Source: a virus. Taken from it: a stretch of DNA of 64,000 bases. The stretch covers positions 44,871 through 108,870 of IMG/VR virus record IMGVR_UViG_3300029812_000326, one strand, 5' to 3'. A program made the translations under genes and the position numbers. The notes beneath the pieces were generated by a model. It saw nothing but the letters and a program-made list of their open reading frames with translations. It did not search any database and was not told the origin of the DNA. Positions 1-64,000 of this stretch are shown one piece after another (the first letter of the stretch is position 1; each line of letters starts with the position of its first letter).

Positions 1-3000
1 TGAATATAATAATGAAAATAGAGAAATAGCTATACGTCTTCAAACTGCCAGTTGTCCTGAAAAATATGGGCATCCAATGAAAATTTTTGCATATCCATAT
101 AAAGGAATGTTAACTCCAATAGAAGGATTAAGATCGATTACTTGGGTTGATGCCGTTCTTCGTAAAGATCTTGCAAAACGCGGCAGAATGTCAGTCATGT
201 TAGGCCAAATTCAAAGATTGACTAGGAATTTCCAAACCATTCATTCGAAATTAACTCCATCCCAAACATTTCAATTTTTTGAAACAGTTAAAATTTTTGT
301 GAATAAAATAAATTCAATGGGTGGTATTAAATTAGATTGGCAAGTCAATAAAGGTAAACTTCAATTTATAGACGAAATAACGGGAAAAGAATGGCAAAAA
401 TTGGATCTCGGAAAAATTGAAAAAAATTGGTTACAATTTTCCGAAGGCGAATGGGTTAGATTTATGAAAGAATATTCCCAAAAAATCCGACATATGATGA
501 TTTCATTTGGGATTAAATATTCCAGACATGATCCTCGCTTGCCTTATTGGACTCAAGGTCAACTTGAATCGATGCTATCAACTGAATGGGGTAGACGATA
601 TCCTAAAAAACTAGCATTTGCTGATTTGTCCCGAGCTGAACAAAATGTATTTCGGGAAAAAATAGAAGTAGAAATGCACGAACAATTATCAAAAAGTGAA
701 TTCTCCAAATTTTTTACAAAAGCAGAATTAGAACGTTGGAAATCCGGAACTTTAATGGAAGGCCATCTTTCTTTGATTCAACTATTCGGCGGTTCTTGGG
801 GAATATTAGAAGTTACTCCGGCATCTAGAGCATATGAAGCCGGAGAATTATATGCTAAAGGTGCCGATATAAAAATCCCCAGCTTGGATGAATTAGTTGT
901 GTCCGGACCAATAGCTCAAAGAATTGCTCGCACATTCACTGGCGAACAGCGCGATATGATGAATTATATGTCAAACATCCAGCCCCTTTTGAGATATGGA
1001 ATCTTGCCTGAATCTCATTATCCAATTATAAAAGCCTCAGAAATAAATCTTGATCCTATGACAACTCATTTAGGATTTAAAGAGGAAATTGGAATCATAG
1101 AAGATAAATCTTTCAGAATTAAATGCGTTGAAACTGGGGAAATTTTTAATTCTTTGGAAGAAGTTCCAGACCGCTATTTGAAGCAATATACATTAAGACC
1201 CATGGGTATGAATGCATATATGCACCCAAAAACCTTGGAATCGATGTATGGACAACAACCAACTATAGTTGAATTCAATATAGGGAAAAAGAAGGTTTAC
1301 CTTCCCAGACCGGCATTATCATTTATCAGAGGTGCGCCCGCCAGAGTCACGAAAAGCGGAGATCCTTATACCATCATTGGAAAAGAGATTCAAACATTTA
1401 AAAATCTATTGATTGCGGCATCAGATTACGAGAAAATTAAAGGGGACGAAGCAAAAGCCGCATTTGAAAGAAAGTTCTTTTCACGGGCTGAAGACTATAA
1501 AAATATGATATTAACGGATAAAAATGCATATATAAAAATGACCAAACCAACGATTCCTGGAGTTCAAGGAAAGATTTCCATGGCATTTGCCCCCGGAATG
1601 GCTAAAGCGTTGGGATTGCCGCAAGATATGTTTAGCCATATAACTACAGGATTTGGGATACAGGGAGTATCTGTAAAGTCGATGGGCGAAGAATATTTTA
1701 ATAAAGCCATGGATGTCCATCAAATAAAGGAAGGATCGAATGTTGGAAAATATAGAGGCGCCACAGGAATGGTTTATCCGAATAAAATGGCGTTTAGGGA
1801 AGCTCTTATTGAAGGTGAAGAATTACTTGCGGGAACTATTATCAGAACCCCCGCAGAAAACCGATTCGCATTTTTTGATACATTGATCACTGTTAAAAAA
1901 GATCAAGCAGCTGGAATGCGCCTCCAACTTAGAGAAGCATTAGCAACCCACTGTGATTATGATGGGGATATAGGGCGCCTAGTATTTGCCGAGTTTTCTC
2001 CCCAGGAGCAGGAGCAAGCTTTGAAAGATCTCATAAATAAGCAACACGTTGATAGAAAAGCACATGCAACATTAGCTGAAAGGATCAAAAAGCTTCAAGC
2101 AAATGTGCTTGAATATGAAACCGGCAAAGACGTCGCAACCAAAAAACAGATTGTCAAGGAAATTGAACAAATTCAAGAACTTGAAAAAACAATGAACGTT
2201 AATGTCTATGGTCAAGGTATTTGGGTAAGGGAAGCTAAACCAAAAGCGATTCCAAAAGAAATTAAATTAGGAATTGGCGATGAAATGAGATTTCGAAAAA
2301 TGAATTTGCATCAGTTTATGAAAGAATTGCCATCTATTGATCTTCCCGAAAGATTGATCAAATTACCGGGTGAAGAATTGGAACAACATCTTTCCAATAT
2401 GCTTACGAAAACTGCTACAGCCTACTCGTATAGAAAAGCAATGACCATGAGATCAGCAACTAAGCTATTTGGTGGAAAATTAACTGAACAATATTTGGAC
2501 TTATATAATGAATTGGCCGGAAAAGTTACTGCATTCAAAAAAGTTCCATATGAAAAAGCTGAGCAAATAACTAGAGCTCTATTGGAACCAGAAGCTGCAG
2601 AATCGAAAAAAATTATGGGAGAAGTATTAAATAGGGATGCGGAAGAACTTTGGCCACAATTTAAAGAATGGCATTCTGCACTAAATCGTGCCATGATGAG
2701 AAAGGAAGTTAATGAATTAATCAGTTCTGGAATGAAACGCGCCCCTATTACGGGTGGACAGTTGGCATTATGGGGTCCAAGTGCAGAAATCCCTGCTGCA
2801 GGAAAGACTCGCGCAATTTTAGACTTTTGGGGTAAAGAAAAGTTTCTTGATAGCTTTAAACGTCAAGGGAAAAAAGGCGGCATTGCAATTGCGTTGGCCG
2901 CGCTTGTCGCTCCGATTTTCCTGTCGCACGATAATATATATGATAAAAAAGGATATCCAATAATTCCAACGAATTTCAACGTTGCTCAGCCAATATTCCC

Positions 3001-3160
3001 AGCCCCTATTCACATAATACCAAACGATCCACCATCGCATCCTATAAGAACATTTAAACCTCAGATTATTGATCCTTTGCTTATTAATTTTGGTTCTGAC
3101 AACAACTTAACAACAAGAAGGAATAGTGGCCAATATCCAAATGAATTGAGAAATTACTAG
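1..3160 (+). CDS. 5'-truncated giant protein containing a single-chain two-barrel (DPBB) RNA polymerase; probable virion RNAP
   Basis: The frame is open from base 2 (EYNNENREIAIRLQTASCPEKYGHPMK...), so ATG 77 is probably internal. Beta'-like motifs: IIRTP (1838-1852) and CDYDGD (DYDGD at 1955-1969). Beta-like motifs: KIFAYPYKG (cf. [12 protein letters not shown]) and VDAVL...RMSVMLGQ (cf. VDIVLNPLGVPSRMNIGQ). Confidence 0.75.
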   Translation, partial: EYNNENREIAIRLQTASCPEKYGHPMKIFAYPYKGMLTPIEGLRSITWVDAVLRKDLAKRGRMSVMLGQIQRLTRNFQTIHSKLTPSQTFQFFETVKIFVNKINSMGGIKLDWQVNKGKLQFIDEITGKEWQKLDLGKIEKNWLQFSEGEWVRFMKEYSQKIRHMMISFGIKYSRHDPRLPYWTQGQLESMLSTEWGRRYPKKLAFADLSRAEQNVFREKIEVEMHEQLSKSEFSKFFTKAELERWKSGTLMEGHLSLIQLFGGSWGILEVTPASRAYEAGELYAKGADIKIPSLDELVVSGPIAQRIARTFTGEQRDMMNYMSNIQPLLRYGILPESHYPIIKASEINLDPMTTHLGFKEEIGIIEDKSFRIKCVETGEIFNSLEEVPDRYLKQYTLRPMGMNAYMHPKTLESMYGQQPTIVEFNIGKKKVYLPRPALSFIRGAPARVTKSGDPYTIIGKEIQTFKNLLIAASDYEKIKGDEAKAAFERKFFSRAEDYKNMILTDKNAYIKMTKPTIPGVQGKISMAFAPGMAKALGLPQDMFSHITTGFGIQGVSVKSMGEEYFNKAMDVHQIKEGSNVGKYRGATGMVYPNKMAFREALIEGEELLAGTIIRTPAENRFAFFDTLITVKKDQAAGMRLQLREALATHCDYDGDIGRLVFAEFSPQEQEQALKDLINKQHVDRKAHATLAERIKKLQANVLEYETGKDVATKKQIVKEIEQIQELEKTMNVNVYGQGIWVREAKPKAIPKEIKLGIGDEMRFRKMNLHQFMKELPSIDLPERLIKLPGEELEQHLSNMLTKTATAYSYRKAMTMRSATKLFGGKLTEQYLDLYNELAGKVTAFKKVPYEKAEQITRALLEPEAAESKKIMGEVLNRDAEELWPQFKEWHSALNRAMMRKEVNELISSGMKRAPITGGQLALWGPSAEIPAAGKTRAILDFWGKEKFLDSFKRQGKKGGIAIALAALVAPIFLSHDNIYDKKGYPIIPTNFNVAQPIFPAPIHIIPNDPPSHPIRTFKPQIIDPLLINFGSDNNLTTRRNSGQYPNELRNY

Positions 3161-3162
3161 AA

Positions 3163-3175
3163 TTGAACTATAACA
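3163..3175 (+). promoter_or_regulatory. Copy 1 of the intergenic 13-mer TTGAACTATAACA, candidate phage promoter
   Basis: Exact copies at 3163, 17851 and 54123 (+) and 54066-54078 (-), each upstream of and co-oriented with a gene. Here TTGAGA (3146) lies 17 bp before TATAAC. Confidence 0.6.
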
Positions 3176-3194
3176 ATATTGAGATGATACATAG

Positions 3195-3428
3195 AAAAAC
3201 AAAAGGAAAAGAAATCATAGGAGAATAAATATTTTTTATCGTATACAAATTTCGGGGAAATTTACTAAACCCATTAATATTCAAGGACTTGAAAACAACC
3301 TCGAATCCTTATTTAAAAATCTAACTGGAGAAAATGTAACCATTTTTAATAACAGTTCTCCAACTCCTAAAAGAGATTGGAAAAATCCATCTTCCGTCGG
3401 GATACAATTGAATCCTTTAAGGAAATAA
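3195..3428 (+). CDS. Unannotated small ORF (~66-80 aa, ...IFYRIQISGKFTKPINIQGLENNLESLFKNLTGENVTIFNNS...), start uncertain
   Basis: Stop-free for 77 codons and protein-like. AGGAG at 3219 precedes ATT at 3231. Ends TAA-ATT-ATG, the same junction as many real genes here. Confidence 0.45.
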   Translation, partial: KNKRKRNHRRINIFYRIQISGKFTKPINIQGLENNLESLFKNLTGENVTIFNNSSPTPKRDWKNPSSVGIQLNPLRK

Positions 3429-3431
3429 ATT

Positions 3432-3935
3432 ATGCCATATAAAGATCCAAAAAAACGAAAAGAATATCAGTAGGAATATTTACAAAAGAATAAAGAAAAA
3501 TTAAAAATTCGCAGGCAGAAATATTATCAAGAAAATAAAGAAAAAATTAAAAAATATCTTCAAGAACATAAGGAAAGTGTTAAAAAACTTAAATTGAAAT
3601 ATATACGAAATCATCCGCATCGTGTTTGGGCAACGCATACCTTTAATGGTCATAAACACCGAAGATTTATAATTAATATTTCTATCGACGAACTTGAAGA
3701 AATTGCTAAAAATATAACTCATTGCCCTATATGTAATAGTGAATTCAAATGGAAACAAGAAAAACAATGTGATAATACACCATCTTTGGATCGGATTAAT
3801 AATGGAAATAATATTGATAAAAATTCAGTTTGGATCATATGCAGTAAATGTAATCGAACAAAATCGAATAGGACTCTTAAAGAATTTATAAATTACTGTG
3901 AATTGGTTTCGAAAAAGGACTTTAATATCGAATAA
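3432..3935 (+). pseudogene. HNH endonuclease (family B, 'PSLDRINN') interrupted by an in-frame TAG at 3471
   Basis: ATG 3432 gives MPYKDPKKRKEYQ*EYLQKNKEK..., in frame with the 3594-3935 ORF. CPIC...PSLDRINN...CSKCN motifs present. Confidence 0.75.
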
Positions 3936-3937
3936 TT

Positions 3938-6900
3938 ATGAAAGTATATAATCCAATAGAGTGGAATATTGGTGTGCATGGTGGCTATGATAACCCCGAT
4001 GATGCTAGAAATATAGTGCAGCCTCTTTTTGATTTATTGAATTATTTAAATCGATGGTGTCAAGACCAGGGAATGAATCATATTATTATTACTTCTGGAA
4101 GACGGGAGGCAAAGTATAATGCTAGCATTGGAGGAAGCCCAACAAGCTATCATTTGACTGGGCATGCGGCAGATATTGCCATAATCGGGCGCTATAATAG
4201 ATGGGAACAAACTATGATTTACAATTGGTTGCACACTGTATTTGCTGATCAACTTGCTCAAGTTTTATATCATGGTACTGGAGGTAATTATCATTTACAT
4301 ATAGGAATTCGGAAAGGATCTGAAGGCATGGGGCCACTTTTGGAAACTGAAAGCAAAAGTGAAGGAATTATTGAAGAAAAAAAGCCCGGAACCAATTCTT
4401 GCAACATTATGAATGATAATATTATGGGATATAATGAAACAATTGCGACTCAGATACCGCTTGATATTTATAAAACGAGCTATGAATTACTTCAGGATGT
4501 TACTGAAGAAGAAAAAATTGATCCGTTGATTGCATTAGCTCAAAAACCAGGATCATTTAAATTTGGCGCATGTTGGCTAACCGTGCCTCCAACATCAATT
4601 GCTTTTACAGAACAAAACAATATTGTTGGAATTCCAACCCTTCGTACTAAAGGCAATGTATATTGGAGAACTGGCATCAATTCAATAAACATGGACCTTG
4701 AATTTTTGTTTCCAGGATTGATTCAAATTAATGACGAATTGAGACATATAATTGCTCAAATTAAAAGATGCCCATTTTTACCTTTCGAAAATTATTATTT
4801 GCATTCATTGATATTTCCGGAATTAAAATCTGCTAAGCCTCAACCTGATATCCCATATGAATTTACCACGGAAGAAAAAACGCAACATGAAAAACAAACT
4901 GGCACTCAGGATAGACTTCAACAGCAGCAATGGCGATTGAAAAACAAAAAGATTATGGATATAGTCAAATCCGGAGATGAAAAAAGCCTGAAAGAATTTA
5001 TTGAAAAAGGTAAAAAATATGGATATTTTATTCAAGACGCGGAATCTCAAGAAGATAGACGCGAAAGAACTGAACAGCTTGAAAAGCTTTATGAATGGAT
5101 GGGAAAATATAGACATATTGATGTGGATGATACTAGTGGATTAAGCTACCGAGATCAACAAATGGTAGCGGCAATACGATCAATATCGATTACATCTGTG
5201 CCCGGATTTCCCAAAACTCTTCAAATGAATTGTTCCTGTGATATTTTTAATTATTTTCCTTATACTTCTGCGTTTAGTTTCATAGAAAATGAAACAAAAA
5301 ACGAAGTTCCGGTTTTCAATATTTCCAAAAGTGCACTGTTTGGAAAATATTATAAAGGAATGCTCACTAGAAATAATGCCCAAGAATTTAAAGATGCATT
5401 TGAATCCACAACAAAATTGGAAGCCATTGGATCTGATGAACGTATGGATTATTTGCATCTGAGATATATTTATTCTAAAGAATCGAAAAACCGAGCAATA
5501 TTAGCTCAAAGAGCTATATTGGAATATATACAAGCGATCAAAGATTTTGGAGAAAGCTATGAAGCAGCGCCAGCTGCAGAATTATATCAAAATCTTTTCA
5601 TATTTCTTACGCATCCCAATTTTGGAGGTTGGCAAAATCTATTTGATGCGCCTGGAAACGTAATAGATGCCATAAAAGAATTGGGAAAAGATGCAGTAAT
5701 CGCAGGAAAAAGTATTATTGCTGTGGTGAAATTTTATCAAGATTCTTTTGGGGAATATTTACTTGGCATAAATGCAAATAATGAAATATATGTCATAGGT
5801 AATAGGAAAGGGCGGGAATATTTCCTTCCACTTAAAGATGCAATTAAAAATCCGGAATATCGGACAAGATTATTATTTTATATTAAAGATTATTCAGTTA
5901 AAATCCGATCGTTACAATATAATCAGCGGGATTTGAAACTTGGAGATCAGAATTCTCAAATAGTTGGAATTTCAGCATCAATGGAAACAAAACTTGTGCC
6001 AATGAATATATTAGCATTTACGAAACCAACTTTCCAACATCTTGGAAATTCAGAATGGGTTGTTACATTAACGGTTGAAACATCAGATCCAAATTTAATA
6101 AGAGATTTTCGCATGATGACTGAACGGCTCAATCAAACCGCCTTATCACAAATTGCAGTGTTACCGGAAATTCGGGATTATGCGGATCTTTCTGCGCAAA
6201 TTGTTGAAGGACCATTTTTTAAACTTTTAGGAATAGAAAATATAATTCCTGGTAATTTCAGATATTCTACCGTGGAAGGAAAACCCGGCATATTCCATAT
6301 TCAAATCGATTTTGTACAATCCGATTTAGAATTGAAAACATATGAAGCACTTCAAGCTCCTGCATATTTTCCGTCTGATTTTATCAAATCATTCATTAAA
6401 TTAATCCCAGTGTTATTGCTTGAAAATATTTCTTCTAAACTTGAAGCTGATTGGAATAATTATCACATTATTCATAAATATAAAATTGGAATGCAGCTTT
6501 TGCATCAAACATTAGAAAATTATCCGAAATGGTCAAAATTTCTATTTTATTTATGTAAACCAATTCCAAAATCTTTATGTTCAGAATCAATTCCAGTCTA
6601 TAAATTTATTCTTAATGACATAAGTTCCGAATTAATTGCAAAAAAGCAACAAAAAGATTTATTTAAATGGGATTGGAAAGATATCCTTATGTACGCCGGT
6701 GCATATTTTACTGCAAGATTGGGGGCGGGACCGGGTCCAGTTGGTGATGTAAGAGCCCATTCAGGTGCGATGGCAGCAAAATTTACATTTACGAATTTAC
6801 TTAACACTACAATATTTGCGGCATATAAAGGTGCCGTTGGACGACAATTGAAAGCAACGTTGAATGAAGCCATAAATAGGGAAAATGTTCCGTCCGAATT

Positions 6901-9900
6901 AAAGATTGATTCAACAGAAAATGGACGGAAACTTCTTGAACTTATAAGAGAAAATCAAAAATATCTCCATATCAGAAATTCGACGTATCCTGATTTGGAA
7001 CTTCCAATTATCGCAGATTCTCCTGATTTTTGGTTTTTCCGAGAACCATTATATAATGATAACATTCGAGAATTTGCCGATGTAATAGTCAGTGGGCATG
7101 AAGATATAGTTCTTAAATTGGCGAAACTTAATTCTATGAATAAACAAGGAAAAGCAACTACCCAATTGGCTAAATTAGATCAAATTGCTAAAGAAGCCAA
7201 AATTAAAGAAGTTTTGGTTTCAGAAGAACTCAATAAAAATTTATTGAGCTATTTAAGAGATGCAAATGAAGATTTACAATTCAATATAGAAAGATCTAAA
7301 GATCTTAAAGAAAATGCACATCTTATGATGGAAACAAAGCGAAATAAATCTCAAGAATATTCGGGGCGCGCAGATGAATCGACATTAAGAAGCAGATTAT
7401 CAAGGATTAAACATGATATGGAATATTATAACGATTCGTTGAAAATTATAAATTTAATAGAATTAAAAAACATGGATTTCCAAACTACGGGCGATCTGTT
7501 GGATATTGCATTAGTTTTAGCAAAAAATTGGGGAATTTGTACTCCGAGGGATGCGCAACTTGAAAAACAAATGCTTCAAGATGCTATGAATCTTGATGAA
7601 AATAAAACTTTAAGATTGGGTCGGGCATTTCCAACTTTTAAATTATATTTTATAGAAAAAGATAAAGAAGAATGGTTATTGTTTGATGATTTTTATGGAT
7701 ATGGCGCAGTAAAAGAAATTCAAATAAGGAAAATTAGAAAATCTCCGATTCATACTGCGGTAGTTACATTATCAAATATCACTAATGTACTTCAGGATAT
7801 TCATGCTCCAAAGAATGAAAATATTTCTAAATCAGAAACGGCAGAAGAGCAACCAAATATTGACACTATGCTTCTTCAAGAAGGTTGTGAAATAATGATT
7901 AAGATGGGCTATGAAAATGATTCCAATAAATTGAAAGTTGTATTTCAAGGATCGATTGTAAGTATACAGCCCGGACCAGAATTGCAATTTATTGCACAAG
8001 GGTGGGGAGCAGAGCTTGGCCAGCCAATTCAAGATTTTAGTGTTGGAAAATGGAGCACAATTCGGGATTTCGGAGATATAGCGACCGCAATTTTAAATAA
8101 AGTTTCTGGATTGAGGCATTTTGGAACAACATATAATTTAGCAGAAATGTTTGATGATCTACCAAATATTCAATACAGATCTGATCGTCGAGAAACATAT
8201 GTTGGTAGATTGAAAAATTGGTCGCTTCAAGGATTGGGGCTAAATCCACTGCTTGATCATAGAGACGACAACGTTTGGTTGCCATATCATAGTCCTCCCA
8301 GCATTTGGTCGCTAGCCCATATTATAGAAGGAAAAGGATTTGCATTTGATTGGAGAGTATATAATAAAACCGCGTGGGATGCACTTGATGAGGTATTGAA
8401 ATATATGCCGGGATATATTATGAAGATTTTGCCTTATAATGAAGATAATTTGCAGTCTGCTAGATGCACATTATATATAGGCCCAAGGGATGGATATTAT
8501 ATGGCTACGGATGATTCAGAAGTTGTCAACAGGACATCGGAACATGATAAATATCAAGAAAGAAGAAATAGATGGTACATGCGCGTTAAAGGCATAAAAG
8601 CACCAACGAAACAAGAATTGATAATTAAACTTAGAAATTTTAACATAGATTATGATAGCAATACAAGTATAATTTATAAAGAATTTATAAATCAAAACAT
8701 TATTTGTCAAAATGATGAATGCAGCTTAATGAAAGCAAGTCCATTTAATCCAACAGTAGTTCAATGGAGTGGACAATTATATACCATGGAAATTCTATTT
8801 GGAGGAAACGAAATATGTCATAAAATTAATAAAGAACATTGGAAAAGACAATATTTTAATGTTTTAAATGGTTCAGGTATGACACGGGCCATCATGATAT
8901 ATGATGTTTATGACAAACTTCATTTCAAAGATTTTGAAAGAGTCTACGGTAAAGCTAGCCTCTTTGAACGAGCAACTGAAGGAGTAGAAAGATTTACTTA
9001 TGGGAAAGACGATAATCCTAAAAGGCTGGCCGGAAAACGAGGATGGAAACGAGCATGTAAAACTCATTTTATTGATAGTTATCATCACATAATTGAAAAT
9101 AATATGAAAGCTTCGCGCGAAAATATGTATAATAAGGTTCACTTAATCTATCCAAAAGGCGAACCTCAAATGGCTGCAAATGAAACGCAACTTAAAACTG
9201 GAGATTTATCTGAATTTGAAATGCTTGCAGATGACAATATAAAACCTGATATGATAAGAACGCATAAATTATTTTTTACCAATATTGACGTTGATCGAAC
9301 AAGAAATTTTATAGATTCAATTGGAAATGTTCTTAAAGGTCTTGGGCAAACGATTGGACTTAATGATCGTGGGAATTTTCCCGATATTCCACCATACGCA
9401 ATAGTAGCGAATACGATACTCGCTGAAGATTTGAAAGATATGTATGATGGAGAAATTATTATTTTGCTCGATCCAAATATTGATATTCATGATGTAGTCT
9501 ATATATACGATGATGTAAATGAAATTTATGGGCCAGTTGGAGTAAAAGAAATTTATCATTATTTCTCTATGGCACATGGAGCTTATACAGTAATTGTGCC
9601 CGATCTTATGTCATATCCCAGTAATCTAGAACAAACTGTTGAATTGGGTTATGCTTCAGCATTATATGCAGCATTAATTAAAATAGTCCTTGGTGGCATT
9701 TTAATTGGTGGAGGCGGCGCGCTTTTGGCTGGGAATTTGCTTGGACCATGGACTGGAGTAGGAGTCGCGGGATTTAGTTTGGCATTTACGTATAAACTTG
9801 CTTCTTCTATAGGTTCTGGTGGAATAAATAAACTCATGGGAAGAGAGGGTTCTGAATTCGTGCCCATATGGAGAAAGGGTGCCCCATTTCTTGCTGGAAT

Positions 9901-10072
9901 GGATGGATATAGAAAAGATGATCTTATAGTTCATTATATGGATAAAATTACTCGAATAAGTGGAACGTTTAAACAACTGAGTGCAAGCCTAATTGGATTA
10001 AGAGATAAGCCAGAAGGTACACAAATGGCATTACCAATTCTTGGATATAAAAACGAAAATTTAATTTTTTAA
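3938..10072 (+). CDS. Giant baseplate hub/tail protein with N-terminal peptidase M15 (Zn-dependent peptidoglycan peptidase) domain
   Basis: N-terminal SGxR...N...GG...SYHxxGxAAD...HxH M15A motif; 2044 aa; lies directly before spike/gp25/Baseplate-J genes; Gly-rich hydrophobic segment at the C-terminus. Confidence 0.7.
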   Translation: MKVYNPIEWNIGVHGGYDNPDDARNIVQPLFDLLNYLNRWCQDQGMNHIIITSGRREAKYNASIGGSPTSYHLTGHAADIAIIGRYNRWEQTMIYNWLHTVFADQLAQVLYHGTGGNYHLHIGIRKGSEGMGPLLETESKSEGIIEEKKPGTNSCNIMNDNIMGYNETIATQIPLDIYKTSYELLQDVTEEEKIDPLIALAQKPGSFKFGACWLTVPPTSIAFTEQNNIVGIPTLRTKGNVYWRTGINSINMDLEFLFPGLIQINDELRHIIAQIKRCPFLPFENYYLHSLIFPELKSAKPQPDIPYEFTTEEKTQHEKQTGTQDRLQQQQWRLKNKKIMDIVKSGDEKSLKEFIEKGKKYGYFIQDAESQEDRRERTEQLEKLYEWMGKYRHIDVDDTSGLSYRDQQMVAAIRSISITSVPGFPKTLQMNCSCDIFNYFPYTSAFSFIENETKNEVPVFNISKSALFGKYYKGMLTRNNAQEFKDAFESTTKLEAIGSDERMDYLHLRYIYSKESKNRAILAQRAILEYIQAIKDFGESYEAAPAAELYQNLFIFLTHPNFGGWQNLFDAPGNVIDAIKELGKDAVIAGKSIIAVVKFYQDSFGEYLLGINANNEIYVIGNRKGREYFLPLKDAIKNPEYRTRLLFYIKDYSVKIRSLQYNQRDLKLGDQNSQIVGISASMETKLVPMNILAFTKPTFQHLGNSEWVVTLTVETSDPNLIRDFRMMTERLNQTALSQIAVLPEIRDYADLSAQIVEGPFFKLLGIENIIPGNFRYSTVEGKPGIFHIQIDFVQSDLELKTYEALQAPAYFPSDFIKSFIKLIPVLLLENISSKLEADWNNYHIIHKYKIGMQLLHQTLENYPKWSKFLFYLCKPIPKSLCSESIPVYKFILNDISSELIAKKQQKDLFKWDWKDILMYAGAYFTARLGAGPGPVGDVRAHSGAMAAKFTFTNLLNTTIFAAYKGAVGRQLKATLNEAINRENVPSELKIDSTENGRKLLELIRENQKYLHIRNSTYPDLELPIIADSPDFWFFREPLYNDNIREFADVIVSGHEDIVLKLAKLNSMNKQGKATTQLAKLDQIAKEAKIKEVLVSEELNKNLLSYLRDANEDLQFNIERSKDLKENAHLMMETKRNKSQEYSGRADESTLRSRLSRIKHDMEYYNDSLKIINLIELKNMDFQTTGDLLDIALVLAKNWGICTPRDAQLEKQMLQDAMNLDENKTLRLGRAFPTFKLYFIEKDKEEWLLFDDFYGYGAVKEIQIRKIRKSPIHTAVVTLSNITNVLQDIHAPKNENISKSETAEEQPNIDTMLLQEGCEIMIKMGYENDSNKLKVVFQGSIVSIQPGPELQFIAQGWGAELGQPIQDFSVGKWSTIRDFGDIATAILNKVSGLRHFGTTYNLAEMFDDLPNIQYRSDRRETYVGRLKNWSLQGLGLNPLLDHRDDNVWLPYHSPPSIWSLAHIIEGKGFAFDWRVYNKTAWDALDEVLKYMPGYIMKILPYNEDNLQSARCTLYIGPRDGYYMATDDSEVVNRTSEHDKYQERRNRWYMRVKGIKAPTKQELIIKLRNFNIDYDSNTSIIYKEFINQNIICQNDECSLMKASPFNPTVVQWSGQLYTMEILFGGNEICHKINKEHWKRQYFNVLNGSGMTRAIMIYDVYDKLHFKDFERVYGKASLFERATEGVERFTYGKDDNPKRLAGKRGWKRACKTHFIDSYHHIIENNMKASRENMYNKVHLIYPKGEPQMAANETQLKTGDLSEFEMLADDNIKPDMIRTHKLFFTNIDVDRTRNFIDSIGNVLKGLGQTIGLNDRGNFPDIPPYAIVANTILAEDLKDMYDGEIIILLDPNIDIHDVVYIYDDVNEIYGPVGVKEIYHYFSMAHGAYTVIVPDLMSYPSNLEQTVELGYASALYAALIKIVLGGILIGGGGALLAGNLLGPWTGVGVAGFSLAFTYKLASSIGSGGINKLMGREGSEFVPIWRKGAPFLAGMDGYRKDDLIVHYMDKITRISGTFKQLSASLIGLRDKPEGTQMALPILGYKNENLIF

Positions 10073-10082
10073 AGGAGAAATT

Positions 10083-10661
10083 TTGATCAAGTTCTTTTCG
10101 CACATAGAGGAATACGACGGAAAAACCAATCAAATTAAAGTCAAAGATGATGGAGGCATTGTTTATGTGGTGCCTCTTGCATTTGATGGTAGTATGATAA
10201 GAATAGATAAATATACTCCTGTAATTGTCATAATGTCAGATCAAGCAATGGGCGATATTGATTTCGATAGTGAACAAAGAATCAGAATTGACGCAGTTGC
10301 AATTCCAATTTATAATAAGGAAAGATTGAATCCAGATGAAGTTACTAATACTAGGAAACAAATTGGAAAAATAGCTAATAAGAAAATTGAATCTTATATA
10401 GAAACAGGAAATTCGGTTTGTATACATTCTGGCCATGCCGGAAAACAAACATTGACAGTTACTGGTAATCAAACTATAGTTGAAGATGCTAAATTTATGA
10501 ATCCGGATTTTTCATATGGCGATTTTGCATCTCCTGAAAATTTTCTATTAAGATTCCGTCCCGATTTTCCATATATATTACCTGAATTATTACCAAATGC
10601 AGATATATTTAAAAAAGCGGCGAAATTGGGCAAGGCATTGATTAAATTGATGAGGAATTAA
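10083..10661 (+). CDS. Putative baseplate spike/hub-associated protein
   Basis: Position between hub and gp25-like gene; OB-fold-like beta-rich N-terminus; AAGGAG RBS. Confidence 0.4.
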   Translation: MIKFFSHIEEYDGKTNQIKVKDDGGIVYVVPLAFDGSMIRIDKYTPVIVIMSDQAMGDIDFDSEQRIRIDAVAIPIYNKERLNPDEVTNTRKQIGKIANKKIESYIETGNSVCIHSGHAGKQTLTVTGNQTIVEDAKFMNPDFSYGDFASPENFLLRFRPDFPYILPELLPNADIFKKAAKLGKALIKLMRN

Positions 10662-10708
10662 AATGGCTAAAAAGATAAATCGATGGTCAATGAAATGGAG
10701 AATATTAC

Positions 10709-11182
10709 ATGAGCGAAACCGATTTAATGTTATCTTATGAAGGTGGAGGAATTATCACAGACGACGGAGATTTAAAGTTGGTGCAAGATTTAGATGCTTT
10801 ATCAAGAGAAGTTAGCAGAATAGTGCGAACAGTTAATCCTGCATGGAAAATATATTCTAATATTGGGGCTGGAATAGGAGAATTCGTTGGGGAACCAAAT
10901 ACTCGTGGAACGGCTTTAGAAATCACAAAACGCCTGAATTATGTGTTAAATCAAAATCAAATAGCTTATCCCGGACGCCTATTTGCCCGAGTGGTCCCAT
11001 CTGGAGATGAATCATTATTGATTTTTATTTTCTTAAAAGATAGTCGGGGGACGCGGCTTCTCGATAAGGAAGTGTTTAATTTTATAGATGGCATAGCCGG
11101 ACATATTTATGATCCCGCTGAAGTTAAAGAAATTGTACCTAATATTCGACATTCAGAACCAACGAATCCATATCTTAGGTAA
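10709..11182 (+). CDS. gp25-like baseplate wedge protein
   Basis: DL...DGDLKLV...W..Y..IGAGIGEFVGEPN pattern; immediately upstream of Baseplate J. Confidence 0.65.
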   Translation: MSETDLMLSYEGGGIITDDGDLKLVQDLDALSREVSRIVRTVNPAWKIYSNIGAGIGEFVGEPNTRGTALEITKRLNYVLNQNQIAYPGRLFARVVPSGDESLLIFIFLKDSRGTRLLDKEVFNFIDGIAGHIYDPAEVKEIVPNIRHSEPTNPYLR

Positions 11183-11190
11183 TATTGCGG

Positions 11191-11259
11191 AATTCAATAG
11201 CGAATGTCTAACCATTATGTGTGCATTGTAATTGTTCGAAAAATAACAAAGTTTTATAG
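11191..11259 (+). pseudogene. C-terminal fossil of a family-A HNH endonuclease
   Basis: Translates NSIANV*PLCVHCNCSKNNKVL*, compared with NNVQPLCMHCNSIKHN in 17873-18064 (CAA>TAA). Confidence 0.7.
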
Positions 11260-11265
11260 AAAGGA

Positions 11266-12510
11266 GTGATCACTTTGAGATTCTTAAGCAAAAGCAAAGA
11301 CCAATTGATGCAAGAATCCAAAAATTATTTGATTGAAAATACCGAACTTAGAAATTTCAAACCGGGCAGTGTAATTCGATCAATTTTGGAAACTATAAAT
11401 GGTCATATTGCGGAACAATATGAAATTATGACAATGAATTTATTGCAAACATATGTAACGACTGCAGTTGGAGATGCACTTGATGAAATTGGAACTCTAT
11501 TTGGATTAGTTAGAAATGAATCTCAACGGGCGATTGACACCTCTCATGCTAATTTTAGGTTTTATATTGATACATTGACTGGATACACCGCACAAACATT
11601 AGCTTCTGAACAATATATTGCAAATCAAAATTCTGAGATTCCAGAAGTGTATGTTCATGAAAATAGTTTCACGATTCCAGCAGGAACTACAATATTTGCT
11701 GGTGATATTACTTACAAAACTACTGAAGATGCGACGTTTTCCATGTCAACTACCGAAGTATATGTGCCCATTGTGGCGTCTGGATATGGACCATCTTTTA
11801 ATATTCCGGCTTATCAATTGAAATCCTATACATTGGGCGCCGAATTTTCCATAATTTCAAAATATTTTCATTGCGAAAATAGTCAAACTATAAGCTCTGG
11901 CAAATTCCAAGAAAGTGATGATGAACTTAGATATAGGATAATTCATGCCCATGTGGATAGTGCTAAAGCCAATGAAATAAGTATACGTTTGGCAGCCTTA
12001 TCTATTCCGGGTGTGATTGATATTGTCCTTCGAGAATATGCCGCTGGCATTGGAACATTTGCTGTTCATGTTATTGCGGAATCTCCTATTCCAAATGCTG
12101 GTTTGTTAAGCGCAGTCCAACAAGCAGTTGATTCCACAAGAGCATTTGGAATTAAAGCTTTGGTTCAATATCCCGATTATAAAGGATTCGAAGGAACATT
12201 CAAATTGAGATTTATTCTTGAAACAACTGCGGATGAAAAAGTTTTAATTATGCAACAAGTTAAGATTGCCGCCGAATTATATATAAATAATTTGGGATTC
12301 GGCGGAGAATTTGTAGCTAACGAATTGATCCAAAGAATCATGGAAATCAATAATAAAATCAAAGATGTTTCTATTGTTACGTTTGGGGCTGGGAACTACA
12401 ATCCCATAACTGGAATTAACGAAGATTACAATCCGTTGATTTTTATGAACCAGCAAGTCGCGCAGGACGAAATGTGCATCGCTACCCCCGGAGGTATAGT
12501 AATTTGTTAA
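11266..12510 (+). CDS. Baseplate J-like (T4 gp6/P2 gpJ) wedge protein; start may be TTG 11275
   Basis: PGSVIRSILE, TAVGDALDEIG..FGLVR, IPAGT, G...ESDDELRYRI and IPGV motifs; indicates a contractile tail. Confidence 0.9.
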   Translation: MITLRFLSKSKDQLMQESKNYLIENTELRNFKPGSVIRSILETINGHIAEQYEIMTMNLLQTYVTTAVGDALDEIGTLFGLVRNESQRAIDTSHANFRFYIDTLTGYTAQTLASEQYIANQNSEIPEVYVHENSFTIPAGTTIFAGDITYKTTEDATFSMSTTEVYVPIVASGYGPSFNIPAYQLKSYTLGAEFSIISKYFHCENSQTISSGKFQESDDELRYRIIHAHVDSAKANEISIRLAALSIPGVIDIVLREYAAGIGTFAVHVIAESPIPNAGLLSAVQQAVDSTRAFGIKALVQYPDYKGFEGTFKLRFILETTADEKVLIMQQVKIAAELYINNLGFGGEFVANELIQRIMEINNKIKDVSIVTFGAGNYNPITGINEDYNPLIFMNQQVAQDEMCIATPGGIVIC

Positions 12511-12519
12511 AGTTCAAAA

Positions 12520-14319
12520 ATGTTTGAAATTTATAAAATATTACTTGATAAACATCTCGAATATCCACGATGGATGGATGTGGCAAATAATCCTAGGGAT
12601 CCAATCTATCAGGCTATAGATATACATAAAAATCTACCTCTTCATATGACATCGCAGGTGCAGCCGCTGCTTGATGTATTTCATTGGAACGAACTTGAAT
12701 TCCATACTATTATTAATGAATCTGGGAATTTTTTTGGAGACGGATGGGAAATTAAAAATGTAATAGATTATTCCGATTATGAAACGGACATTCCTACGAG
12801 TTTAGAATATATATTGACATTTTCTGGAGAATTTCCTCCTGGTATCTATGAAAATTTATATTCAATTTGTTATGTGGATGATCTATCTGGATTTTTTTAT
12901 GTTGCGGGAACCAGTGGGATTTATTCTATGGACTTGACTGGTTCAATATATGAATCATACTATTATAATTCGCGCCCCGTTGAAACGAAATTGAATATAT
13001 TAAATGGGATGGCAACGTTGGATTGTTCCCCAATATTTGGTTCTTTCCATTTGTATAATATTTATAATCTTGATGCATTTGATAATGCAATTGAAATAGA
13101 TGAAGACCAATATATTTTATCGGGTAATTATATTTATATTCCAAATATTAGCGGCGTTTATTTGGCTGAATATAATTGCTGTTTATATCAGCCTCCTATA
13201 AATTTAAAAACAAAGAAAAAACCATGGTGCCATTATTCAGATAGTGGATTCTTAATATTTGGAAATTCATATGAATATGATGGCACACATATACATCTTG
13301 AAGATTGTGACATAGAATCCAGCGCGGATCGAACATTTTCTATTACTCCATTTAATTGCAGACCTTGGAAGTCATTAGAAATCTGCTATGAATATATAAG
13401 GCAATATCACATATTCTGGGATTCCTCTTCGCAATTGACAATATATCCTGTTTCGGGGGAAAATTTTTATCCGAAGCCTTCGGCATTTTCTCAAACATTA
13501 GAAAGTGATATAAATGCGTATTATTATGATGGAAAATTATATGGAGAATATGTTCCTGGAAGTTCGGCATATTATAAATTCGAAATCAGTGGCGATTATT
13601 CTGAAGAATTATTAGATATTTATCCCGTAAATGCGGGAATTTTAGATATTTTTTATTGGACACATGCCGCGATTTGTTATCCAATATCCGGACATAGTGC
13701 TTTAGAATATTCTGAATCAGGAGATATAAATGACTACGTAATGGCTGGAAATCATTATGTTCCATCTACAATTGTTGATTTTTATGGGGATTCCGAATTT
13801 AGAGAACAAATTCGATCTGCCCCCATTAGTCGATTTTCTGCGAAAAAATTCATATATTGCAAAGGTATGACTAAATATTTTGATAAAACATTTTTCTTAA
13901 CTGATGAATTGGTAATATATGATGATCATGGGAATCGTTATTATATATTGACAAAAACGCCAGAAGTATATTATATAGTTGACGGAACTGGCAATATTTA
14001 TAGTCGTTCATATATGCATTTAGAATATAATCCAGAAATTAAAGTAGTTGGATTGACATCCGTTGGGGACTACTTAGTTATTGGTTTATATTATAAAAGA
14101 TTTATATTGATTTATTATAATCCGAGGACTGGGAAAAAAATTGGTTACGAATTCCAATTTGAATTGAAAGATCCGAAAGATTTTACCATTGGATATGATC
14201 GATTATATATTTTAGACGACAATAAAATACACGAAATTAAATTGAGACATGATTATAGTATATATGTCAATAATATGACATATCTACGAGAAAATTATGA
14301 CAGAATTTGGAAAATCTGA
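12520..14319 (+). CDS. Baseplate/tail structural protein, Ser-Gly-rich, with probable beta-propeller C-terminus
   Basis: Follows Baseplate J; N-terminal 'YPRWM' shared with 15978 ('YPNWM'); about 11 SG dipeptides in the first ~410 aa. Confidence 0.55.
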   Translation: MFEIYKILLDKHLEYPRWMDVANNPRDPIYQAIDIHKNLPLHMTSQVQPLLDVFHWNELEFHTIINESGNFFGDGWEIKNVIDYSDYETDIPTSLEYILTFSGEFPPGIYENLYSICYVDDLSGFFYVAGTSGIYSMDLTGSIYESYYYNSRPVETKLNILNGMATLDCSPIFGSFHLYNIYNLDAFDNAIEIDEDQYILSGNYIYIPNISGVYLAEYNCCLYQPPINLKTKKKPWCHYSDSGFLIFGNSYEYDGTHIHLEDCDIESSADRTFSITPFNCRPWKSLEICYEYIRQYHIFWDSSSQLTIYPVSGENFYPKPSAFSQTLESDINAYYYDGKLYGEYVPGSSAYYKFEISGDYSEELLDIYPVNAGILDIFYWTHAAICYPISGHSALEYSESGDINDYVMAGNHYVPSTIVDFYGDSEFREQIRSAPISRFSAKKFIYCKGMTKYFDKTFFLTDELVIYDDHGNRYYILTKTPEVYYIVDGTGNIYSRSYMHLEYNPEIKVVGLTSVGDYLVIGLYYKRFILIYYNPRTGKKIGYEFQFELKDPKDFTIGYDRLYILDDNKIHEIKLRHDYSIYVNNMTYLRENYDRIWKI

Positions 14320-14322
14320 ATT

Positions 14323-14745
14323 ATGAGCGAATCCGTTAAAAATTTCAACTGGTATTACAACAACAATAATGGTGACTATGAATTGTCTTGGGAGCATATG
14401 TCTGAAGCCGGCGCATTATTTATTGGCATATCTGATATTCGGTTTTTGGATTTTGGGGATTGTGACAATATTGGGAATGCAATTTCCCATACATTTGGTG
14501 GCAATTTGAATGCATACTATGTTGCAATTTATAAACCAACTGCCGATGTGGCAACGAAAATTAAAATTTATCCTCCTGGATTGTTGATGCGCGGTTATCA
14601 AGATGCTACTATAGGGAAAGATAATATCTTATATATTGCAGATGGGATGGATTTATTAAAAATACAATTGTTTTTCGATTTTTGTAAAATTGTTGGTGGA
14701 AAGATATATACAAAAGAATTATATAATCGTCTGAGGATATTCTAA
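14323..14745 (+). CDS. Hypothetical structural protein
   Basis: Co-oriented within the structural operon; C-terminus resembles the end of 12520-14319 (TIGxD.LYI.D...IxL..D....Y.xExY). Confidence 0.5.
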   Translation: MSESVKNFNWYYNNNNGDYELSWEHMSEAGALFIGISDIRFLDFGDCDNIGNAISHTFGGNLNAYYVAIYKPTADVATKIKIYPPGLLMRGYQDATIGKDNILYIADGMDLLKIQLFFDFCKIVGGKIYTKELYNRLRIF

Positions 14746-14752
14746 TTTTATT

Positions 14753-15499
14753 ATGAAGATGAAAAAATGGTCTCAAAAGTATGGTGATTGTTGTATTGAA
14801 TGTGGAACTACAGAAATTCCCCATAAAGGGCATGGATTGTGTAAAAAATACTGGGAAAAAAATTATCACAAAAAATATGATATTGAACATAAAGATGCTC
14901 TGCAAAAATATAGACACAATTATTATAAACGAAACAGAAATAAAATTCTTATACGAAATAAACTTCGAGAAGCAAAAAATAAAGCTGCGCTTAAAATATA
15001 TAACAAGATATATAAAAAAAAGTATTATCAAAATAATAAAACTAAATGTGAAAAATATCGTCGAAAATATTATCAGGAACATAAAAGAAAAATCATAGAA
15101 AATACTTTGCAGTATTATAATGATAACAAGAATCAAATGGATATAAAAAGAAAAAAATACCGACAATCATTAAATGGCAAAAGTATTTGTAAAATAACCA
15201 AACGAAAGTATAGGGCCCGGAAAAAGGGTGTTGATTTTTGGACCAAAGAGATGACTATTCGTTGGTGGTGGATGTTGGACGCAACTGAGGGATATTGTCC
15301 AATGTGTGGGAATCCATTTGATAATGGGGAACATAAATTTACAATGGATCATATATTACCATTGAATTTAGTAGATAAATTAGGAAAAACTGAAGCAATT
15401 AAATTAGGCGCAATTCATCACATAGATAATGTTCAAGTATTATGCATGAAATGCAATAGCAAAAAACATACGAAAATTCCAATATCAAAAAAGCAATGA
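14753..15499 (+). CDS. HNH homing endonuclease (family A)
   Basis: KWSQKYGDCCIECG...HKGHGLC N-terminus, Lys/Tyr-rich linker, CPMC...TMDHILP...HHIDNVQVLCMKCNSKK. Confidence 0.9.
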   Translation: MKMKKWSQKYGDCCIECGTTEIPHKGHGLCKKYWEKNYHKKYDIEHKDALQKYRHNYYKRNRNKILIRNKLREAKNKAALKIYNKIYKKKYYQNNKTKCEKYRRKYYQEHKRKIIENTLQYYNDNKNQMDIKRKKYRQSLNGKSICKITKRKYRARKKGVDFWTKEMTIRWWWMLDATEGYCPMCGNPFDNGEHKFTMDHILPLNLVDKLGKTEAIKLGAIHHIDNVQVLCMKCNSKKHTKIPISKKQ

Positions 15500-15978
15500 T
15501 GAATTTTTATCATCCAAGCACTGGAAATCCCATATTTGTTTCCGGAATTGTATTCAGTGGCATAGAAGGAATAGATTGTCAAATACCAATTGATGAATTC
15601 CAATCAAGGACTTATGATGGGATGGGATCAGAATTAAATAATACGAAATATATAAATAAATATTTTGCCGAATCCAATAGATCAGTAAATAGGAAGCTAT
15701 CTGAATTTGAAACAGAATATACAACGATTAAAATTACTGGCTTAGATGGCGACGAATATATTACTGCTTATGGGGAAACTCAGATAGAGCCGCCTGGTGG
15801 AAGCGGTAATGCATTGATATATGCATTTTGCCCAGGATATGAAGAATGGTACGAATTGGATAACTGTGCTGGAAAATCTATGAAATTAGATGTTGATGCC
15901 GGAATAACTTATATAGGCTTATCTGTAAAATTAATAAAAGCCACGGATGGTCCTATAATTAATTTTTTGATTTATTAA
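15496..15978 (+). CDS. Hypothetical structural protein
   Basis: ATGA overlap with the HNH; acidic, beta-rich; VSGIVFSG. Confidence 0.5.
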   Translation: MMNFYHPSTGNPIFVSGIVFSGIEGIDCQIPIDEFQSRTYDGMGSELNNTKYINKYFAESNRSVNRKLSEFETEYTTIKITGLDGDEYITAYGETQIEPPGGSGNALIYAFCPGYEEWYELDNCAGKSMKLDVDAGITYIGLSVKLIKATDGPIINFLIY

Positions 15979-16805
15979 TGAATACGACTCTCAATATATT
16001 GCTTGAAAAATATCCCAATTGGATGAGATTGCGAAAAGTGGGAGATCCCATTCGAAGAATTTTCGAGTCTCTAGGAATTCAATTGCTTAACCTTGAAAGA
16101 GGGAATAGGCGGTCGTATTATAGCAGTTTTTTAGTCACAAGCGACGTAGATGCGGATTCCAACTATAATATGTATTATGTTCTTTCGGGAGATATTAATG
16201 AATTGAATACAATTTCTGGCTATTGTGATACCATGGACGCTACTGGTGAAATAAATCTTATAAAATTAAATGAAGACGAAACTGAAAATTATTATCCAAC
16301 TCGCGGATTCGCAATAGAAAAGATTTCACTGCCAGCATCCGGATATGTCACTGGACTTTGCTATCTGGACGAAATTGTATCGGGCGAGTTATTAATTAGC
16401 TATGACCAATGCTATTCGATATATTCTTTGGATGAAAATTATAATTCTTCAAATGGTATTTCGTATTGTTTAGCCACGGCTGATTTTTACTTAGAATTTG
16501 AACCACTTTCTGGAGATTTATATAGGGCTGATTTATTTCATAAACCATTAACTTATGAATTCAAGGATATATATGACGAAGATGTTCCAATTAGTGGTAT
16601 TTTCGTAGAAGATCAATATGCATTTGCTTTTGAAAATAATTTACAAAATTTTGGTAGAATTTTAGCTCACATGACATATGAATTATGCGCATGTCCTTAT
16701 CGAATTAAAACTGATATGTATCGGTGGCAGTATTTTTATGAATCAGAAATGCCAGATATATTGTTGGCTAATTATGTAGTGCTTTCGGGATCGGAATTAT
16801 GCTAA
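15978..16805 (+). CDS. Baseplate/tail structural protein, Ser-Gly-rich; N-terminus paralogous to 12520
   Basis: ILLEKYPNWM versus ILLDKHLEYPRWM; 7 SG in 275 aa. Confidence 0.55.
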   Translation: MNTTLNILLEKYPNWMRLRKVGDPIRRIFESLGIQLLNLERGNRRSYYSSFLVTSDVDADSNYNMYYVLSGDINELNTISGYCDTMDATGEINLIKLNEDETENYYPTRGFAIEKISLPASGYVTGLCYLDEIVSGELLISYDQCYSIYSLDENYNSSNGISYCLATADFYLEFEPLSGDLYRADLFHKPLTYEFKDIYDEDVPISGIFVEDQYAFAFENNLQNFGRILAHMTYELCACPYRIKTDMYRWQYFYESEMPDILLANYVVLSGSELC

Positions 16806-16849
16806 GAATATACGCTTCAAATAAATTAAATAAAAAAATGAGATAAATT

Positions 16850-17821
16850 ATGTTAGAAAGCGGCGTGTATTTAACGTGGAATAGGATATCATTTGAATTT
16901 TCAAATACCATTTCGGGGGATTACGTTTATTTGAAATGTGATCCATATGATGTCTTGCCGGGAGAAGTTACAAAAGTGGAATTTGATTATCAAACATTCC
17001 ACTGTGAGCAACATATTGGCGATGAGGTTCATATTTTTGCTGATAATCTTCTCGAAGATTCCGTAAGATGTTTTATTCCAAATCCAAATGACAATAATCC
17101 GATTTTTTATCAACCCAGCCTTAATTTTGTATATGATTCTGATGTTTCCGGATCGATTCCACTATATCCAATTGAATTTTCTGGGAATTATTATCCAGAT
17201 GATATGTATTTATATTTGCCATGTGCTGATACATATTACATTACATATTATACCCAAGATTCCAAAACGTATTATCCCAGAGGGAAGCCGTCACATAAAA
17301 TGTGGCCGGATGTTGATTATACTTGGAATGCAGATTATGAACTAAGGAATGGAATTGTATGTCCATCAACGGTTTTGACTTTATGTGATCCAGACAAACA
17401 TATAAATCGGGCGCTCACTTCAAGTCCGCAAAGTGCATTTACGGTCTATCAGCAAATTTATTTCTGCGGATCCGCATTTGATATTAGAAATAGTAAATTC
17501 TTATTTATTAATCATAAAGGCTTTTTGGCAAGCGAGAGCGGAGAAAAATGGTACGTCAGGTATCCGGAAGAAAGGACAAAAACGGCTATTTTGAATCCTC
17601 AATCCAAACAAACAATAAATGGAAACGCCGCGGAGCTTAAAGAATTGCAGTGCTTTGAACCAAATTGGGATATCACTTTCCGGAGCATGGTTAATTATCA
17701 AAATTATATTTTATTGATTGGCGATTACGATGGAAAATTATTTTTATTCATATTGGACCCGGTCCGGCTCCCGAAAATTATTAAGCACATAGAAATCAAC
17801 AACTTAGATGATGTTATATAA
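16850..17821 (+). CDS. Baseplate/tail structural protein
   Basis: Operon context; acidic and aromatic composition; 5 SG in 323 aa. Confidence 0.5.
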   Translation: MLESGVYLTWNRISFEFSNTISGDYVYLKCDPYDVLPGEVTKVEFDYQTFHCEQHIGDEVHIFADNLLEDSVRCFIPNPNDNNPIFYQPSLNFVYDSDVSGSIPLYPIEFSGNYYPDDMYLYLPCADTYYITYYTQDSKTYYPRGKPSHKMWPDVDYTWNADYELRNGIVCPSTVLTLCDPDKHINRALTSSPQSAFTVYQQIYFCGSAFDIRNSKFLFINHKGFLASESGEKWYVRYPEERTKTAILNPQSKQTINGNAAELKELQCFEPNWDITFRSMVNYQNYILLIGDYDGKLFLFILDPVRLPKIIKHIEINNLDDVI

Positions 17822-17850
17822 AACGAAATTTGGTTGGGGAAAATTGGGAT

Positions 17851-17863
17851 TTGAACTATAACA
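17851..17863 (+). promoter_or_regulatory. Copy 2 of TTGAACTATAACA
   Basis: Shares 16 nt (TTGAACTATAACAATA) with the 3163 copy; intergenic. Confidence 0.6.
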
Positions 17864-17872
17864 ATAGCGAAA

Positions 17873-18064
17873 ATGCAAGAAATCAATACTATGAAGAAAT
17901 GGTCTAAAAAATATGATTGTTGCCAAAAATGTGGAGAATATGTTGGAATTAATAAACTTACGATGGATCATATAATTCCTATTTCGAAAGGCGGAATTCA
18001 TCATATAAATAACGTTCAGCCTTTGTGTATGCATTGTAATTCAATAAAGCATAATTCAATTTAA
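17873..18064 (+). CDS. Minimal (internally deleted) family-A HNH endonuclease
   Basis: KKWSKKYDCCQKCG joined directly to KLTMDHIIP...HHINNVQPLCMHCNSIKH. Confidence 0.75.
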   Translation: MQEINTMKKWSKKYDCCQKCGEYVGINKLTMDHIIPISKGGIHHINNVQPLCMHCNSIKHNSI

Positions 18065-19746
18065 TGGTTACTGAAATAAAACAATTCATTCGTGTACCGA
18101 TCTGGAATTCTTTCGACGAATTCGGTCTTCTTTTAGGCTTAGAGCGTTTGCCCGGAGAAACTAATCGGGAATTCAGGCTCAGAATCTATAATGCGGGCAA
18201 ATATTTTGGATCTGCAACGAAGCAAGGATTGGTTAACGCACTAAGTATTGAACTTGGATGTTGCCAATATAATGCAACTAATAAAACATTTTTCTTTCTT
18301 TCATATCAACCAGTGCTTCGTGATCCTGGAACTAATGATCAGCTTTCATTTAGAGTTTGGGTGAACAATGAAGAATGGCAAAATTTTGATCTTCATCCTG
18401 ATGCCGAAAATTATTTTAAATTATGGAAATTGGAAAATGGGGCAACAACCCGAATATTAGAAATTAGTGACACATTCAATAATGGCGAACCATTAAAAAT
18501 CATCTATTATAGAATTGAAGATAATGAACCGGAAAGATGGGTTGATGAATATGAATATCCGAATGAAAGATTTATGGCATATAAGAAGGAAACTCCAGTT
18601 TCTGGGCAAATTGAATTCTTTGAATTAAATGATCCCGATTTTAAAAATGAATATCTTTTGGATGGGGACGGAAATCCAAAGCAAATTTATAAATCTTTTG
18701 TTGAAGAAATTCATCGGATTTATCCAATATTATGGAATAAATTCATTTGGGATTACACCGCATTTGATTGTGGTGATGAAAAGATAACTGGACTCGAACA
18801 TTTGCCATCAAGATTTGATGCATCGAGAACATATATAACATCTGGAGATTTTATTTCCGGAGTAGGATATGGAACTGATTGTGCAGTCCATGATGGCATT
18901 ACACATATTAATTATGAGCAAAAAGTTTTAATTCATCCTGGATATTTTACGTTGTGTGATTACGAATTTTATTTATTTGGACATAAATGTAGAGAACTGC
19001 CCCCTGCCAGTGGAAGCGTTGAATTATTTGAATTTAATGATCCAATAATCATAACTAATATATCTGGACAATGTTATTGGGACGATAATTTTGCTGAACC
19101 TTGGACTGATTATAATATTGATACTCACTATTTGCACGTTCAAGATTTGTCAGGATGCATCAGCGGCGATTGGGATCCCAATGTGTGGGATGTGCCTTGG
19201 TTTACAATCGATAATTCTGGGGCTATTGAAATAAGTGGAGAAAAACCATACGAAGAACATTATATTGAATATGGGTGCTTGAGTGGAAATTATGAATGTG
19301 ACATTGATTTTAATCCTTGCCATTTTGCAAATTTTACTGATAATTTTCTTGTAATTAGATTGGGACCGTTGGTCCCTGATACAATTGAAGTAACCTATGT
19401 TGATTGGTACATAAAGCGAAAATCTAACGAATATGATGCAAATACTAGTGGATGCTATCCAGATAATGATATTACTATCAGAGTTGATATATATGATAAA
19501 TGGAGAGCCCCAATCAATGATCCATCTTATTCGGCAGAATTTTCTATATATTATAATGAACTGGAAATTGCCAGCGCCATTGAAAATTTATCAGATGATG
19601 GAAGTTGTTGGCATACATTTCACGATTTAACAGAACGAAATTTAGTGGATCCTCATGATTTCTTGGTAACTGTGACATTATTGAAAGATGTAATTGCTAC
19701 AAATCTTAAGGGATATTTAACTATTCCATTTGGAATTGAGGCATAA
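18064..19746 (+). CDS. Baseplate wedge-type protein, Ser-Gly-rich
   Basis: FDEFGLLLGLERLPGETNREFRLRI resembles the baseplate wedge motif D..G...GL.R..GE.D...R.RI; about 11 SG. Confidence 0.65.
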   Translation: MVTEIKQFIRVPIWNSFDEFGLLLGLERLPGETNREFRLRIYNAGKYFGSATKQGLVNALSIELGCCQYNATNKTFFFLSYQPVLRDPGTNDQLSFRVWVNNEEWQNFDLHPDAENYFKLWKLENGATTRILEISDTFNNGEPLKIIYYRIEDNEPERWVDEYEYPNERFMAYKKETPVSGQIEFFELNDPDFKNEYLLDGDGNPKQIYKSFVEEIHRIYPILWNKFIWDYTAFDCGDEKITGLEHLPSRFDASRTYITSGDFISGVGYGTDCAVHDGITHINYEQKVLIHPGYFTLCDYEFYLFGHKCRELPPASGSVELFEFNDPIIITNISGQCYWDDNFAEPWTDYNIDTHYLHVQDLSGCISGDWDPNVWDVPWFTIDNSGAIEISGEKPYEEHYIEYGCLSGNYECDIDFNPCHFANFTDNFLVIRLGPLVPDTIEVTYVDWYIKRKSNEYDANTSGCYPDNDITIRVDIYDKWRAPINDPSYSAEFSIYYNELEIASAIENLSDDGSCWHTFHDLTERNLVDPHDFLVTVTLLKDVIATNLKGYLTIPFGIEA

Positions 19747-20892
19747 ATGCCAAATAGTTGTTCGTTAATCACCGTTCAAGAAAAAGTTGAGAGAAAGTGC
19801 ATGGTTCCATTGGCATTTGTCTCTGGGGGCGAAGCAGTTCCTGGAACGGCTTCATTCGGAATGGATCATTCCAATGAAATATTTCAAAATGTTTCAGAAA
19901 AAACTGGATTTTTTACTCTCGAAGCCATATTAGGGCAATATATGGAATTGCCGTATGATCAATATGGAGATCTACTGGGCAAAAATTATCTCAATATGTT
20001 TATATTTACTCCATATTCCATATTTGAAGGAATAGAATATTCCGATGAATATAACAAAATGATGCTTCCATATAAGTATGAACTGCGGTATGATCATTTG
20101 GCTCGGAGTAAAAGTCCGGCCGCCCATATTCGCATTTTCGATCATAACGGCAAGGAAATACCAAAAGAATACTACATGATTTTAGTATTTGGTTCTCAAC
20201 ATTTTTCAATATTGCCGGGTTCATTGGATCCGCGAGCTTATGGTCCATTTATAACAGAAAAATCCCAAGTTGATTGTGCCAAGGCGCGAGCATGTCAAGG
20301 CAAAAATATTTGGGGTGAAGATTGGAGCACAAGTTTATATAGAGAGCGCAGACTTTGGGAATATGCACATCCGGAACTTGAAAGACCTCCCATAAGCGGA
20401 AATTTTCCTGTGGATGAAACTGAAGGTTATTGGAATAGAACGGATGATGGCCGCTATTCTGAAGAGGAATTTGAAAACATGTATGTTTCCGAAGATGGCT
20501 ATTGGGGACAAACCTTGTCTGGAGGACACGTTATATATGATGATATATATGATCGTGGACCAGCAATTTTTCCCGGTCTTTCGGGCCAGATTGGATATTT
20601 AACTTCATACAAATATCTTAGTGGAGATGATTACTACGAAGATAGTACACCATATCGGGTAGTTTTGCTATTACCAGAATTTTTGTGTTTCCAAGATGGT
20701 TTGACCATATGGGTTGAATATAATAAATTTGTAAAATATAATGATGATGAAGAATTTATTGAATTTTTTCATCCAGGATATAGAGAAATTGTCAATCCGG
20801 AATTAATTATTAAGCATGGTGTGGATTATACTTTTGCAATTGTTGATGGAAAACTAAGTGTTGTTTGGATTAATACAGATTTTATAATATAA
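19747..20892 (+). CDS. Structural protein (baseplate/tail)
   Basis: Abuts the previous gene (TAA-ATG); 5 SG. Confidence 0.5.
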   Translation: MPNSCSLITVQEKVERKCMVPLAFVSGGEAVPGTASFGMDHSNEIFQNVSEKTGFFTLEAILGQYMELPYDQYGDLLGKNYLNMFIFTPYSIFEGIEYSDEYNKMMLPYKYELRYDHLARSKSPAAHIRIFDHNGKEIPKEYYMILVFGSQHFSILPGSLDPRAYGPFITEKSQVDCAKARACQGKNIWGEDWSTSLYRERRLWEYAHPELERPPISGNFPVDETEGYWNRTDDGRYSEEEFENMYVSEDGYWGQTLSGGHVIYDDIYDRGPAIFPGLSGQIGYLTSYKYLSGDDYYEDSTPYRVVLLLPEFLCFQDGLTIWVEYNKFVKYNDDEEFIEFFHPGYREIVNPELIIKHGVDYTFAIVDGKLSVVWINTDFII

Positions 20893-20902
20893 TGGGAATC
20901 TA

Positions 20903-22993
20903 ATGGGTAATACTTATTATATAAGACACTTCGCAGGATCTGATGCCAACACTGGATTATCTGCTGACCAAGCGTGGAGAACACTAAATCGCGCACGAAT
21001 CTCCGTTGCTCCCGGTGATACCGCCTACGTAGGAGCTGGAGATTATACCCTATCTGGCGAATCCAAAGATTTTCTTGGATTTCGAGAAGGATCATCTCTC
21101 AGTCCGATTCATTATATTGGAGATTATGATGGATCTCATACGGGAGATGCCGGTGAAGTAAAAACTTCATATGCTGCGGTGGAACGCGGATGGGGAATTA
21201 TTGAAAATTTTGATTTTTGCGGTTATTTTCAACAAGGTGCGTCGTATTTCGGTACAATAATTATTGATGCTGCAGCAAGAGATCCAGATGAATGTAGAGT
21301 GAAATTCGAAAGATGTAAGATAGCTGAAAGATGTTGGATCGATTCAGTTAGCACAATATTTGAAAATTGCTATATGAATTACAAGGAAAATGCTGGAACG
21401 GAATGCATATATGTGTTAAACAATACAACTTTCCATCATGCTATAACATTAACTTTAAGGCATTGCACGGTAATTCAAACCAACACGAACGAACCAAATA
21501 TATTCTTTGCTGTAACTGATCTAGCATATTTTTATTCAAAAAATAATTTATTTATTAATTTTAATATGAATCCAGTTCCTTGGAGTAAAGGGATATATCA
21601 GTCAAATACTGTCACTGCACTCATTACCTATTCCGATTATAATCATTTTGAACATTATAGGGCGCTCCATTATTGGGTAGGGGCGACTGGTTGGTATTAT
21701 TCAGATCTGGTACATTGGCAAGATTCTACAGGGCGTGATACTCATAGCACCGAAGGTTGGGCACATTTGATGTCATTCACCACATTCTTTGATGGATATA
21801 AATTGAAAGACATTTCTCCTTGTATTGGGACTGCAGCAGGTGGACAATACGATGACATAGAAGGAAATGTTCGGGATGGCAGCGCTCCAGACAAAGGATG
21901 TTATGAATGGCAAGGTGATCCAATCAGCCTTATCAAAACATATTTTGTGCGGAAATCTGGCAATGATGCAAATGACGGACTCTCCAAAGAAAATGCATTT
22001 CTGACATTGAGAGCAGCCACTGATGTCATCAGCCAATACGAAACTTGCTACATTGGAGCGGGCACTTATGACGAAGTTCTTTATATGCCAAATTCGGGCG
22101 ATTATACTCAATATATCGGAGATTTAGATGGGAATTATACAGGCGACGAAGGTGAAGTACATATTGAAGCGATGATGAATGTATGCAGTAAAGAGCCATA
22201 TCAATTATCTATCATAAATCATCACGTTTGTTTGGAAAATTTACATTTCTTTGATGAATATTTTGCTAGTCCATTTTGGCGGGCGAGTGTATTAACTCCC
22301 GGCACCCATGGATGCATTTTTTCGAAAGTTAGAGCAGATAAAAGCTTTGCTATGGGAAATACACATTGTTCGAAAATAGTAAATTGTGTAGCATGGCCAA
22401 TGGCATCGTCAGAACCCGGATTTACGGCGATTGCATTTGCTATAGGTCAAACAAATTGGATTTATCATAATACATTCATTCATAATACTGGACAAGGTCC
22501 CGCAGCAGGTTCGGCGGCTGCTATTGGTAAATACGGTATAATAAAGAATAATATTTTTGTATCACTTAGTGAAAATACCCCAGCATTGGATACTGGAGTG
22601 GGCGATGTTATGAATATTGATTATAATTTCTATCAATATAATCCCACTATTGGCGCCGACATGCATAGTAATTATGCTGATTTGGAAACATGGCAGGCAG
22701 TTGAAGGACATGATGAAAATGCTCTTGAAGGAGATCCACTATTTGAGGCAGATGGATATCATATTAAACCTATCTCTCCCTGTGTGGATATGGCAAATGG
22801 TGCTCTCCTTTTTGGAATGGCGGCTCCAATTGACGAAGATATAGACGAAGATTTTCGACCTCTTGGTGCAGGTTCGGACATTGGCGCGGATGAAGTTGAT
22901 TTTCCCCCGCTATTTGAGGAAAATCTTTATGTTAAAGTACCAATGGCAAATATAATCCGATTTATAACTCCAGATTATGCGAATAGGCGATAA
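20903..22993 (+). CDS. Tandem right-handed beta-helix (pectin-lyase-like) protein; putative tailspike/depolymerase
   Basis: Two internal copies of YY/FV...GxDxNxGLS...A(W/F)xTL...YxGAGxY...YIGDxDGxxTGDxGEV, each ending SPC(I/V)...D...R...D(K/I)G..E. Confidence 0.7.
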   Translation: MGNTYYIRHFAGSDANTGLSADQAWRTLNRARISVAPGDTAYVGAGDYTLSGESKDFLGFREGSSLSPIHYIGDYDGSHTGDAGEVKTSYAAVERGWGIIENFDFCGYFQQGASYFGTIIIDAAARDPDECRVKFERCKIAERCWIDSVSTIFENCYMNYKENAGTECIYVLNNTTFHHAITLTLRHCTVIQTNTNEPNIFFAVTDLAYFYSKNNLFINFNMNPVPWSKGIYQSNTVTALITYSDYNHFEHYRALHYWVGATGWYYSDLVHWQDSTGRDTHSTEGWAHLMSFTTFFDGYKLKDISPCIGTAAGGQYDDIEGNVRDGSAPDKGCYEWQGDPISLIKTYFVRKSGNDANDGLSKENAFLTLRAATDVISQYETCYIGAGTYDEVLYMPNSGDYTQYIGDLDGNYTGDEGEVHIEAMMNVCSKEPYQLSIINHHVCLENLHFFDEYFASPFWRASVLTPGTHGCIFSKVRADKSFAMGNTHCSKIVNCVAWPMASSEPGFTAIAFAIGQTNWIYHNTFIHNTGQGPAAGSAAAIGKYGIIKNNIFVSLSENTPALDTGVGDVMNIDYNFYQYNPTIGADMHSNYADLETWQAVEGHDENALEGDPLFEADGYHIKPISPCVDMANGALLFGMAAPIDEDIDEDFRPLGAGSDIGADEVDFPPLFEENLYVKVPMANIIRFITPDYANRR

Positions 22994-22996
22994 TAT

Positions 22997-23716
22997 ATGA
23001 ATCAGAAAGAATTTTGGTTTCCTGAAATATCAAAAGGATTTTTTAAATACAACCGGAAATTCTATTCAACATTTTCTATGATAGCAGCTTTAGGTCACGC
23101 TGTCGATTGGCATAAGGATCCTGTAGTTCCAATTAAAACTGAACGTGGGCATTATTGTGGAAAAATTTCGAAAGAAAGAGTGAAAATAATTGATCCTTAT
23201 ACTGTTCAAGTTCAGCATAAACCATTATATTTTTGGGATGGTCCCCGCGATCCGGAATTATTTAACGAATATTATGGCTATTCAAAAAACATTGATGGTC
23301 CGGATCAAGGAAGCATATTTGATACTGACCATGATATAAGTCCGAGCGGTGAAATCATTGCAAATAATCCATGGCCAAGATATATACCTCCACATCTATT
23401 GGATGCGCCCGTTTGCGATGAAGATTATGGTTTTTGGCCAGAAAATGATGCGTTGGCTGAGAGCGAACCAGCATATTCCCATGGAATTGATATCTACATA
23501 AATAGAATATTAATAGGCAATGAAATTATTGAAACATATGATTTTTGGAATGGGTTGATAATTTTTAAATATCCAATAAATCCGGAGGATGTTATTGAGG
23601 TAACATATTTATATGAACAAGTTAAAGCGGTTATTCCTGATGTAAATCTCAATCCTATATATCCGGAAATGCCCTGTAGTGGGGAAACAGAATTCATTGA
23701 GTGTATAAAAGTTTAG
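22997..23716 (+). CDS. Structural protein
   Basis: Ig-like baseplate signature (D..NG.I.F...I...D.IEVTY.Y); operon context. Confidence 0.5.
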   Translation: MNQKEFWFPEISKGFFKYNRKFYSTFSMIAALGHAVDWHKDPVVPIKTERGHYCGKISKERVKIIDPYTVQVQHKPLYFWDGPRDPELFNEYYGYSKNIDGPDQGSIFDTDHDISPSGEIIANNPWPRYIPPHLLDAPVCDEDYGFWPENDALAESEPAYSHGIDIYINRILIGNEIIETYDFWNGLIIFKYPINPEDVIEVTYLYEQVKAVIPDVNLNPIYPEMPCSGETEFIECIKV

Positions 23717-23719
23717 AAT

Positions 23720-24355
23720 ATGATATATTATCCGCGCGAAAATTTATACAGATTTTGGATTATTGAAGATGATCTGGTTGAAAGATCTTCGGTTATCAAT
23801 GTTCGGAAACTTAATGCGAAAACTGGTGACATTTCTAATGTTGGAGAAGATGAACTTTTGGTTGGAGACGAATCCGTTGCCAGTATCGTTAAACGCAAAT
23901 TGTCCATTGTTGATGTTCGTAATCGTCCAGAATTAATAGATCCGAAAACTGCAATATATAAACAGCCAGAAGTTGATTATTATACGGATATTGGCTATGC
24001 AGATGGATTGCCATATCAAGGCGATGCAGTCATAATTATTAATATTCCATTCTCCAAATTGAAACAATTGGCAAAAAAAATTCATGATCAGTCATATAAT
24101 TCATTGGGCATCAATTCTGATATTCAACATATTATATATGAAAATTATTCACAGGAATTTGGTGACTGTGGAATATCGAATATTTTGGAATTGAAAGAAC
24201 TTTATGCTTGGGATGATACTGACATGGATGATGTTAATAAATATATGGATTTTATAAATAATTGCTATGAAGACGCTAAAGCATTGGTTAAAAAAATTAT
24301 AAAAAAATATTTAGCCTTTGGAATTTTACCTATTGTACAATATATCAATACATGA
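23720..24355 (+). CDS. Structural protein
   Basis: DIGYADGLPYQG and C-terminal IKKYLAFGILP; operon context. Confidence 0.5.
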   Translation: MIYYPRENLYRFWIIEDDLVERSSVINVRKLNAKTGDISNVGEDELLVGDESVASIVKRKLSIVDVRNRPELIDPKTAIYKQPEVDYYTDIGYADGLPYQGDAVIIINIPFSKLKQLAKKIHDQSYNSLGINSDIQHIIYENYSQEFGDCGISNILELKELYAWDDTDMDDVNKYMDFINNCYEDAKALVKKIIKKYLAFGILPIVQYINT

Positions 24356-27027
24356 AATATTTAACTTCGTATCGTAATATTATTCCAATTTCGCAACGAT
24401 TAGAATTCGAAAAGCATTTGCGACAACAAGTTGATAAAGGCAGAATTCGTAGCGAAATGGAATTTGCAGATCAACTTAAAGATGCAGTCGGTCAAATTGA
24501 TCCAAGCAATAAACCGATTTTCATAGTTAGTTTGGCAAATCTGTGGTCTAAAACAAATAGTAAAGTTTATAATGGAATGATGGACAACGCAAAAATTGAT
24601 TTATTTGCACTATTTAAAGAAAACAATTTATCAAATTATATTTTGGGCTTGCAAGAAAATATTAGCAAAGATTTCAATGACAACGTTTATGATGCAATTG
24701 TAAATTTGCAGGGAGAAATTGCTTCGCAGAAAATTAAATTCGAAAATAAACAGGGACAAAAAGCAACAATATATGAATCATTCACAGACATTACTGGAAG
24801 AACGTTAGCAGATGTTATTGTACGACATGGAGCACTCACACTAGATAATTATTCTGCTGAAGTTCATATCTATACTTTGGAAAATGCTGAAGTGTATCGG
24901 TATCCCAGTGCGGGTATAAATTTATTTGTTTCCGCCGGGAATGATGTAGAACTTAATCCGTCAATCCTACAGCCAGGACTATCTCAAGGATATTGGTCGG
25001 AAGCAATTTTAAGCGATGCAGTGCCATCATTACTCTTTCAAGATGATGATATTGTTCCATGGAACAAACTATTTCGCGGGATTTTAGTAATTTTGCGATT
25101 GACATTTGCAACGCCCATATCAATGAATGCGCTGGATATTGATCCTTTTACCATATTTGACGTCCGAATACCATGGCTCCGCTATAAATTGGAAGATTCA
25201 GAAAATTGGAATTATGTCATAAAAGATGATACGCGAATCAATGGAATGGGCCGCGAAATAATAAATTTCCGGAATTTTGACAGAGTAAATCATGTTAAAA
25301 TATTGGAAATTCCGTTTTGGCAAATTAATGCATATGCAAATAGATACACAATTTCTGCTGGAACGAAAGAGGAATTGGATCTTTGGCAAGACATTTTAAA
25401 TGGAAAATATAAAAATTTGGAAGCAAGTAAACATGAAGCATTATATAATCCTATTGAAGAAACTAATTATGACGAAGCTATATATAAATTATTCGAACAA
25501 AAAAATCTGTCTAAAAGTTTGGAAAATATAGCAAAGTTTTTAGGAATTGAAAATAAAAAATTTAGGCGGGTGGGTTCCAAAATTGTTTTAGAAAATTTAA
25601 AAATTGAAAATCCATTTTTCACACAAAGCGAAAAATACGAATATGTGTATGGAGCATATTCAATATTACCAATGGATATAAAATATAAACCATTTGGTGT
25701 GTTTTCGTCTTCTCCAATTAATATTGTGGAACAACCGATTAATTCGTTTTCAATAAGTGCCGCGGAGGAAGAACCAGCAATCTGTAGTATAAATTATTTT
25801 ATAAAATTGGATTCAGGACAAAAGTATGGATTGGTTCCCAAAGGTAAAATAAAAATTCGTGAACATTTGTCAATTACATCCGACGAAAAATCGTTTCCAA
25901 GAGCATATTACACGGATGGTTTATGTTCTGAAGAATATACTATTCAAACTGATTGTGAAATTAAACAATTAAATAAATTTATTCCAACATTTTATATTGA
26001 CAATGATAAAGATATCAACGTTTATAGAAATGGAACCCAATTGTCGGGCGTTGTAGTTGATCCAAAAGAACGGTATGCATATATTGATGTAACGGGAACT
26101 CTTACTGATTATAGAGAAATAGTTGCATCAGATGTCATTATGATAGAATATGATATGGATCCCTTGTATCAACCGCCAGGAAAAAAACAATTTAATCCAT
26201 TTTATTCGGAAACGGAAGGAATTGTTGATACATATATATTATCTTTAGAAGGCGGCGCCCCATTAGATATTTACCGGGGTTATGATTTATATGTTGGATT
26301 CCCTGATACTCAATGGTTTTTGATGAGCGGAGGCACATTTGTAGTAACTGAAAATACAATATTAGTATCAGGTATGGCAGTTCAATCCTTGGTAGACGAA
26401 TGTGAAATTAATGTTATGGGAATAAAATTTATGTTTGAATATTATTCCACAATTGATGATTTTAATGGAAATTTAGGACGGCGAGATTTTGCTGGAAGTC
26501 CTTATATTGTGGATTTGATCCAAGCTCATACATGTAGATCAAAAATTGATCCAGCAGGATCTATGCCAGAATTAGAAATTGTGCCTATAAAAACATTATC
26601 ATTGCAGCGTTTTTCTGGTAAATTTAAATTGACAAATTATATAATTGAATTGCCTGTTAGACCCATAATTAATTTTAGGCTTTATAATTATAATGGCACA
26701 TGGAAAGATGAACCAGGCACAGAAGAAACATATTCACCTATAGAAGTTAAAATTGGGGATATTATAGCTATTGATAGAACGAATTATTTTGAAAAACATC
26801 AAAGTTTGCATCCATATAGCGAAATTGGACAATACGAATTTTATTTAAAGGGAAATAAATTATATTTTAATGCCGAATCTGCAAACGCCGATATAACGAT
26901 ATCTTTTAGATATATTGGGAAAATTGCCAATTTATTGATAGAATATAACACGAATGTTATGCACATTTCATCATATACACCAATTATTCAAAATTACATA
27001 TTAAATTTGGGAATGATAAATGTATAG
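24352..27027 (+). CDS. Large baseplate/tail protein (paralog family ending TPxIxxY)
   Basis: N-terminal S..YN......DL..L helix; C-terminal YTPIIQNYIL. Confidence 0.55.
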   Translation: MKYLTSYRNIIPISQRLEFEKHLRQQVDKGRIRSEMEFADQLKDAVGQIDPSNKPIFIVSLANLWSKTNSKVYNGMMDNAKIDLFALFKENNLSNYILGLQENISKDFNDNVYDAIVNLQGEIASQKIKFENKQGQKATIYESFTDITGRTLADVIVRHGALTLDNYSAEVHIYTLENAEVYRYPSAGINLFVSAGNDVELNPSILQPGLSQGYWSEAILSDAVPSLLFQDDDIVPWNKLFRGILVILRLTFATPISMNALDIDPFTIFDVRIPWLRYKLEDSENWNYVIKDDTRINGMGREIINFRNFDRVNHVKILEIPFWQINAYANRYTISAGTKEELDLWQDILNGKYKNLEASKHEALYNPIEETNYDEAIYKLFEQKNLSKSLENIAKFLGIENKKFRRVGSKIVLENLKIENPFFTQSEKYEYVYGAYSILPMDIKYKPFGVFSSSPINIVEQPINSFSISAAEEEPAICSINYFIKLDSGQKYGLVPKGKIKIREHLSITSDEKSFPRAYYTDGLCSEEYTIQTDCEIKQLNKFIPTFYIDNDKDINVYRNGTQLSGVVVDPKERYAYIDVTGTLTDYREIVASDVIMIEYDMDPLYQPPGKKQFNPFYSETEGIVDTYILSLEGGAPLDIYRGYDLYVGFPDTQWFLMSGGTFVVTENTILVSGMAVQSLVDECEINVMGIKFMFEYYSTIDDFNGNLGRRDFAGSPYIVDLIQAHTCRSKIDPAGSMPELEIVPIKTLSLQRFSGKFKLTNYIIELPVRPIINFRLYNYNGTWKDEPGTEETYSPIEVKIGDIIAIDRTNYFEKHQSLHPYSEIGQYEFYLKGNKLYFNAESANADITISFRYIGKIANLLIEYNTNVMHISSYTPIIQNYILNLGMINV

Positions 27028-27985
27028 ATATTTAGTAGTTTCGCCATATACAATCAATAGAAGTAAAGCGAAACAATATTTTGATGAATTTTTAATTCAT
27101 CTCAATGCGCCTGGAATTAAAGGAACTTATACATTTTTTGAAGAATTAATGAAGCTTACCGCACAATTTTATTCTTCAATATCGAAACCCACATTTGGAC
27201 ATCAATTTATGGTTGACAAACGGGAGAGTCCATCATCAGGAAAAATGAATGAAACATGGACAATATTCAATGAGGATTTATATATTATATTTGACCAACA
27301 AAATGTTATTGATAATTGTTTAATAACAAATTTTAATTATTTTCAAACCAAAAAGGAAAATATATTAAATAGGATTAAAATATGTAGTGAAAAATTGAAT
27401 ATAGCTTCTGCTATAACACAATCAAAAGATTCTCCCATTTTTGAAATTAAAGAAAATTTTGATACGATAAGCAATATTGATTTTGAATTAATACCCGAAC
27501 AAGATGTGGCGACATATGATCAATTTCTTGGTGGTATAACATTGAGAAGTTCAATAGGAAATAAGGCAAATAAAAAAGATATATCGAAATTTGAAGTTAA
27601 AATTTATTGGAATGGCAAAGAAATAGTTGAAGAAGAATTGTTGAATTCTCCGGACATAAATGATGGGAAACTTTATGGAGTTAATGCTGACCGTGGAGAA
27701 AATGGCATAAGAATAGGTTTAACATCTTTATCAAAAGCGCCACAATATATTGAACCGCCGGAAGAATTGGAAGAAGAGCCGATAGAAGAAGAAGTCAAGG
27801 GTCCAAAGGAAGGCGATACTAGAACATTGACAAAAAGTAAAAAAATAAGAGTTGGTTTATCAGATAAAACTATGACCATAACATTATTTCAAATATATAA
27901 AAATGGGCAATGGGTTAGGATAGGCGTAGAAATTTGTATTGATGGTAAATGCAGCACATCGTCCGATTTTAGTGCGTGGGATTAA
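27020..27985 (+). CDS. Baseplate/tail protein; N-terminal half of a paralog-family member
   Basis: ESPSSGKMNETWTIFNEDLYIIF matches the family N-terminal motif; lacks the C-terminal TP motif. Confidence 0.5.
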   Translation: MYRYLVVSPYTINRSKAKQYFDEFLIHLNAPGIKGTYTFFEELMKLTAQFYSSISKPTFGHQFMVDKRESPSSGKMNETWTIFNEDLYIIFDQQNVIDNCLITNFNYFQTKKENILNRIKICSEKLNIASAITQSKDSPIFEIKENFDTISNIDFELIPEQDVATYDQFLGGITLRSSIGNKANKKDISKFEVKIYWNGKEIVEEELLNSPDINDGKLYGVNADRGENGIRIGLTSLSKAPQYIEPPEELEEEPIEEEVKGPKEGDTRTLTKSKKIRVGLSDKTMTITLFQIYKNGQWVRIGVEICIDGKCSTSSDFSAWD

Positions 27986-29313
27986 ATGGTGAATTAATTA
28001 TGGCATTAACTGAATTATACATAAATAAAATTTTTGACGTAGAAACTGACCAAGCTAATGTGGAAAGTTTTGCGGAAATAGAACGAATAATTTTGCTTGA
28101 TCAAGAAGTTCCCGCAATTGAACGAGCTAAAAATGAAATTGCACATAAAATTGGAACTAAGAAAACAACTGCAATGTTTCATCAACCATTTTCATCTAAA
28201 ACAGATTTGAAAAATAATAAATTAACAGCTCAATATATTATTTCTTTAAAACAAGCAAAACCTGTGAATCAAATAACACTTACAAGTCATAATTTTGGAG
28301 AAAATTGTTATTTGAAAGTGAATGAATTAAAAATTTTTGATGGCACATTAAAGGAAATTCCAACATTTAAGCGGGGAGCCGCAATTGTTCAAGAAGTATC
28401 AACAAAGATGGCTGATAATCAATATGCGCGCACCATCCGATGGTTATTTCCTGCAACTAATGTGTCACAAATTATACTTGAATTAGAACAAACAAATTAT
28501 TATCCTGTGCGATATTCATTGGCGTGTTATTGTCCTTATTACCTCGTGGCAGGAAAGATTGATACTTCAGCAAATCCTAGCGAAGCTAAATTAATTGATA
28601 TTTCTTGCAAAGCACTGTTTAATGATATAGTAAAAAGTTTCGGACCAGAAGCATTAACAAATATTGAAGCAGTTAATTCAGCATTAGATTTTTCTGTTGC
28701 TGAATTAGCAAAATATTACGATTTTTATATGAATTATGGACCGGGATTGCCTCCTGGCGCCCTTGGAAAGTTGGCTCCTTTGCCAGAATTTAAATTGAAC
28801 ACGGACGTTGGTCAAAACGGAATTTTCACAGTTCCTCGAGAGGAATCAAATCGATATAGATATGCAATAGGAATAGCTGATATTAGTCTTGGATTGATGA
28901 ACTATGACATCGCGTCCATATTTGTTTCGAAACCTCATAGAATTAAACAATTGAGCGAAATTTCATTGGAAGTCAATGATTTTATACCAATAGAATTTGG
29001 GGTTGGCGAATGGATGAAATATTATATATCATTTGATAATGGTGTGTCATATATAAGAATAAATCCAATAAATTACAATGATATTAAATTTGCAGATAAT
29101 CTTGTAATCCCGAAAACAATATATTGCAATTCAGATATTTCTGATGAATATAAAAATAGAAATCCAAGTGGGATTCATGCTTATTATGATTCCGATTCGA
29201 AAATTGAAAATGTCCGACTCAAAGTTGAACTATTTCGTCCATCCGAACTTGAATATAAAAATTTTACTCCAATACTTTATTCATACACATTAAAAATTAA
29301 ATTAACGAGATAA
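27976..29313 (+). CDS. Baseplate/tail protein; C-terminal half of a paralog-family member (start may be ATG 28000)
   Basis: RYRYAIGIADI...FVSKP...ISLEV...YYISFD..., ending FTPILYSYTLK. Confidence 0.5.
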   Translation: MGLNGELIMALTELYINKIFDVETDQANVESFAEIERIILLDQEVPAIERAKNEIAHKIGTKKTTAMFHQPFSSKTDLKNNKLTAQYIISLKQAKPVNQITLTSHNFGENCYLKVNELKIFDGTLKEIPTFKRGAAIVQEVSTKMADNQYARTIRWLFPATNVSQIILELEQTNYYPVRYSLACYCPYYLVAGKIDTSANPSEAKLIDISCKALFNDIVKSFGPEALTNIEAVNSALDFSVAELAKYYDFYMNYGPGLPPGALGKLAPLPEFKLNTDVGQNGIFTVPREESNRYRYAIGIADISLGLMNYDIASIFVSKPHRIKQLSEISLEVNDFIPIEFGVGEWMKYYISFDNGVSYIRINPINYNDIKFADNLVIPKTIYCNSDISDEYKNRNPSGIHAYYDSDSKIENVRLKVELFRPSELEYKNFTPILYSYTLKIKLTR

Positions 29314-29877
29314 ATGAATAAAAAATGGTCCAAAAAATATGATCGTTGTCAAAAATGTGGAACCACGGGAAGTCCGCATGCCGGGCATGGATTATGTAGA
29401 AAATGCCATGAAATATGGTATTATAATAATCCAAAAGGAAATAAAATTAAACAAAAAGTTGCAAAAAAATATCATAGTTCAGAAAAAGGCAAACTTGTAT
29501 TTCGAAATGCAACTAAAAAATGGAGGTTGTTGCATCAAGAAGAAATAAGAATTTATTCTAAAGAATATAATCAACGCCCAGAAATAAAGAAGAATAACAT
29601 AATAAAAACAAATATTCGTCGGGCGCGGAAAAAATCCGTAGATTTTTGGTCTGAAGAAATGTCTGAACGATGGGAATGGATAATAGATGCAACAGAGGGA
29701 TATTGTCCATGTTGTGGAGAACCATTTGATAATGGAAAACATAAACTTACAATGGATCATATAATTCCATTAACTCCAAAATCAGGAGATCCACAAGGAA
29801 TTCATCATATTGATAATGTTCAAGTATTATGTAAAAGTTGTAATAGTTCAAAACATAATAGGTTGGAACCGAAATGA
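29314..29877 (+). CDS. HNH homing endonuclease (family A), close paralog of 14753-15499
   Basis: KWSKKYDRCQKCG...HAGHGLC; VDFW...DATEGYCPCCGEPFDNGKHKLTMDHIIP; near-identical DNA to 15278-15355. Confidence 0.9.
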   Translation: MNKKWSKKYDRCQKCGTTGSPHAGHGLCRKCHEIWYYNNPKGNKIKQKVAKKYHSSEKGKLVFRNATKKWRLLHQEEIRIYSKEYNQRPEIKKNNIIKTNIRRARKKSVDFWSEEMSERWEWIIDATEGYCPCCGEPFDNGKHKLTMDHIIPLTPKSGDPQGIHHIDNVQVLCKSCNSSKHNRLEPK

Positions 29878-32408
29878 GTATAAGCAAAGAACAAATCTTA
29901 GCATTTACGAATGCAACTATAAAATATTTTATTTTTGACAAGGGTGTAATGCCCAGTCCATGGAAAATATTTAGTTATCTTGATAATTATTTAAAAGAAA
30001 ATGATATCATATTGGGTTTTCCAATTTTCAAAGCCTATCATCAGCCAGAAAATGGGCAATCGAATTTGAAAGAATATAATAGAAATATTAAAGATTTAAC
30101 TTTTGATTTGACAATATTTTATAATGAGCTTATAAATCAAGGCGCAAGGATTCTAGATTTTTTCAGCTCATCAGAAATACAATATAGATCATTATTACAA
30201 AATTTGAAAAAATTAGTATTTGATTTTGAAAATTTGTTAAATTACGAATCGGCTAATTATGTTGTAGGAGACAATTTTTCTGATTATTCTAAAGTTGATT
30301 TGCGTAATACTACCGCAAAAATTGATACGGCGGCGGGAAAAATTGTTATTGGTGATGGACAGTCAAACAAATTAGATTTGTCATTTTATCAGGATATATC
30401 TGAACCACCAAATTTGGAAATTTTAGTGCCTTATATTTCGAGAACTAAATTACCAGAAAATGCATTTTCAAATATTTTGATATCTACGAATAACATTTGG
30501 ACTGAAATATTGTTAACGGAAAGTCCTAAAGGCTGCTCATTGCGATTTGAATTGCCGCTGACAAAGACGGGGAAAAATGTTGAAATAAATCGAATTTATA
30601 TTAGTTTGATGTCTCCCAAAATAACCAACGTAAACGTTGAATATTTACGAGATGGGAATTGGAAACAAATTTTTGATGAAAATATTGATGATATAGATGT
30701 TATATCATTCCGACCAATAATGACAAATAAGTTGCGCTTTATTTTGTCAAAAATTGAACCGGATTCGAATTATGGGAGCAAATATTTTTATCATTTCGGA
30801 ATTAAACAAATTGAACTTTATAAATTCAATGCCGGACAAATGGCTCAATTTAGGTCAAAGCCATTAAATATAGATGCTAACGAACAAGAGGATATAGGAA
30901 TAGGAGAAATAACGTTAGAAGCCGATGAAAATATTCCAGAAGATACCTCAATCGAATATTATATTGCAGAAAATCCTTATTTAACGGGATCATTTGTTCT
31001 TGATTCAGATCATGATGTTATTGTTGATGATCAATATGGAGAAGATTCAGTATTTATTGTCGGCAACACTGGCTTTACTCGTTGGTGGGAAATTGCTGAT
31101 TCTGGAATTTCTATTTTATCGGGAGAATTACCTAGCGGGGAATTTAGATGGATACAAATTGAACCTATAAATCGTTCAGGAGCAACGAAAACAGCAATTA
31201 ATTTTGATTATTTAACAGAAGCAAATAATAATGAATTCTCCGATGGTTATATATTGAAAATTGATAATTTTGCAGAAACTTTCAGTATTGGGGATCTTAA
31301 ATTATATAAAATTTATGAATGGTTTGATCCCATTGATGCGGGAAAGCAAGTTGTCCCATTGAAAATAAAAGTATATGCGGGAAAAAATTGTTGGCTATTC
31401 GAAGAAAAATTTTATGAACATACACAATATTTTGAAACAAATGGAATTTTGGAAGATGGGGAATGTGTAATGAATGGCTCATATAAAAAACGCATTCTTC
31501 ATAATTCAATAATATCTGTAAGATCCGCGGGTTCACTGGAAAAATATGAACCAATTGAAGATTATGTTGTCATATACGGCACACCAGAATTTGGCGCAAC
31601 AATTAGATCCAATGTTGGTAATATGATAGCGGAAGCAGATGAAACTCTACCAATAACATATATTTATGGTGTTAATTTCTTAACTTCGAGATATATATAC
31701 AAATGCTATATTAATTTGCCAAAAAATGTTTATGAAAATGTGCAAGAATCGAATGCGGAAATCCCTAAAATTAAATTTATTTGGTGGAATACTGATATTG
31801 GAAAAATTAAAACAATTTCAATAACAAATTTCGATGATGATATGGTTGAATTAAGTAAGCATGTTGAATATGAATATGAACATAATATGAGTCGAACAAT
31901 TCAACTTATTGATATAGGAAGAGGATTTGGAACATTTGAGATAGAAATTGAATTCGATATTCCCGAAGATATACTTAACGCTGAAAGTGATATTGCACGT
32001 AAAATATTAGATGAATTTAATCCGATTTCGCGTGTAATATTGCCCCAATATCTTGAACCAAGTGCGTGGAATGAGCCCTTATATCAAATTGGTAGTGATA
32101 CCTTAAAATATATGACACATAAATATGATCATACGAAGTTTGCACTTTATCAGGAATCAAATGGAAGATACGTATTACTCACAAATAATATGGGACAATT
32201 TTTAGGCAGCACGAGATTGGTTTTTAAAAATGAAATTTTGGATTCGCAGACTGGATTCTTAGGTATAGACCCTTCAGAATTTTTTGATATTTCATTTAAA
32301 GTAGTAAATAAAATATGTGATTCACTATTATTTAGAGCAGTTTTAAAAAGTCAAATTGATACAACACCTGAAATTCGTTCATATAAATTGATAATCAAAA
32401 ATGAATAA
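29874..32408 (+). CDS. Large baseplate/tail protein (paralog family ending TPxIxxY)
   Basis: SNLKEYNRNIKDLTFDL N-terminal motif; C-terminal TTPEIRSYKL; local cluster DSGISILSGELPSGEF. Confidence 0.55.
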   Translation: MSISKEQILAFTNATIKYFIFDKGVMPSPWKIFSYLDNYLKENDIILGFPIFKAYHQPENGQSNLKEYNRNIKDLTFDLTIFYNELINQGARILDFFSSSEIQYRSLLQNLKKLVFDFENLLNYESANYVVGDNFSDYSKVDLRNTTAKIDTAAGKIVIGDGQSNKLDLSFYQDISEPPNLEILVPYISRTKLPENAFSNILISTNNIWTEILLTESPKGCSLRFELPLTKTGKNVEINRIYISLMSPKITNVNVEYLRDGNWKQIFDENIDDIDVISFRPIMTNKLRFILSKIEPDSNYGSKYFYHFGIKQIELYKFNAGQMAQFRSKPLNIDANEQEDIGIGEITLEADENIPEDTSIEYYIAENPYLTGSFVLDSDHDVIVDDQYGEDSVFIVGNTGFTRWWEIADSGISILSGELPSGEFRWIQIEPINRSGATKTAINFDYLTEANNNEFSDGYILKIDNFAETFSIGDLKLYKIYEWFDPIDAGKQVVPLKIKVYAGKNCWLFEEKFYEHTQYFETNGILEDGECVMNGSYKKRILHNSIISVRSAGSLEKYEPIEDYVVIYGTPEFGATIRSNVGNMIAEADETLPITYIYGVNFLTSRYIYKCYINLPKNVYENVQESNAEIPKIKFIWWNTDIGKIKTISITNFDDDMVELSKHVEYEYEHNMSRTIQLIDIGRGFGTFEIEIEFDIPEDILNAESDIARKILDEFNPISRVILPQYLEPSAWNEPLYQIGSDTLKYMTHKYDHTKFALYQESNGRYVLLTNNMGQFLGSTRLVFKNEILDSQTGFLGIDPSEFFDISFKVVNKICDSLLFRAVLKSQIDTTPEIRSYKLIIKNE

Positions 32409-32411
32409 ATT

Positions 32412-32687
32412 ATGATCAACAAATTTCGATATAGCAGAAGAATTTTTCGTTCGAATTATCCACTGTCTTCAAGAACGTGGGGAGCAATATTAGAAGAAAT
32501 ACAATCAATTTTTTGTCAATATTTCGGAAATACGATAAATAAAGAAAAAATTGCAACTGGAATTGTTGGCGAATTAATTGATGAATTATCAACGTTCTAT
32601 ACTGAGACATGGGGGAATTCTGACGAAACAAATGCGAATTTTATGAATTTATTGACAAATATAAAACATTCATTGTCGAAGAAATAA
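32412..32687 (+). CDS. Small structural protein
   Basis: FRSNYPLSSRTWGAILEEI resembles FRGPLSSELLNRAFEEI of the next gene. Confidence 0.5.
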   Translation: MINKFRYSRRIFRSNYPLSSRTWGAILEEIQSIFCQYFGNTINKEKIATGIVGELIDELSTFYTETWGNSDETNANFMNLLTNIKHSLSKK

Positions 32688-32703
32688 ACGTTGGAGGTGA
32701 GAA

Positions 32704-33834
32704 ATGAATTTGACCCGGTGGCATCAAGCATTTCGCGGACCATTATCTAGCGAACTGCTAAATCGCGCATTTGAAGAAATTTATGAGGAATTAGGCAAAG
32801 CAATCGAATATGTACAGCATCTATCGGAAAATAAGCAAACATTAACTGATGCCCTATCATATCAATTGAATGCAATTGCTGGGATTTACGGAGCAGAAAA
32901 TACAGCTGTAGGCAATATGAATACTACTCGAGGAATTCTGCATAGGAATATGTACATTGATACAGGAATAACTAATGCCGCGGGCACGGTTCAAGCTACG
33001 ATAAATGCGATGTATGGCATTGCGCATTTGCCGATTGGTCGCAAATTATCGATGGTTCCACAAGAAAAAAATGTTTATGGGGAAAGCGTTGCTGATTCCC
33101 TAATTAAAATTTATTTGGATGATGATTTGCAACCATCGGATGCAAATATCTACGAAATGTTACATAGAAAAGTGAACGCAATATGGTTTGGAAAAAATGT
33201 TGGCGCTGCGCTTAAAGTTATAAGAATAAATTTTCCGAAAGCGCCTAATACTAAATTGAATTATATTGAATTTCAACCGGCGCCGATACTCAATGAAACT
33301 ATTGATAATATTCAAATAAGAAATTATAATAATTTATATCAATCGCCATATGACGGATGTCCCGCGGTAAATAATAATACTATGCTGTGTTTCGAAAATA
33401 ATTCATTTAATGATTCTATTCAATTTGAATTGATGCCATGGAATATCGATGGTGGAATTTGTGGGATGAAATATTTTGATTGTGGTTATGCAGATTATAT
33501 TGGGGCGGCCAATATTAGATTTATTATGTCAACTGCGGCACCTGGAACGATTAATACAATTACTCATATTTTTCATGAACCAAACAATTTGAATTTTGTC
33601 CATCCTGGACCCAATTATTTAGGATTTTTAGATAATCCACCTGTAAAAATTAGTCTTCGGAAAAATAGCCATGCGGGAACTTTATTATGGGATAACGTTA
33701 ATTATGCTTATCCGCAAGATAGCGGCATTCCCATAACTGCGGGGGGAATTACAGATATTTATATCGAAATTGAATTTATAAAGATGAATGACAGTACACC
33801 GATCTTCCAAAATATTACAATTTATTATGATTAA
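32704..33834 (+). CDS. Baseplate/tail protein (paralog family)
   Basis: GGAGGTG RBS; FRGPLSS N-terminus; C-terminal STPIFQNITI. Confidence 0.55.
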   Translation: MNLTRWHQAFRGPLSSELLNRAFEEIYEELGKAIEYVQHLSENKQTLTDALSYQLNAIAGIYGAENTAVGNMNTTRGILHRNMYIDTGITNAAGTVQATINAMYGIAHLPIGRKLSMVPQEKNVYGESVADSLIKIYLDDDLQPSDANIYEMLHRKVNAIWFGKNVGAALKVIRINFPKAPNTKLNYIEFQPAPILNETIDNIQIRNYNNLYQSPYDGCPAVNNNTMLCFENNSFNDSIQFELMPWNIDGGICGMKYFDCGYADYIGAANIRFIMSTAAPGTINTITHIFHEPNNLNFVHPGPNYLGFLDNPPVKISLRKNSHAGTLLWDNVNYAYPQDSGIPITAGGITDIYIEIEFIKMNDSTPIFQNITIYYD

Positions 33835-33849
33835 GAGGTTATAAATAAA

Positions 33850-34812
33850 ATGGGACAAATATTTGCCGATACTGATAAATTTACTGCTGGCGAAATACCT
33901 AAAGTTACTAAATTCCAGCGCATTGTTAATTATTTGAATCGTCATATAATGCATCGGAAAAATAAAATAAAAAGTCCGGGCAATTATGAACATTGGTCAG
34001 AATGTCTTAAATATGATGATGGCAATAGTGGCATATCTGTTTATGACAAATTAAAACAGCAACTTAATCCAAATGTTGATGATAGAAAATGTGCAACAGT
34101 ATGTTTATCAAGGAATCCTGATATTAATGCAAGCTCAATATTATATAGGACTTCTTATAATTTTACGTGCAATGGGTCCCGAGATGAGGAAGAATTCCAA
34201 AAAGCATGGACGCTAATTAGCCAACGGGGACTAGGAAAAATATTTTTTAGAAAAGGCATATATGAATTTGAAAAGACTTCTTATTTGCAATTTCCCGCGC
34301 ATGAACAAGAAAATAAGCCATTTTGTATAGTAATTGAAGGAGAACAGGGTGCACAATTGCATCATAAAATTCCATTTACAGCAGAAGATAATGCCATGTT
34401 TGTTCTTCAAACGGAAAATGGATATGTATATCAACCAACATTAATATTTAAAAATTTAGTATTTTTAGGCGGATTAAATACTTCGAGATTTATGAAACTA
34501 AATGAAAATGCAACTTTGCCTTACACTATTATATTTGATCGTTGTGCATTTTGGATTCGAGATGAATCAATGGAACGGGATTGGTCATCATTAGATTTAT
34601 CTGGAAATAATAAAATTGGACATATTTATTTTAATGAATGTTATTTTCGCAGAATATATTTATCTAAAACTTATCCATCTGGATTTGTGGGACATTTGGG
34701 ACATATAATTAAAGCTGATAAGTTGGCATTGATTAAAACTGAAAATTGCATATTTGAAGATCGAGGAAATCGGCACGATTGGGATAAATTCAAATATGTG
34801 CATCCGGTATAA
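33850..34812 (+). CDS. Tailspike-like beta-helix protein 1 with shared 'YEHW' N-terminal module
   Basis: LNRHIMHRK...PGNYEHW; GKIFFRKGIY...IEGE beta-helix start; repeated (I/F)xNCxF. Confidence 0.6.
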   Translation: MGQIFADTDKFTAGEIPKVTKFQRIVNYLNRHIMHRKNKIKSPGNYEHWSECLKYDDGNSGISVYDKLKQQLNPNVDDRKCATVCLSRNPDINASSILYRTSYNFTCNGSRDEEEFQKAWTLISQRGLGKIFFRKGIYEFEKTSYLQFPAHEQENKPFCIVIEGEQGAQLHHKIPFTAEDNAMFVLQTENGYVYQPTLIFKNLVFLGGLNTSRFMKLNENATLPYTIIFDRCAFWIRDESMERDWSSLDLSGNNKIGHIYFNECYFRRIYLSKTYPSGFVGHLGHIIKADKLALIKTENCIFEDRGNRHDWDKFKYVHPV

Positions 34813-34815
34813 AAT

Positions 34816-35418
34816 ATGATAGCAAAATGTATTTGTGAAGACGGAAGAATAATTGTATGTCCATTTGGTTATTTTCCGGGTAGCATAATACCAAATGAAG
34901 TTTGTGATTTTTGGGAAGGACACGATCCTGATGATCCAGTCGGAGGAGATCCTGGAGATCAAGATTTAAGTTTGCCCGCAATTCATATTACAGATTGTGG
35001 TCAAACATCAATAAAATTTTGTGATTTCCAAGGACAAAATTGTATTATAGCAGTTAAATCAACTTCTGCACAACCCCAAAATCTTATATTTCATGGAAAT
35101 AAAATTTTATTATTTGGATATAATATGTTGGATTCAGTTTATTTTAATTCGATATTTTATACGTATAATGTAAAAGGTTCATTGACCGATAATATATTTA
35201 TTGGATTGTTGACGGAAACTCCAGGTGGTGGAATTATTTATGCAACAAGATTTGCTGGAACGTTTAAACCAGAGCCGCTATTTAATATATTGACATTCCC
35301 GCAAGTGGGTGCCCAAAATTATAGTCAAACCCCCGCATATTGGTTTTGGGGATGCGATCCTCGGGGTGCTAATCTTTGGTTTGGAAGGCATTTTGCAAAT
35401 ATCTATGAGGTGGAATAA
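34816..35418 (+). CDS. Hypothetical tail-associated protein
   Basis: Lies among tailspike-like genes; Cys-rich N-terminus and Asp/Pro/Gly linker. Confidence 0.45.
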   Translation: MIAKCICEDGRIIVCPFGYFPGSIIPNEVCDFWEGHDPDDPVGGDPGDQDLSLPAIHITDCGQTSIKFCDFQGQNCIIAVKSTSAQPQNLIFHGNKILLFGYNMLDSVYFNSIFYTYNVKGSLTDNIFIGLLTETPGGGIIYATRFAGTFKPEPLFNILTFPQVGAQNYSQTPAYWFWGCDPRGANLWFGRHFANIYEVE

Positions 35419-36644
35419 TGAAATTTGAAACCCAATTGTGGAAACGTTGGGAATTTCCTTCATATGAAAAATTAAATTCCTTGATAGAAGGCATAAATAA
35501 ACATATTAAACACAGAAAAACGCTGACTGGAATTTTCGAATATACCGATCCTGATGGCAATTATGAACATTGGGCATCAGTGGTTCGTTGTCTTGCATTT
35601 CCTGATGTTCAATGGGCATTAGATAATGAGCCTTCAGGAACATTTGATACTTATAATTCGGCAATTATAGTTGCTCCTGAATCTAGAAGAGCATATGTAT
35701 CCGCTGATTATTATGTTGATAATCCGTCTGCAGATTTGCCGGCAATTCTGGATGCAGCGGCCGGAGCAACTGTATTTTTCCTTGCTGGTGATTATCTTTT
35801 TACAACGGATTTTACGATAAATAATCCGGCGACTCTAATTGGTGAATCTTCTGCTACTACGAGGTTCATATTTTCAAATGGAATGCGATTACTATATTCT
35901 GGCAATGCGGATTCTGCTGCAGCACCAGTAAGATTTAAAAATTTATTATTTCAAGGTAGCTATGAGGAATTCATTGCAGGGATTGGTATGACATTTGATA
36001 AATGTATTTTTTATTATCAAAGTGCTTCGCATGAGATTGCGGCTGTTACGGGTTTAATAGAAACATCCGCTGGAGATTATCCAGGAGAATTACGAATTGA
36101 TAATTGTCAATTTATAATTCATGGACCAGGAATGGCATTTGGTTCTAGCGATGCTATAATTTATGAAAATCTTATTGCAATAAAGCATGATTATGGCAAA
36201 TTATATGTTGTAGATTCTGTAATTGACTATTATTTTGGTCCATCAGTATATTTTCAATATGGAATTTATGCTACAAAATATTTGAAAATTTCTAATTCAA
36301 GAATTGTAACATATGATGAGACTATATTTTTTGATGGTGCAACCGAAAATTTAATAATTAAAAATTGCGAATTAGGCAGAAAGCGATTTGAAGATTCGTC
36401 AGGAGTTGTTCTTATTAGCGATGCTATCCATACTTGTGTAACTCGGACTAAAATACAATATACTACTGGTCCTGCATCAGCAACAAAATTTGCAATTTAT
36501 CAATTGGGCACATTTAATGGATTTATTGGTATGAATGTATTTAATACCAATATTGATGTCAATGGTAATACGATTTCTAATTATAATGGATTTAATTCCA
36601 TTGTAGAAAAAGATTTGGTATTTAACTTTTTACAGTATCCATAA
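35418..36644 (+). CDS. Tailspike-like beta-helix protein 2 with 'YEHW' module
   Basis: INKHIKHRK...PDGNYEHWAS; GATVFFLAGDY...LIGES; DKCIF, DNCQF and KNCEL repeats. Confidence 0.65.
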   Translation: MKFETQLWKRWEFPSYEKLNSLIEGINKHIKHRKTLTGIFEYTDPDGNYEHWASVVRCLAFPDVQWALDNEPSGTFDTYNSAIIVAPESRRAYVSADYYVDNPSADLPAILDAAAGATVFFLAGDYLFTTDFTINNPATLIGESSATTRFIFSNGMRLLYSGNADSAAAPVRFKNLLFQGSYEEFIAGIGMTFDKCIFYYQSASHEIAAVTGLIETSAGDYPGELRIDNCQFIIHGPGMAFGSSDAIIYENLIAIKHDYGKLYVVDSVIDYYFGPSVYFQYGIYATKYLKISNSRIVTYDETIFFDGATENLIIKNCELGRKRFEDSSGVVLISDAIHTCVTRTKIQYTTGPASATKFAIYQLGTFNGFIGMNVFNTNIDVNGNTISNYNGFNSIVEKDLVFNFLQYP

Positions 36645-36653
36645 GGAGTATTT

Positions 36654-37979
36654 GTGGGTGAATTATTTCTTAAATTTGGACGTTTTAAAAAGCTTGCTGC
36701 GAAAATCCTTAATAAATTGACGCACAAGTTGAACGACCATACTAATGCGTGTGGACACATCCCATCATATCCCGGCGATCAATATGAGCATTGGGCTTCT
36801 GCATTTAAATTTGATGATATTTCATTAGAAGAAGCACTTAATAATAGAGAAACAAGTGCCATATTAGATTCTAAATGCGGATCTCTCATAATAGCACAAT
36901 CTGCTGATCGGGCAGATCAAGGATTTGTGGCTGATGTTGATCATTTCCAAGATACTTTACATTCTGCTATTGATGCTGTCCATGATTTTGACGGAGCATC
37001 TATTCTTGTTTTAAGTGGAACATATTATTTTGATGATTCATTTAGATGCCATGCAGATGTTGAAATTATTGGGGAATCAAAAGATTGTGTAAAATTTGTT
37101 ACTAATTTTTCCGATAATGAAATTCTCCATCTTTCAAAAGGAACATTTAGAAATATAACATTTATTTCTGAAACAGGTAAATATTTTATTGGTGGAGTAG
37201 TAAGCGTTGGGGCATCTGATTATTATTATACTGAAAGTAGTTATCCGGTAGATTTGATATTTGATAATTGTAATTTTGAATTTAGATCTGATGATCTTAG
37301 TTCTACGTTGCAATTTGATTTTAATCGCTCTGTTCCATATACATATTGTCGCGTAGTTTTTAATGAATGTGATTTTATAAATTATAGAACTGCTTCTCCA
37401 CCTGTTTTGCGGGCCGTGATATGTGTTCAATTGCTGCATTGTTTAAATGCACCGCCCAAATTTATATTTAACAAGTGCAATTTTTATTACGGCGATGAAG
37501 CAACTGCCAATTATGAACGTTGGTTATATATGTATTCAGAATTTCGTCCCTCAACCGGGCATGGGGAAAATACTTCGGAAGAGCAAGTTACTAAAGCAAC
37601 ATTTTATCGATGTAATATCTATAATAGTCCTTCTGCTGCTGTAATAAACTATCATAATCCAATTTGTGGTAGCAATTTTGGTTTGGAAATGTATCATTGT
37701 AATCTTGAAACTAAAACTCCCCATGCCATATATGCAACGCTTGGTGGGTTAATATTCATGCGATTATTTTTCAATAATTTTACCACTACAGGATTATGTT
37801 TCTATCAATATGATAATGAAAATTATGACTATAATTTGAATACTTTAGCATTTATATATAATATAACAGATCAATTGTTTCCAACCACCATCAATAATAA
37901 TTTGATACTTTACTGGAATACAAATATTGTGAGAACTGGTAATACAAATCCTTTGTATCAAGGAGATGTGGTATTCTGA
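36654..37979 (+). CDS. Tailspike-like beta-helix protein 3 with 'YEHW' module
   Basis: LNDHTN...PGDQYEHWAS; GASILVLSGTY...IIGES; FDNCNF, FNECDF and FNKCNF repeats. Confidence 0.65.
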   Translation: MGELFLKFGRFKKLAAKILNKLTHKLNDHTNACGHIPSYPGDQYEHWASAFKFDDISLEEALNNRETSAILDSKCGSLIIAQSADRADQGFVADVDHFQDTLHSAIDAVHDFDGASILVLSGTYYFDDSFRCHADVEIIGESKDCVKFVTNFSDNEILHLSKGTFRNITFISETGKYFIGGVVSVGASDYYYTESSYPVDLIFDNCNFEFRSDDLSSTLQFDFNRSVPYTYCRVVFNECDFINYRTASPPVLRAVICVQLLHCLNAPPKFIFNKCNFYYGDEATANYERWLYMYSEFRPSTGHGENTSEEQVTKATFYRCNIYNSPSAAVINYHNPICGSNFGLEMYHCNLETKTPHAIYATLGGLIFMRLFFNNFTTTGLCFYQYDNENYDYNLNTLAFIYNITDQLFPTTINNNLILYWNTNIVRTGNTNPLYQGDVVF

Positions 37980-38010
37980 TAAATAAGTGGTTTCAAAATA
38001 AGGAGTTAAT

Positions 38011-38406
38011 ATGGGAACCCATCCTGTATCTTTTAATCAATTAACTATTGCCATAGAAATAATAGAAAAGAATCTTGAAGCTTTGACATTAACTGTTACT
38101 AATATGGTTCAACATATTTCCACGGGTATTCCTTCAAAACGCGATTTAGATAGAATTCGTCAAGAAATAGTGTTGATGAAAGAATCCGGAGATTATTCTG
38201 GAAATCAAATTGGAAATATCAATGATGCAGATTTGCGAGCAATGTTAGAACTGAAACCTACATTGGATAATCTTATTGCTATGATGGAATCTTTTGATGA
38301 TTGGAAAACATCTACAAATAGTACTATAAATCAAATTAGTAGCCAATTGCAAGCAGTTCAATTACAATTATCGGCATTGGAAAGAAGAGTAGTAGCATTG
38401 GAGTAA
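38011..38406 (+). CDS. Coiled-coil structural protein
   Basis: Heptad pattern ending LSALERRVVALE; AAGGAG RBS. Confidence 0.55.
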   Translation: MGTHPVSFNQLTIAIEIIEKNLEALTLTVTNMVQHISTGIPSKRDLDRIRQEIVLMKESGDYSGNQIGNINDADLRAMLELKPTLDNLIAMMESFDDWKTSTNSTINQISSQLQAVQLQLSALERRVVALE

Positions 38407-38409
38407 TAT

Positions 38410-38796
38410 ATGAGCGGCTATAAAAAAGCTTCATATGTAAAAGGTCCACTTCGGCGCATTTCTAGCTTTTTGTTTGTAAGAAAAAATGGATCTATTGATG
38501 TTAATGTATTGGCATTAGGTAGTGTAAAATCTACTGTGATTGAATTCACTACTAATGAATCTGTCAAGTTGCCTGGGGTAGCTTATCCAAAACGCAAATC
38601 ATTAACATTATGTCCTATTATTGATTCTTCCGGAATGTTTTATATTGGTGGTTCTGATGTTACAGTTGATAATGGATTACCATTAAGTTCTTTGGAATAT
38701 TATTCTATAGATATTGGTGAAAATGCTGATTTATGGGGTGTTGCCGATACGTCGGGTGAAGTGAGAATTTTAGAACTTGCTGAATATGATAATTAA
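38410..38796 (+). CDS. Small beta-sandwich virion protein
   Basis: RKSL.L......[16 protein letters not shown]...LWGVA...EVRILE pattern common in phage structural genes. Confidence 0.5.
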
Positions 38797-38816
38797 TTTA
38801 TTTCAAAGAAGATATT

Positions 38817-40127
38817 ATGTCTAATCCAATTATGCCAAGTAGTGGTGGAGAATCGAAAGACAAAACTCCTCCAATAATTGGTGGAGATGAATGTGAACAA
38901 GGATCTACTTGTGATGTAGATACCACACCTCCAGTTATATCTCCTCCTTCTTGTGGATGGGGGGTTGCTGGAGCCCGAGGGTATCCAGGATTGCCAGGAC
39001 CGCAAGGTCCACAAGGAGAGCAAGGAATTCCTGGGATCAGTGGTGAACCCGGGGAAGCTGGACTTCAAGGAGATCCTGGTATGAGCGGTGAACCGGGAGA
39101 GCAAGGCCCACAGGGACCAGAAGGCCCAGAAGGCCCAGAGGGGCCTCCAGGATCAGGAGGATGGCAGACTTTAGATGATATTTGCGCGGTTGGAAATGAA
39201 ACAGATTATGATATTCATACATCTGGGGATTTGATTGTAGACCATTCGGGAATGTTTGGGAAAGATATATTTCTTAATTGGGATGGACCAGATGATGATA
39301 GTTATTTATATTTTTATGACGGAGCATCTCCTACTGGGCGACATTTAAAATGGAACAATGCGTCCAGTAGATTTGAATTTAATGAAGATGTCCGTTGTGC
39401 AGAATTAGAGGGCGGGAAAAATATTCATATAAATATCTATCATAATGATGTTGACGCAGTCATGCATTTTTATAAACCCGGTGCAGGATATGAATTTTTT
39501 AAATGGGATAAAACTAATAATAAATTTGTTCTTAGTGATAAAATAGAAATCGGCGGAAATACAACTGTTTTGGGGAGTATTTATGGACATTCAAATATTG
39601 TGGCTTATGGAGATTTATTAGTTAATTATGATTATGGAGATGTCGATGCGCAAATAAGATTTTTCAAATCCGATTCAAACGAAGAATATCTTAAATGGAA
39701 TAAAACCCACAATTGGTTTGAATTCTCAGATGATCTCCATGTGGGCGGCGGAATATCTGGTTCTTTCTTTATAATAGGGGATCTTGCACTTCCTGGTAGT
39801 CCAGTTGAAGGAACTATAGCATATGATTCAACTTCTGGGGAATTCTTCGGATGGGATGGGAGTGTATGGGATCCATTTAGTGGTGAAGTTGGAATAAGTG
39901 GAGAGCCTGGACAACAGGGAATATCAGGAGAACCGGGAGAACAAGGATCTCCAGGAGATATCAGTCAAGCAACTTTAGATTTCGTATGTGATAATTCGAA
40001 TGAAACAGATCAGGATATTCACACATCGGGAGATTTGATTGCAGATGAAACTCTCGAAGCCAGAAGAATTGAATTGAATAAAAATATGAATTACGAAGAC
40101 GTTGTTATTTATTTTTACTTTCCCTAA
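38817..40127 (+). CDS. Tail fibre, part 1 (collagen-like segments plus beta repeats)
   Basis: Gly-X-Y runs; TLDxxC..xNETxxDIHTSG repeats; FY...E..KW...FEFSDD repeats; ends mid-repeat (VIYFYFP*). Confidence 0.75.
38961..39152 (+). repeat. Collagen-like Gly-X-Y repeat (~21 triplets); second run at 39882-39956 (~8 triplets)
   Basis: [30 protein letters not shown]...[13 protein letters not shown]. Confidence 0.9.
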
Positions 40128-40149
40128 TCCATAATGGAGGAAATATTGA

Positions 40150-40695
40150 ATGGGTAGAAAATTACTTAATTTAACTGGGCAAAGATTTGGAAGATTAATT
40201 GTTTTAAAATTTGCTGGTAGGAATAAATTTAGTCAAACCCGCTGGCTATGTAAATGTGATTGTGGAATGGAAAACATTGTTTCCAGTGTGAATTTAAGAA
40301 ATGGAAATACAAAAAGTTGTGGATGCTTGAGGAACGAAACTGCATCTCAAACATGTAAGAAACGCTTGGAATCTAATCATCCTCGATGGAAAGGCTTTAC
40401 ATACGATAGTAATGGATATGTTTTAATTCATCTTGGAAGAAAAAAATATATACGTGAGCATATTCTTGTAATGGAACAACATTTAGGAAGAAAATTATTA
40501 AAAGATGAAAATATTCATCATAAGAACGGAATCAGGGATGATAACCATTTGGAGAATTTGGAATTATGGACACATGCCCATCCTTGTGGTCAAAGAGTTT
40601 CAGATATGATTAAATTCTGTGAAGAATATTTAATTCAATATAATCCGTCTAGAATAAAAAAATTAAAGTATAATGATTTAATCAATTATAACTAA
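40150..40695 (+). CDS. HNH homing endonuclease (family C) inserted between tail-fibre ORFs
   Basis: LTGQRFGRL...WLCKCDCG...SCGC N-terminus; EHILVME.HLGR.L...ENIHHKNGIRDDNHLENLELW. Confidence 0.9.
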   Translation: MGRKLLNLTGQRFGRLIVLKFAGRNKFSQTRWLCKCDCGMENIVSSVNLRNGNTKSCGCLRNETASQTCKKRLESNHPRWKGFTYDSNGYVLIHLGRKKYIREHILVMEQHLGRKLLKDENIHHKNGIRDDNHLENLELWTHAHPCGQRVSDMIKFCEEYLIQYNPSRIKKLKYNDLINYN

Positions 40696-40715
40696 GAGAA
40701 AGGAGGTGAAATCGC

Positions 40716-41249
40716 TTGAGTTTCACTACATTTAAATACAGCGTTGCTCGAGGTCGGTTTGAATTCACGGCTCCAGCTCAGATTTCAGGAGAATTATATG
40801 TTGATGGCTCTGGAATGTTCGAAGATGATATTTATTTACATTATAAGGGTCCAGATGGAGATCAATATATATTCTTCTATGATGATAGTGCGCCTGATAA
40901 CGAATGGCTGAAATGGGACGAAGCGGATGATCGTTTTGAATTCAGCAATGATCTTTATGTCGAAGGTGCTGGACTCATTTCAGAAATATCCGGACATGCA
41001 TATGCTGCTGAAGGCGATACATTGGATGTTGTATGCGGCAGAGGGCATGAAACGCAATATGATATCCATAGTTCTGGAACGATTACCGCCGATGTAGATC
41101 TGGATGCTGGAGTGGACGTGAATGCCGGCGGTGATATAAATGCTGGTGCGGATGTGACTGCAGGTGGAGATGCAAAAATCGATGGAAATGTCCATGTCAA
41201 TTTTGATGCAGGTGCCGGCGATCCAACGGTTTTCTTTTATTATTCCTGA
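40716..41249 (+). CDS. Tail fibre, part 2 (begins and ends mid-repeat)
   Basis: AGGAGGTG RBS with TTG start; begins MSFTTFKY...RFEF and ends PTVFFYYS*; one TLDVVC...DIHSSG repeat. Confidence 0.75.
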   Translation: MSFTTFKYSVARGRFEFTAPAQISGELYVDGSGMFEDDIYLHYKGPDGDQYIFFYDDSAPDNEWLKWDEADDRFEFSNDLYVEGAGLISEISGHAYAAEGDTLDVVCGRGHETQYDIHSSGTITADVDLDAGVDVNAGGDINAGADVTAGGDAKIDGNVHVNFDAGAGDPTVFFYYS

Positions 41250-41250
41250 T

Positions 41251-41289
41251 TAAGAATAGCAAATGGGACTTGCTTTCTTATTCTTTTCT
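41251..41289 (+). terminator. Hairpin plus U-rich tract right after the part-2 stop; candidate intrinsic terminator/attenuator
   Basis: TAAGAATAGCAA (41251-62) pairs with TTGCT-TTCTTA (41270-80), followed by TTCTTTTCT. Confidence 0.45.
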
Positions 41290-41298
41290 GGAGGAAAT

Positions 41299-41400
41299 AT
41301 GTTTGAATATTTTAAATGGTCTAGGAAATTTGATTGTTGTATTGAATATGGAACCGTAGAAAGACCGTATTATGCTAAAGGATTTGGAGCGATAAAATGA
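41299..41400 (+). pseudogene. N-terminal fossil of a family-A HNH (33-aa mini-ORF)
   Basis: GGAGG RBS; MFEYFKWSRKFDCCIEYGTVERPYYAKGFGAIK*, compared with KWSQKYGDCCIECGTTEIPHKGHG; ATGA overlap with 41397. Confidence 0.75.
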
Positions 41401-43070
41401 GTTTGGAATATCTGAAATTTAACATTTCTAATGACAGATTTGAATTCAGTGATGATATACATATTTCTGGATGCGGATCTTTCTGTGAATTATCTGGGTC
41501 TTACTATGGATTATCTGGAGATTATATCTCTCATCGTGATGATACATCTAATCCTCACGAAGTAACATTTGATCAAGCCAGAGATCAACAGGGAGGCTCT
41601 GACGTAACATTGGCAGAACTTGAAGAATTGACCGATGGCTCTGTAACTGTATTGCATGCTCATGCTGGCGGCGGAGCAGATACTTTGGATAATGTTTGTG
41701 ATCGGGGAAATGAGACAAACCAAGATATACATAGCTCGGGCACGGTGTATGCTGATCGTTCCCTAATGACCGATGGTGATGTAGAAATCGCCGATGATTT
41801 GAATGTTGGTGATGATGCATCCATATCGGGCGATTTACATGTTGTGGGCACTTTCTATACGGATGGTGAAATTCATGCTGGTAATTCTATTTTTGCGACA
41901 GGCGATTTAAAAGCAACTAATAATCTTTATTTAAATAGCAATAATGATAATCAAGATGCTGTTGTTCATTTTTACAAACCCACTGCAGGCGAAGAAACTC
42001 TGAGATGGGATAAAACAGATCTTCGTTTTGAATTTAGTGATGATTTACAAGTTCAAGGCAAATTATTAGTTGATAATTCAGGAACATTTGAAACGGGATT
42101 ATTTTCAAAAGATGATGTTTATTTTTCTCGCGATCTTTACATTGAAGAGGATATTCTCTGTGAATGGGATGCTTATATAAAAAGTTTAATTCTTAATAAA
42201 AACTTTCACAATACTACTGCGCAAATTATTTTCAGAAAACCTACTTCTGGATTTGAATCTTTAACATGGAATAAAGGTACAAATAGATTTTTATTGAGTA
42301 ATGATTTACAAATTCAAGGTGATCTTTATATAGATGAATCCGGAACATTCGGCGATCAAGTAGTAGTTGACGCATCAGGAATTTATTATGAAGCGAATGA
42401 TCAACATACTCACATATCTGATTTCCTTGCTGGATTGCCTGGGCTTATGTTTAATACATCATCGGAGAAGTGGCAATATTGTAATGATGGCTCTACTTGG
42501 GCGGATATTGGGAGTGGTGGTGCCGGTGCTGGAAGCATACTTCTTCCTGTTGAAGGCGCCGCTCTTGGTGATGGAACAGTTGGTTCAGCTGCGCCGGCTC
42601 TAAGTCTTGTTACAACTTCGGATGCCGATGATCCTCAGTGCAGAACATTTTGCCTACGATTTGATGCCAGCACGGATGAACATTGCTTCTGGCAATTCCG
42701 ACTACCTGCTGATTATAGTTCTGGCGGAAGACTTAAAGTTCAATTTTATAATGTTAGTGCTCAATTAAATGATATAAAAACTGCACAATTTGAAGGATGT
42801 CTCCAAGCTGTAACTCCTGGTGATGCAACAATTATGACTGCTCTTGATCTGACAACGGATGGTGGTGGTTGGGTTGGAACACTTAAGACCTTGACATCGG
42901 GCACAACAGCTGGAAGATTATATGAATCATCTATTGATATGGCTTCCAATCTCGATGGAATGGTTGCTGGAGATTTTATACAATTTGGATTAAGAAGAGA
43001 TGTTAGTGATGACGATGCTACAGGAGATATGGCAGTGATTGCAGTAACATTCGAATATAACTATGCATAA
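41397..43070 (+). CDS. Tail fibre, part 3 (distal; C-terminal beta-sandwich head)
   Basis: Begins MSLEYLKFNISNDRFEFSDD (second half of the repeat); H..DTSNPHEVT knot motif; further repeats; about 12 SG. Confidence 0.75.
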   Translation: MSLEYLKFNISNDRFEFSDDIHISGCGSFCELSGSYYGLSGDYISHRDDTSNPHEVTFDQARDQQGGSDVTLAELEELTDGSVTVLHAHAGGGADTLDNVCDRGNETNQDIHSSGTVYADRSLMTDGDVEIADDLNVGDDASISGDLHVVGTFYTDGEIHAGNSIFATGDLKATNNLYLNSNNDNQDAVVHFYKPTAGEETLRWDKTDLRFEFSDDLQVQGKLLVDNSGTFETGLFSKDDVYFSRDLYIEEDILCEWDAYIKSLILNKNFHNTTAQIIFRKPTSGFESLTWNKGTNRFLLSNDLQIQGDLYIDESGTFGDQVVVDASGIYYEANDQHTHISDFLAGLPGLMFNTSSEKWQYCNDGSTWADIGSGGAGAGSILLPVEGAALGDGTVGSAAPALSLVTTSDADDPQCRTFCLRFDASTDEHCFWQFRLPADYSSGGRLKVQFYNVSAQLNDIKTAQFEGCLQAVTPGDATIMTALDLTTDGGGWVGTLKTLTSGTTAGRLYESSIDMASNLDGMVAGDFIQFGLRRDVSDDDATGDMAVIAVTFEYNYA

Positions 43071-43097
43071 ACAATGGCTATTTGAATAGGAAAATCT

Positions 43098-43784
43098 ATG
43101 AGTATAGAATTTACAAATGCAGCTTCAAAATATGCGTGGGTTGATAGAACACCATTTGAAATAAATGGACCTTTGACTGTGTCTCTTTGGCTTTACGTAA
43201 AAACTCTTACGGCCTGGAATGGAATTTATACTATGGGACTAAATTCAGGTATAAATCTCTTTATGACAGATGGTATTAAATTGCGATCATTTGTAAGAGA
43301 AAAAACACCCATTCGATGGCAATTCAATGATTCAACAAATAATATTAATGCAAATCAATGGTATCACGTTTGCCAAGTTGTAACAGCAGATAATATGCAT
43401 CTTTATATAGATGGAGTTGATCAAGAAGCAATCAGTCCTGGAGGATATGGAGGGGATATAAATTATCCAGATGTTTATGATTGGCGCATCAGTGGATATA
43501 ATGATCAAGAATTTGATGGTATGATAGAAGATTTAGCTTATTGGAATAAGGAGCTTAGTATAGCACAAATTCTTTTATTGGCTAAATCTTATAAGAAAAG
43601 AATACCATTACAAATTCAACCTGCTAATTTGATGCTTTATCTTCCATTTGATGAAGCAAATATTGGAGCTGCATATGGAACAGCGTATGATTGGAGTGGT
43701 AATGGACGGAATGCAACACCAAGCGGTCCTCCAATAGGAGCAAAAGGAATTTTATCTTATCCGTCAAAGATCGTTATGGTATAA
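43098..43784 (+). CDS. LamG/concanavalin-A-like domain protein
   Basis: LTVSLWL...NQWYHV...LYIDG...FDGMIEDLAYWNKELS...YLPFDE...AYDWSGNG. Confidence 0.85.
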   Translation: MSIEFTNAASKYAWVDRTPFEINGPLTVSLWLYVKTLTAWNGIYTMGLNSGINLFMTDGIKLRSFVREKTPIRWQFNDSTNNINANQWYHVCQVVTADNMHLYIDGVDQEAISPGGYGGDINYPDVYDWRISGYNDQEFDGMIEDLAYWNKELSIAQILLLAKSYKKRIPLQIQPANLMLYLPFDEANIGAAYGTAYDWSGNGRNATPSGPPIGAKGILSYPSKIVMV

Positions 43785-43787
43785 AAT

Positions 43788-44354
43788 ATGATTGATCATA
43801 TTGTAGGCATAGATGAAGTTGGAAGAGGCTGTTTAGCCGGTCCAGTCGTTGCATGTGCAATTATGACCAACTATTCTGCAATTCCCCTATGTTGTCGGGA
43901 TTCTAAGAAATTTACTGAAACCCGCAGGAAATTCGTGGCCCGCATATGTCTTCCCTACGTAAATAAAATAGCATTTGGAACGATTTCAAATGAAATTATA
44001 GATGAATTTGGCATTAAAAATGCTACGAAGTTAGCTATGACCAGAGCATATGAAAAACTTAATCCCAATCATGATATTGTATACATCGATGGCATAGATG
44101 GAATAGGAATCAAAGATGAAATTGTTGTGCCTCATGGAGATGACCTAATTCCCTGGATATCATTGGCTTCCATATATGGCAAAATCTATAGAGATTTCAT
44201 AATGATTCAGTATTCTGAGATGGAAGAATACAAAATGTACAATTTGGATAGGAACAAAGGCTATCTTACGCATGAGCACAAAGTGGCGATTGATAGGTAC
44301 GGATTGTCGAATATTCACCGACAATCATTCAGTTGGGAGAATTCTTGGAAATAA
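43788..44354 (+). CDS. rnhB: Ribonuclease HII
   Basis: GIDEVGRGCLAGPVV, DSKK, IDG, GD...ISLASIYGK.YRD, NKGY.T..H and HRQSF motifs. Confidence 0.92.
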   Translation: MIDHIVGIDEVGRGCLAGPVVACAIMTNYSAIPLCCRDSKKFTETRRKFVARICLPYVNKIAFGTISNEIIDEFGIKNATKLAMTRAYEKLNPNHDIVYIDGIDGIGIKDEIVVPHGDDLIPWISLASIYGKIYRDFIMIQYSEMEEYKMYNLDRNKGYLTHEHKVAIDRYGLSNIHRQSFSWENSWK

Positions 44355-44437
44355 CGCGGATTTACATTGCAAAAGTCCCAGAATTGATCGAGCGTGGAAA
44401 TAAGGATGGAAGATGGCTTTCAAAGAAAAGGGGAATC

Positions 44438-44464
44438 TGGCATCCTATGCCATGTATTTTTTAA
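44438..44464 (+). terminator. Possible weak terminator between the convergent modules
   Basis: TGGCAT-CCT-ATGCCA hairpin followed by TGTATTTTTT. Confidence 0.3.
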
Positions 44465-44509
44465 TGCTTTAATATCACAATTTTAATTACTTTGTAGTCA
44501 TATAAAAAT

Positions 44510-45577
44510 TCAATCCGATTCATAATACGAGCTCCGCGGGGATTTGACCAATAATTCATTAAAAAATTTGATGAATTCAACGGCAATTTTTTCTGGGGAA
44601 TATTTTTTTGCATATTGAATCATTTTTTGTTGCACGGTTTGAGATTTTTCTTTATCATGAAAAAGTTCAATTAATAATTGATGTAAATTATTTACATTTT
44701 GATATTTAATTACTTCATCGGAAAATAAATGGAAAAAATCCGATCCATCTGGTACCAATATTGGACATCCCGCTCCAATTATTTGAAATGCTGTAGATGA
44801 AACAACGCCATAATCTTTTTTTATGAATTTATGCAATACAATAGCATCTGAAGCGGATATGTAATCATCAAATCTTCGATGAGACAATATTTCTTGTCGA
44901 ATAATCATCCAGGATGACATATTTGATTTTTCAAAAAATTTCTTATCAGGTGAAGCAAGAATAAGCAAAATTGATTCATCTTTCAAATTATCGGATAAAT
45001 ATCGAAGATATAGTTCATATCCTCTTTGACAAAATGAAAGAATTATCCGTTTATCTTGAGGCAAATTTAATTTTTTCCTGGCATCTTGTTTATTTCTTTT
45101 TCTTATTGGAAAACAAGGAAAAGGAATTAATTGAGCATTTGAATAAATTTTCTTTAGAAATTCCTGACGTTCAGTAAAATATATTACGCCATCCCAAAGG
45201 AATTGATAAAAATTAGGATTATTTGGCAGTTGATTTTCATGAACAATTTGAATTATAATTTTGCTACGTCTATAAATATTGGGAATAATTTTTATTAATT
45301 TTTCCATTGGAAATATCATAATATCTTGAATTATGAAAACATCGAATTCTTGAGATAAAATGGGTGCTGGATCAAGAAAATTGGTTTGTTGGGTGCCTAT
45401 GCAACGGATTACATAATTTTCATCTTTGTTAGTAATATGGGTACCATGAAAATCATTTTTAATAAAGGTAAAGATGGTAAGTTCATGCCCCATTTCAATC
45501 CAGCTTTTTCCAATTGATTCTGCATGAATAGCAACTCCGCTATCTGTGTTCCAAGCGGACAGCATGCCTATTTTCAT
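44510..45577 (-). CDS. GT-B fold (GT4-like) glycosyltransferase
   Basis: MKIGMLSAWNTDSGVA.H...GHEL; IVHE; IPFP...ARKKLNLP; YISASDAIVL...SS......GAGCPILV. Confidence 0.85.
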   Translation of the reverse strand: MKIGMLSAWNTDSGVAIHAESIGKSWIEMGHELTIFTFIKNDFHGTHITNKDENYVIRCIGTQQTNFLDPAPILSQEFDVFIIQDIMIFPMEKLIKIIPNIYRRSKIIIQIVHENQLPNNPNFYQFLWDGVIYFTERQEFLKKIYSNAQLIPFPCFPIRKRNKQDARKKLNLPQDKRIILSFCQRGYELYLRYLSDNLKDESILLILASPDKKFFEKSNMSSWMIIRQEILSHRRFDDYISASDAIVLHKFIKKDYGVVSSTAFQIIGAGCPILVPDGSDFFHLFSDEVIKYQNVNNLHQLLIELFHDKEKSQTVQQKMIQYAKKYSPEKIAVEFIKFFNELLVKSPRSSYYESD

Positions 45578-45589
45578 CTGTTTCGCCTT

Positions 45590-45910
45590 TTACTTTTGAT
45601 GTAATATTAATCGCCGTTTTAACCAAGATATTACGGCGCTTCTGAAGCTTCTCAATATCTTTTTCTCATTAGTATGTTTTTTATCAGATTCAATAAGAAC
45701 TTTTTTCATAATATTTTCAAGATCTAAACTGATATCTCGGGACGAACAGTAATCAAGCATTACAGAAATATCAATGCATTCTTCTTCAAGTTGCCTTATG
45801 AATAATGTAGTATCGGCGCTTGTATCTGGGAGCATTCCGCCAAGGAGTCTGACATATTTATGAATGTATTCGTTATATTTTAAGATTGGCTCGCCCGCTT
45901 CTTTACACAT
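45590..45910 (-). CDS. Hypothetical protein between the glycosyltransferases
   Basis: 106-aa ORF, co-oriented, overlapping the upstream GT stop. Confidence 0.5.
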   Translation of the reverse strand: MCKEAGEPILKYNEYIHKYVRLLGGMLPDTSADTTLFIRQLEEECIDISVMLDYCSSRDISLDLENIMKKVLIESDKKHTNEKKILRSFRSAVISWLKRRLILHQK

Positions 45911-48219
45911 TCTTCGTGTGCTTTTTTATAGATCTCTGAATATTTCCGTCCTAAAATTTTCCAAGATCTAGTTTTTTGATATTCTTTAACTTTATCCAAT
46001 TCTTTATTGTAAATTTGTTGGTTTTCGTATAATTTTGTTATCTCTTCTGCCAAAGCTATAGAATTAAAATTACCATGAGGGAAATTCTTAACATCATAAA
46101 ATGCTGGTGAACTGCTTGTTATTATTGGAGTTCCTGCGCCCAGACATGTGCATGCTGCGCCAGAAACTCCTTGACATTTCATAATGGCATACATAAATAA
46201 ACCAATATGAGATCTGGCACATAATTCTGATACTTCTTGATCAGATAGGAAATTTTCGATAAGTTTTACATTTGTATTCTTTGACATTGATCTTATATGT
46301 TCCAAATATTTTTGTTGCGTTCCCGATTTATCTCCTGGATGAACTGAAGTTTGAAGAATAATTTCATGTGGGAATTTTAAATATTTATCGCAATCAACGA
46401 CCAATTCAAATCCTTTTGATGGATGAGCAAATCCTGAGCTAATGATTGTGAACTTGGAAAATCTTTCTTTGTCAGATTTATATGAATCGCAACCATGTGG
46501 GATCACCATCACCTTCTTTCTAAATGAAGGCCATTGTTCTAATATATCGGCAAAGAATTGATTATGCACAATTGGAATAGAGTGTTTAGACCATTCTATT
46601 ATCTCTTCAAAATATTGGATATTTTGGCTGTCAGTTGAAGTTGGACATGTGTGATGAGTAATAAAAATCGGTATTCCCATATCGTGCATTGCAGATATAA
46701 ATGCTCTAAATCTAGGTTTATTCGCCCAATATAATGCCCATTCATTCTGGATGTGAATTACATTGATTCCTTCTTTTCGAATTATTTCATACGTATTTAT
46801 AAGTTCGCTGGGATTTTTGGACCAACATGGAATGGCTTTAAGTGTACTCTGTTCTTTTGGATCCATTGTATCAGCCGCTAATATGATAGGATTAGGTTCG
46901 ACGTGTTGATATGAATTTCTACTATAGCGTGCGATTCCACATCGCTCATTCCATGTTGTCATCACTCCGACCTTAAGTTCTTCAGGAACTTTGTATTTGG
47001 GGAATTTTTTCTTTTCAAGAATCATAGGAGAAACAAAGGCAGTATTTTTCGAAGTATCAATTTGTTCTAAAAATTCATCCCAACGTTCATATTGTTTTTC
47101 CCAAGTATGATTTTTGGCGAATTCAATTCCACTCTTTGAATACTGGTTTCTCAATTTTTCATTTTTGTATAATTTATATAATTTTTTCGCAGCATATTGG
47201 ACATCGGGTATTTGCATCAATTGTCCTGTTATTATCTCGGGATACTTCGCTTTAACCTTGACAGGTTCACCAAATTGATATGCATATTCTTTAAACGAAT
47301 TAGCATTTGTAAATACCATTGGCACACCACATGCTGCACTTTCTAAAGCAGTGATACCGAATCCTTCTCGTGAAGACAGCAAAATTTGAACGTCGGCAGC
47401 ATTATAGATTAAATTTACCTGTTCGGGCGTAATACCATGACCAACTTTAAGATTTGATAATACAGCTTTATCGTTTAAATCATATCGATTAACAAATTCT
47501 TTCAAATCATATCCGCGAGCTTCGTGGAAATTACAATGAAAATATATTTTTGAGTTTGGAATATTTGCCAATTTGAATGCTTCCATTGCTCCACATGGGT
47601 TTTTTCTCATCCCATTTCGACTGATAAATAACACAACAAATGCATTTTCGTCACCAACCAATTGTTTTTTGAGTTGTTTCTTCGTTATTTCGCCCAATGG
47701 CTTAAATATATCTGGTTCATATCCCGGATAGATTACGGTTTTCACCAGATCATGACCACAAAGTTTTCGAATTTCGTCTTTACAGAATTTTGTTTGACCA
47801 ACAACGTGATTGAATTCTTCCATTGTTCGAATCCAATCAATAGTTTCGAATGGGGTTCGCATTATTTTGGGAGATCCTTCACTATCTATTGGACTATACC
47901 ATATTGATTGAAATGAATTTCTCCCTTTGAATTTTGAAATATAATAAACCATCCAAAGATCTCCAGTTGTCCACACAATATCAGGTCTGAATTCTTCAAT
48001 CACTTTTGGAAACAGTTTAAGACCCCATTTATCTCTTTGATCGGTGGCATTATAAACCTTAAATGGCATTTTTTCCATGTCTCCTCGGGCCCACCAACCC
48101 ATGTATTGAATCTCATGTCCTTGTTCATGCCAATGAGTAGCTAGATGTCGTCCAATGGTACCATATCCACTGGTGAGCTGTGGTGCGTCTGTTATCATTA
48201 AAATTTTATGTTTTTTCAT
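45880..48219 (-). CDS. Double GT-B (GT4-like) glycosyltransferase with two tandem modules
   Basis: Module 1: ITDAPQLTSGYG...RKN...YNAADV...SSREGFGITALESAACGVP. Module 2: VGVMTTWNERCGIARYS...HIQNE...IPHG...GFAHPSKG...SGA...LGAGTPII. Confidence 0.9.
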   Translation of the reverse strand: MKKHKILMITDAPQLTSGYGTIGRHLATHWHEQGHEIQYMGWWARGDMEKMPFKVYNATDQRDKWGLKLFPKVIEEFRPDIVWTTGDLWMVYYISKFKGRNSFQSIWYSPIDSEGSPKIMRTPFETIDWIRTMEEFNHVVGQTKFCKDEIRKLCGHDLVKTVIYPGYEPDIFKPLGEITKKQLKKQLVGDENAFVVLFISRNGMRKNPCGAMEAFKLANIPNSKIYFHCNFHEARGYDLKEFVNRYDLNDKAVLSNLKVGHGITPEQVNLIYNAADVQILLSSREGFGITALESAACGVPMVFTNANSFKEYAYQFGEPVKVKAKYPEIITGQLMQIPDVQYAAKKLYKLYKNEKLRNQYSKSGIEFAKNHTWEKQYERWDEFLEQIDTSKNTAFVSPMILEKKKFPKYKVPEELKVGVMTTWNERCGIARYSRNSYQHVEPNPIILAADTMDPKEQSTLKAIPCWSKNPSELINTYEIIRKEGINVIHIQNEWALYWANKPRFRAFISAMHDMGIPIFITHHTCPTSTDSQNIQYFEEIIEWSKHSIPIVHNQFFADILEQWPSFRKKVMVIPHGCDSYKSDKERFSKFTIISSGFAHPSKGFELVVDCDKYLKFPHEIILQTSVHPGDKSGTQQKYLEHIRSMSKNTNVKLIENFLSDQEVSELCARSHIGLFMYAIMKCQGVSGAACTCLGAGTPIITSSSPAFYDVKNFPHGNFNSIALAEEITKLYENQQIYNKELDKVKEYQKTRSWKILGRKYSEIYKKAHEECVKKRASQS

Positions 48220-48228
48220 GAAATTCCC

Positions 48229-48513
48229 CTATTTGTACAAACGCTTTTTAATTGATAACTTAAATTTACTAAACCAGGTTAATTTTTTCAATTTGAAAAA
48301 TTTTATATCTTTTGTTACAATAACTACTGGGCGATTCATAACTCCGGATAATTGGGATCCCAAATCAGTTGTTTCATTATCGATATCATTAGTATTCATT
48401 TGCACTATAAGCACATCATTGATATCATTTAATTCTGACAGATCATACACTTTATATTTTCCTTTAGCCGAGAAAATCTCAATTGGGTTTAATTTAAGCA
48501 TTACTTCTCGCAT
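48229..48513 (-). CDS. Hypothetical protein
   Basis: 94-aa ORF in the - strand operon. Confidence 0.5.
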   Translation of the reverse strand: MREVMLKLNPIEIFSAKGKYKVYDLSELNDINDVLIVQMNTNDIDNETTDLGSQLSGVMNRPVVIVTKDIKFFKLKKLTWFSKFKLSIKKRLYK

Positions 48514-48692
48514 ATGCCACCTTTAAGCTTTTTTATAGCATAAATGAAGTGCCGGCGAACCCATTCTCCACTCCATCCTATTTTTTTACCAACACTATCA
48601 AAAGATGATTTATTTGTTATTTTGTCCCATAATATAATTAAGCACGGCAATGGGATCTTATTTAATATTTTTGCAAAGATCAAATGATTCAT
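48501..48692 (-). CDS. Small sigma-70 region-4-like HTH protein
   Basis: SFDSVGKKIGWSGEWVRRHFIYAIKKLK, compared with [28 protein letters not shown]. Confidence 0.55.
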   Translation of the reverse strand: MNHLIFAKILNKIPLPCLIILWDKITNKSSFDSVGKKIGWSGEWVRRHFIYAIKKLKGGICEK

Positions 48693-48790
48693 GCTGATCT
48701 AGGTCTTTCCTTCTTTTTTCTTTTCCATTTTCCAGGATTTCGAACACTTTATTTCCGCGGAGAATAAATTTGACTTTCCCAGATTTGTCT

Positions 48791-49663
48791 TTAATTTTTA
48801 TTAGATCCATGTCTATTTATTATATTGAAAAATGTTTGTTTTGAACACTTCCATTTTTCCAAAATATCTATTACACGAATGGTGGCATATTCTTTACAAA
48901 TTTGTTTCTCTTCTTCATAAGTAAACTTTTGCCTGCGCCATTTTATATGACAATGTTTATTGAATGGACACCAATTAAAGCACCGATGATGTTTTGTTTT
49001 CTGCAGAATGGAATCTGAATTTTGTATGAATTTGCCATATTTATGTACATAGCTTGCGAATGCTTTGTGACTAGGTTCCCCATAATATTCTCGCTGGAAA
49101 ATCATATTTTTAAACGAATAAACCATATATGTTATCATTGGTACATCATATAATGATTTGTAATACTGATTCAATGCCAATGGTGCAAATTGGGCAAATC
49201 TTCTTTCAATTTTGGAACTGTCAGGAAATGGAAAGCATTTGATAAATATCAATGATCTATCCGATCTCACAAATATTAAATCTGTCCAAATCTCTACAGT
49301 TGCATCATTCAATTTTTCAAGAGTAATTTTTACCGATGGACCAACTTCATAATCATCATTGTGCCCGTCGGCAAATTTAGAAATAATATTATATAAGGTC
49401 ATAGCCATGACATCTGCATATTTTTTATATCCTGTTGGAAGATTCGGAATTTTGGTTATGTTTAATCCGGCAATGAATTCATATATTCTGTTTTTTTCCA
49501 CTGCAATATTTGATAGAAAGAGTGGTTCAGCTTGTTTCAAATATTTCCATAGATCTTCTTGTATTATCTTTTTTATATTTAATTCTGGATTCTCGTTGGC
49601 AAATATAAAATAATTTGGGCAGTACATAAAATTTCGGAGATCCCATTCATCATGTAATTGCAT
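48791..49663 (-). CDS. Cas4/AddB-like PD-(D/E)xK-fold protein, probably catalytically degenerate, with C-terminal HTH
   Basis: N-terminal FMYCP and C-terminal CFNWCPFNKHC cysteines; TDLIFV...FIK; terminal EEEKQICKEY...WKCSKQTFFNII. Confidence 0.55.
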   Translation of the reverse strand: MQLHDEWDLRNFMYCPNYFIFANENPELNIKKIIQEDLWKYLKQAEPLFLSNIAVEKNRIYEFIAGLNITKIPNLPTGYKKYADVMAMTLYNIISKFADGHNDDYEVGPSVKITLEKLNDATVEIWTDLIFVRSDRSLIFIKCFPFPDSSKIERRFAQFAPLALNQYYKSLYDVPMITYMVYSFKNMIFQREYYGEPSHKAFASYVHKYGKFIQNSDSILQKTKHHRCFNWCPFNKHCHIKWRRQKFTYEEEKQICKEYATIRVIDILEKWKCSKQTFFNIINRHGSNKN

Positions 49664-49698
49664 TTGTTCCTCCGATGTAAATTTTATTTGCTCCCAAT

Positions 49699-52227
49699 TT
49701 AAAACGATTCATGCCGCTTTTCCCTATTTTTGAATCCTCCAATATTTGGACCGCTAATTGACTGGTATTGTGATTCTTCATCTTCTTGCAGTTCATAAAA
49801 TTGTCCCATATAGTCTCTGAATTTGAAATAAATATTGCCTTTATAATCTGTCTCTTTGTTCTTTGCTATTATCAATTTTAGAATTGGGCGTTTTTTCGAT
49901 ATGCCAGATAATATATCTCGTGAAGATTCCGCTGGATCATCCCAAGTCCATTTACTATCTTTATTCAAATGAAGATCATTATGCATTAACCAAACATAAT
50001 CAGTATCATATGAGATTTGAACTGTATCTTTTAAATCCAAAATTGTTGGCTCGTCATATATGGATTGGGATTTTCTCAATTCCACCGTCATAAATAGTGG
50101 CACGTCGTATTTGATTGCTATATATTTTAATCTTTCCGAACATATAGTGTTCTTGATTCTCGGATCATGACTCAGATAATCGGTTAATTTATGAAAATTA
50201 TCCAAAATAACTATTATCTTTTTGCCCGGATAATTAGTCTGGCTCTGCCTAATATAGTGTTCAAGATGATCTGTTGTCGTTCCGTCTACAGCATCGAAAA
50301 CTATGAATCTATGTCGCATTTCCCGTATTAGATCCCAACCGTAGCTCCATCTATACATTTCCTGTTCATTTAAACGTCGCGGCTTTCGAACTTTTGCCAA
50401 TGGTAAATCTTGTGTAACGCTTATAATCCCCTGAAGAATTTTGCTTTTACTATCATCTATAGACATAAAGATTATTCTTACATCTGGATTGGCAATTGCA
50501 ACATTAAACATCAAATAACGAAGGAAGCTGGTCTTGCCAGCGCCAGGACTGGCCCCAATTGATATAAGGGATCCATATGTCGGTAATCCATCCAGAACTC
50601 TATGTAGCTTAGGAAATATATCAACATTTTGTTTTGCTGGATTAATAGTGGTACCAAATTTGAAGCCAAGCTCCGTTGGCTGGGTCAATAATTTTTCTTT
50701 CAAAAGAACTATATTCTGCTCGTAATTTAGCAATGGGTCTCTCTTCGCATGAAATGAGATTTCAATCTCTTCGATTTTATTCAAAGAATCAGCTATTACC
50801 AGCTTTGCGTTCTCTCCCTTTTGAATTCTGTTTCTCATTCCATCTACTACATAATTTATTTTGACGGATTTGGCAGAGTCCTTAAGTAATTTCCTCCGAT
50901 CAATTTCATTCATTATAACTTGCAATGGTATATCGACTTTTCCCGACAAGATCTTAGCGAAAAGATATTGATGAACATTATCAACATCTGAAACTATTTT
51001 ATCTACCATCGCATCCATGAACTTTGTTTTGTCTTCGATATCTGAATGATCTAATACCCATTCAAATGCTGTGAATTGTTTCAATTTCAGAAAATTTTCC
51101 AAATTATATTGTCGAATATATTCATCGCCATCCATCCCATCAGGAATGAATACAAATCGCATGGTCAAATCTGCTCCGCCCCGGCAAAATTGATCTATAA
51201 CTCTATCAGCGGCAGAAATTCCTGCATCATCACCATCCATAATCAATACATAGTTACCGGCGCTTGTCCCTATCAGTAAATCTAAATGATGTTTTGTAAA
51301 TGCTGTAGCACCTATCGCACAGCAATTTTTCAAGCCAGCTTGCCATGCGGTAACGCAGTCTCCGTAGCCTTCAAAAATATATATTGGACCAAGCCCACAA
51401 TTAGTTCTACAATTGTGAAAATTATATAAGACGTCACCTTTTTTATAAATTTGGGATGTATGCGAGTTGTAAAACTTTTGAGAATCTTCTTTTGCTTTGT
51501 CATATTTCAAATTCCTTGCTACAAATGCTATTGGGTTACCTTTTGCATTGCAAATAGTAAAGATTAAATTATTTGGATTAAATAATTTGAAATTTAATAG
51601 TTCTATGCTCGTCAAATATTCCTCGTCCCACTTCTCCAACATCTGCGATTTATATGTATTGAATGATTCTATTGCGCCAATCCCTAATTCTTTTGCAGTT
51701 TCCAATGTCCAAACTTCAAGGCGTTCCGCTTCCCCGCTGACAGTTAAAAGAGGGCTAGGCGGCTCGAGAACAAAATTTTGTTTGAGTGCCGAAAATTCAT
51801 GAAGTCTCTGCTGAATAATTTTATCATTGGATGTAATGATTTTTGCCGCATCTGCATATGCTCGCATCATTTTATATCGTTCTTCGGTATCTTTATCCAG
51901 CTTTTCTTTTTGATATTCAATTCCGAAGTATCCTGCCAAAGCGGGAAGCACATCATTGAAAAACGACGCACCATCCAATGAAAGATTTTTTTCTAAAGCA
52001 TACAAATGAAATATATCTGCAGTTTGTCCAGATGTGAAACAATGAACTAATGTCTCATCTGTGCCAGGTACAAAGCCTGCCGAAGGTGTACGATCATTGT
52101 TTTTGTGAACGCATCCGGGAATGGGACACTTGAAGTTTCCATTGATTGGTATATTTATACCCTTTTCAACAAGATATTCTTTTAACTTCCGCTTTATCAG
52201 TTCTTTAGCTTCATCTTGCGTTAACAT
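49699..52227 (-). CDS. DNA primase-helicase fusion (Zn finger + TOPRIM + DnaB-like helicase)
   Basis: CP..CVH...PS...HCF; IFEGYGD; MDGDDAG; Walker A GASPGAGKTS; ILDNFH; IIAKNK. Confidence 0.9.
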   Translation of the reverse strand: MLTQDEAKELIKRKLKEYLVEKGINIPINGNFKCPIPGCVHKNNDRTPSAGFVPGTDETLVHCFTSGQTADIFHLYALEKNLSLDGASFFNDVLPALAGYFGIEYQKEKLDKDTEERYKMMRAYADAAKIITSNDKIIQQRLHEFSALKQNFVLEPPSPLLTVSGEAERLEVWTLETAKELGIGAIESFNTYKSQMLEKWDEEYLTSIELLNFKLFNPNNLIFTICNAKGNPIAFVARNLKYDKAKEDSQKFYNSHTSQIYKKGDVLYNFHNCRTNCGLGPIYIFEGYGDCVTAWQAGLKNCCAIGATAFTKHHLDLLIGTSAGNYVLIMDGDDAGISAADRVIDQFCRGGADLTMRFVFIPDGMDGDEYIRQYNLENFLKLKQFTAFEWVLDHSDIEDKTKFMDAMVDKIVSDVDNVHQYLFAKILSGKVDIPLQVIMNEIDRRKLLKDSAKSVKINYVVDGMRNRIQKGENAKLVIADSLNKIEEIEISFHAKRDPLLNYEQNIVLLKEKLLTQPTELGFKFGTTINPAKQNVDIFPKLHRVLDGLPTYGSLISIGASPGAGKTSFLRYLMFNVAIANPDVRIIFMSIDDSKSKILQGIISVTQDLPLAKVRKPRRLNEQEMYRWSYGWDLIREMRHRFIVFDAVDGTTTDHLEHYIRQSQTNYPGKKIIVILDNFHKLTDYLSHDPRIKNTICSERLKYIAIKYDVPLFMTVELRKSQSIYDEPTILDLKDTVQISYDTDYVWLMHNDLHLNKDSKWTWDDPAESSRDILSGISKKRPILKLIIAKNKETDYKGNIYFKFRDYMGQFYELQEDEESQYQSISGPNIGGFKNREKRHESF

Positions 52228-52239
52228 TCTGATTCCCCT

Positions 52240-52497
52240 TTATAATTCAACTATATTATTTAAATCGCTATATCGGAAAGCCAATTTGAAATCTGCTATT
52301 TCAAGAATTTCATCTTTTTCCAAGGCTCCAATTATAGAATCAAAATCATATGTGCGGATTTCCATTCCGGCCTTAAATATTTTTCGAGATTTTTCTTCCA
52401 AACTTTCAATAATTTTCTCATATTTTTCGGGATCGCGATTTAAAATATCCCAAAATTTTCTTTCATAAGAATTTCTGAACAATCTAACAAATTTCAT
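52240..52497 (-). CDS. Hypothetical protein
   Basis: GAAGGA RBS; operon context. Confidence 0.55.
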   Translation of the reverse strand: MKFVRLFRNSYERKFWDILNRDPEKYEKIIESLEEKSRKIFKAGMEIRTYDFDSIIGALEKDEILEIADFKLAFRYSDLNNIVEL

Positions 52498-52507
52498 TTT
52501 TCCTTCT

Positions 52508-52720
52508 TTAATTAAATTCGAAAGTTCTTTTTACATGACCTATTTTGATCATTTGTGAACCATTACTTACCTTCCGACAATAACCTGCTTCAAAATCAGT
52601 ATACAGATAATCTTCTGTTGCAGATCGTTTTATTATTTCAATAGTTGGAAGTTCCGCATCAGCATATTTAACTGCAACAACGTCTCCGGGTTTCAATCCC
52701 ATCATTTCTTCTCGATTCAT
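52508..52720 (-). CDS. Hypothetical protein
   Basis: AGGAG RBS; overlaps the upstream stop. Confidence 0.55.
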   Translation of the reverse strand: MNREEMMGLKPGDVVAVKYADAELPTIEIIKRSATEDYLYTDFEAGYCRKVSNGSQMIKIGHVKRTFEFN

Positions 52721-53040
52721 TTTGGCTTTCTCCTAAATGTTCTTTTCTTATAAAATCTTTTGGTTTTTCTTGGTTCAATATTTTCCTCTGTTTTCTTTTG
52801 AGCGCTTATTCTTTTAATTATAAGCTCCTTCCAATCTATTTGATGATCTTTTCTTTCACCAATGTACGAACCTTTAGATCCTCGTATTGTGACAAAGCTT
52901 TTCCCATCATAAGATATGTGTATATCATCAATGGCATCAATCATATCTGATAGTTCATCTTTGGTAAGTCGCTTTATTTTCAAATAATGCTTAGCTATTT
53001 TACTGTATTGCTTAGGAATTCTTAATTTTTCAGCATTCAT
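52717..53040 (-). CDS. Hypothetical basic protein
   Basis: Operon context. Confidence 0.55.
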   Translation of the reverse strand: MNAEKLRIPKQYSKIAKHYLKIKRLTKDELSDMIDAIDDIHISYDGKSFVTIRGSKGSYIGERKDHQIDWKELIIKRISAQKKTEENIEPRKTKRFYKKRTFRRKPK

Positions 53041-53042
53041 TT

Positions 53043-53291
53043 TTATGTCTCGGTATATATTTCAACGTATACTGCGTAAATTCCGTTTGGGTTAAGAAAA
53101 GCATCACTGCCTGCTTCGTAAGGTCTGCCAACTTCAAATGGATCATCACCATCATCAAATAGGCGAAAAGTATCGCCCATCTTGATTTCGGAAAATGGGA
53201 TAGGCTTCCATTTATTACCTTCCAGGCGTTCAGTCCGACGTTCTTTCATAGCCGGGTCTAATGCCATCCCTGTATCATATTTTCTGTTCAT
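53043..53291 (-). CDS. Hypothetical phage protein
   Basis: W..I.F..IK.GD.FRLFD pattern; ATGA-coupled to the upstream gene. Confidence 0.55.
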   Translation of the reverse strand: MNRKYDTGMALDPAMKERRTERLEGNKWKPIPFSEIKMGDTFRLFDDGDDPFEVGRPYEAGSDAFLNPNGIYAVYVEIYTET

Positions 53292-54025
53292 TTTTCCTGA
53301 TTCCGTTTTGCATATTCTGCTCTCATAAATTCCCTGAATTTTGCGACGTTTGCATTATTTATTGGAGTTTGAATCCCAGCCTTGTTGCACCATTCTATGA
53401 GATCTGCACGGCTCATTTCGAAGAGATGAATTATATTCGCCATTTTATCTCCTAGAATTCCAAGCTGTTGATAATCAACAAGTTCAGAATATTTCTTTTC
53501 GAAAACTATTGCGGGCCCACAAACTTTCTCTCCATTTAAAACGACACTTCCATCTGGAGCTTTGCTATATTTATTGTCGTTATCTGATGGCCAATAGACC
53601 TCTTCGCAGATACCGAAGTAACCAAGTGCTTTCTTCGTCCCATCTACCGCGGCCTTTTTGTACATGTCACAGGACTGTCCGGATTGCAAATCATGATCTT
53701 CTAATTGAGATAGTGATTTTTTTATTCCTTTTCCATAGACATGGTCTCTAAAAGACGCCCCCCCAATACATTCCCTCCATCCTAAACCAGGCACCGTTAC
53801 TCGAACCAAAGCAAAAAATACAATATCATAGTCCAACAATTTTTCGGACCACGCTTTGATTACTTCGCATGACCATCTATTCAATTTCGTATTTGCTTCT
53901 TTGATAGTCAATGATGCTGGCACATAGTTCTGATTTTTATAGTTTTTCTTGATAAACCTTTGATCAACAGGTTTTTCTAAGTTGTTAGTAGATACCTGAA
54001 CATCCCAAAAACATGAATTATCCAT
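53288..54025 (-). CDS. Rad52/Sak-like single-strand annealing protein
   Basis: YVPA......N......WS.EV...VRVTV...GG...D.YKKA.VDG.KKALGYFGI..EVY; AAGGAG RBS. Confidence 0.75.
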   Translation of the reverse strand: MDNSCFWDVQVSTNNLEKPVDQRFIKKNYKNQNYVPASLTIKEANTKLNRWSCEVIKAWSEKLLDYDIVFFALVRVTVPGLGWRECIGGASFRDHVYGKGIKKSLSQLEDHDLQSGQSCDMYKKAAVDGTKKALGYFGICEEVYWPSDNDNKYSKAPDGSVVLNGEKVCGPAIVFEKKYSELVDYQQLGILGDKMANIIHLFEMSRADLIEWCNKAGIQTPINNANVAKFREFMRAEYAKRNQEK

Positions 54026-54063
54026 GATTTCTCCTTAACTTTAATAGGTTTCCATTCTCTATG

Positions 54064-54137
54064 TATGTTATAGTTCAAATTATCTAAAATCGACGAAAAA
54101 AATTAAGGATTTTTTTTTGATTTTGAACTATAACATA
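54064..54137. promoter_or_regulatory. Divergent promoter pair / long inverted repeat containing copies 3 and 4 of TTGAACTATAACA
   Basis: Perfect 16-bp inverted repeat TATGTTATAGTTCAAA (54064-79) / TTTGAACTATAACATA (54122-37) with an A-tract/T-tract core, exactly at the -/+ divergence. Confidence 0.7.
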
Positions 54138-54223
54138 GGTAGAATGAGAAAGACAGTTTTTTATGCGAAAGGAGTAAAAATCTATCAATAGAAATAAGAA
54201 CGACAATAAGTAAGGAGATTAAT

Positions 54224-54682
54224 TTGAAAAAATGTTTTAAATGTAAAAGGTTTTTGGAAGAATCTGAATTTTACAAAGATTCCACAAGAAAAGATGGTCT
54301 CCGTCATACATGCAAATGGTGTGATCAGAAATATATGAAAAATTATTATAAAGATTCAAATCCAAGAAAATTATGGTGTATGGAAACAATTTATAGTCAC
54401 CGACAACGCGATTTTGATATTCAAATAACAACCAATGAATTGTTTAAAATTGCGAATTCTGTGGACAATTGTCCTTTGTGCGGAACAAAACTTAATTGGT
54501 CTCGAGGTAAAAAACATCTTTCTGGTAATAGCCCAACTATGGATAGAATAGACAATGGGAAAGTGATATCAAAAGATACAGTTTGGATTGTATGCCATAA
54601 ATGCAATTCGACTAAACAAAATAGAACTTTAAATGAATTTATAGAATATTGTAGATTAATATATTTCAAATTTAATAGTTAG
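54224..54682 (+). CDS. HNH endonuclease (family B)
   Basis: KKCFKC...F......DGL...CKWC; CPLCG...SPTMDRIDN...VCHKCNSTK. Confidence 0.85.
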   Translation: MKKCFKCKRFLEESEFYKDSTRKDGLRHTCKWCDQKYMKNYYKDSNPRKLWCMETIYSHRQRDFDIQITTNELFKIANSVDNCPLCGTKLNWSRGKKHLSGNSPTMDRIDNGKVISKDTVWIVCHKCNSTKQNRTLNEFIEYCRLIYFKFNS

Positions 54683-54692
54683 GAAATAAACT

Positions 54693-54944
54693 ATGGAAAA
54701 TGCAAAACAATATAATAAATTGCGAGAACTAATCACGTATGTCGAATCCTGTTTGATCGAATATGAAAAATTAAGTAATAAGTTAATTGAAATTCAGGTG
54801 CAAAGAGATTTACATGCGGCTCAAGAAGAACCTGATACTGATCAAATAAAAGAACTTATTGGATTAGAAGAAATGATAGGAAAACAATTATCACTTGTTC
54901 TATGCACTGCACTCGGGAATATCAATGAATTTAAAAAGGAATGA
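54693..54944 (+). CDS. Hypothetical coiled-coil protein
   Basis: 83 aa, coupled to the next gene. Confidence 0.55.
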   Translation: MENAKQYNKLRELITYVESCLIEYEKLSNKLIEIQVQRDLHAAQEEPDTDQIKELIGLEEMIGKQLSLVLCTALGNINEFKKE

Positions 54945-55855
54945 ATGAATTCAAAAAGGAGGATATTATCAATTTCACAAACATTATAGATTCTGCGATA
55001 TATGATCGAATTGTGAATAGAGAATCTAAACCCAGAGATGCTCATAATTATTGGCCCAGTGAAGCTTCAATAGTATTGCCGGATAAATTAGGAAATCCAT
55101 TTGTCCATGGGAAATGTCTCCGCGCGTGCTTCTATGGAATTAAGCAGTACAAAGTTACTAATCACATGACTCCTAATCAAATGCGCAAAATTGAAACTGG
55201 TAGAATAATTGAGCAGCAAGAACATGAATATGCCCGTGAAGCTGATATTTTAATCGGACACAATATCAAGAAAAAGAAACAATTTGGAACCATCTGGATT
55301 AGTGCTGAAATTGATGCTTTATATAAGGATAATGGGGATGAAATCATTATCGATATCAAATCCTATTATGGCTATTTGGCTAAAAGAGATCTTGAAGGAA
55401 ACATGAGAAATGTTGGACGCCCCAAATTGAATCATACCCTTCAACTCATGTTATATTTGGATATTTTCGATAATGTTCCATATTCAAAAATTCGATATAT
55501 TGATCGCGGAGACATGAACATTGTTGAACATAGAATCGAACTCAAATCCTATAGAACAAATCGGAACAATCAATATACCGATGATAAAATCGCAATAATT
55601 AATGGCGAATCTGATATAAATATTTCAATTTCAAGAATTATGCAAAGATATAATCAGCTTGATCAGTATGTAGAATCAAATACTCTTCCTCCCAGGGATT
55701 ACCGCCCTGTATATAGTAAAGATCATATTAAATATTTAGATCAACTTGGTAAGCTATCAAAGACTGCCAAACACCGGATAAAATCTGGAAAGTCATTAAG
55801 CGATTGGAATTGTAATTACTGTTTATTTCGTAACTTATGCCAAAAAGATGGATAA
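54941..55855 (+). CDS. Cas4-like PD-(D/E)xK exonuclease
   Basis: WPSEAS...CLR; ISAEIDAL...IIDIKS; QLMLY; C-terminal WNCNYCLFRNLC. Confidence 0.8.
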   Translation: MNEFKKEDIINFTNIIDSAIYDRIVNRESKPRDAHNYWPSEASIVLPDKLGNPFVHGKCLRACFYGIKQYKVTNHMTPNQMRKIETGRIIEQQEHEYAREADILIGHNIKKKKQFGTIWISAEIDALYKDNGDEIIIDIKSYYGYLAKRDLEGNMRNVGRPKLNHTLQLMLYLDIFDNVPYSKIRYIDRGDMNIVEHRIELKSYRTNRNNQYTDDKIAIINGESDINISISRIMQRYNQLDQYVESNTLPPRDYRPVYSKDHIKYLDQLGKLSKTAKHRIKSGKSLSDWNCNYCLFRNLCQKDG

Positions 55856-56362
55856 TATAACCAAACAATGTAAAAAATGTGGTGAAATTAAATCCATTAC
55901 TGAGTTCCATAAAGCTAAAGGTTGCAAATATGGGGTTAGAAATATATGTAAATCATGTATAAACGCTCGAATGAAAATTTATAGAGCAAATCCAATGGTT
56001 AAACAGAAAAATCAACAATGGAGTTTGGATCATCCATATCGACGCTGGGCCATAAGTTCAATTTCTTCTCATAGATACCATAGATTTATAGTTAATATAT
56101 CAATTGACGAATTAGAAAATTTAGCCGAAAAAACTACCCATTGTCAATATTGTGGTAAATTACTAAATTGGGACCTCCAAAACAAGGGTCGACAACTTCA
56201 TGATTCCCCAACATTAGATAGGATTAATAATGAGCCGACCTTATCTCTTGATAATACTAAGATAATCTGTTATTTTTGCAACAGAGCAAAAATGAATTTA
56301 AATTTTAATGAATTTATTCAATGGATTTCTTCAATATACAAGAATCAATGCCAAAAAGATGG
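55837..56362 (+). repeat. 15-bp direct repeat ATGCCAAAAAGATGG flanking the HNH gene (55837-55851 and 56348-56362)
   Basis: Read directly; extends to 20 bp with one mismatch; both genes end CQKDG*. Confidence 0.85.
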
Positions 56363-56366
56363 CTAA
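55848..56366 (+). CDS. HNH endonuclease (family B)
   Basis: KQCKKC...CKSC; NISIDELE shared with 3594; CQYCG...SPTLDRINN...ICYFCNRAK. Confidence 0.85.
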   Translation: MDNITKQCKKCGEIKSITEFHKAKGCKYGVRNICKSCINARMKIYRANPMVKQKNQQWSLDHPYRRWAISSISSHRYHRFIVNISIDELENLAEKTTHCQYCGKLLNWDLQNKGRQLHDSPTLDRINNEPTLSLDNTKIICYFCNRAKMNLNFNEFIQWISSIYKNQCQKDG

Positions 56367-56386
56367 TTGATATCATATTTTCTTTC

Positions 56387-56746
56387 TTAATCTTCAAGCA
56401 CCGCAAAATTTAAATCCAAATTCTTAGTTAGATTCTCCAGCTGATCATCCCAGTAAAATTCCCACAATGTAACTTTCATACGTTCCGTCAATCTATTAAG
56501 CATTTCATAACCTAGCTCATCTTTGTCATTTTTGGCTAATCCATCAATTTGATTTAAAACACTATTTACGAATGTTTCAGCTTCTTGTCGATGCTTGCGC
56601 AATACTTCATTCATTGTATGAATTAGCGTTGTTCTCGGTTCCATTTGTTCGAATATTTTTTTGATTTTCTCCCAAATGTCTATAGCATAAGCCTCAACAT
56701 AAGTCCGGATTACCTTTTCTACAAAGTCGTCATAATTTTTAATCAT
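56387..56746 (-). CDS. Hypothetical helical protein
   Basis: GAGG RBS; operon context. Confidence 0.55.
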   Translation of the reverse strand: MIKNYDDFVEKVIRTYVEAYAIDIWEKIKKIFEQMEPRTTLIHTMNEVLRKHRQEAETFVNSVLNQIDGLAKNDKDELGYEMLNRLTERMKVTLWEFYWDDQLENLTKNLDLNFAVLED

Positions 56747-56756
56747 ATTTTTTTCC

Positions 56757-57782
56757 TCATCTTGGAAATTTTATTTCAGCACTTAGCTTCAATTTTCGTA
56801 GGGCATATTTGACTTGCTTGACCACATTTTTTGGCGAGATATTCAATTCAGCAGCAAGTTTATCTACCCCCACCGGAGGACCATCTAAACCAATTAGATT
56901 TGATAGTATATATTGATGATTTTTTCTCAAATTTTGCATTTTTCGTTTTATTATAGCTTTTAAAATCAAAATATATTCATTGCCAGTATTTCCATGATCA
57001 ATCATATCAAAAACCGGAACCATTTCACCTTCCTCATTTTCTATTTCAGAAATAAATGTTGGATGCTTGCAAGGATTCAGAATATTTCTGCATTCTTTTT
57101 GTTCTTTCCTATTCAGTTCCCGCTCATTTATACTATGTTCTTTATACTTATTAAATGGAATCTCAATAGTCACATCCCTTCTGGTATATTTTTGTAATTC
57201 ATGTCTTACCCACCAAGTGGCAAATGTGCCAAAATGAAAGCCCATAGCACTGGAATATTTTCCGCTTGCTTTAATCATTGCGAATATCATTGTCTGATAT
57301 ATATCTTCAAATGAAGTGTTTCCCACATATTGATAACAGATCGGAAGTAACTTTTTAACATTAGATTCTATAAGTTTATCCCTAGCATTGTAATATGATT
57401 TCAAAATTGATTTAACTTTTAGACTTTTGGATTCATTTTCTGCAATTTTTGATATATAAACATAATCAAACTCAATCTTGTTTGCCAATTGCAGACTTGG
57501 ATTATTAACATATCTCTTGATTAATCCAATTAACTCCTTAGTTTGCATAGTCTTTGCAGTAAATCCATCCAGTAATGTATACCTGGATTTCGGATGAATT
57601 TTTTTAATATCCTCTATAAGATTATCAATGAAATATCTTTTATCATAAATTCGTTTCAAAATTTTATTCCTGCAGTCTTCCATTGTTATTGCTAAGGTCA
57701 TCTCCTCTTCTAATGTTAAACTGGAAGATGCAAATTTTTCTATTTGTTTTTTGATATATTCTTCTATATGCATTTTATCCAC
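56757..57782 (-). CDS. Phage sigma-70 family (RpoD-like) factor
   Basis: Region 1.2 LTLEEEMTLA; region 2 ARDKLIESN...FEDIYQ...GFHFGTFATWWVR; region 4 IGLDG...LAAELNIS...ALRKLK. Confidence 0.85.
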   Translation of the reverse strand: MDKMHIEEYIKKQIEKFASSSLTLEEEMTLAITMEDCRNKILKRIYDKRYFIDNLIEDIKKIHPKSRYTLLDGFTAKTMQTKELIGLIKRYVNNPSLQLANKIEFDYVYISKIAENESKSLKVKSILKSYYNARDKLIESNVKKLLPICYQYVGNTSFEDIYQTMIFAMIKASGKYSSAMGFHFGTFATWWVRHELQKYTRRDVTIEIPFNKYKEHSINERELNRKEQKECRNILNPCKHPTFISEIENEEGEMVPVFDMIDHGNTGNEYILILKAIIKRKMQNLRKNHQYILSNLIGLDGPPVGVDKLAAELNISPKNVVKQVKYALRKLKLSAEIKFPR

Positions 57783-57949
57783 CTGGAAATTGTAACGCCC
57801 ATTCCTGATTCTAGGTAAACTCGAACTCCATTTATTTCGACTATCATTGAGGATGAATTTCTTTCCTTAGTTTCCTGTACATACTGATCCATCATCTCTT
57901 CATATTGCTCATCTGTTGGTAAAGCTCCTTCTACAAAATTTTGATCCAT
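57764..57949 (-). CDS. Hypothetical small protein
   Basis: TAATG-coupled to the polymerase; GGAGG RBS. Confidence 0.5.
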   Translation of the reverse strand: MDQNFVEGALPTDEQYEEMMDQYVQETKERNSSSMIVEINGVRVYLESGMGVTISRWIKCI

Positions 57950-60900
57950 TATGACCCTCCAAATAAATCATTTTGATGAATTTCTTCTAATCCAAATAGT
58001 TTTAATGCTTTATATATTTCTTGAACGTAATATTTATGATCGATTTTAGCTTTATCAGTTACCAATGCGGATATGTTATAATTTTTTCCTTTCGTAACCA
58101 CATATTCGATCTGCATTCCCAAATAGGGTTCAATCTCAAGAGCTTTCCTGGCTTGCTCTGCCAATCTTCTTTGTAGGCAATTTTCATTTATATAATCAAA
58201 AATTGGCTTATTGATTCTTGTTGTCATAATAAAATAATTTAATGGATATTTTTCCAAATCCATATATTTTGATACTGCTTCCCAAATTATATCTTTGCCT
58301 TCTTCCTCCAAAATCATATCTGCAACCATGGTCAAGATCTTATCATATAACAAGCAATGTCGCGATGATTTGAAGGCAACGCCATGAAATATAATTCTAC
58401 CCTCTTTAAGTTCTCTATATAAATAATTTTTAGATAAATGAAAATATCCCGAACCATAAACTTCTCGGTCTAAATTCACTATAAGATCCTTCACAGAAGT
58501 AATTGGCCGAATCAAATTGTAGATAAACTTTTCTGCGTCTTTAACATTGATATCGGAATCAATGTACACGCCATCAGTATTGTGTAATACTATTCCACCG
58601 ATTCCGCATACAAATGTACCATCTTCTGTTGAAATATCATAAACTTCAGTTGATTCGGAAGTCAATTTTTTGATTTTTTTCACCAAATGTTGATTGACAG
58701 AAACATTGTGAGATCGAGACATTTTCTTTCTTAAGGTTAGAATATTAATTTTATCATCTCTTATTATAACACCACTTTCCTGACCTGCAGAATTTAGGAT
58801 GTATTGAATCCCAGCGAATAGTGTATGATGAATAGAATCTATTGATTCGATATGCTGTTTCTTTGTAATATTAATATATCCATCTCCATCCCACAATCCT
58901 TTCAAAAAAGCTTTTTTAATCTTTTCGGTACCATTTAAAACTGGCAAAGGAACCTTTTTCCAATTTCCTTTTGTGTAGCAAAGATGTTTCAATTCAGTAG
59001 CCGCAAACTTATGATCCTTCTCTAATTTGTAACAATTGGATGATTTCATAGTATCATATAAATGCATGTTAACCATGTACCGAGATTCGAATATTTTATT
59101 TATTCGATTCAAATATTCTAAGTTTTGGTTCGAAAATACGACTTGATATCTTGGGCGATTATCTATCGTTACAGATCCTTCTGCTAATAGAAATCCCAGA
59201 AACCACGCAAAATCTTCAGATATATCAGTATCGAGTTCAGATTTCGGCAACGCCTTAATTTCAATTTCATCTTGAGGAAATAAATTCTTCGGTGTTACTT
59301 CTTGTCCATTTCTATGAAAAAGCGAATGATCTTCCGTTGCTTCAACGTAACCATTGGTTGTATTAATCCTATATATCTGCTTTTGGACTTTATGTCTTTT
59401 CACATAGTTTATTCCCTTCCAGCCATTCCGAGTAAAAACTTCAATATTTTTTGGAATATTATAATATCTGTGATATCCTTTTGGAATCAGTTCTTCAATT
59501 GGAACGAAATCTACGTATTTCTGATCCCGTCTGATACATATTGGCGTTTGCCCTGTGACACTATCCACTTCAATAACTTTATCACGATATTTATCAACCA
59601 ATTGCTTGATAATCCATCGGCAAATCCCGACAATTGCAATAGCTGTGCTCAAATCTCCATATTCCGTACTACCAAGTCCCTGAATCCCGTAGATACTGTT
59701 TATTTGAACCTTGAGCGTATCAGTAATGGCTTTTATCTTGTTTGCCTCATCCAAAGAAGCATCTTTGATTTTTGCTTTCAATTTAAATCTGTTATCCATC
59801 AGTAATCGGAGCTCATCTGAAATTAATCCTGGCTTGGATTGATCAACCCGAATGATTAAATTTTTCTGAAGATTTTTATCTGGGATTTGTAGCCATAATT
59901 GATTATTTTTCAATTTGAATTTAAAATCATCTTCATTAGTAAATTTCATCATCTTAACTAATTTGGTTGTTTCCGGGCTGAGTCCAAAATTCACCATTGT
60001 AGATGGATAAAATCCTGAGAAATCTAATTTATAAACTTTACTTATGAATCCATGTTTCAAAATATCTACATATGCGGCCTGGTACTTACCTTCCAATTCA
60101 TGATATCTTTTGAAATTGGAATCCAATGGTATGTATCCAGCGCTTCTTAGTTTTCTCGCGGACATTATTTTTGGCACAAATGAAGGATAGTCATTTATAA
60201 TAAATTCAAGGGGAATTCCCATAATCTCTGCAGTACTTAAATGTAAAGGCATATAGATTTTATATAATTCCCATAGAAGATTCACATCCGATTTCTGATA
60301 TTCTCTAAGTTTTTCTGTTCCAATCAATTGTTCGGTATTGGTAAGTTCGTCATTAGTCAATTCTTCATGGGGGATTTTAAACCATTCAGCTACCGTTTTC
60401 AGTTTTTTATTTTTTATGCCCAGCATTGATTGATCTCTATCAGTATCAGTATTGAAAATATCATAATGTACATGACCTGGAATCCTAGATGTTTCTTTAT
60501 CTTCCCAATTCGATGGAATTCTTGAAAAATCTGACAAATTAATACCACAATATTGCGATCTAGTAATTAGAAATGGAATGTCAAATCTTCTGCCATTATA
60601 AGTTATCAAGATATCTGGATTCTTTTCCCTAAAATATTCTAAAAATTCTATTATGATCCTCTCATCAGGATATGGGCGCTTGAGATCTTTCAATGAAATC
60701 TCAAATACAACCTCCGGTTCATCCATATATTTTGCGCCAATACATATAATAGGATTATTATTTGGATTCGGAAAAATTCCGGAACCGTTGGTAAGAACTT
60801 CAATATCAAATGCCATAACATCTGGCATCCCATTCTCATACTTTCTAAAAAAATCTGGATGATCAACAAACATCGCCTCGAGAAACCTAAGATAACTCAC

Positions 60901-61146
60901 ATCATGTCCCAAATTCTTTAAACTGATAGCTTTTTCCGCTGCATCCGCATCACTCCTGAACTCGTATACATATACATTTTTCTCGGTTTTTGAACCCAGA
61001 TCAATAAGTTTCAAGTTCTTGGCCGCAGATTTTGATTTTTTCGTTGTTAAAATATATGGCATCATAGGTGCAGGAATCTTTGTAAGACGTTTCTTATGCA
61101 TTATTAAAAGTTGATGGGTATAATATGCGGTTAAAGGTACCTTCAT
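57949..61146 (-). CDS. polB: Family B DNA polymerase with intein
   Basis: ExoI FDIEV, ExoII TYNGRRFDIPFL, motif A DFSGFYPS, motif B KVQINSIYG, motif C EVD|TDG split by the intein. Confidence 0.92.
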   Translation of the reverse strand: MKVPLTAYYTHQLLIMHKKRLTKIPAPMMPYILTTKKSKSAAKNLKLIDLGSKTEKNVYVYEFRSDADAAEKAISLKNLGHDVSYLRFLEAMFVDHPDFFRKYENGMPDVMAFDIEVLTNGSGIFPNPNNNPIICIGAKYMDEPEVVFEISLKDLKRPYPDERIIIEFLEYFREKNPDILITYNGRRFDIPFLITRSQYCGINLSDFSRIPSNWEDKETSRIPGHVHYDIFNTDTDRDQSMLGIKNKKLKTVAEWFKIPHEELTNDELTNTEQLIGTEKLREYQKSDVNLLWELYKIYMPLHLSTAEIMGIPLEFIINDYPSFVPKIMSARKLRSAGYIPLDSNFKRYHELEGKYQAAYVDILKHGFISKVYKLDFSGFYPSTMVNFGLSPETTKLVKMMKFTNEDDFKFKLKNNQLWLQIPDKNLQKNLIIRVDQSKPGLISDELRLLMDNRFKLKAKIKDASLDEANKIKAITDTLKVQINSIYGIQGLGSTEYGDLSTAIAIVGICRWIIKQLVDKYRDKVIEVDSVTGQTPICIRRDQKYVDFVPIEELIPKGYHRYYNIPKNIEVFTRNGWKGINYVKRHKVQKQIYRINTTNGYVEATEDHSLFHRNGQEVTPKNLFPQDEIEIKALPKSELDTDISEDFAWFLGFLLAEGSVTIDNRPRYQVVFSNQNLEYLNRINKIFESRYMVNMHLYDTMKSSNCYKLEKDHKFAATELKHLCYTKGNWKKVPLPVLNGTEKIKKAFLKGLWDGDGYINITKKQHIESIDSIHHTLFAGIQYILNSAGQESGVIIRDDKINILTLRKKMSRSHNVSVNQHLVKKIKKLTSESTEVYDISTEDGTFVCGIGGIVLHNTDGVYIDSDINVKDAEKFIYNLIRPITSVKDLIVNLDREVYGSGYFHLSKNYLYRELKEGRIIFHGVAFKSSRHCLLYDKILTMVADMILEEEGKDIIWEAVSKYMDLEKYPLNYFIMTTRINKPIFDYINENCLQRRLAEQARKALEIEPYLGMQIEYVVTKGKNYNISALVTDKAKIDHKYYVQEIYKALKLFGLEEIHQNDLFGGS
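58579..59562 (-). mobile_element. Intein (328 aa) with LAGLIDADG homing endonuclease at the pol-c site
   Basis: Starts SVTGQTP; block B ATEDHSLF; LAGLIDADG helices FLGFLLAEG and FLKGLWDGDG; ends VYDIST...VLHN followed by Thr. Confidence 0.92.
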
Positions 61147-61430
61147 TTAATTCCTTTCAAATTACCTATATCATCGATAGAAATATCATAAAATAAATCC
61201 AAATAACTTATAAATGCACCAAATCCTACAGATGGTGAAGAAAATATGGTGCATTTTGTTAGCACCAATTCATCACCAACTCTAAGAAATTCAAATTTAT
61301 TGCCTTGATCTGCTATTATCCAGGATTCCTCAGCAAATCCTGGCACCGCAAATCCGGGCGTCGCTACGTTAGGTGAACCTATTGATTGAATATTTCGAAA
61401 TGATCGTTGATGTTTAATTACTATTTCCAT
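61143..61430 (-). CDS. Hypothetical protein
   Basis: ATGA-coupled to the polymerase. Confidence 0.5.
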   Translation of the reverse strand: MEIVIKHQRSFRNIQSIGSPNVATPGFAVPGFAEESWIIADQGNKFEFLRVGDELVLTKCTIFSSPSVGFGAFISYLDLFYDISIDDIGNLKGIK

Positions 61431-61680
61431 ATAATATCATAATATTATAATATTCTGGGCAATTTAGAAATTTGAACAGTTTAACTTCCTTCCGATGAAA
61501 CCATGTAATATGAGTTATTTTCCCAAATATGACACATTTATAAGTTCCCTTGAGATATTCGGGATGATGCCATAAATCAAATTTGGATATTATTTTCCCA
61601 AGTCCCATTTGACATCTGAACCACTGTCCTATATAGATATCTCTCATAAAAATAGTTCCAAATATTCTACAGGTGGACAC
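61414..61680 (-). CDS. Hypothetical protein (start may be the internal MRDIY)
   Basis: Operon context. Confidence 0.45.
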   Translation of the reverse strand: MSTCRIFGTIFMRDIYIGQWFRCQMGLGKIISKFDLWHHPEYLKGTYKCVIFGKITHITWFHRKEVKLFKFLNCPEYYNIMILYGNSN

Positions 61681-61934
61681 ATCTTTATATTATATTTTCC
61701 CAAATAACATTGCAATTCTGTAAAATTAAATTGTCCATCCTCAAATGGAATTCTGAATTTAATTTCTGTTCCATTTTCAATGCAATGAAGATACATATAA
61801 TTCAAATATCCATAAAAATATGTTGAGGATCCGTAATTCGAACCATAATCCTCAATTGTATGAATTGATGCGCCCAGTTCCCTGGTAAACTCTATCCTAT
61901 TCAGATATAGTTTTCCAATCGAAATTTTCATCAA
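61644..61934 (-). CDS. Hypothetical protein
   Basis: Operon context. Confidence 0.45.
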   Translation of the reverse strand: MMKISIGKLYLNRIEFTRELGASIHTIEDYGSNYGSSTYFYGYLNYMYLHCIENGTEIKFRIPFEDGQFNFTELQCYLGKYNIKMCPPVEYLELFL

Positions 61935-62442
61935 ATGGAAGAGTAAATATATTTAAGTGCAATAAAAGGGAAATAATGGAATAATTGAACAGATCTATCC
62001 AACTGTCAATAAGAGATTCGTTCTGTGGATCATCTCCTCGGATATATAAATTCTGAAGCCGAGCAATTTTGTCATTGATCCTTACCAATACGCCAAATTC
62101 TCCGAACTTCATAATATTTCCATGCCCATAATCATGTTGTTTCTTAAACATTAATTCTAAAGCATTACATATGACGGCAGATCTTACTTCTTCAAAAGGC
62201 CTGGATTTGATCACCGATTGGGCTATCAGGCAATGAAGTGCCAATGTGGCCATTTTTGACCATCCAAAGAATCTTTGACGCTTGCCCGACTCATCATCTT
62301 CCATGTGTCTATGAATCTTTGATAAAATCGAATCCGCGGTACTTAAATAGTCCTTTGAGTTCAAAGAATTATTATATTCCACTGCTGATAGATATTTCTC
62401 TGCCGTAAATATGCATGCCTGTTGAAACGTGTTAGGCAGCAT
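61897..62442 (-). CDS. Nucleotide-modification-associated domain 1 (DUF1599/Nmad1)-like protein
   Basis: KKQHDYG..NI..FG..GVLVRINDKIARL.NL...NES..DSWIDL.NY; GGAGG RBS. Confidence 0.75.
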   Translation of the reverse strand: MLPNTFQQACIFTAEKYLSAVEYNNSLNSKDYLSTADSILSKIHRHMEDDESGKRQRFFGWSKMATLALHCLIAQSVIKSRPFEEVRSAVICNALELMFKKQHDYGHGNIMKFGEFGVLVRINDKIARLQNLYIRGDDPQNESLIDSWIDLFNYSIISLLLHLNIFTLPFDENFDWKTISE

Positions 62443-62509
62443 ATTGCCTCCAAAAACCAGATAATTTGATCTTAATTTATATTACCTGAAATTCATAAAT
62501 TTTTATTCA

Positions 62510-62911
62510 TCATCTTGCCAAGGCTGTATTATCTTTTCCTTCGGGTTTTGGACCTTTTTCATTGTCCGGAGCTGGCAAATCGGCTTTTAAATTGGCCAAT
62601 TCCTCCTGAGATACTATCTTTGGTCCTTCCGACTGACCTGGAACAACGATTTTATTTTGATTCTCTGTTTGTTTTTGTTGCTCTTCAATAACTTTCTTAA
62701 GCTTCTCCGCTTGCTCTTTTATTTCTTCATCAGTAAGTGCGCCCTTAGCTTTCAATGCTTCGACTACTGCTGCAATGCTGAAGGAAATTTGATTCAATGC
62801 TCCATAAATATTTTTTTCCATATTGGACAAATTTGGCATGAGCATATCTCTGAATTGCTCCAACTGCCGGAGCCTTTCTCTTTCTGACATAGTATTTGGA
62901 CCTGTTTGCAT
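62510..62911 (-). CDS. Hypothetical coiled-coil protein
   Basis: AGGAGG RBS; L..KG.LT.EEI motif. Confidence 0.6.
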   Translation of the reverse strand: MQTGPNTMSERERLRQLEQFRDMLMPNLSNMEKNIYGALNQISFSIAAVVEALKAKGALTDEEIKEQAEKLKKVIEEQQKQTENQNKIVVPGQSEGPKIVSQEELANLKADLPAPDNEKGPKPEGKDNTALAR

Positions 62912-62946
62912 TTTACAATGCCTCCTTCTTTGTTAATGGTTATTTA

Positions 62947-63216
62947 TTATTCTTCTTTGATCCGCAAGTAAGTTCTCATATCCTCCTTGGTAAAGTTCTT
63001 AACAAGGCTCTCTGTGGCTTTAGCCTCTTCTACTGTTTGTTTTGATGGTTCTTCCTGTTTACGACCCCACCACGTTTCACGCTTTCTAACTGCCGAATCA
63101 AAAGCGTTAAGGCAATCATACAGATATTCCGCCAGAATGAAATCAGGTGTATCCGATTCATTCTCACATGAATACTTATTAATTAGGCGCTCAAGTTCTT
63201 CTCTAAACTCTTCCAT
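62947..63216 (-). CDS. Conserved phage hypothetical protein
   Basis: LINKYSCENESDTPDFILAEYL motif; AGGAGG RBS. Confidence 0.65.
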   Translation of the reverse strand: MEEFREELERLINKYSCENESDTPDFILAEYLYDCLNAFDSAVRKRETWWGRKQEEPSKQTVEEAKATESLVKNFTKEDMRTYLRIKEE

Positions 63217-63285
63217 TATTACCTCCTTTCTAATCTGTACTTGATGCAGAAATCAATTTTTTCTAATCTTTAGGACATTTCGTGT

Positions 63286-63600
63286 TCATTCCCCGATCCT
63301 TCGGGTCTCCAACACTTTATACGTTATCCCACTGCGCTTATTTCCACATTTTTCATCAATTTCTGCAAATGATCTAATAATTTTGCCAATAATCATAACT
63401 CTTTCGCCTGGCACGAAATGACCTAATCCATAACTGCCGGCGCACGTTTGCTCTTTCTCATGCGGATCCCAACTAATTATTACATTTCCACGGAGTTTTT
63501 GGACTTCTGATCTTGCCATAGAAAGCTGAGCATCCAATCGTTCTACTTTATTCACCAATCGTTCGATCTGTTTTTCAGGATCTTTAATCTTCTTTTTCAT
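63286..63600 (-). CDS. Hypothetical protein
   Basis: GGAGG RBS; N-terminal coiled coil. Confidence 0.55.
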   Translation of the reverse strand: MKKKIKDPEKQIERLVNKVERLDAQLSMARSEVQKLRGNVIISWDPHEKEQTCAGSYGLGHFVPGERVMIIGKIIRSFAEIDEKCGNKRSGITYKVLETRRIGE

Positions 63601-64000
63601 CTGTTACCTCCAACAGTTTCTCAATATCTTTTTCGCTTAAAGAATCTAAAAATGCTTCGTATCCTTGAATTTTTCTATCACCATAGATATACCAACTGCC
63701 TTGCTTTTTAATGATTCCATTTGATACCGCCTCCTGAACGGCAAGTCTGGATACCGATATGCCTTCGCCATATATAAATGGAATTCTGAATTGAGCCATT
63801 TCATTTGCTCCCAATTTGGTCTTTTCCACTTTGATAACCATGCTGAATCCAATAGGATCTTTGCCCTTCATAGGCCAATCTGCTTTGGGACCTCGTCTCA
63901 TTCTGAGAGTCAATGAATTATAATGATGCAAAGCATTTCCTCCTTGAATCGTTTCAAATCCTCCGTATGATCCCAAATCTGCCCGCACTTGGGCTATTAA
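63584..64000 (-). CDS. recA: RecA/UvsX recombinase, C-terminal part (runs off the right edge)
   Basis: LIAQVR...GGNALHHY...KVEKTK...FIYGEGI...GIIKKQGSWY; frame open to the window end. Confidence 0.88.
   Translation of the reverse strand, partial: LIAQVRADLGSYGGFETIQGGNALHHYNSLTLRMRRGPKADWPMKGKDPIGFSMVIKVEKTKLGANEMAQFRIPFIYGEGISVSRLAVQEAVSNGIIKKQGSWYIYGDRKIQGYEAFLDSLSEKDIEKLLEVTDEKED

Follow-up and report, generated by a model that had tools for sequence, protein, structure and literature searches.

Experiments have demonstrated virion-delivered two-barrel RNA polymerases in crAss-like podoviruses and one Thermus siphovirus family, and also in jumbo myoviruses, where the enzymes are multisubunit. 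In Thermus phage P23-45, the virion RNA polymerase gp96 is joined to the tape measure protein and has a paralog, gp64 (PMC10770324). Until its structure had been determined, gp96 showed no significant similarity to polymerases: it came to notice as a virion protein that has a conserved DFDGD and otherwise no recognizable similarity, and was then shown to be a polymerase (PMC10770324). The 2,015-residue protein described here, from an uncultured phage, shares with gp96 and gp64 a D-[FY]-DGD loop preceded by an R-x-P motif (38 residues upstream in those proteins, 37 here) and shares with gp96 its nature as a giant tail-module protein. As in that pair, no other similarity to RNA polymerases can be detected.

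The window (the whole stretch of DNA that was analyzed, 64,000 nucleotides) opens within the gene for this protein. The frame noted as open from base 2 does run to a stop codon at 3160, and the 5′ part that was to be recovered is supplied by the parent record, where the complete gene (G000, 41983-48030) encodes 2,015 aa with no internal stops and starts at record position 41983 (L005), 2,887 bases ahead of the window. A sequence-only reading had described the polymerase as embedded in a giant tail-module protein. Instead, the candidate polymerase has a gene to itself, with a giant gene on either side; in every lineage it is set off at both ends by stop codons, which is not the organization of a polymerase/tape-measure fusion of the P23-45 gp96 type. 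The gene order is sheath ... 3,615-aa gene (with four inteins), 2,015-aa gene, M15-peptidase giant gene, sheath initiator and baseplate J. Two giant genes flank the family gene in three lineages, and the relatives L010 and L011 keep the same order of tail genes around it; a conserved place in the tail module is what is looked for in packaged, ejected phage proteins. The sheath, sheath-initiator and baseplate J genes bear out the contractile tail that had been proposed, and the proposed phage-encoded sigma factor is present as a sigma-70 region 2 gene on the minus strand at window positions 57177-57374. The phage also carries its own family B DNA polymerase. In L010, a GIY-YIG/NUMOD3 homing endonuclease occupies the place of the small zinc-ribbon/HNH-like gene. 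The hydrophobic segment near the C-terminus of the 2,015-aa protein is possibly a membrane anchor. Coordinates are collected in Table 1.

Table 1. Features of the 2,015-aa gene and its surroundings, in window coordinates.
Feature	Residues	Position	Strand	Basis or remark
C-terminal 1,052 codons of the 2,015-aa gene	964-2015	1..3160	+	frame and parent record
Beta-like Lys block of the sequence-only reading (IAIRLQ...YKG), second-barrel candidate 1	972-998	26..106	+	K990 and K997 invariant; G998 conserved
VDAVL...MLGQ block	1012-1032	146..208	+	D1013, K1022, R1023 and R1025 invariant
SRAYEAGELYAKGADIKIPSLDELVV, candidate 2 for the beta-like K-G block	1238-1263	824..901	+	conservation and block scan
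EELLAGTIIRTPAEN, second most conserved 15-mer of the protein	1569-1583	1817..1861	+	R1578-x-P1580-x-E1582 invariant (7/7)
H-C-D-Y-D-G-D, candidate Mg-binding catalytic loop	1613-1619	1949..1969	+	invariant residues
TKTATAYSYRKAMTMR, T-K-T-A..Y..R segment	1765-1780	2405..2452	+	T1765, K1766, Y1773 and R1780 invariant
C-terminal hydrophobic segment	1921-1942	2873..2938	+	hydrophobic in all homologs
TGAACTATAAC, candidate phage promoter, one of seven copies		3164..3174	+	four bases past the stop codon of the 2,015-aa gene
113-aa zinc-ribbon/HNH-like gene		3594..3935	+	separates the 2,015-aa gene from the third giant gene
Third giant gene, 2,044 aa, N-terminal M15 cell-wall peptidase		3938..10072	+	adjoins the 2,015-aa gene in distant relatives too

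The family of the 2,015-aa protein is small and divergent. It comprises seven sequences from four lineages, with identity down to 26% (26-30% between lineages), and only 15% of the alignment columns are invariant across the seven members. Across 1.84 billion representatives, a full HMMER scan gave four clusters in total, scans of IMG/VR, JGI metagenomes and GTDB gave only five loci in total, and a profile word search recovered only three close relatives. No relative was found by tblastn against 50,697 phage records, a literature search returned no paper describing the family, and its motif strings are absent from the supplement of PMC10770324.

Within this alignment, H1613, D1615, D1617, G1618 and D1619 are invariant in 7/7 sequences, giving the pattern H-x-D-x-DGD; the metal loop of a two-barrel RNA polymerase is expected to read D-x-D-x-D, usually D-[FY]-DGD. 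The R-x-P strand of such enzymes is expected ~35-40 residues ahead of the loop, and the R-to-D distance here is 37 residues, as compared with 38, 38 and 39 in the proven phage two-barrel enzymes P23-45 gp64, gp96 and phi14:2 gp66, and 35 in E. coli beta-prime. The sequence-only reading had staked its polymerase on the conservation of DYDGD and RTP in homologs. It withstands this challenge: every homolog, down to 26% identity, keeps DYDGD and R-x-P unchanged, with both the R and the P of RTP retained. The expected number of DxDGD matches by chance is 0.5 in 35,284 residues and the proteome contains one, which is no more than chance, so only the conservation of the motif is informative. Of all local matches between the protein and a four-sequence gp64-family profile, the best is at the candidate catalytic loop, with a non-significant P of 0.04-0.11 (hhalign). 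The residues flanking R-x-P are unlike those of any reference polymerase, and the beta-prime NADFDGD block fits the DYDGD site less well than it fits 594-617, at the exonuclease Exo II; motif matches of such strength therefore arise by chance. Several other loop types were compared with H-x-D-x-DGD by eye and rejected: an EF-hand/dockerin-type calcium loop (no Gly at position 6 and no acidic residue at position 12), a DHH phosphoesterase (DHH and GGGH motifs absent), a calcineurin-type phosphoesterase (the signature does not fit) and a Pol-beta nucleotidyltransferase (no G-[GS]).

For the second barrel, two or three sites are equally plausible and the beta-like assignment is ambiguous. The sequence-only reading had correctly located the peptides IAIRLQ...YKG and VDAVL...MLGQ, the Lys codons at 80-82 and 101-103 and the DYDGD at 1955-1969. 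The resemblance it saw between residues 972-1032 and E. coli beta did not hold up, as an objective scan puts the beta Lys block best at 1238-1263, and 1012-1032 falls outside the top five matches to the VDIVLNP block of E. coli beta. The 15-mer with the highest conservation in the protein lies within the 1238-1263 site and includes a K-G-x3-K-I-P-x-L-D block. The site is the top ungapped match to the E. coli beta Lys block (z 3.6, margin 5.3 against 5.2; non-significant), and the best hhalign match to P23-45 gp96, also non-significant, falls there. This site is a candidate for the beta-like K-G block or else for the first half of a beta-prime-like barrel. When the K..KG block of the crAss family is used instead, the site at 986-1011 ranks 2nd of about 2,000 positions, again non-significantly. 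Farther downstream, the segment at 1765-1780 is possibly bridge-helix-like as judged by eye only, and the E. coli bridge-helix block gave no match there.

No significant similarity was found between the 2,015-aa protein and any known two-barrel RNA polymerase. Searches of Pfam, including PF00623, PF00562 and PF05183, gave no significant match to the polymerase part of the protein, and PHROGs, PDB sequence and PDB profile searches gave nothing for this part. All hhalign comparisons with a 67-sequence crAss polymerase core (probability < 1%), a 70-sequence beta-prime block and the gp64-family profile were non-significant, as were hhalign and BLASTP comparisons with gp66, gp96, gp64, RpoB and RpoC. 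The PDB profile search missed the exonuclease domain as well, and the PDB negatives therefore weigh little for this family. AlphaFold2 models of residues 930-1745 (pLDDT 36.9) and 1475-1725 (48.9), with the loop surroundings under 50, are unusable because the family is too small (about four lineages). Long helices are predicted after the loop in these same models. Foldseek searches of the PDB with the low-pLDDT models gave nothing at E ≤ 0.001, the Foldseek and VIA matches are meaningless, and the ESM Atlas gave no usable match. A complex prediction for residues 955-1310 versus 1380-1745 scored 0.26, where the mark is 0.32. Taken as a whole, the analysis cannot tell whether the polymerase interpretation is correct; the support for a polymerase comes from the motifs.

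The DEDDh exonuclease domain, at about residues 500-720, is better supported than the polymerase. The Exo I residues D507-x-E509 and the Exo III residues H713-x4-D718 are invariant, and the Exo II residue D609 is Glu in two lineages. PF16473 (Rv2179c-like) matches 4/5 members, the best at 7.5e-6 and 26.2 bits, just missing the cut-off of 27, and phrog_192 ('DNA polymerase exonuclease subunit') matches 4/4 members. The Exo I, II and III residues and the His, together with an HMM match, are what is required of a DEDDh 3′-5′ exonuclease. The protein has these Exo residues in common with known members of that group, and differs from them in that the domain is set within a giant tail-module protein. 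The exonuclease lies in one chain with the candidate polymerase core in all lineages, and this fusion indicates that the 2,015-aa protein acts on nucleic acids.

The explanation that we consider best, and to which we assign about an even chance, is that the 2,015-aa protein is a virion-delivered, very diverged single-chain two-barrel RNA polymerase with an exonuclease. The analysis shows the exonuclease domain, the conserved motifs and the gene with its synteny, and we infer the polymerase fold, the packaging, the ejection and all of the activities in the following scheme. The protein would be carried in the tail and enter the host by ejection, and would comprise its DEDDh 3′-5′ exonuclease domain, a two-barrel RNA polymerase core within about residues 960-1900, and presumptive hydrophobic segments at both ends. 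In the core, the catalytic Mg2+ would be held by D1615, D1617 and D1619, in an active site lined by the R1578-x-P strand and a conserved Lys-Gly block (986-998 or 1249-1250). Once the tail has contracted, the protein would exit through the tube with its two giant neighbors, one of which has a cell-wall peptidase. The ejected polymerase would not need the host enzyme to transcribe the first phage genes; for later genes, the phage's own sigma factor would act with the host core polymerase.

None of the profile and fold tests for a polymerase returned anything. This counts towards a different reading, which we think rather unlikely: an ejected multi-domain protein in which the DEDDh exonuclease is the only shown nucleic-acid enzyme and the H-x-D-x-DGD loop belongs to another metal-dependent catalytic domain (nucleotidyltransferase, phosphoesterase or nuclease). 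Acidic D-x-D loops are found in many enzyme folds, and the third giant protein of L010 contains a staphylococcal nuclease domain, which makes nucleases part of the giant-gene module. However, Pfam and PHROGs detected no alternative metal-enzyme family either, the loop fits no EF-hand, DHH, calcineurin-type or Pol-beta-type signature by eye, and the invariant R-x-P at a polymerase-typical distance and the conserved K-G block would be left unexplained.

The gene also lies where tape-measure genes lie, and the hydrophobic end segments, the long predicted helices past the loop and the very low overall conservation would suit a tail-lumen or ejectosome protein with a mainly structural role, either tape-measure-like or channel-forming, with DxDGD as a structural metal site and the exonuclease as a passenger. 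We judge this improbable, since the two best-conserved blocks and the loop resemble catalytic signatures and not coiled-coil or repeat structure, and the retention of the exonuclease catalytic residues by every lineage argues for enzymatic cargo. The presence of the DEDDh domain and the candidate polymerase core in a single chain could alternatively mean that the two cooperate, either in a proofreading or 3′-end-trimming RNA polymerase or in a PolD-like DNA-synthesising enzyme. This seems very improbable, because the phage already encodes a family B DNA polymerase and we know of no two-barrel RNA polymerase with a fused DnaQ-type exonuclease.

If the virion-delivered polymerase is real, a single-chain enzyme of this kind in an ordinary-sized contractile-tailed phage would widen the known range, and would be an exonuclease-fused polymerase without a detectable sequence relative. 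It would suggest that injection of a phage's own polymerase is common and goes unnoticed in giant tail proteins called 'hypothetical', and would represent a very deep new branch of the superfamily that includes the cellular RNA polymerases and the eukaryotic RNA-silencing polymerases. There is a slim chance that we see here, for the first time, a DnaQ-type exonuclease built into a two-barrel RNA polymerase, with the enzyme delivered by a contractile tail as one of three ejected proteins of about 2,000 residues and the exonuclease trimming or proofreading the 3′ end or clearing host nucleic acid where the genome is first transcribed. If the protein is not a polymerase, the conserved loop would mark some other kind of catalytic cargo, carried by a conserved ejection module of three proteins.

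Among described systems, P23-45 also resembles this phage in its membrane-type segments and in having a cell-wall peptidase within the module, and the gp64 loop, D-Y-D-G-D-I-G, is identical to that of the 2,015-aa protein. The two systems differ in that the P23-45 tail is long and non-contractile, whereas the tail here is contractile, and in that the gp96 polymerase forms the N-terminus of the tape measure, whereas here it would be a separate gene. The DEDDh exonuclease is found in the 2,015-aa protein, and there is no significant sequence relation between the two systems. No second, non-virion paralog is seen here in the 108-kb partial record. The podovirus phi14:2 differs in that gp66 has a DFDID loop and lacks an exonuclease. 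The gp66 protein (PDB 6VR4; bioRxiv 10.1101/2020.03.07.982082) is nevertheless a 2,180-aa virion protein encoded beside other giant structural genes, and has the same order of a Lys-Gly block, a connector and then R-x-P with an acidic loop. Its K-x2-A-x-P-x-K-G string resembles residues 990-998 of the 2,015-aa protein, and the barrel spacing of about 350 residues in gp66 compares with about 620 here, or about 370 if the alternative site is used.

A complete gene at record 41983-48030 encodes a 2,015-residue protein without an internal stop; its ATG lies two bases past the stop of the upstream gene, and its final 1,052 codons make up the frame open from window base 2. Every peptide quoted in the sequence-only reading was found where that reading had placed it. 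The parent virus record is 108,870 bp long, carries a provirus flag and has an estimated completeness of 53%; it also codes for a primase-helicase. Genes for the large terminase, portal, protease, major head protein and a 905-aa tail sheath lie 5' of three giant genes, arranged as 3,615 aa, 2,015 aa, a small 113-aa gene and 2,044 aa. The third giant gene is followed by a sheath-initiator-like gene and then by baseplate J. Because of these surrounding head, sheath, giant and baseplate genes, the 2,015-aa gene occupies the place of the tape-measure or tail-lumen protein of a contractile-tailed phage. Near the tail-fibre genes, window 45880-48219 (-) and 38817-40127 (+) encode a 779-aa double GT4-type glycosyltransferase and a collagen-repeat protein. 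The first giant protein, L006, matches Pfam in five LAGLIDADG_3 stretches together with Intein_splicing and Hint, and its translation shows Cys...His-Asn junctions; for a virion structural gene to harbour several complete inteins equipped with LAGLIDADG endonuclease domains is unusual.

Features of the virus record and their coordinates
Feature	Location	Strand	Remark
First giant gene (L006), 3,615 aa	record 31133-41980, just upstream of window		several LAGLIDADG inteins
113-aa zinc-ribbon/HNH-like gene	window 3594-3935	+	between second and third giant genes
Third giant gene, 2,044 aa			N-terminal M15 cell-wall peptidase
Sigma-70-type factor gene, 341 aa	window 56757-57782	-	Sigma70_r2, 45 bits, above cut-off
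Family B DNA polymerase gene	window 57949-61146	-	interrupted by intein with LAGLIDADG/Hom_end endonuclease
11-mer TGAACTATAAC	window 3164, 17852, 54124 (+); 54067-54077 (-); record 1038, 12962, 28202		

The family is very small. Scanning 1.84 billion cluster representatives with HMMER yielded four clusters, word-index searches gave three close relatives, and five loci in total came from IMG/VR and JGI metagenome scans; neither GTDB genomes nor 50,697 phage records contained a match. The seven full-length sequences, none bearing an annotated name, represent about four lineages; members of the window's group are 84-90% identical, and identity drops to 26-30% between that group and the other lineages. 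The two distant loci share the neighbourhood of the window's gene, consisting of a large upstream gene, the homolog, the M15-peptidase giant gene and baseplate J. At the distant locus L010, a homing endonuclease gene (GIY-YIG plus NUMOD3, 8344-9027) lies between the last two giant genes, so that this spacer holds differing homing-endonuclease-type genes there and in the window. The third giant protein of L010 (9266-15727) also has a staphylococcal nuclease domain (PF00565, 8e-15); the window's copy lacks it.

The N-terminal half of the protein carries a DEDDh exonuclease signature (D507-x-E509, F608 followed by D or E, and H713-x4-D718). PF16473, an Rv2179c-like 3'-5' exoribonuclease, matches four of five members (best 7.5e-6, 26.2 bits vs a cut-off of 27), and PHROG 192 matches four of four. 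No significant polymerase similarity was obtained with Pfam (where PF00623, PF00562 and PF05183 were also searched directly), PHROGs, PDB sequence and profile searches or BLASTP. Comparisons by hhalign with gp96 and gp64 of Thermus phage P23-45, gp66 of crAss-like phage phi14:2, RpoB, RpoC, a 70-sequence beta-prime block and a 67-sequence crAss polymerase core alignment built in the present analysis were likewise non-significant. A PDB profile search missed the exonuclease domain too, so for a family this diverged the failure of a search counts for little. AlphaFold2 models of residues 930-1745 and 1475-1725 were unusable (pLDDT 36.9 and 48.9, and below 50 around residues 1613-1619), and fold searches with them returned nothing meaningful.

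Roughly 15% of alignment columns do not vary among the four lineages. They include H1613, D1615, D1617, G1618 and D1619 of the H-x-D-x-DGD loop and I1577, R1578, P1580 and E1582 around R-x-P (1578-1580), so that the DYDGD and RTP identified as beta-prime-like in the sequence-only reading are indeed conserved in homologs. The region proposed as beta-like retains K990, K997, D1013, K1022, R1023 and R1025. Further invariant residues are R1239, A1240, E1242, E1245, K1249, G1250, K1254, I1255, P1256, L1258, D1259, L1261 and V1262. The top-conserved 15-mer is 1248-1262 and the runner-up is the R-x-P block, 1569-1583; a hydrophobic segment, 1921-1942, is retained in every lineage.

Support for a putative two-barrel RNA polymerase is at the motif level throughout. 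R-x-P precedes the first Asp by 37 residues, compared with 38 in gp64 and gp96, 39 in gp66 and 35 in E.coli beta-prime, all proven polymerases, and the string DYDGDIG is identical to that of gp64. A four-sequence gp64 profile finds its best local alignment to the whole 2,015-residue profile at the loop, with a P of only 0.04-0.11. A single DxDGD in the phage proteome is at chance level (0.5 expected), and in profile scans the R-x-P flanks resemble no reference. The beta-prime NADFDGD block matches better at the Exo II site of the exonuclease (AAWSASFDVD, 594-617) than at DYDGD, which shows that such matches arise easily. P23-45 gp96 itself came to light in a DxDxD search of virion proteins; until its activity and structure were demonstrated, no further similarity could be detected in it (PMC10770324).

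The crAss K..KG block ranks second at 986-1011, the beta-like Lys site proposed earlier. The E.coli beta Lys block matches best at 1238-1263 in an ungapped profile scan (z 3.6, a tiny margin); neither match is significant. The accompanying second beta comparison (VDIVLNP...) was not reproduced in such a scan. A second barrel could lie at 986-1011, ∼620 residues ahead of the loop, or alternatively at 1238-1263, ∼370 residues ahead and near the ∼350 of gp66. The block at 1238-1263 may, on the other hand, form the first half of the beta-prime-like barrel.

We consider the chances about even that the protein is a single-chain two-barrel RNA polymerase, delivered by the virion and fused to an exonuclease, because the loop is invariant and R-x-P lies at a fitting distance from it, the best-conserved blocks are those resembling polymerase signatures, and both the tail-module position and the P23-45 precedent count in its favour. 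The conserved loop may instead belong to a different metal-dependent catalytic domain, which is unlikely but carries real weight. An ejection protein with a mainly structural role is improbable. We would be surprised to find a polymerase coupled to its own exonuclease, or one that synthesises DNA.

Judging from the Sigma70_r2 match, the phage has a sigma factor of its own. The seven copies of TGAACTATAAC in the record are mostly intergenic, four of them in spacers of at least 60 bases, and each is oriented with the genes that follow it, as holds for both directions in the divergent spacer at window 54026-54223. The element is a promoter candidate that the phage sigma factor might recognise. 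If the protein is an RNA polymerase, the ejected enzyme would plausibly transcribe the first phage genes, and host core polymerase carrying the phage-encoded sigma factor would afterwards read later genes, perhaps from TGAACTATAAC.

The nearest working analogues are P23-45 gp96 and gp64 and crAss gp66. The protein cannot be filed in either family, because what it has in common with them is motifs: no profile comparison reached significance, and the low-confidence models gave no usable fold. If the polymerase reading is correct, what would be new is a contractile-tailed phage as host of such an enzyme, a built-in DEDDh exonuclease, a lineage without detectable sequence relatives and, in contrast to P23-45 gp96, a gene of its own instead of a fusion to the tape measure.

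Follow-up and report, generated by a model that had tools for sequence, protein, structure and literature searches.

A Ser-Gly motif enriched in distal-tail proteins of an uncultured large phage, and the glycosyltransferase genes beside it

Genes of the distal-tail block and the adjoining glycosyltransferases

The window analysed here is a stretch of 64,000 nucleotides from a viral genome (IMGVR_UViG_3300029812_000326:44871-108870); positions are counted from its first letter, and proteins are named by their first coordinate. A baseplate J/gp6-like wedge protein (11266..12510, plus strand; PF04865, 75.5 bits; phrog_6) anchors the block at 12520-20892 as part of the baseplate. Five baseplate-peripheral proteins of this block, all on the plus strand, were considered. 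The 599-aa protein at 12520..14319 contains 11 Ser-Gly (SG) dipeptides, none of them in its C-terminal 200 residues; it has just 3 representative homologs among 1.8 billion proteins, and its SG columns are retained in homologs at 24-30% identity. The proteins at 15978..16805 (275 aa, 7 SG) and 16850..17821 (323 aa, 5 SG) are the N- and C-terminal pieces of a split 12520 paralog, as the former has a weak hhalign match to the 12520 N-terminus and the latter an hhalign match (96%) to 12520 residues 267-450. In the relative L017 the counterparts of these two pieces are a single 612-aa ORF, and three of the five proteins are thus one family. The 560-aa virion protein at 18064..19746 begins with a domain common to distant jumbo phages (phrog_21059 on residues 11-74) and carries 11 SG in its clade-specific middle region; no relationship between it and 12520 was detected by hhalign. 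The fifth, at 19747..20892 (381 aa), has a weak SG excess.

Three fibre proteins further along the plus strand are also rich in SG. That at 38817..40127 (12 SG) is collagen-like, as PF01391 (collagen triple helix) matches two stretches with 51.2 bits against a gathering score of 27.2, and about half of its SG lie inside Gly-X-Y runs (G-I/M-S-G-E-P). The 177-aa fibre segment at 40716..41249 (4 SG) is a paralog of its neighbours (BLASTP to 38817 and 41397, E 1e-15 to 1e-17), while the 557-aa protein at 41397..43070 (12 SG), with internal and paralogous repeats of a D-x-S-G-x-[FLY] unit and a weak bactofilin-like match, is probably a beta-helix. The fibre proteins are paralogous to one another and to an ORF that lies beyond the window, at genome positions 21567-22484; collagen repeats mark this group, and a large share of the fibre SG falls in Gly-X-Y runs or belongs to one repeat. 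This should be considered when referring to the earlier note, in which the SG-rich proteins were said to have unrelated folds. The statement stands for 18064 relative to 12520 but not for 15978 and 16850 or for the fibres; judged by these alignments, the independence of the SG-rich proteins is lower than had been claimed.

The plus-strand structural unit is closed, after an RNase HII gene (43788-44354, PF01351), by a terminator-like hairpin (44438..44452, plus strand). Beyond it, on the minus strand, lie genes for a 355-aa GT-B-like protein (44510..45577; Glyco_trans_1_2, PF13524, 26 bits), a 106-aa ORF without a family match (45590..45910), which shares some sequence with the end of the glycosyltransferase (GT) gene, and a 779-aa protein with two GT4 modules (45880..48219). 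These genes share their strand with the primase-helicase and PolB of the replication block. By its family scores, module 1 of the 779-aa protein is a canonical GT4 (PF00534, 65.9 bits against a cut-off of 26.4; PF13439, 49.4 against 28.5; phrog_2170, E 5e-37), and its best solved relative is the chlorovirus protein B736L (3oy2, E 5e-14). For module 2, a sequence search of the PDB gave no match. Neither module 2 nor the 355-aa protein, which resembles it at motif level, is matched by PF00534 or has Glu at the positions aligned with the E-x7-E motif, where module 2 reads V-S-G-A-A-C-T-C-L-G-A-G-T-P and the 355-aa protein V-S-S-T-A-F-Q-I-I-G-A-G-C-P. The 779-aa enzyme is of soluble type.

Homologs of the 779-aa protein are found at 83-85% identity in L014 and L018 and at 39-44% in P0012-P0016, and the 106-aa ORF is co-conserved with it (69-75% identical in L014 and L018). 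The 355-aa GT has no match in L014 or L018, even though the neighbouring genes there are 69-85% identical, and it is accessory and dispensable; as it is missing from two close relatives, only two of the three GT modules are conserved. Of the earlier picture, in which three GT4-like modules directly follow the structural module, there remains a conserved two-module GT4 gene that adjoins the block, on the opposite strand, among replication genes and with a hairpin in between.

Excess and flanking pattern of Ser-Gly

Every SG count in the earlier note proved exact when all named proteins were recounted. We compared observed with expected counts by 2000 composition-keeping shuffles per protein. 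In the five pooled baseplate proteins (12520-20892), 39 SG were found against 8.7 expected (z 10.9); the runner-up dipeptide reached a z of 3.2, so that none came near SG, and GS, TG, NG and DG were not enriched in this set. The excess is seen in 12520 (11 against 2.8, p 0.0005), where all 11 SG fall within residues 68-400 and none after, in 15978 (7 against 1.2, p 0.001), 16850 (5 against 0.95, p 0.001) and 18064 (11 against 1.75, p 0.0005), and more weakly in 19747 (5 against 2.0, p 0.03). The fibre proteins follow with 12 against 5.4 for 38817 (p 0.0045), 4 against 1.4 for 40716 (p 0.04) and 12 against 4.7 for 41397 (p 0.0015). The remaining genome gave a z of 2.2. The RNAP, hub, primase-helicase and PolB, which had been named as SG-poor controls, were indeed not enriched in the shuffles, and neither were the wedge protein at 11266..12510 (2 against 1.8) or the protein at 20903-22993 (3 against 3.8), itself a distal-tail protein. 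On the capsid and tail-tube side, the ORFs at genome positions 1-44870 show no SG excess, one fibre paralog excepted.

The context of the motif is patterned, as the earlier note had described. Among 37 SG sites, position -2 is Pro in 8, position -1 is aliphatic in 25 (68%) and acidic in 4, position +2 is D, E, N or Q in 21, and position +3 is aromatic or aliphatic in 27. The extended motif [ILVMF]-S-G-[DENQ]-[aromatic/aliphatic] occurs 13 times in the five baseplate proteins, where 0.21 are expected and none of 2000 shuffles gave more than 3; the remaining 16,225 aa of the window hold a single copy.

It might be argued that such an excess is a by-product of composition, of repeats at the DNA level or of paralogy alone. 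Paralogy and collagen runs do inflate the counts. Nonetheless, the composition-keeping shuffles leave a z of about 11, the excess is 4- to 6-fold in single non-repetitive proteins and is present in the unrelated 12520 and 18064, all six Ser and all four Gly codons are used, which bears out the view that the signal lies in the protein and not in a DNA repeat, and the excess holds in a relative at 50% GC. We thus consider this explanation largely refuted and very improbable. The SG enrichment is a protein-level signal, limited to distal-tail proteins and kept by relatives.

Conservation in relatives and co-occurrence with glycosyltransferases

Relatives at 26-57% identity, one with a GC content of 50%, retain both the SG excess and its flanking pattern. 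Comparison of the window with L017 (27-37% identity) shows that SG numbers are maintained through turnover of sites, and this across 33% to 50% GC: Gly is kept at 29 of 46 SG sites, the same 63% as for other Gly, and Ser at 18 of 46, against 24% for other Ser (Fisher p 0.06). Where Ser is lost, T, G, D, P, A or E stands in its place. As all of these are turn-forming, we counted the replacements in favour of the motif being a turn; that non-hydroxyl residues can take the place of Ser, with Gly the kept partner, counts against its being a glycan acceptor. One site, S265-G266 of 18064, is invariant in 11 sequences, including distant relatives that are free of GTs.

Those lineages with the SG excess in which GT genes could be looked for (the window phage, G292 and G293) encode GT4. 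The more distant lineage of G292 and G293 encodes two GT4 proteins, and the 484-aa GT of G292 matches module 1 (E 2e-28); the extended motif also occurs in its 721-aa protein, which has no detectable homology to the other carriers. L002, L003 and L017 keep the excess, and in them the GT position lies beyond the contig ends or outside the sequence examined. Conversely, four complete relatives (G003-G006) have neither a GT2, GT4 or PF13524 match nor an SG excess in the baseplate block. However, as G292 is nearer to the window phage than G003 is, a single ancestry event could explain this co-occurrence, and the fibres of the GT-free G003 do carry a two-fold SG excess, from a G-S-G-S-G-L-D-A-D repeat. 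The baseplate and fibre proteins of T4, a phage whose GTs act on DNA, show no SG excess, and the pattern is thus not general to myovirus baseplates. In Synechococcus phage S-CBS4 the structural module includes a cluster of GT genes, yet there is no general SG excess. Tetrasphaera phage TJE1, the top phage match of module 1, has a mild SG excess in three baseplate-region ORFs.

Readings of the motif and comparison with known systems

The most likely reading, which we hold with about even confidence, is that aliphatic-Ser-Gly-(Asp/Glu/Asn)-aromatic is a signature of tight turns or beta-bulges that connect short beta-strands rich in aromatic residues. We infer both the turn geometry and the exposure of Ser. 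The turns would occur both in the repeats of the fibres and in clade-specific outer-baseplate domains (the 12520 family including 15978 and 16850, 18064 and, to a lesser degree, 19747). Gly would provide the backbone geometry, the -1 and +3 residues would pack inward, and the hydroxyl of Ser and the acidic side chain after Gly would face the solvent and cap the turn. The excess would arise because each domain holds many such hairpins and paralogy multiplies them, with the collagen runs and one repeated unit adding to it in the fibres. The GT4 enzymes encoded nearby would have a different acceptor. Consistent with this, the SG of 12520 recur every 9-10 residues between strand-like aromatic stretches (e.g. 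123, 132 and, as TG, 141; 201 and 211), the flanks alternate in, out, Gly, out, in, conservation at SG sites is ordinary for Gly and mildly raised for Ser relative to other Ser, and the invariant 18064 site extends to GT-free phages. The paralogy in baseplate and fibres, the place of the GT genes in the replication block, the dispensability of one of them and the case of S-CBS4 point the same way. SG also lie 1-2 residues ahead of predicted strands in two structure models, whose low confidence (pLDDT 31 and 44) means that they lend the geometry no support. A plain turn does not tell why Ser should be favoured 4.5-fold over expectation when NG, DG and TG occur as often as expected, why the same flanked motif is common to proteins as different as 12520, 18064 and the G292 protein, or why SG numbers are sustained by turnover; moreover, the beta-rich C-terminal 200 aa of 12520 and the T4 proteins do without it.

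Several of these points also speak for a modification. An exposed Ser of the turn motif could be the acceptor for O-glycosylation in the cytoplasm by the two-module GT4 (45880-48219), possibly with the 106-aa ORF, the substrates being folded or folding distal-tail proteins in which a strand-turn-strand element, not a linear peptide, is recognised, and the 355-aa GT being an optional extender; we regard this as possible, if doubtful. The motif is specific to Ser, limited to the distal tail and present in non-homologous proteins with its density kept by turnover, its flanks predict an exposed hydroxyl, and the co-occurrence with GT4, the lack of both in G003-G006, the T4 proteins and the mild excess in TJE1 agree with it. 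The GT is soluble-type, a DNA hydroxymethylase or TET was not found in the DNA examined, the solved structure closest to the GT in sequence is that of a chlorovirus enzyme, and precedents exist in TibC/AAH (PMC4358343), chloroviruses (PMC7019647) and mycobacteriophages (as cited in PMC12619734). Against it stand the single ancestry event that would suffice, the position of the GT on the other strand among replication genes, the lack of any sugar-nucleotide genes seen, and the fact that GT4 acceptors cannot be read from sequence. The replaceable Ser, the 18064 site invariant in GT-free phages, the unenriched 20903-22993, S-CBS4 and the G003 fibres also weaken it. A different kind of recognition or modification site, such as docking of a chaperone or partner subunit, a repeated ligand-binding turn or a non-glycan modification of Ser, would also account for the restriction to one sub-assembly, the non-homologous carriers and the upkeep by turnover, and the fixed acidic and aromatic residues after Gly exceed what a turn needs. 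However, no candidate enzyme or chaperone was identified, the neighbouring small ORFs have no family matches, and the proposal is too unspecific for a test on sequence; we consider it improbable.

The earlier note had likened the motif to the proteoglycan xylosylation site (acidic-G-S-G-acidic), an analogy that fails on the flanks, where -1 is mostly aliphatic and seldom acidic and +3 is mostly aromatic or aliphatic. What the two have in common is an acidic residue after Ser-Gly. The resemblance is superficial; the animal enzyme is a member of a different GT family and works in the secretory pathway. Another comparison is with GtfA/GtfB and SdgA/SdgB, GT4 O-GlcNAc transferases that act in the cytoplasm on Ser of adhesins with Ser-rich or Ser-Asp repeats. 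The partner of GtfA is a non-catalytic GT-B protein, an arrangement that the canonical module 1 and the module 2 lacking E-x7-E resemble. Their acceptors, however, are low-complexity Ser repeats and not isolated turns, and the NCBIfam models give 16.6 bits against a cut-off of 574.6 for GtfA (TIGR02918) and 28.1 against 800 for SdgA (NF047880).

Chloroviruses glycosylate their capsid proteins at non-canonical sites with cytoplasmic multi-domain GTs of their own (PMC7019647). They share with our phage virus-encoded GTs of soluble, multi-domain type, but the host range is eukaryotic and the glycans are N-linked to the capsid protein (PMC7019647). The likeness of B736L to module 1 spans only the generic nucleotide-sugar-binding half. 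Phage-encoded GTs also glycosylate the virions of mycobacteriophages (Freeman et al. 2023, as cited in PMC12619734), and here too phage GTs would modify the phage's own virion proteins. In the mycobacteriophages, however, the glycans are at the C-termini of capsid and tail-tube subunits, whereas the candidate sites in our phage lie internally, in putative turns of baseplate and fibre proteins, no SG excess is seen on the capsid and tube side, and the GTs adjoin the structural block from the opposite strand, with replication genes and across a hairpin.

In the cytoplasm, TibC and AAH add heptose to numerous Ser located on the loops of a folded beta-helix (PMC4358343). With their action on TibA and AIDA-I the putative system would have in common a GT-B-like cytoplasmic enzyme, many Ser on short inter-strand loops and recognition of a structural element, not of a linear sequon (PMC4358343). 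The candidate enzyme here is a generic two-module GT4 and not an iron-binding dodecameric heptosyltransferase, TibC is absent from the 18 GT4-type chains matched at E 0.01 or better by the GT family profile among all PDB sequences, and the putative acceptors are phage baseplate proteins. It is rather doubtful, and we propose it tentatively, that in this clade of uncultured large phages the outer baseplate and the fibres are O-glycosylated in the cytoplasm by a conserved fused two-module GT4, with the exposed Ser of a beta-turn of the type aliphatic-Ser-Gly-acidic-aromatic as a dedicated structural sequon. If true, this would be a phage counterpart of autotransporter hyperglycosylation, targeting the host-recognition apparatus and not the capsid.

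Ser-Gly excess in the structural proteins

The window covers the right-hand 64 kb of an IMG/VR record of 108,870 bases, which CheckV puts at 53% completeness, and its GC content is about 33%. Long structural genes fill the plus strand up to about 44.4 kb and are followed by a minus-strand replication block with a DnaB/primase fusion, a sigma-70-like protein, a PD-(D/E)XK nuclease and PolB. As their neighbours include a Baseplate_J / gp6-like wedge protein (11266-12510, plus strand), a 2044-aa ORF with matches to a peptidase M15 domain and to giant tail-hub 'endolysin' PHROGs, and a Laminin_G_3 domain protein (43098), the genes at 12520-20892 occupy the place of a myovirus baseplate periphery.

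For the Ser-Gly dipeptide (SG), the expectation for each protein was taken from 2000 shuffles in which its composition was kept. By this measure, ORFs 12520, 15978, 16850 and 18064 (plus-strand ORFs are named by their start in the window) exceed the expected SG count 4- to 6-fold (p ≤ 0.001) and 38817 and 41397 about 2.3- to 2.5-fold (p < 0.005), the excess is marginal for 19747 and 40716, and the RNAP, hub, primase-helicase and PolB contain SG as expected. An earlier note had listed these proteins from hand counts, with the last four as low-SG controls; each count proved exact on recount, the enrichment is significant after the composition-preserving shuffle and none of the controls lies above expectation. 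When 12520, 15978, 16850, 18064 and 19747 are pooled, 39 SG are found vs 8.7 expected (z 10.9); the second-ranking dipeptide in these five baseplate proteins reaches a z of only 3.2, GS, TG, NG and DG are not enriched, and 30% of all Gly are preceded by Ser. For the other 86 ORFs of the genome, the z of SG is 2.2. Located among the SG-rich genes, 20903-22993 (696 aa, with short hits to PHROGs of baseplate wedges and tail fibres) shows no surplus of SG (3 vs 3.8 expected), and the 891-aa virion protein 24352-27027 is not enriched in the window (5 vs 3.4).

The residues that flank SG are patterned, as the earlier note had noticed. Position -1 is aliphatic at 25 of 37 sites (8.3 expected), position +2 is D/E/N/Q at 21/37 (8.5 expected) and position +3 is aromatic or aliphatic at 27/37 (14.3 expected), with Pro at -2 in 8/37 (1.9 expected). 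The combined motif [ILVMF]-S-G-[DENQ]-[FYWILVM] occurs 13 times in the five baseplate proteins, where shuffles give 0.21, and a single time in the remaining 16,225 aa of the window.

The proposal that SG recurs in unrelated proteins holds in part. By hhalign, 16850 matches residues 267-450 of 12520 (probability 96%), 15978 weakly resembles the 12520 N-terminus (E 1e-3), and these two ORFs, separate and adjacent in the window and in its relatives L002 and L003, correspond to one 612-aa ORF in the relative L017 (L017:4957-6795); 15978 and 16850 thus represent a 12520 paralog that is split in two. Paralogy also links the fibre proteins 38817, 40716 and 41397 with one another and with genome ORF 21567-22484, which has 11 SG in 305 aa. 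About half of the SG in 38817, a protein with collagen repeats, falls in G-(I/M)-S-G-E-P triplets, and further SG are part of a shared D-I-H-x-S-G unit. 18064, however, has no detectable relation to 12520. This leaves the 12520 family, 18064, the fibre family and, weakly, 19747 as independent SG-rich sets. Elsewhere, a small Cys-rich ORF family (Cys 5-7%) is present in several copies that are 35-43% identical to one another (window 3594-3935, 54224-54682 and 55848-56366; genome 4-531; L018:13494-13940 in a further relative), and 14753-15499 and 29314-29877 form a second ORF pair, 40% identical.

Pfam and PHROGs gave no match for 12520, 15978, 16850 and 19747, profile and fragment searches of the PDB gave none for the SG-rich proteins, and the ESM Atlas contains no model of them. 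AlphaFold2 modelled 12520 with a pLDDT of 30.8 and 18064 with one of 44.2, and the SG-rich part scored below 50. Within the poor 12520 model, the C-terminal 200 aa, predicted to be beta-rich, come out best. Residues 401-599 contain no SG, and turns there use H-G, T-G and D-G; the SG habit is domain-specific even inside this single protein.

Relatives and comparison phages

L002 (81-89% identical) retains 41 of the 42 SG found in these proteins and has a few extra, several via Thr/Ser exchange, and in L003 the 18064 protein is 58% identical and has the same SG excess. The orthologs of 24352-27027 contain 10 SG vs 3.4 in L003 (L003:16811-19486) and 9 vs 4.9 in L017 (L017:11409-14051). For 12520, only three representative homologs were found in 1.8 billion proteins; homologs at 24-30% identity are also SG-rich and have several SG columns in common.

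L017, a 19.7-kb metagenome contig of 50% GC with the gene order of the window, is 55% identical to it in Baseplate J and 26-41% in other proteins. Its SG counts per protein are 11 vs 3.7, 11 vs 3.9, 7 vs 3.05 and 9 vs 4.9, with flanks like those of the window (aliphatic at -1 in 22/47, acidic at +2 in 20/47, aromatic at +3 in 18/47). Site by site, 16 of 46 SG are retained between the two. The Gly is retained at 29/46 (63%), which is the rate of other Gly, and the Ser at 18/46 (39%) vs 24% for other Ser (Fisher p 0.06); where the Gly is retained, the Ser changes to T, G, D, P, A or E. Per-protein totals stay similar because new SG sites arise elsewhere.

The complete jumbo relatives G003-G006 (239-264 kb), which have only the 18064 N-terminal domain in common with the window, gave no match to PF00534, PF00535 or PF13524, with our own genome as positive control. 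The earlier note had held that conservation of SG sites in relatives without glycosyltransferases (GTs) would speak against a link between the two; GT-free relatives do share one invariant SG with the window, but there is no SG excess in the block of G003-G006 that is equivalent to the baseplate block. Over the whole of G003, an SG excess (about two-fold) is seen solely in the fibre cluster, where it stems from a G-S-G-S-G-L-D-A-D repeat with flanks that differ from the window motif. This 264-kb, GT-free genome encodes giant fibre proteins of up to 2447 aa with many G-N-D-G-S-G-S-G-L-D-A-D repeats (G003:C1:237892-263987).

In the more distant lineage G292/G293 (GC 44%, Baseplate J 30% identical), two SG-enriched proteins immediately follow Baseplate J (11 vs 4.0 and 15 vs 5.4), with contexts that include V-S-G-D-I, I-S-G-D-W and T-S-G-D-F, and two GT4 proteins are encoded, one of which matches module 1 of the window's 779-aa GT (E 2e-28). 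SG excess and GT thus occur together in the window and in G292/G293, whereas G003-G006 have no GT match and no SG excess in the baseplate-equivalent block, in agreement with what the earlier note would predict. However, the window phage is more closely related to G292 than to G003, so that a single ancestral gain of both would also explain this co-occurrence; it should also be considered that the L002 and L003 contigs stop before the GT position and that the comparison within the clade has low statistical power. The Synechococcus phage S-CBS4, a cultured phage among those with the best module 1 matches, has GTs within its structural module and no general SG excess, which rules out that any phage with GT4 genes near structural genes shows the excess. 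In cultured Tetrasphaera phage TJE1 (NC_019930, 5388-10731 and 30112-33495), which is among the best module 1 matches, three baseplate-region ORFs show a mild excess (7 vs 2.7, 4 vs 1.3 and 6 vs 2.7; 17 vs 6.7 combined), and genes for a nucleotidyl transferase, a nucleotide-sugar epimerase, methyltransferases and a GT form a cluster upstream of the terminase. T4 gp6-gp12, gp34-gp37 and the other structural proteins tested show no SG excess; the signal is thus not generic to myovirus baseplates, and a general trait of myovirus baseplates and fibres is ruled out.

Glycosyltransferase genes

As the earlier note described, GT genes adjoin the structural module, but on the opposite strand: they are convergent with the structural genes, preceded by RNase HII and a terminator-like hairpin, and co-oriented with the primase-helicase. 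Its three GT4-like modules stand in part. The 779-aa protein (45880-48219, minus strand) has two GT4-like halves, of which module 1 gives canonical matches (PF00534 and phrog_2170), whereas module 2 matches the N-terminal GT4 domain only and lacks both Glu of E-x7-E. The 355-aa protein (44510-45577, minus strand) scores 26 bits against PF13524, is similar to module 2 in its motifs and is missing in two close relatives, L014 and L018, in which the 779-aa gene is 83-85% and the overlapping 106-aa ORF (45590-45910, minus strand) 69-75% conserved; in L018 its slot is occupied by a copy of the Cys-rich ORF family. Two-module homologs of the 779-aa GT (P0012-P0016) are 39-44% identical. L018 (CAYOFL010000006.1, a 55.6-kb contig with replication genes and GT 73-86% identical to the window) is binned in an uncultured Ignavibacteria MAG, which weakly hints at the host group; no 18064 homolog was found among 285 genomes from the phylum of this MAG.

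The acceptor of the GTs is not readable from sequence. The gene at 61897-62442, upstream of PolB on the same strand, matches PF07659 (DUF1599, 'nucleotide modification associated domain 1') and hints at DNA base modification, by which DNA would become an alternative GT acceptor; neither the recorded 53% of the genome nor the L018 MAG yielded a thymidylate-synthase-like or TET/JBP gene.

Reading of the motif

Judged on the sequences, a structural role of the SG motif ranks first, and we give it about an even chance. The motif would form a tight turn or a beta-bulge that connects short aromatic strands. This ranking is based on the recurrence of SG at 9-10-residue intervals, the in/out/Gly/out/in flanks, the Gly as the constrained partner, the Ser that is interchangeable with other turn formers and the SG that GT-free relatives keep as an invariant. 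A structural turn leaves unexplained, however, why Ser is strictly chosen over Asp, Asn and Thr, why the motif returns in proteins of one sub-assembly that are not homologous, why site numbers are held by turnover and why T4 lacks an excess. A sequon located at the turn, with putative glycosylation of the Ser, would give all four, and we consider it a tentative second candidate. The two readings are compatible, and the difference lies in whether the exposed Ser is modified.

Some other recognition or modification at the motif appears unlikely. Cross-linking of the Cys-rich kind was rejected, as Cys makes up 1.3-2.5% of the SG-rich proteins, unexceptional for this genome. That the SG excess is an artefact is very improbable: the per-protein shuffles rule out composition as the cause, and a DNA repeat or codon effect is ruled out as every one of the six Ser and four Gly codons is in use and the excess remains at 50% GC. 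The signal is thus at the protein level, as the earlier note had argued from mixed Ser codons.

If the role is only structural, the motif is a compact and very strong signature of an unmodelled fold family at the baseplate periphery of an unstudied large-phage clade, and it would aid annotation and domain parsing of proteins for which billions of sequences offer no more than a handful of homologs. Should the serines carry a modification, it would be the first glycosylation system of the sequon type in a phage host-recognition apparatus, with a bearing on receptor binding, shielding from proteases and antibodies, and phage engineering, and would provide an acceptor for a class of phage GT4 genes usually annotated without function. 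There is precedent for GT-B enzymes that act in the cytoplasm and put sugars on many Ser located in inter-strand loops of folded, beta-rich proteins (PMC4358343), and likewise for virus-encoded glycosylation of virion proteins (PMC7019647), also in mycobacteriophages as cited in PMC12619734. The matches of the window's GT to SdgA/B and GtfA are far under the family cut-offs; among solved structures, chlorovirus B736L is its best match (E 5e-14), followed by BshA and other GT4 enzymes.
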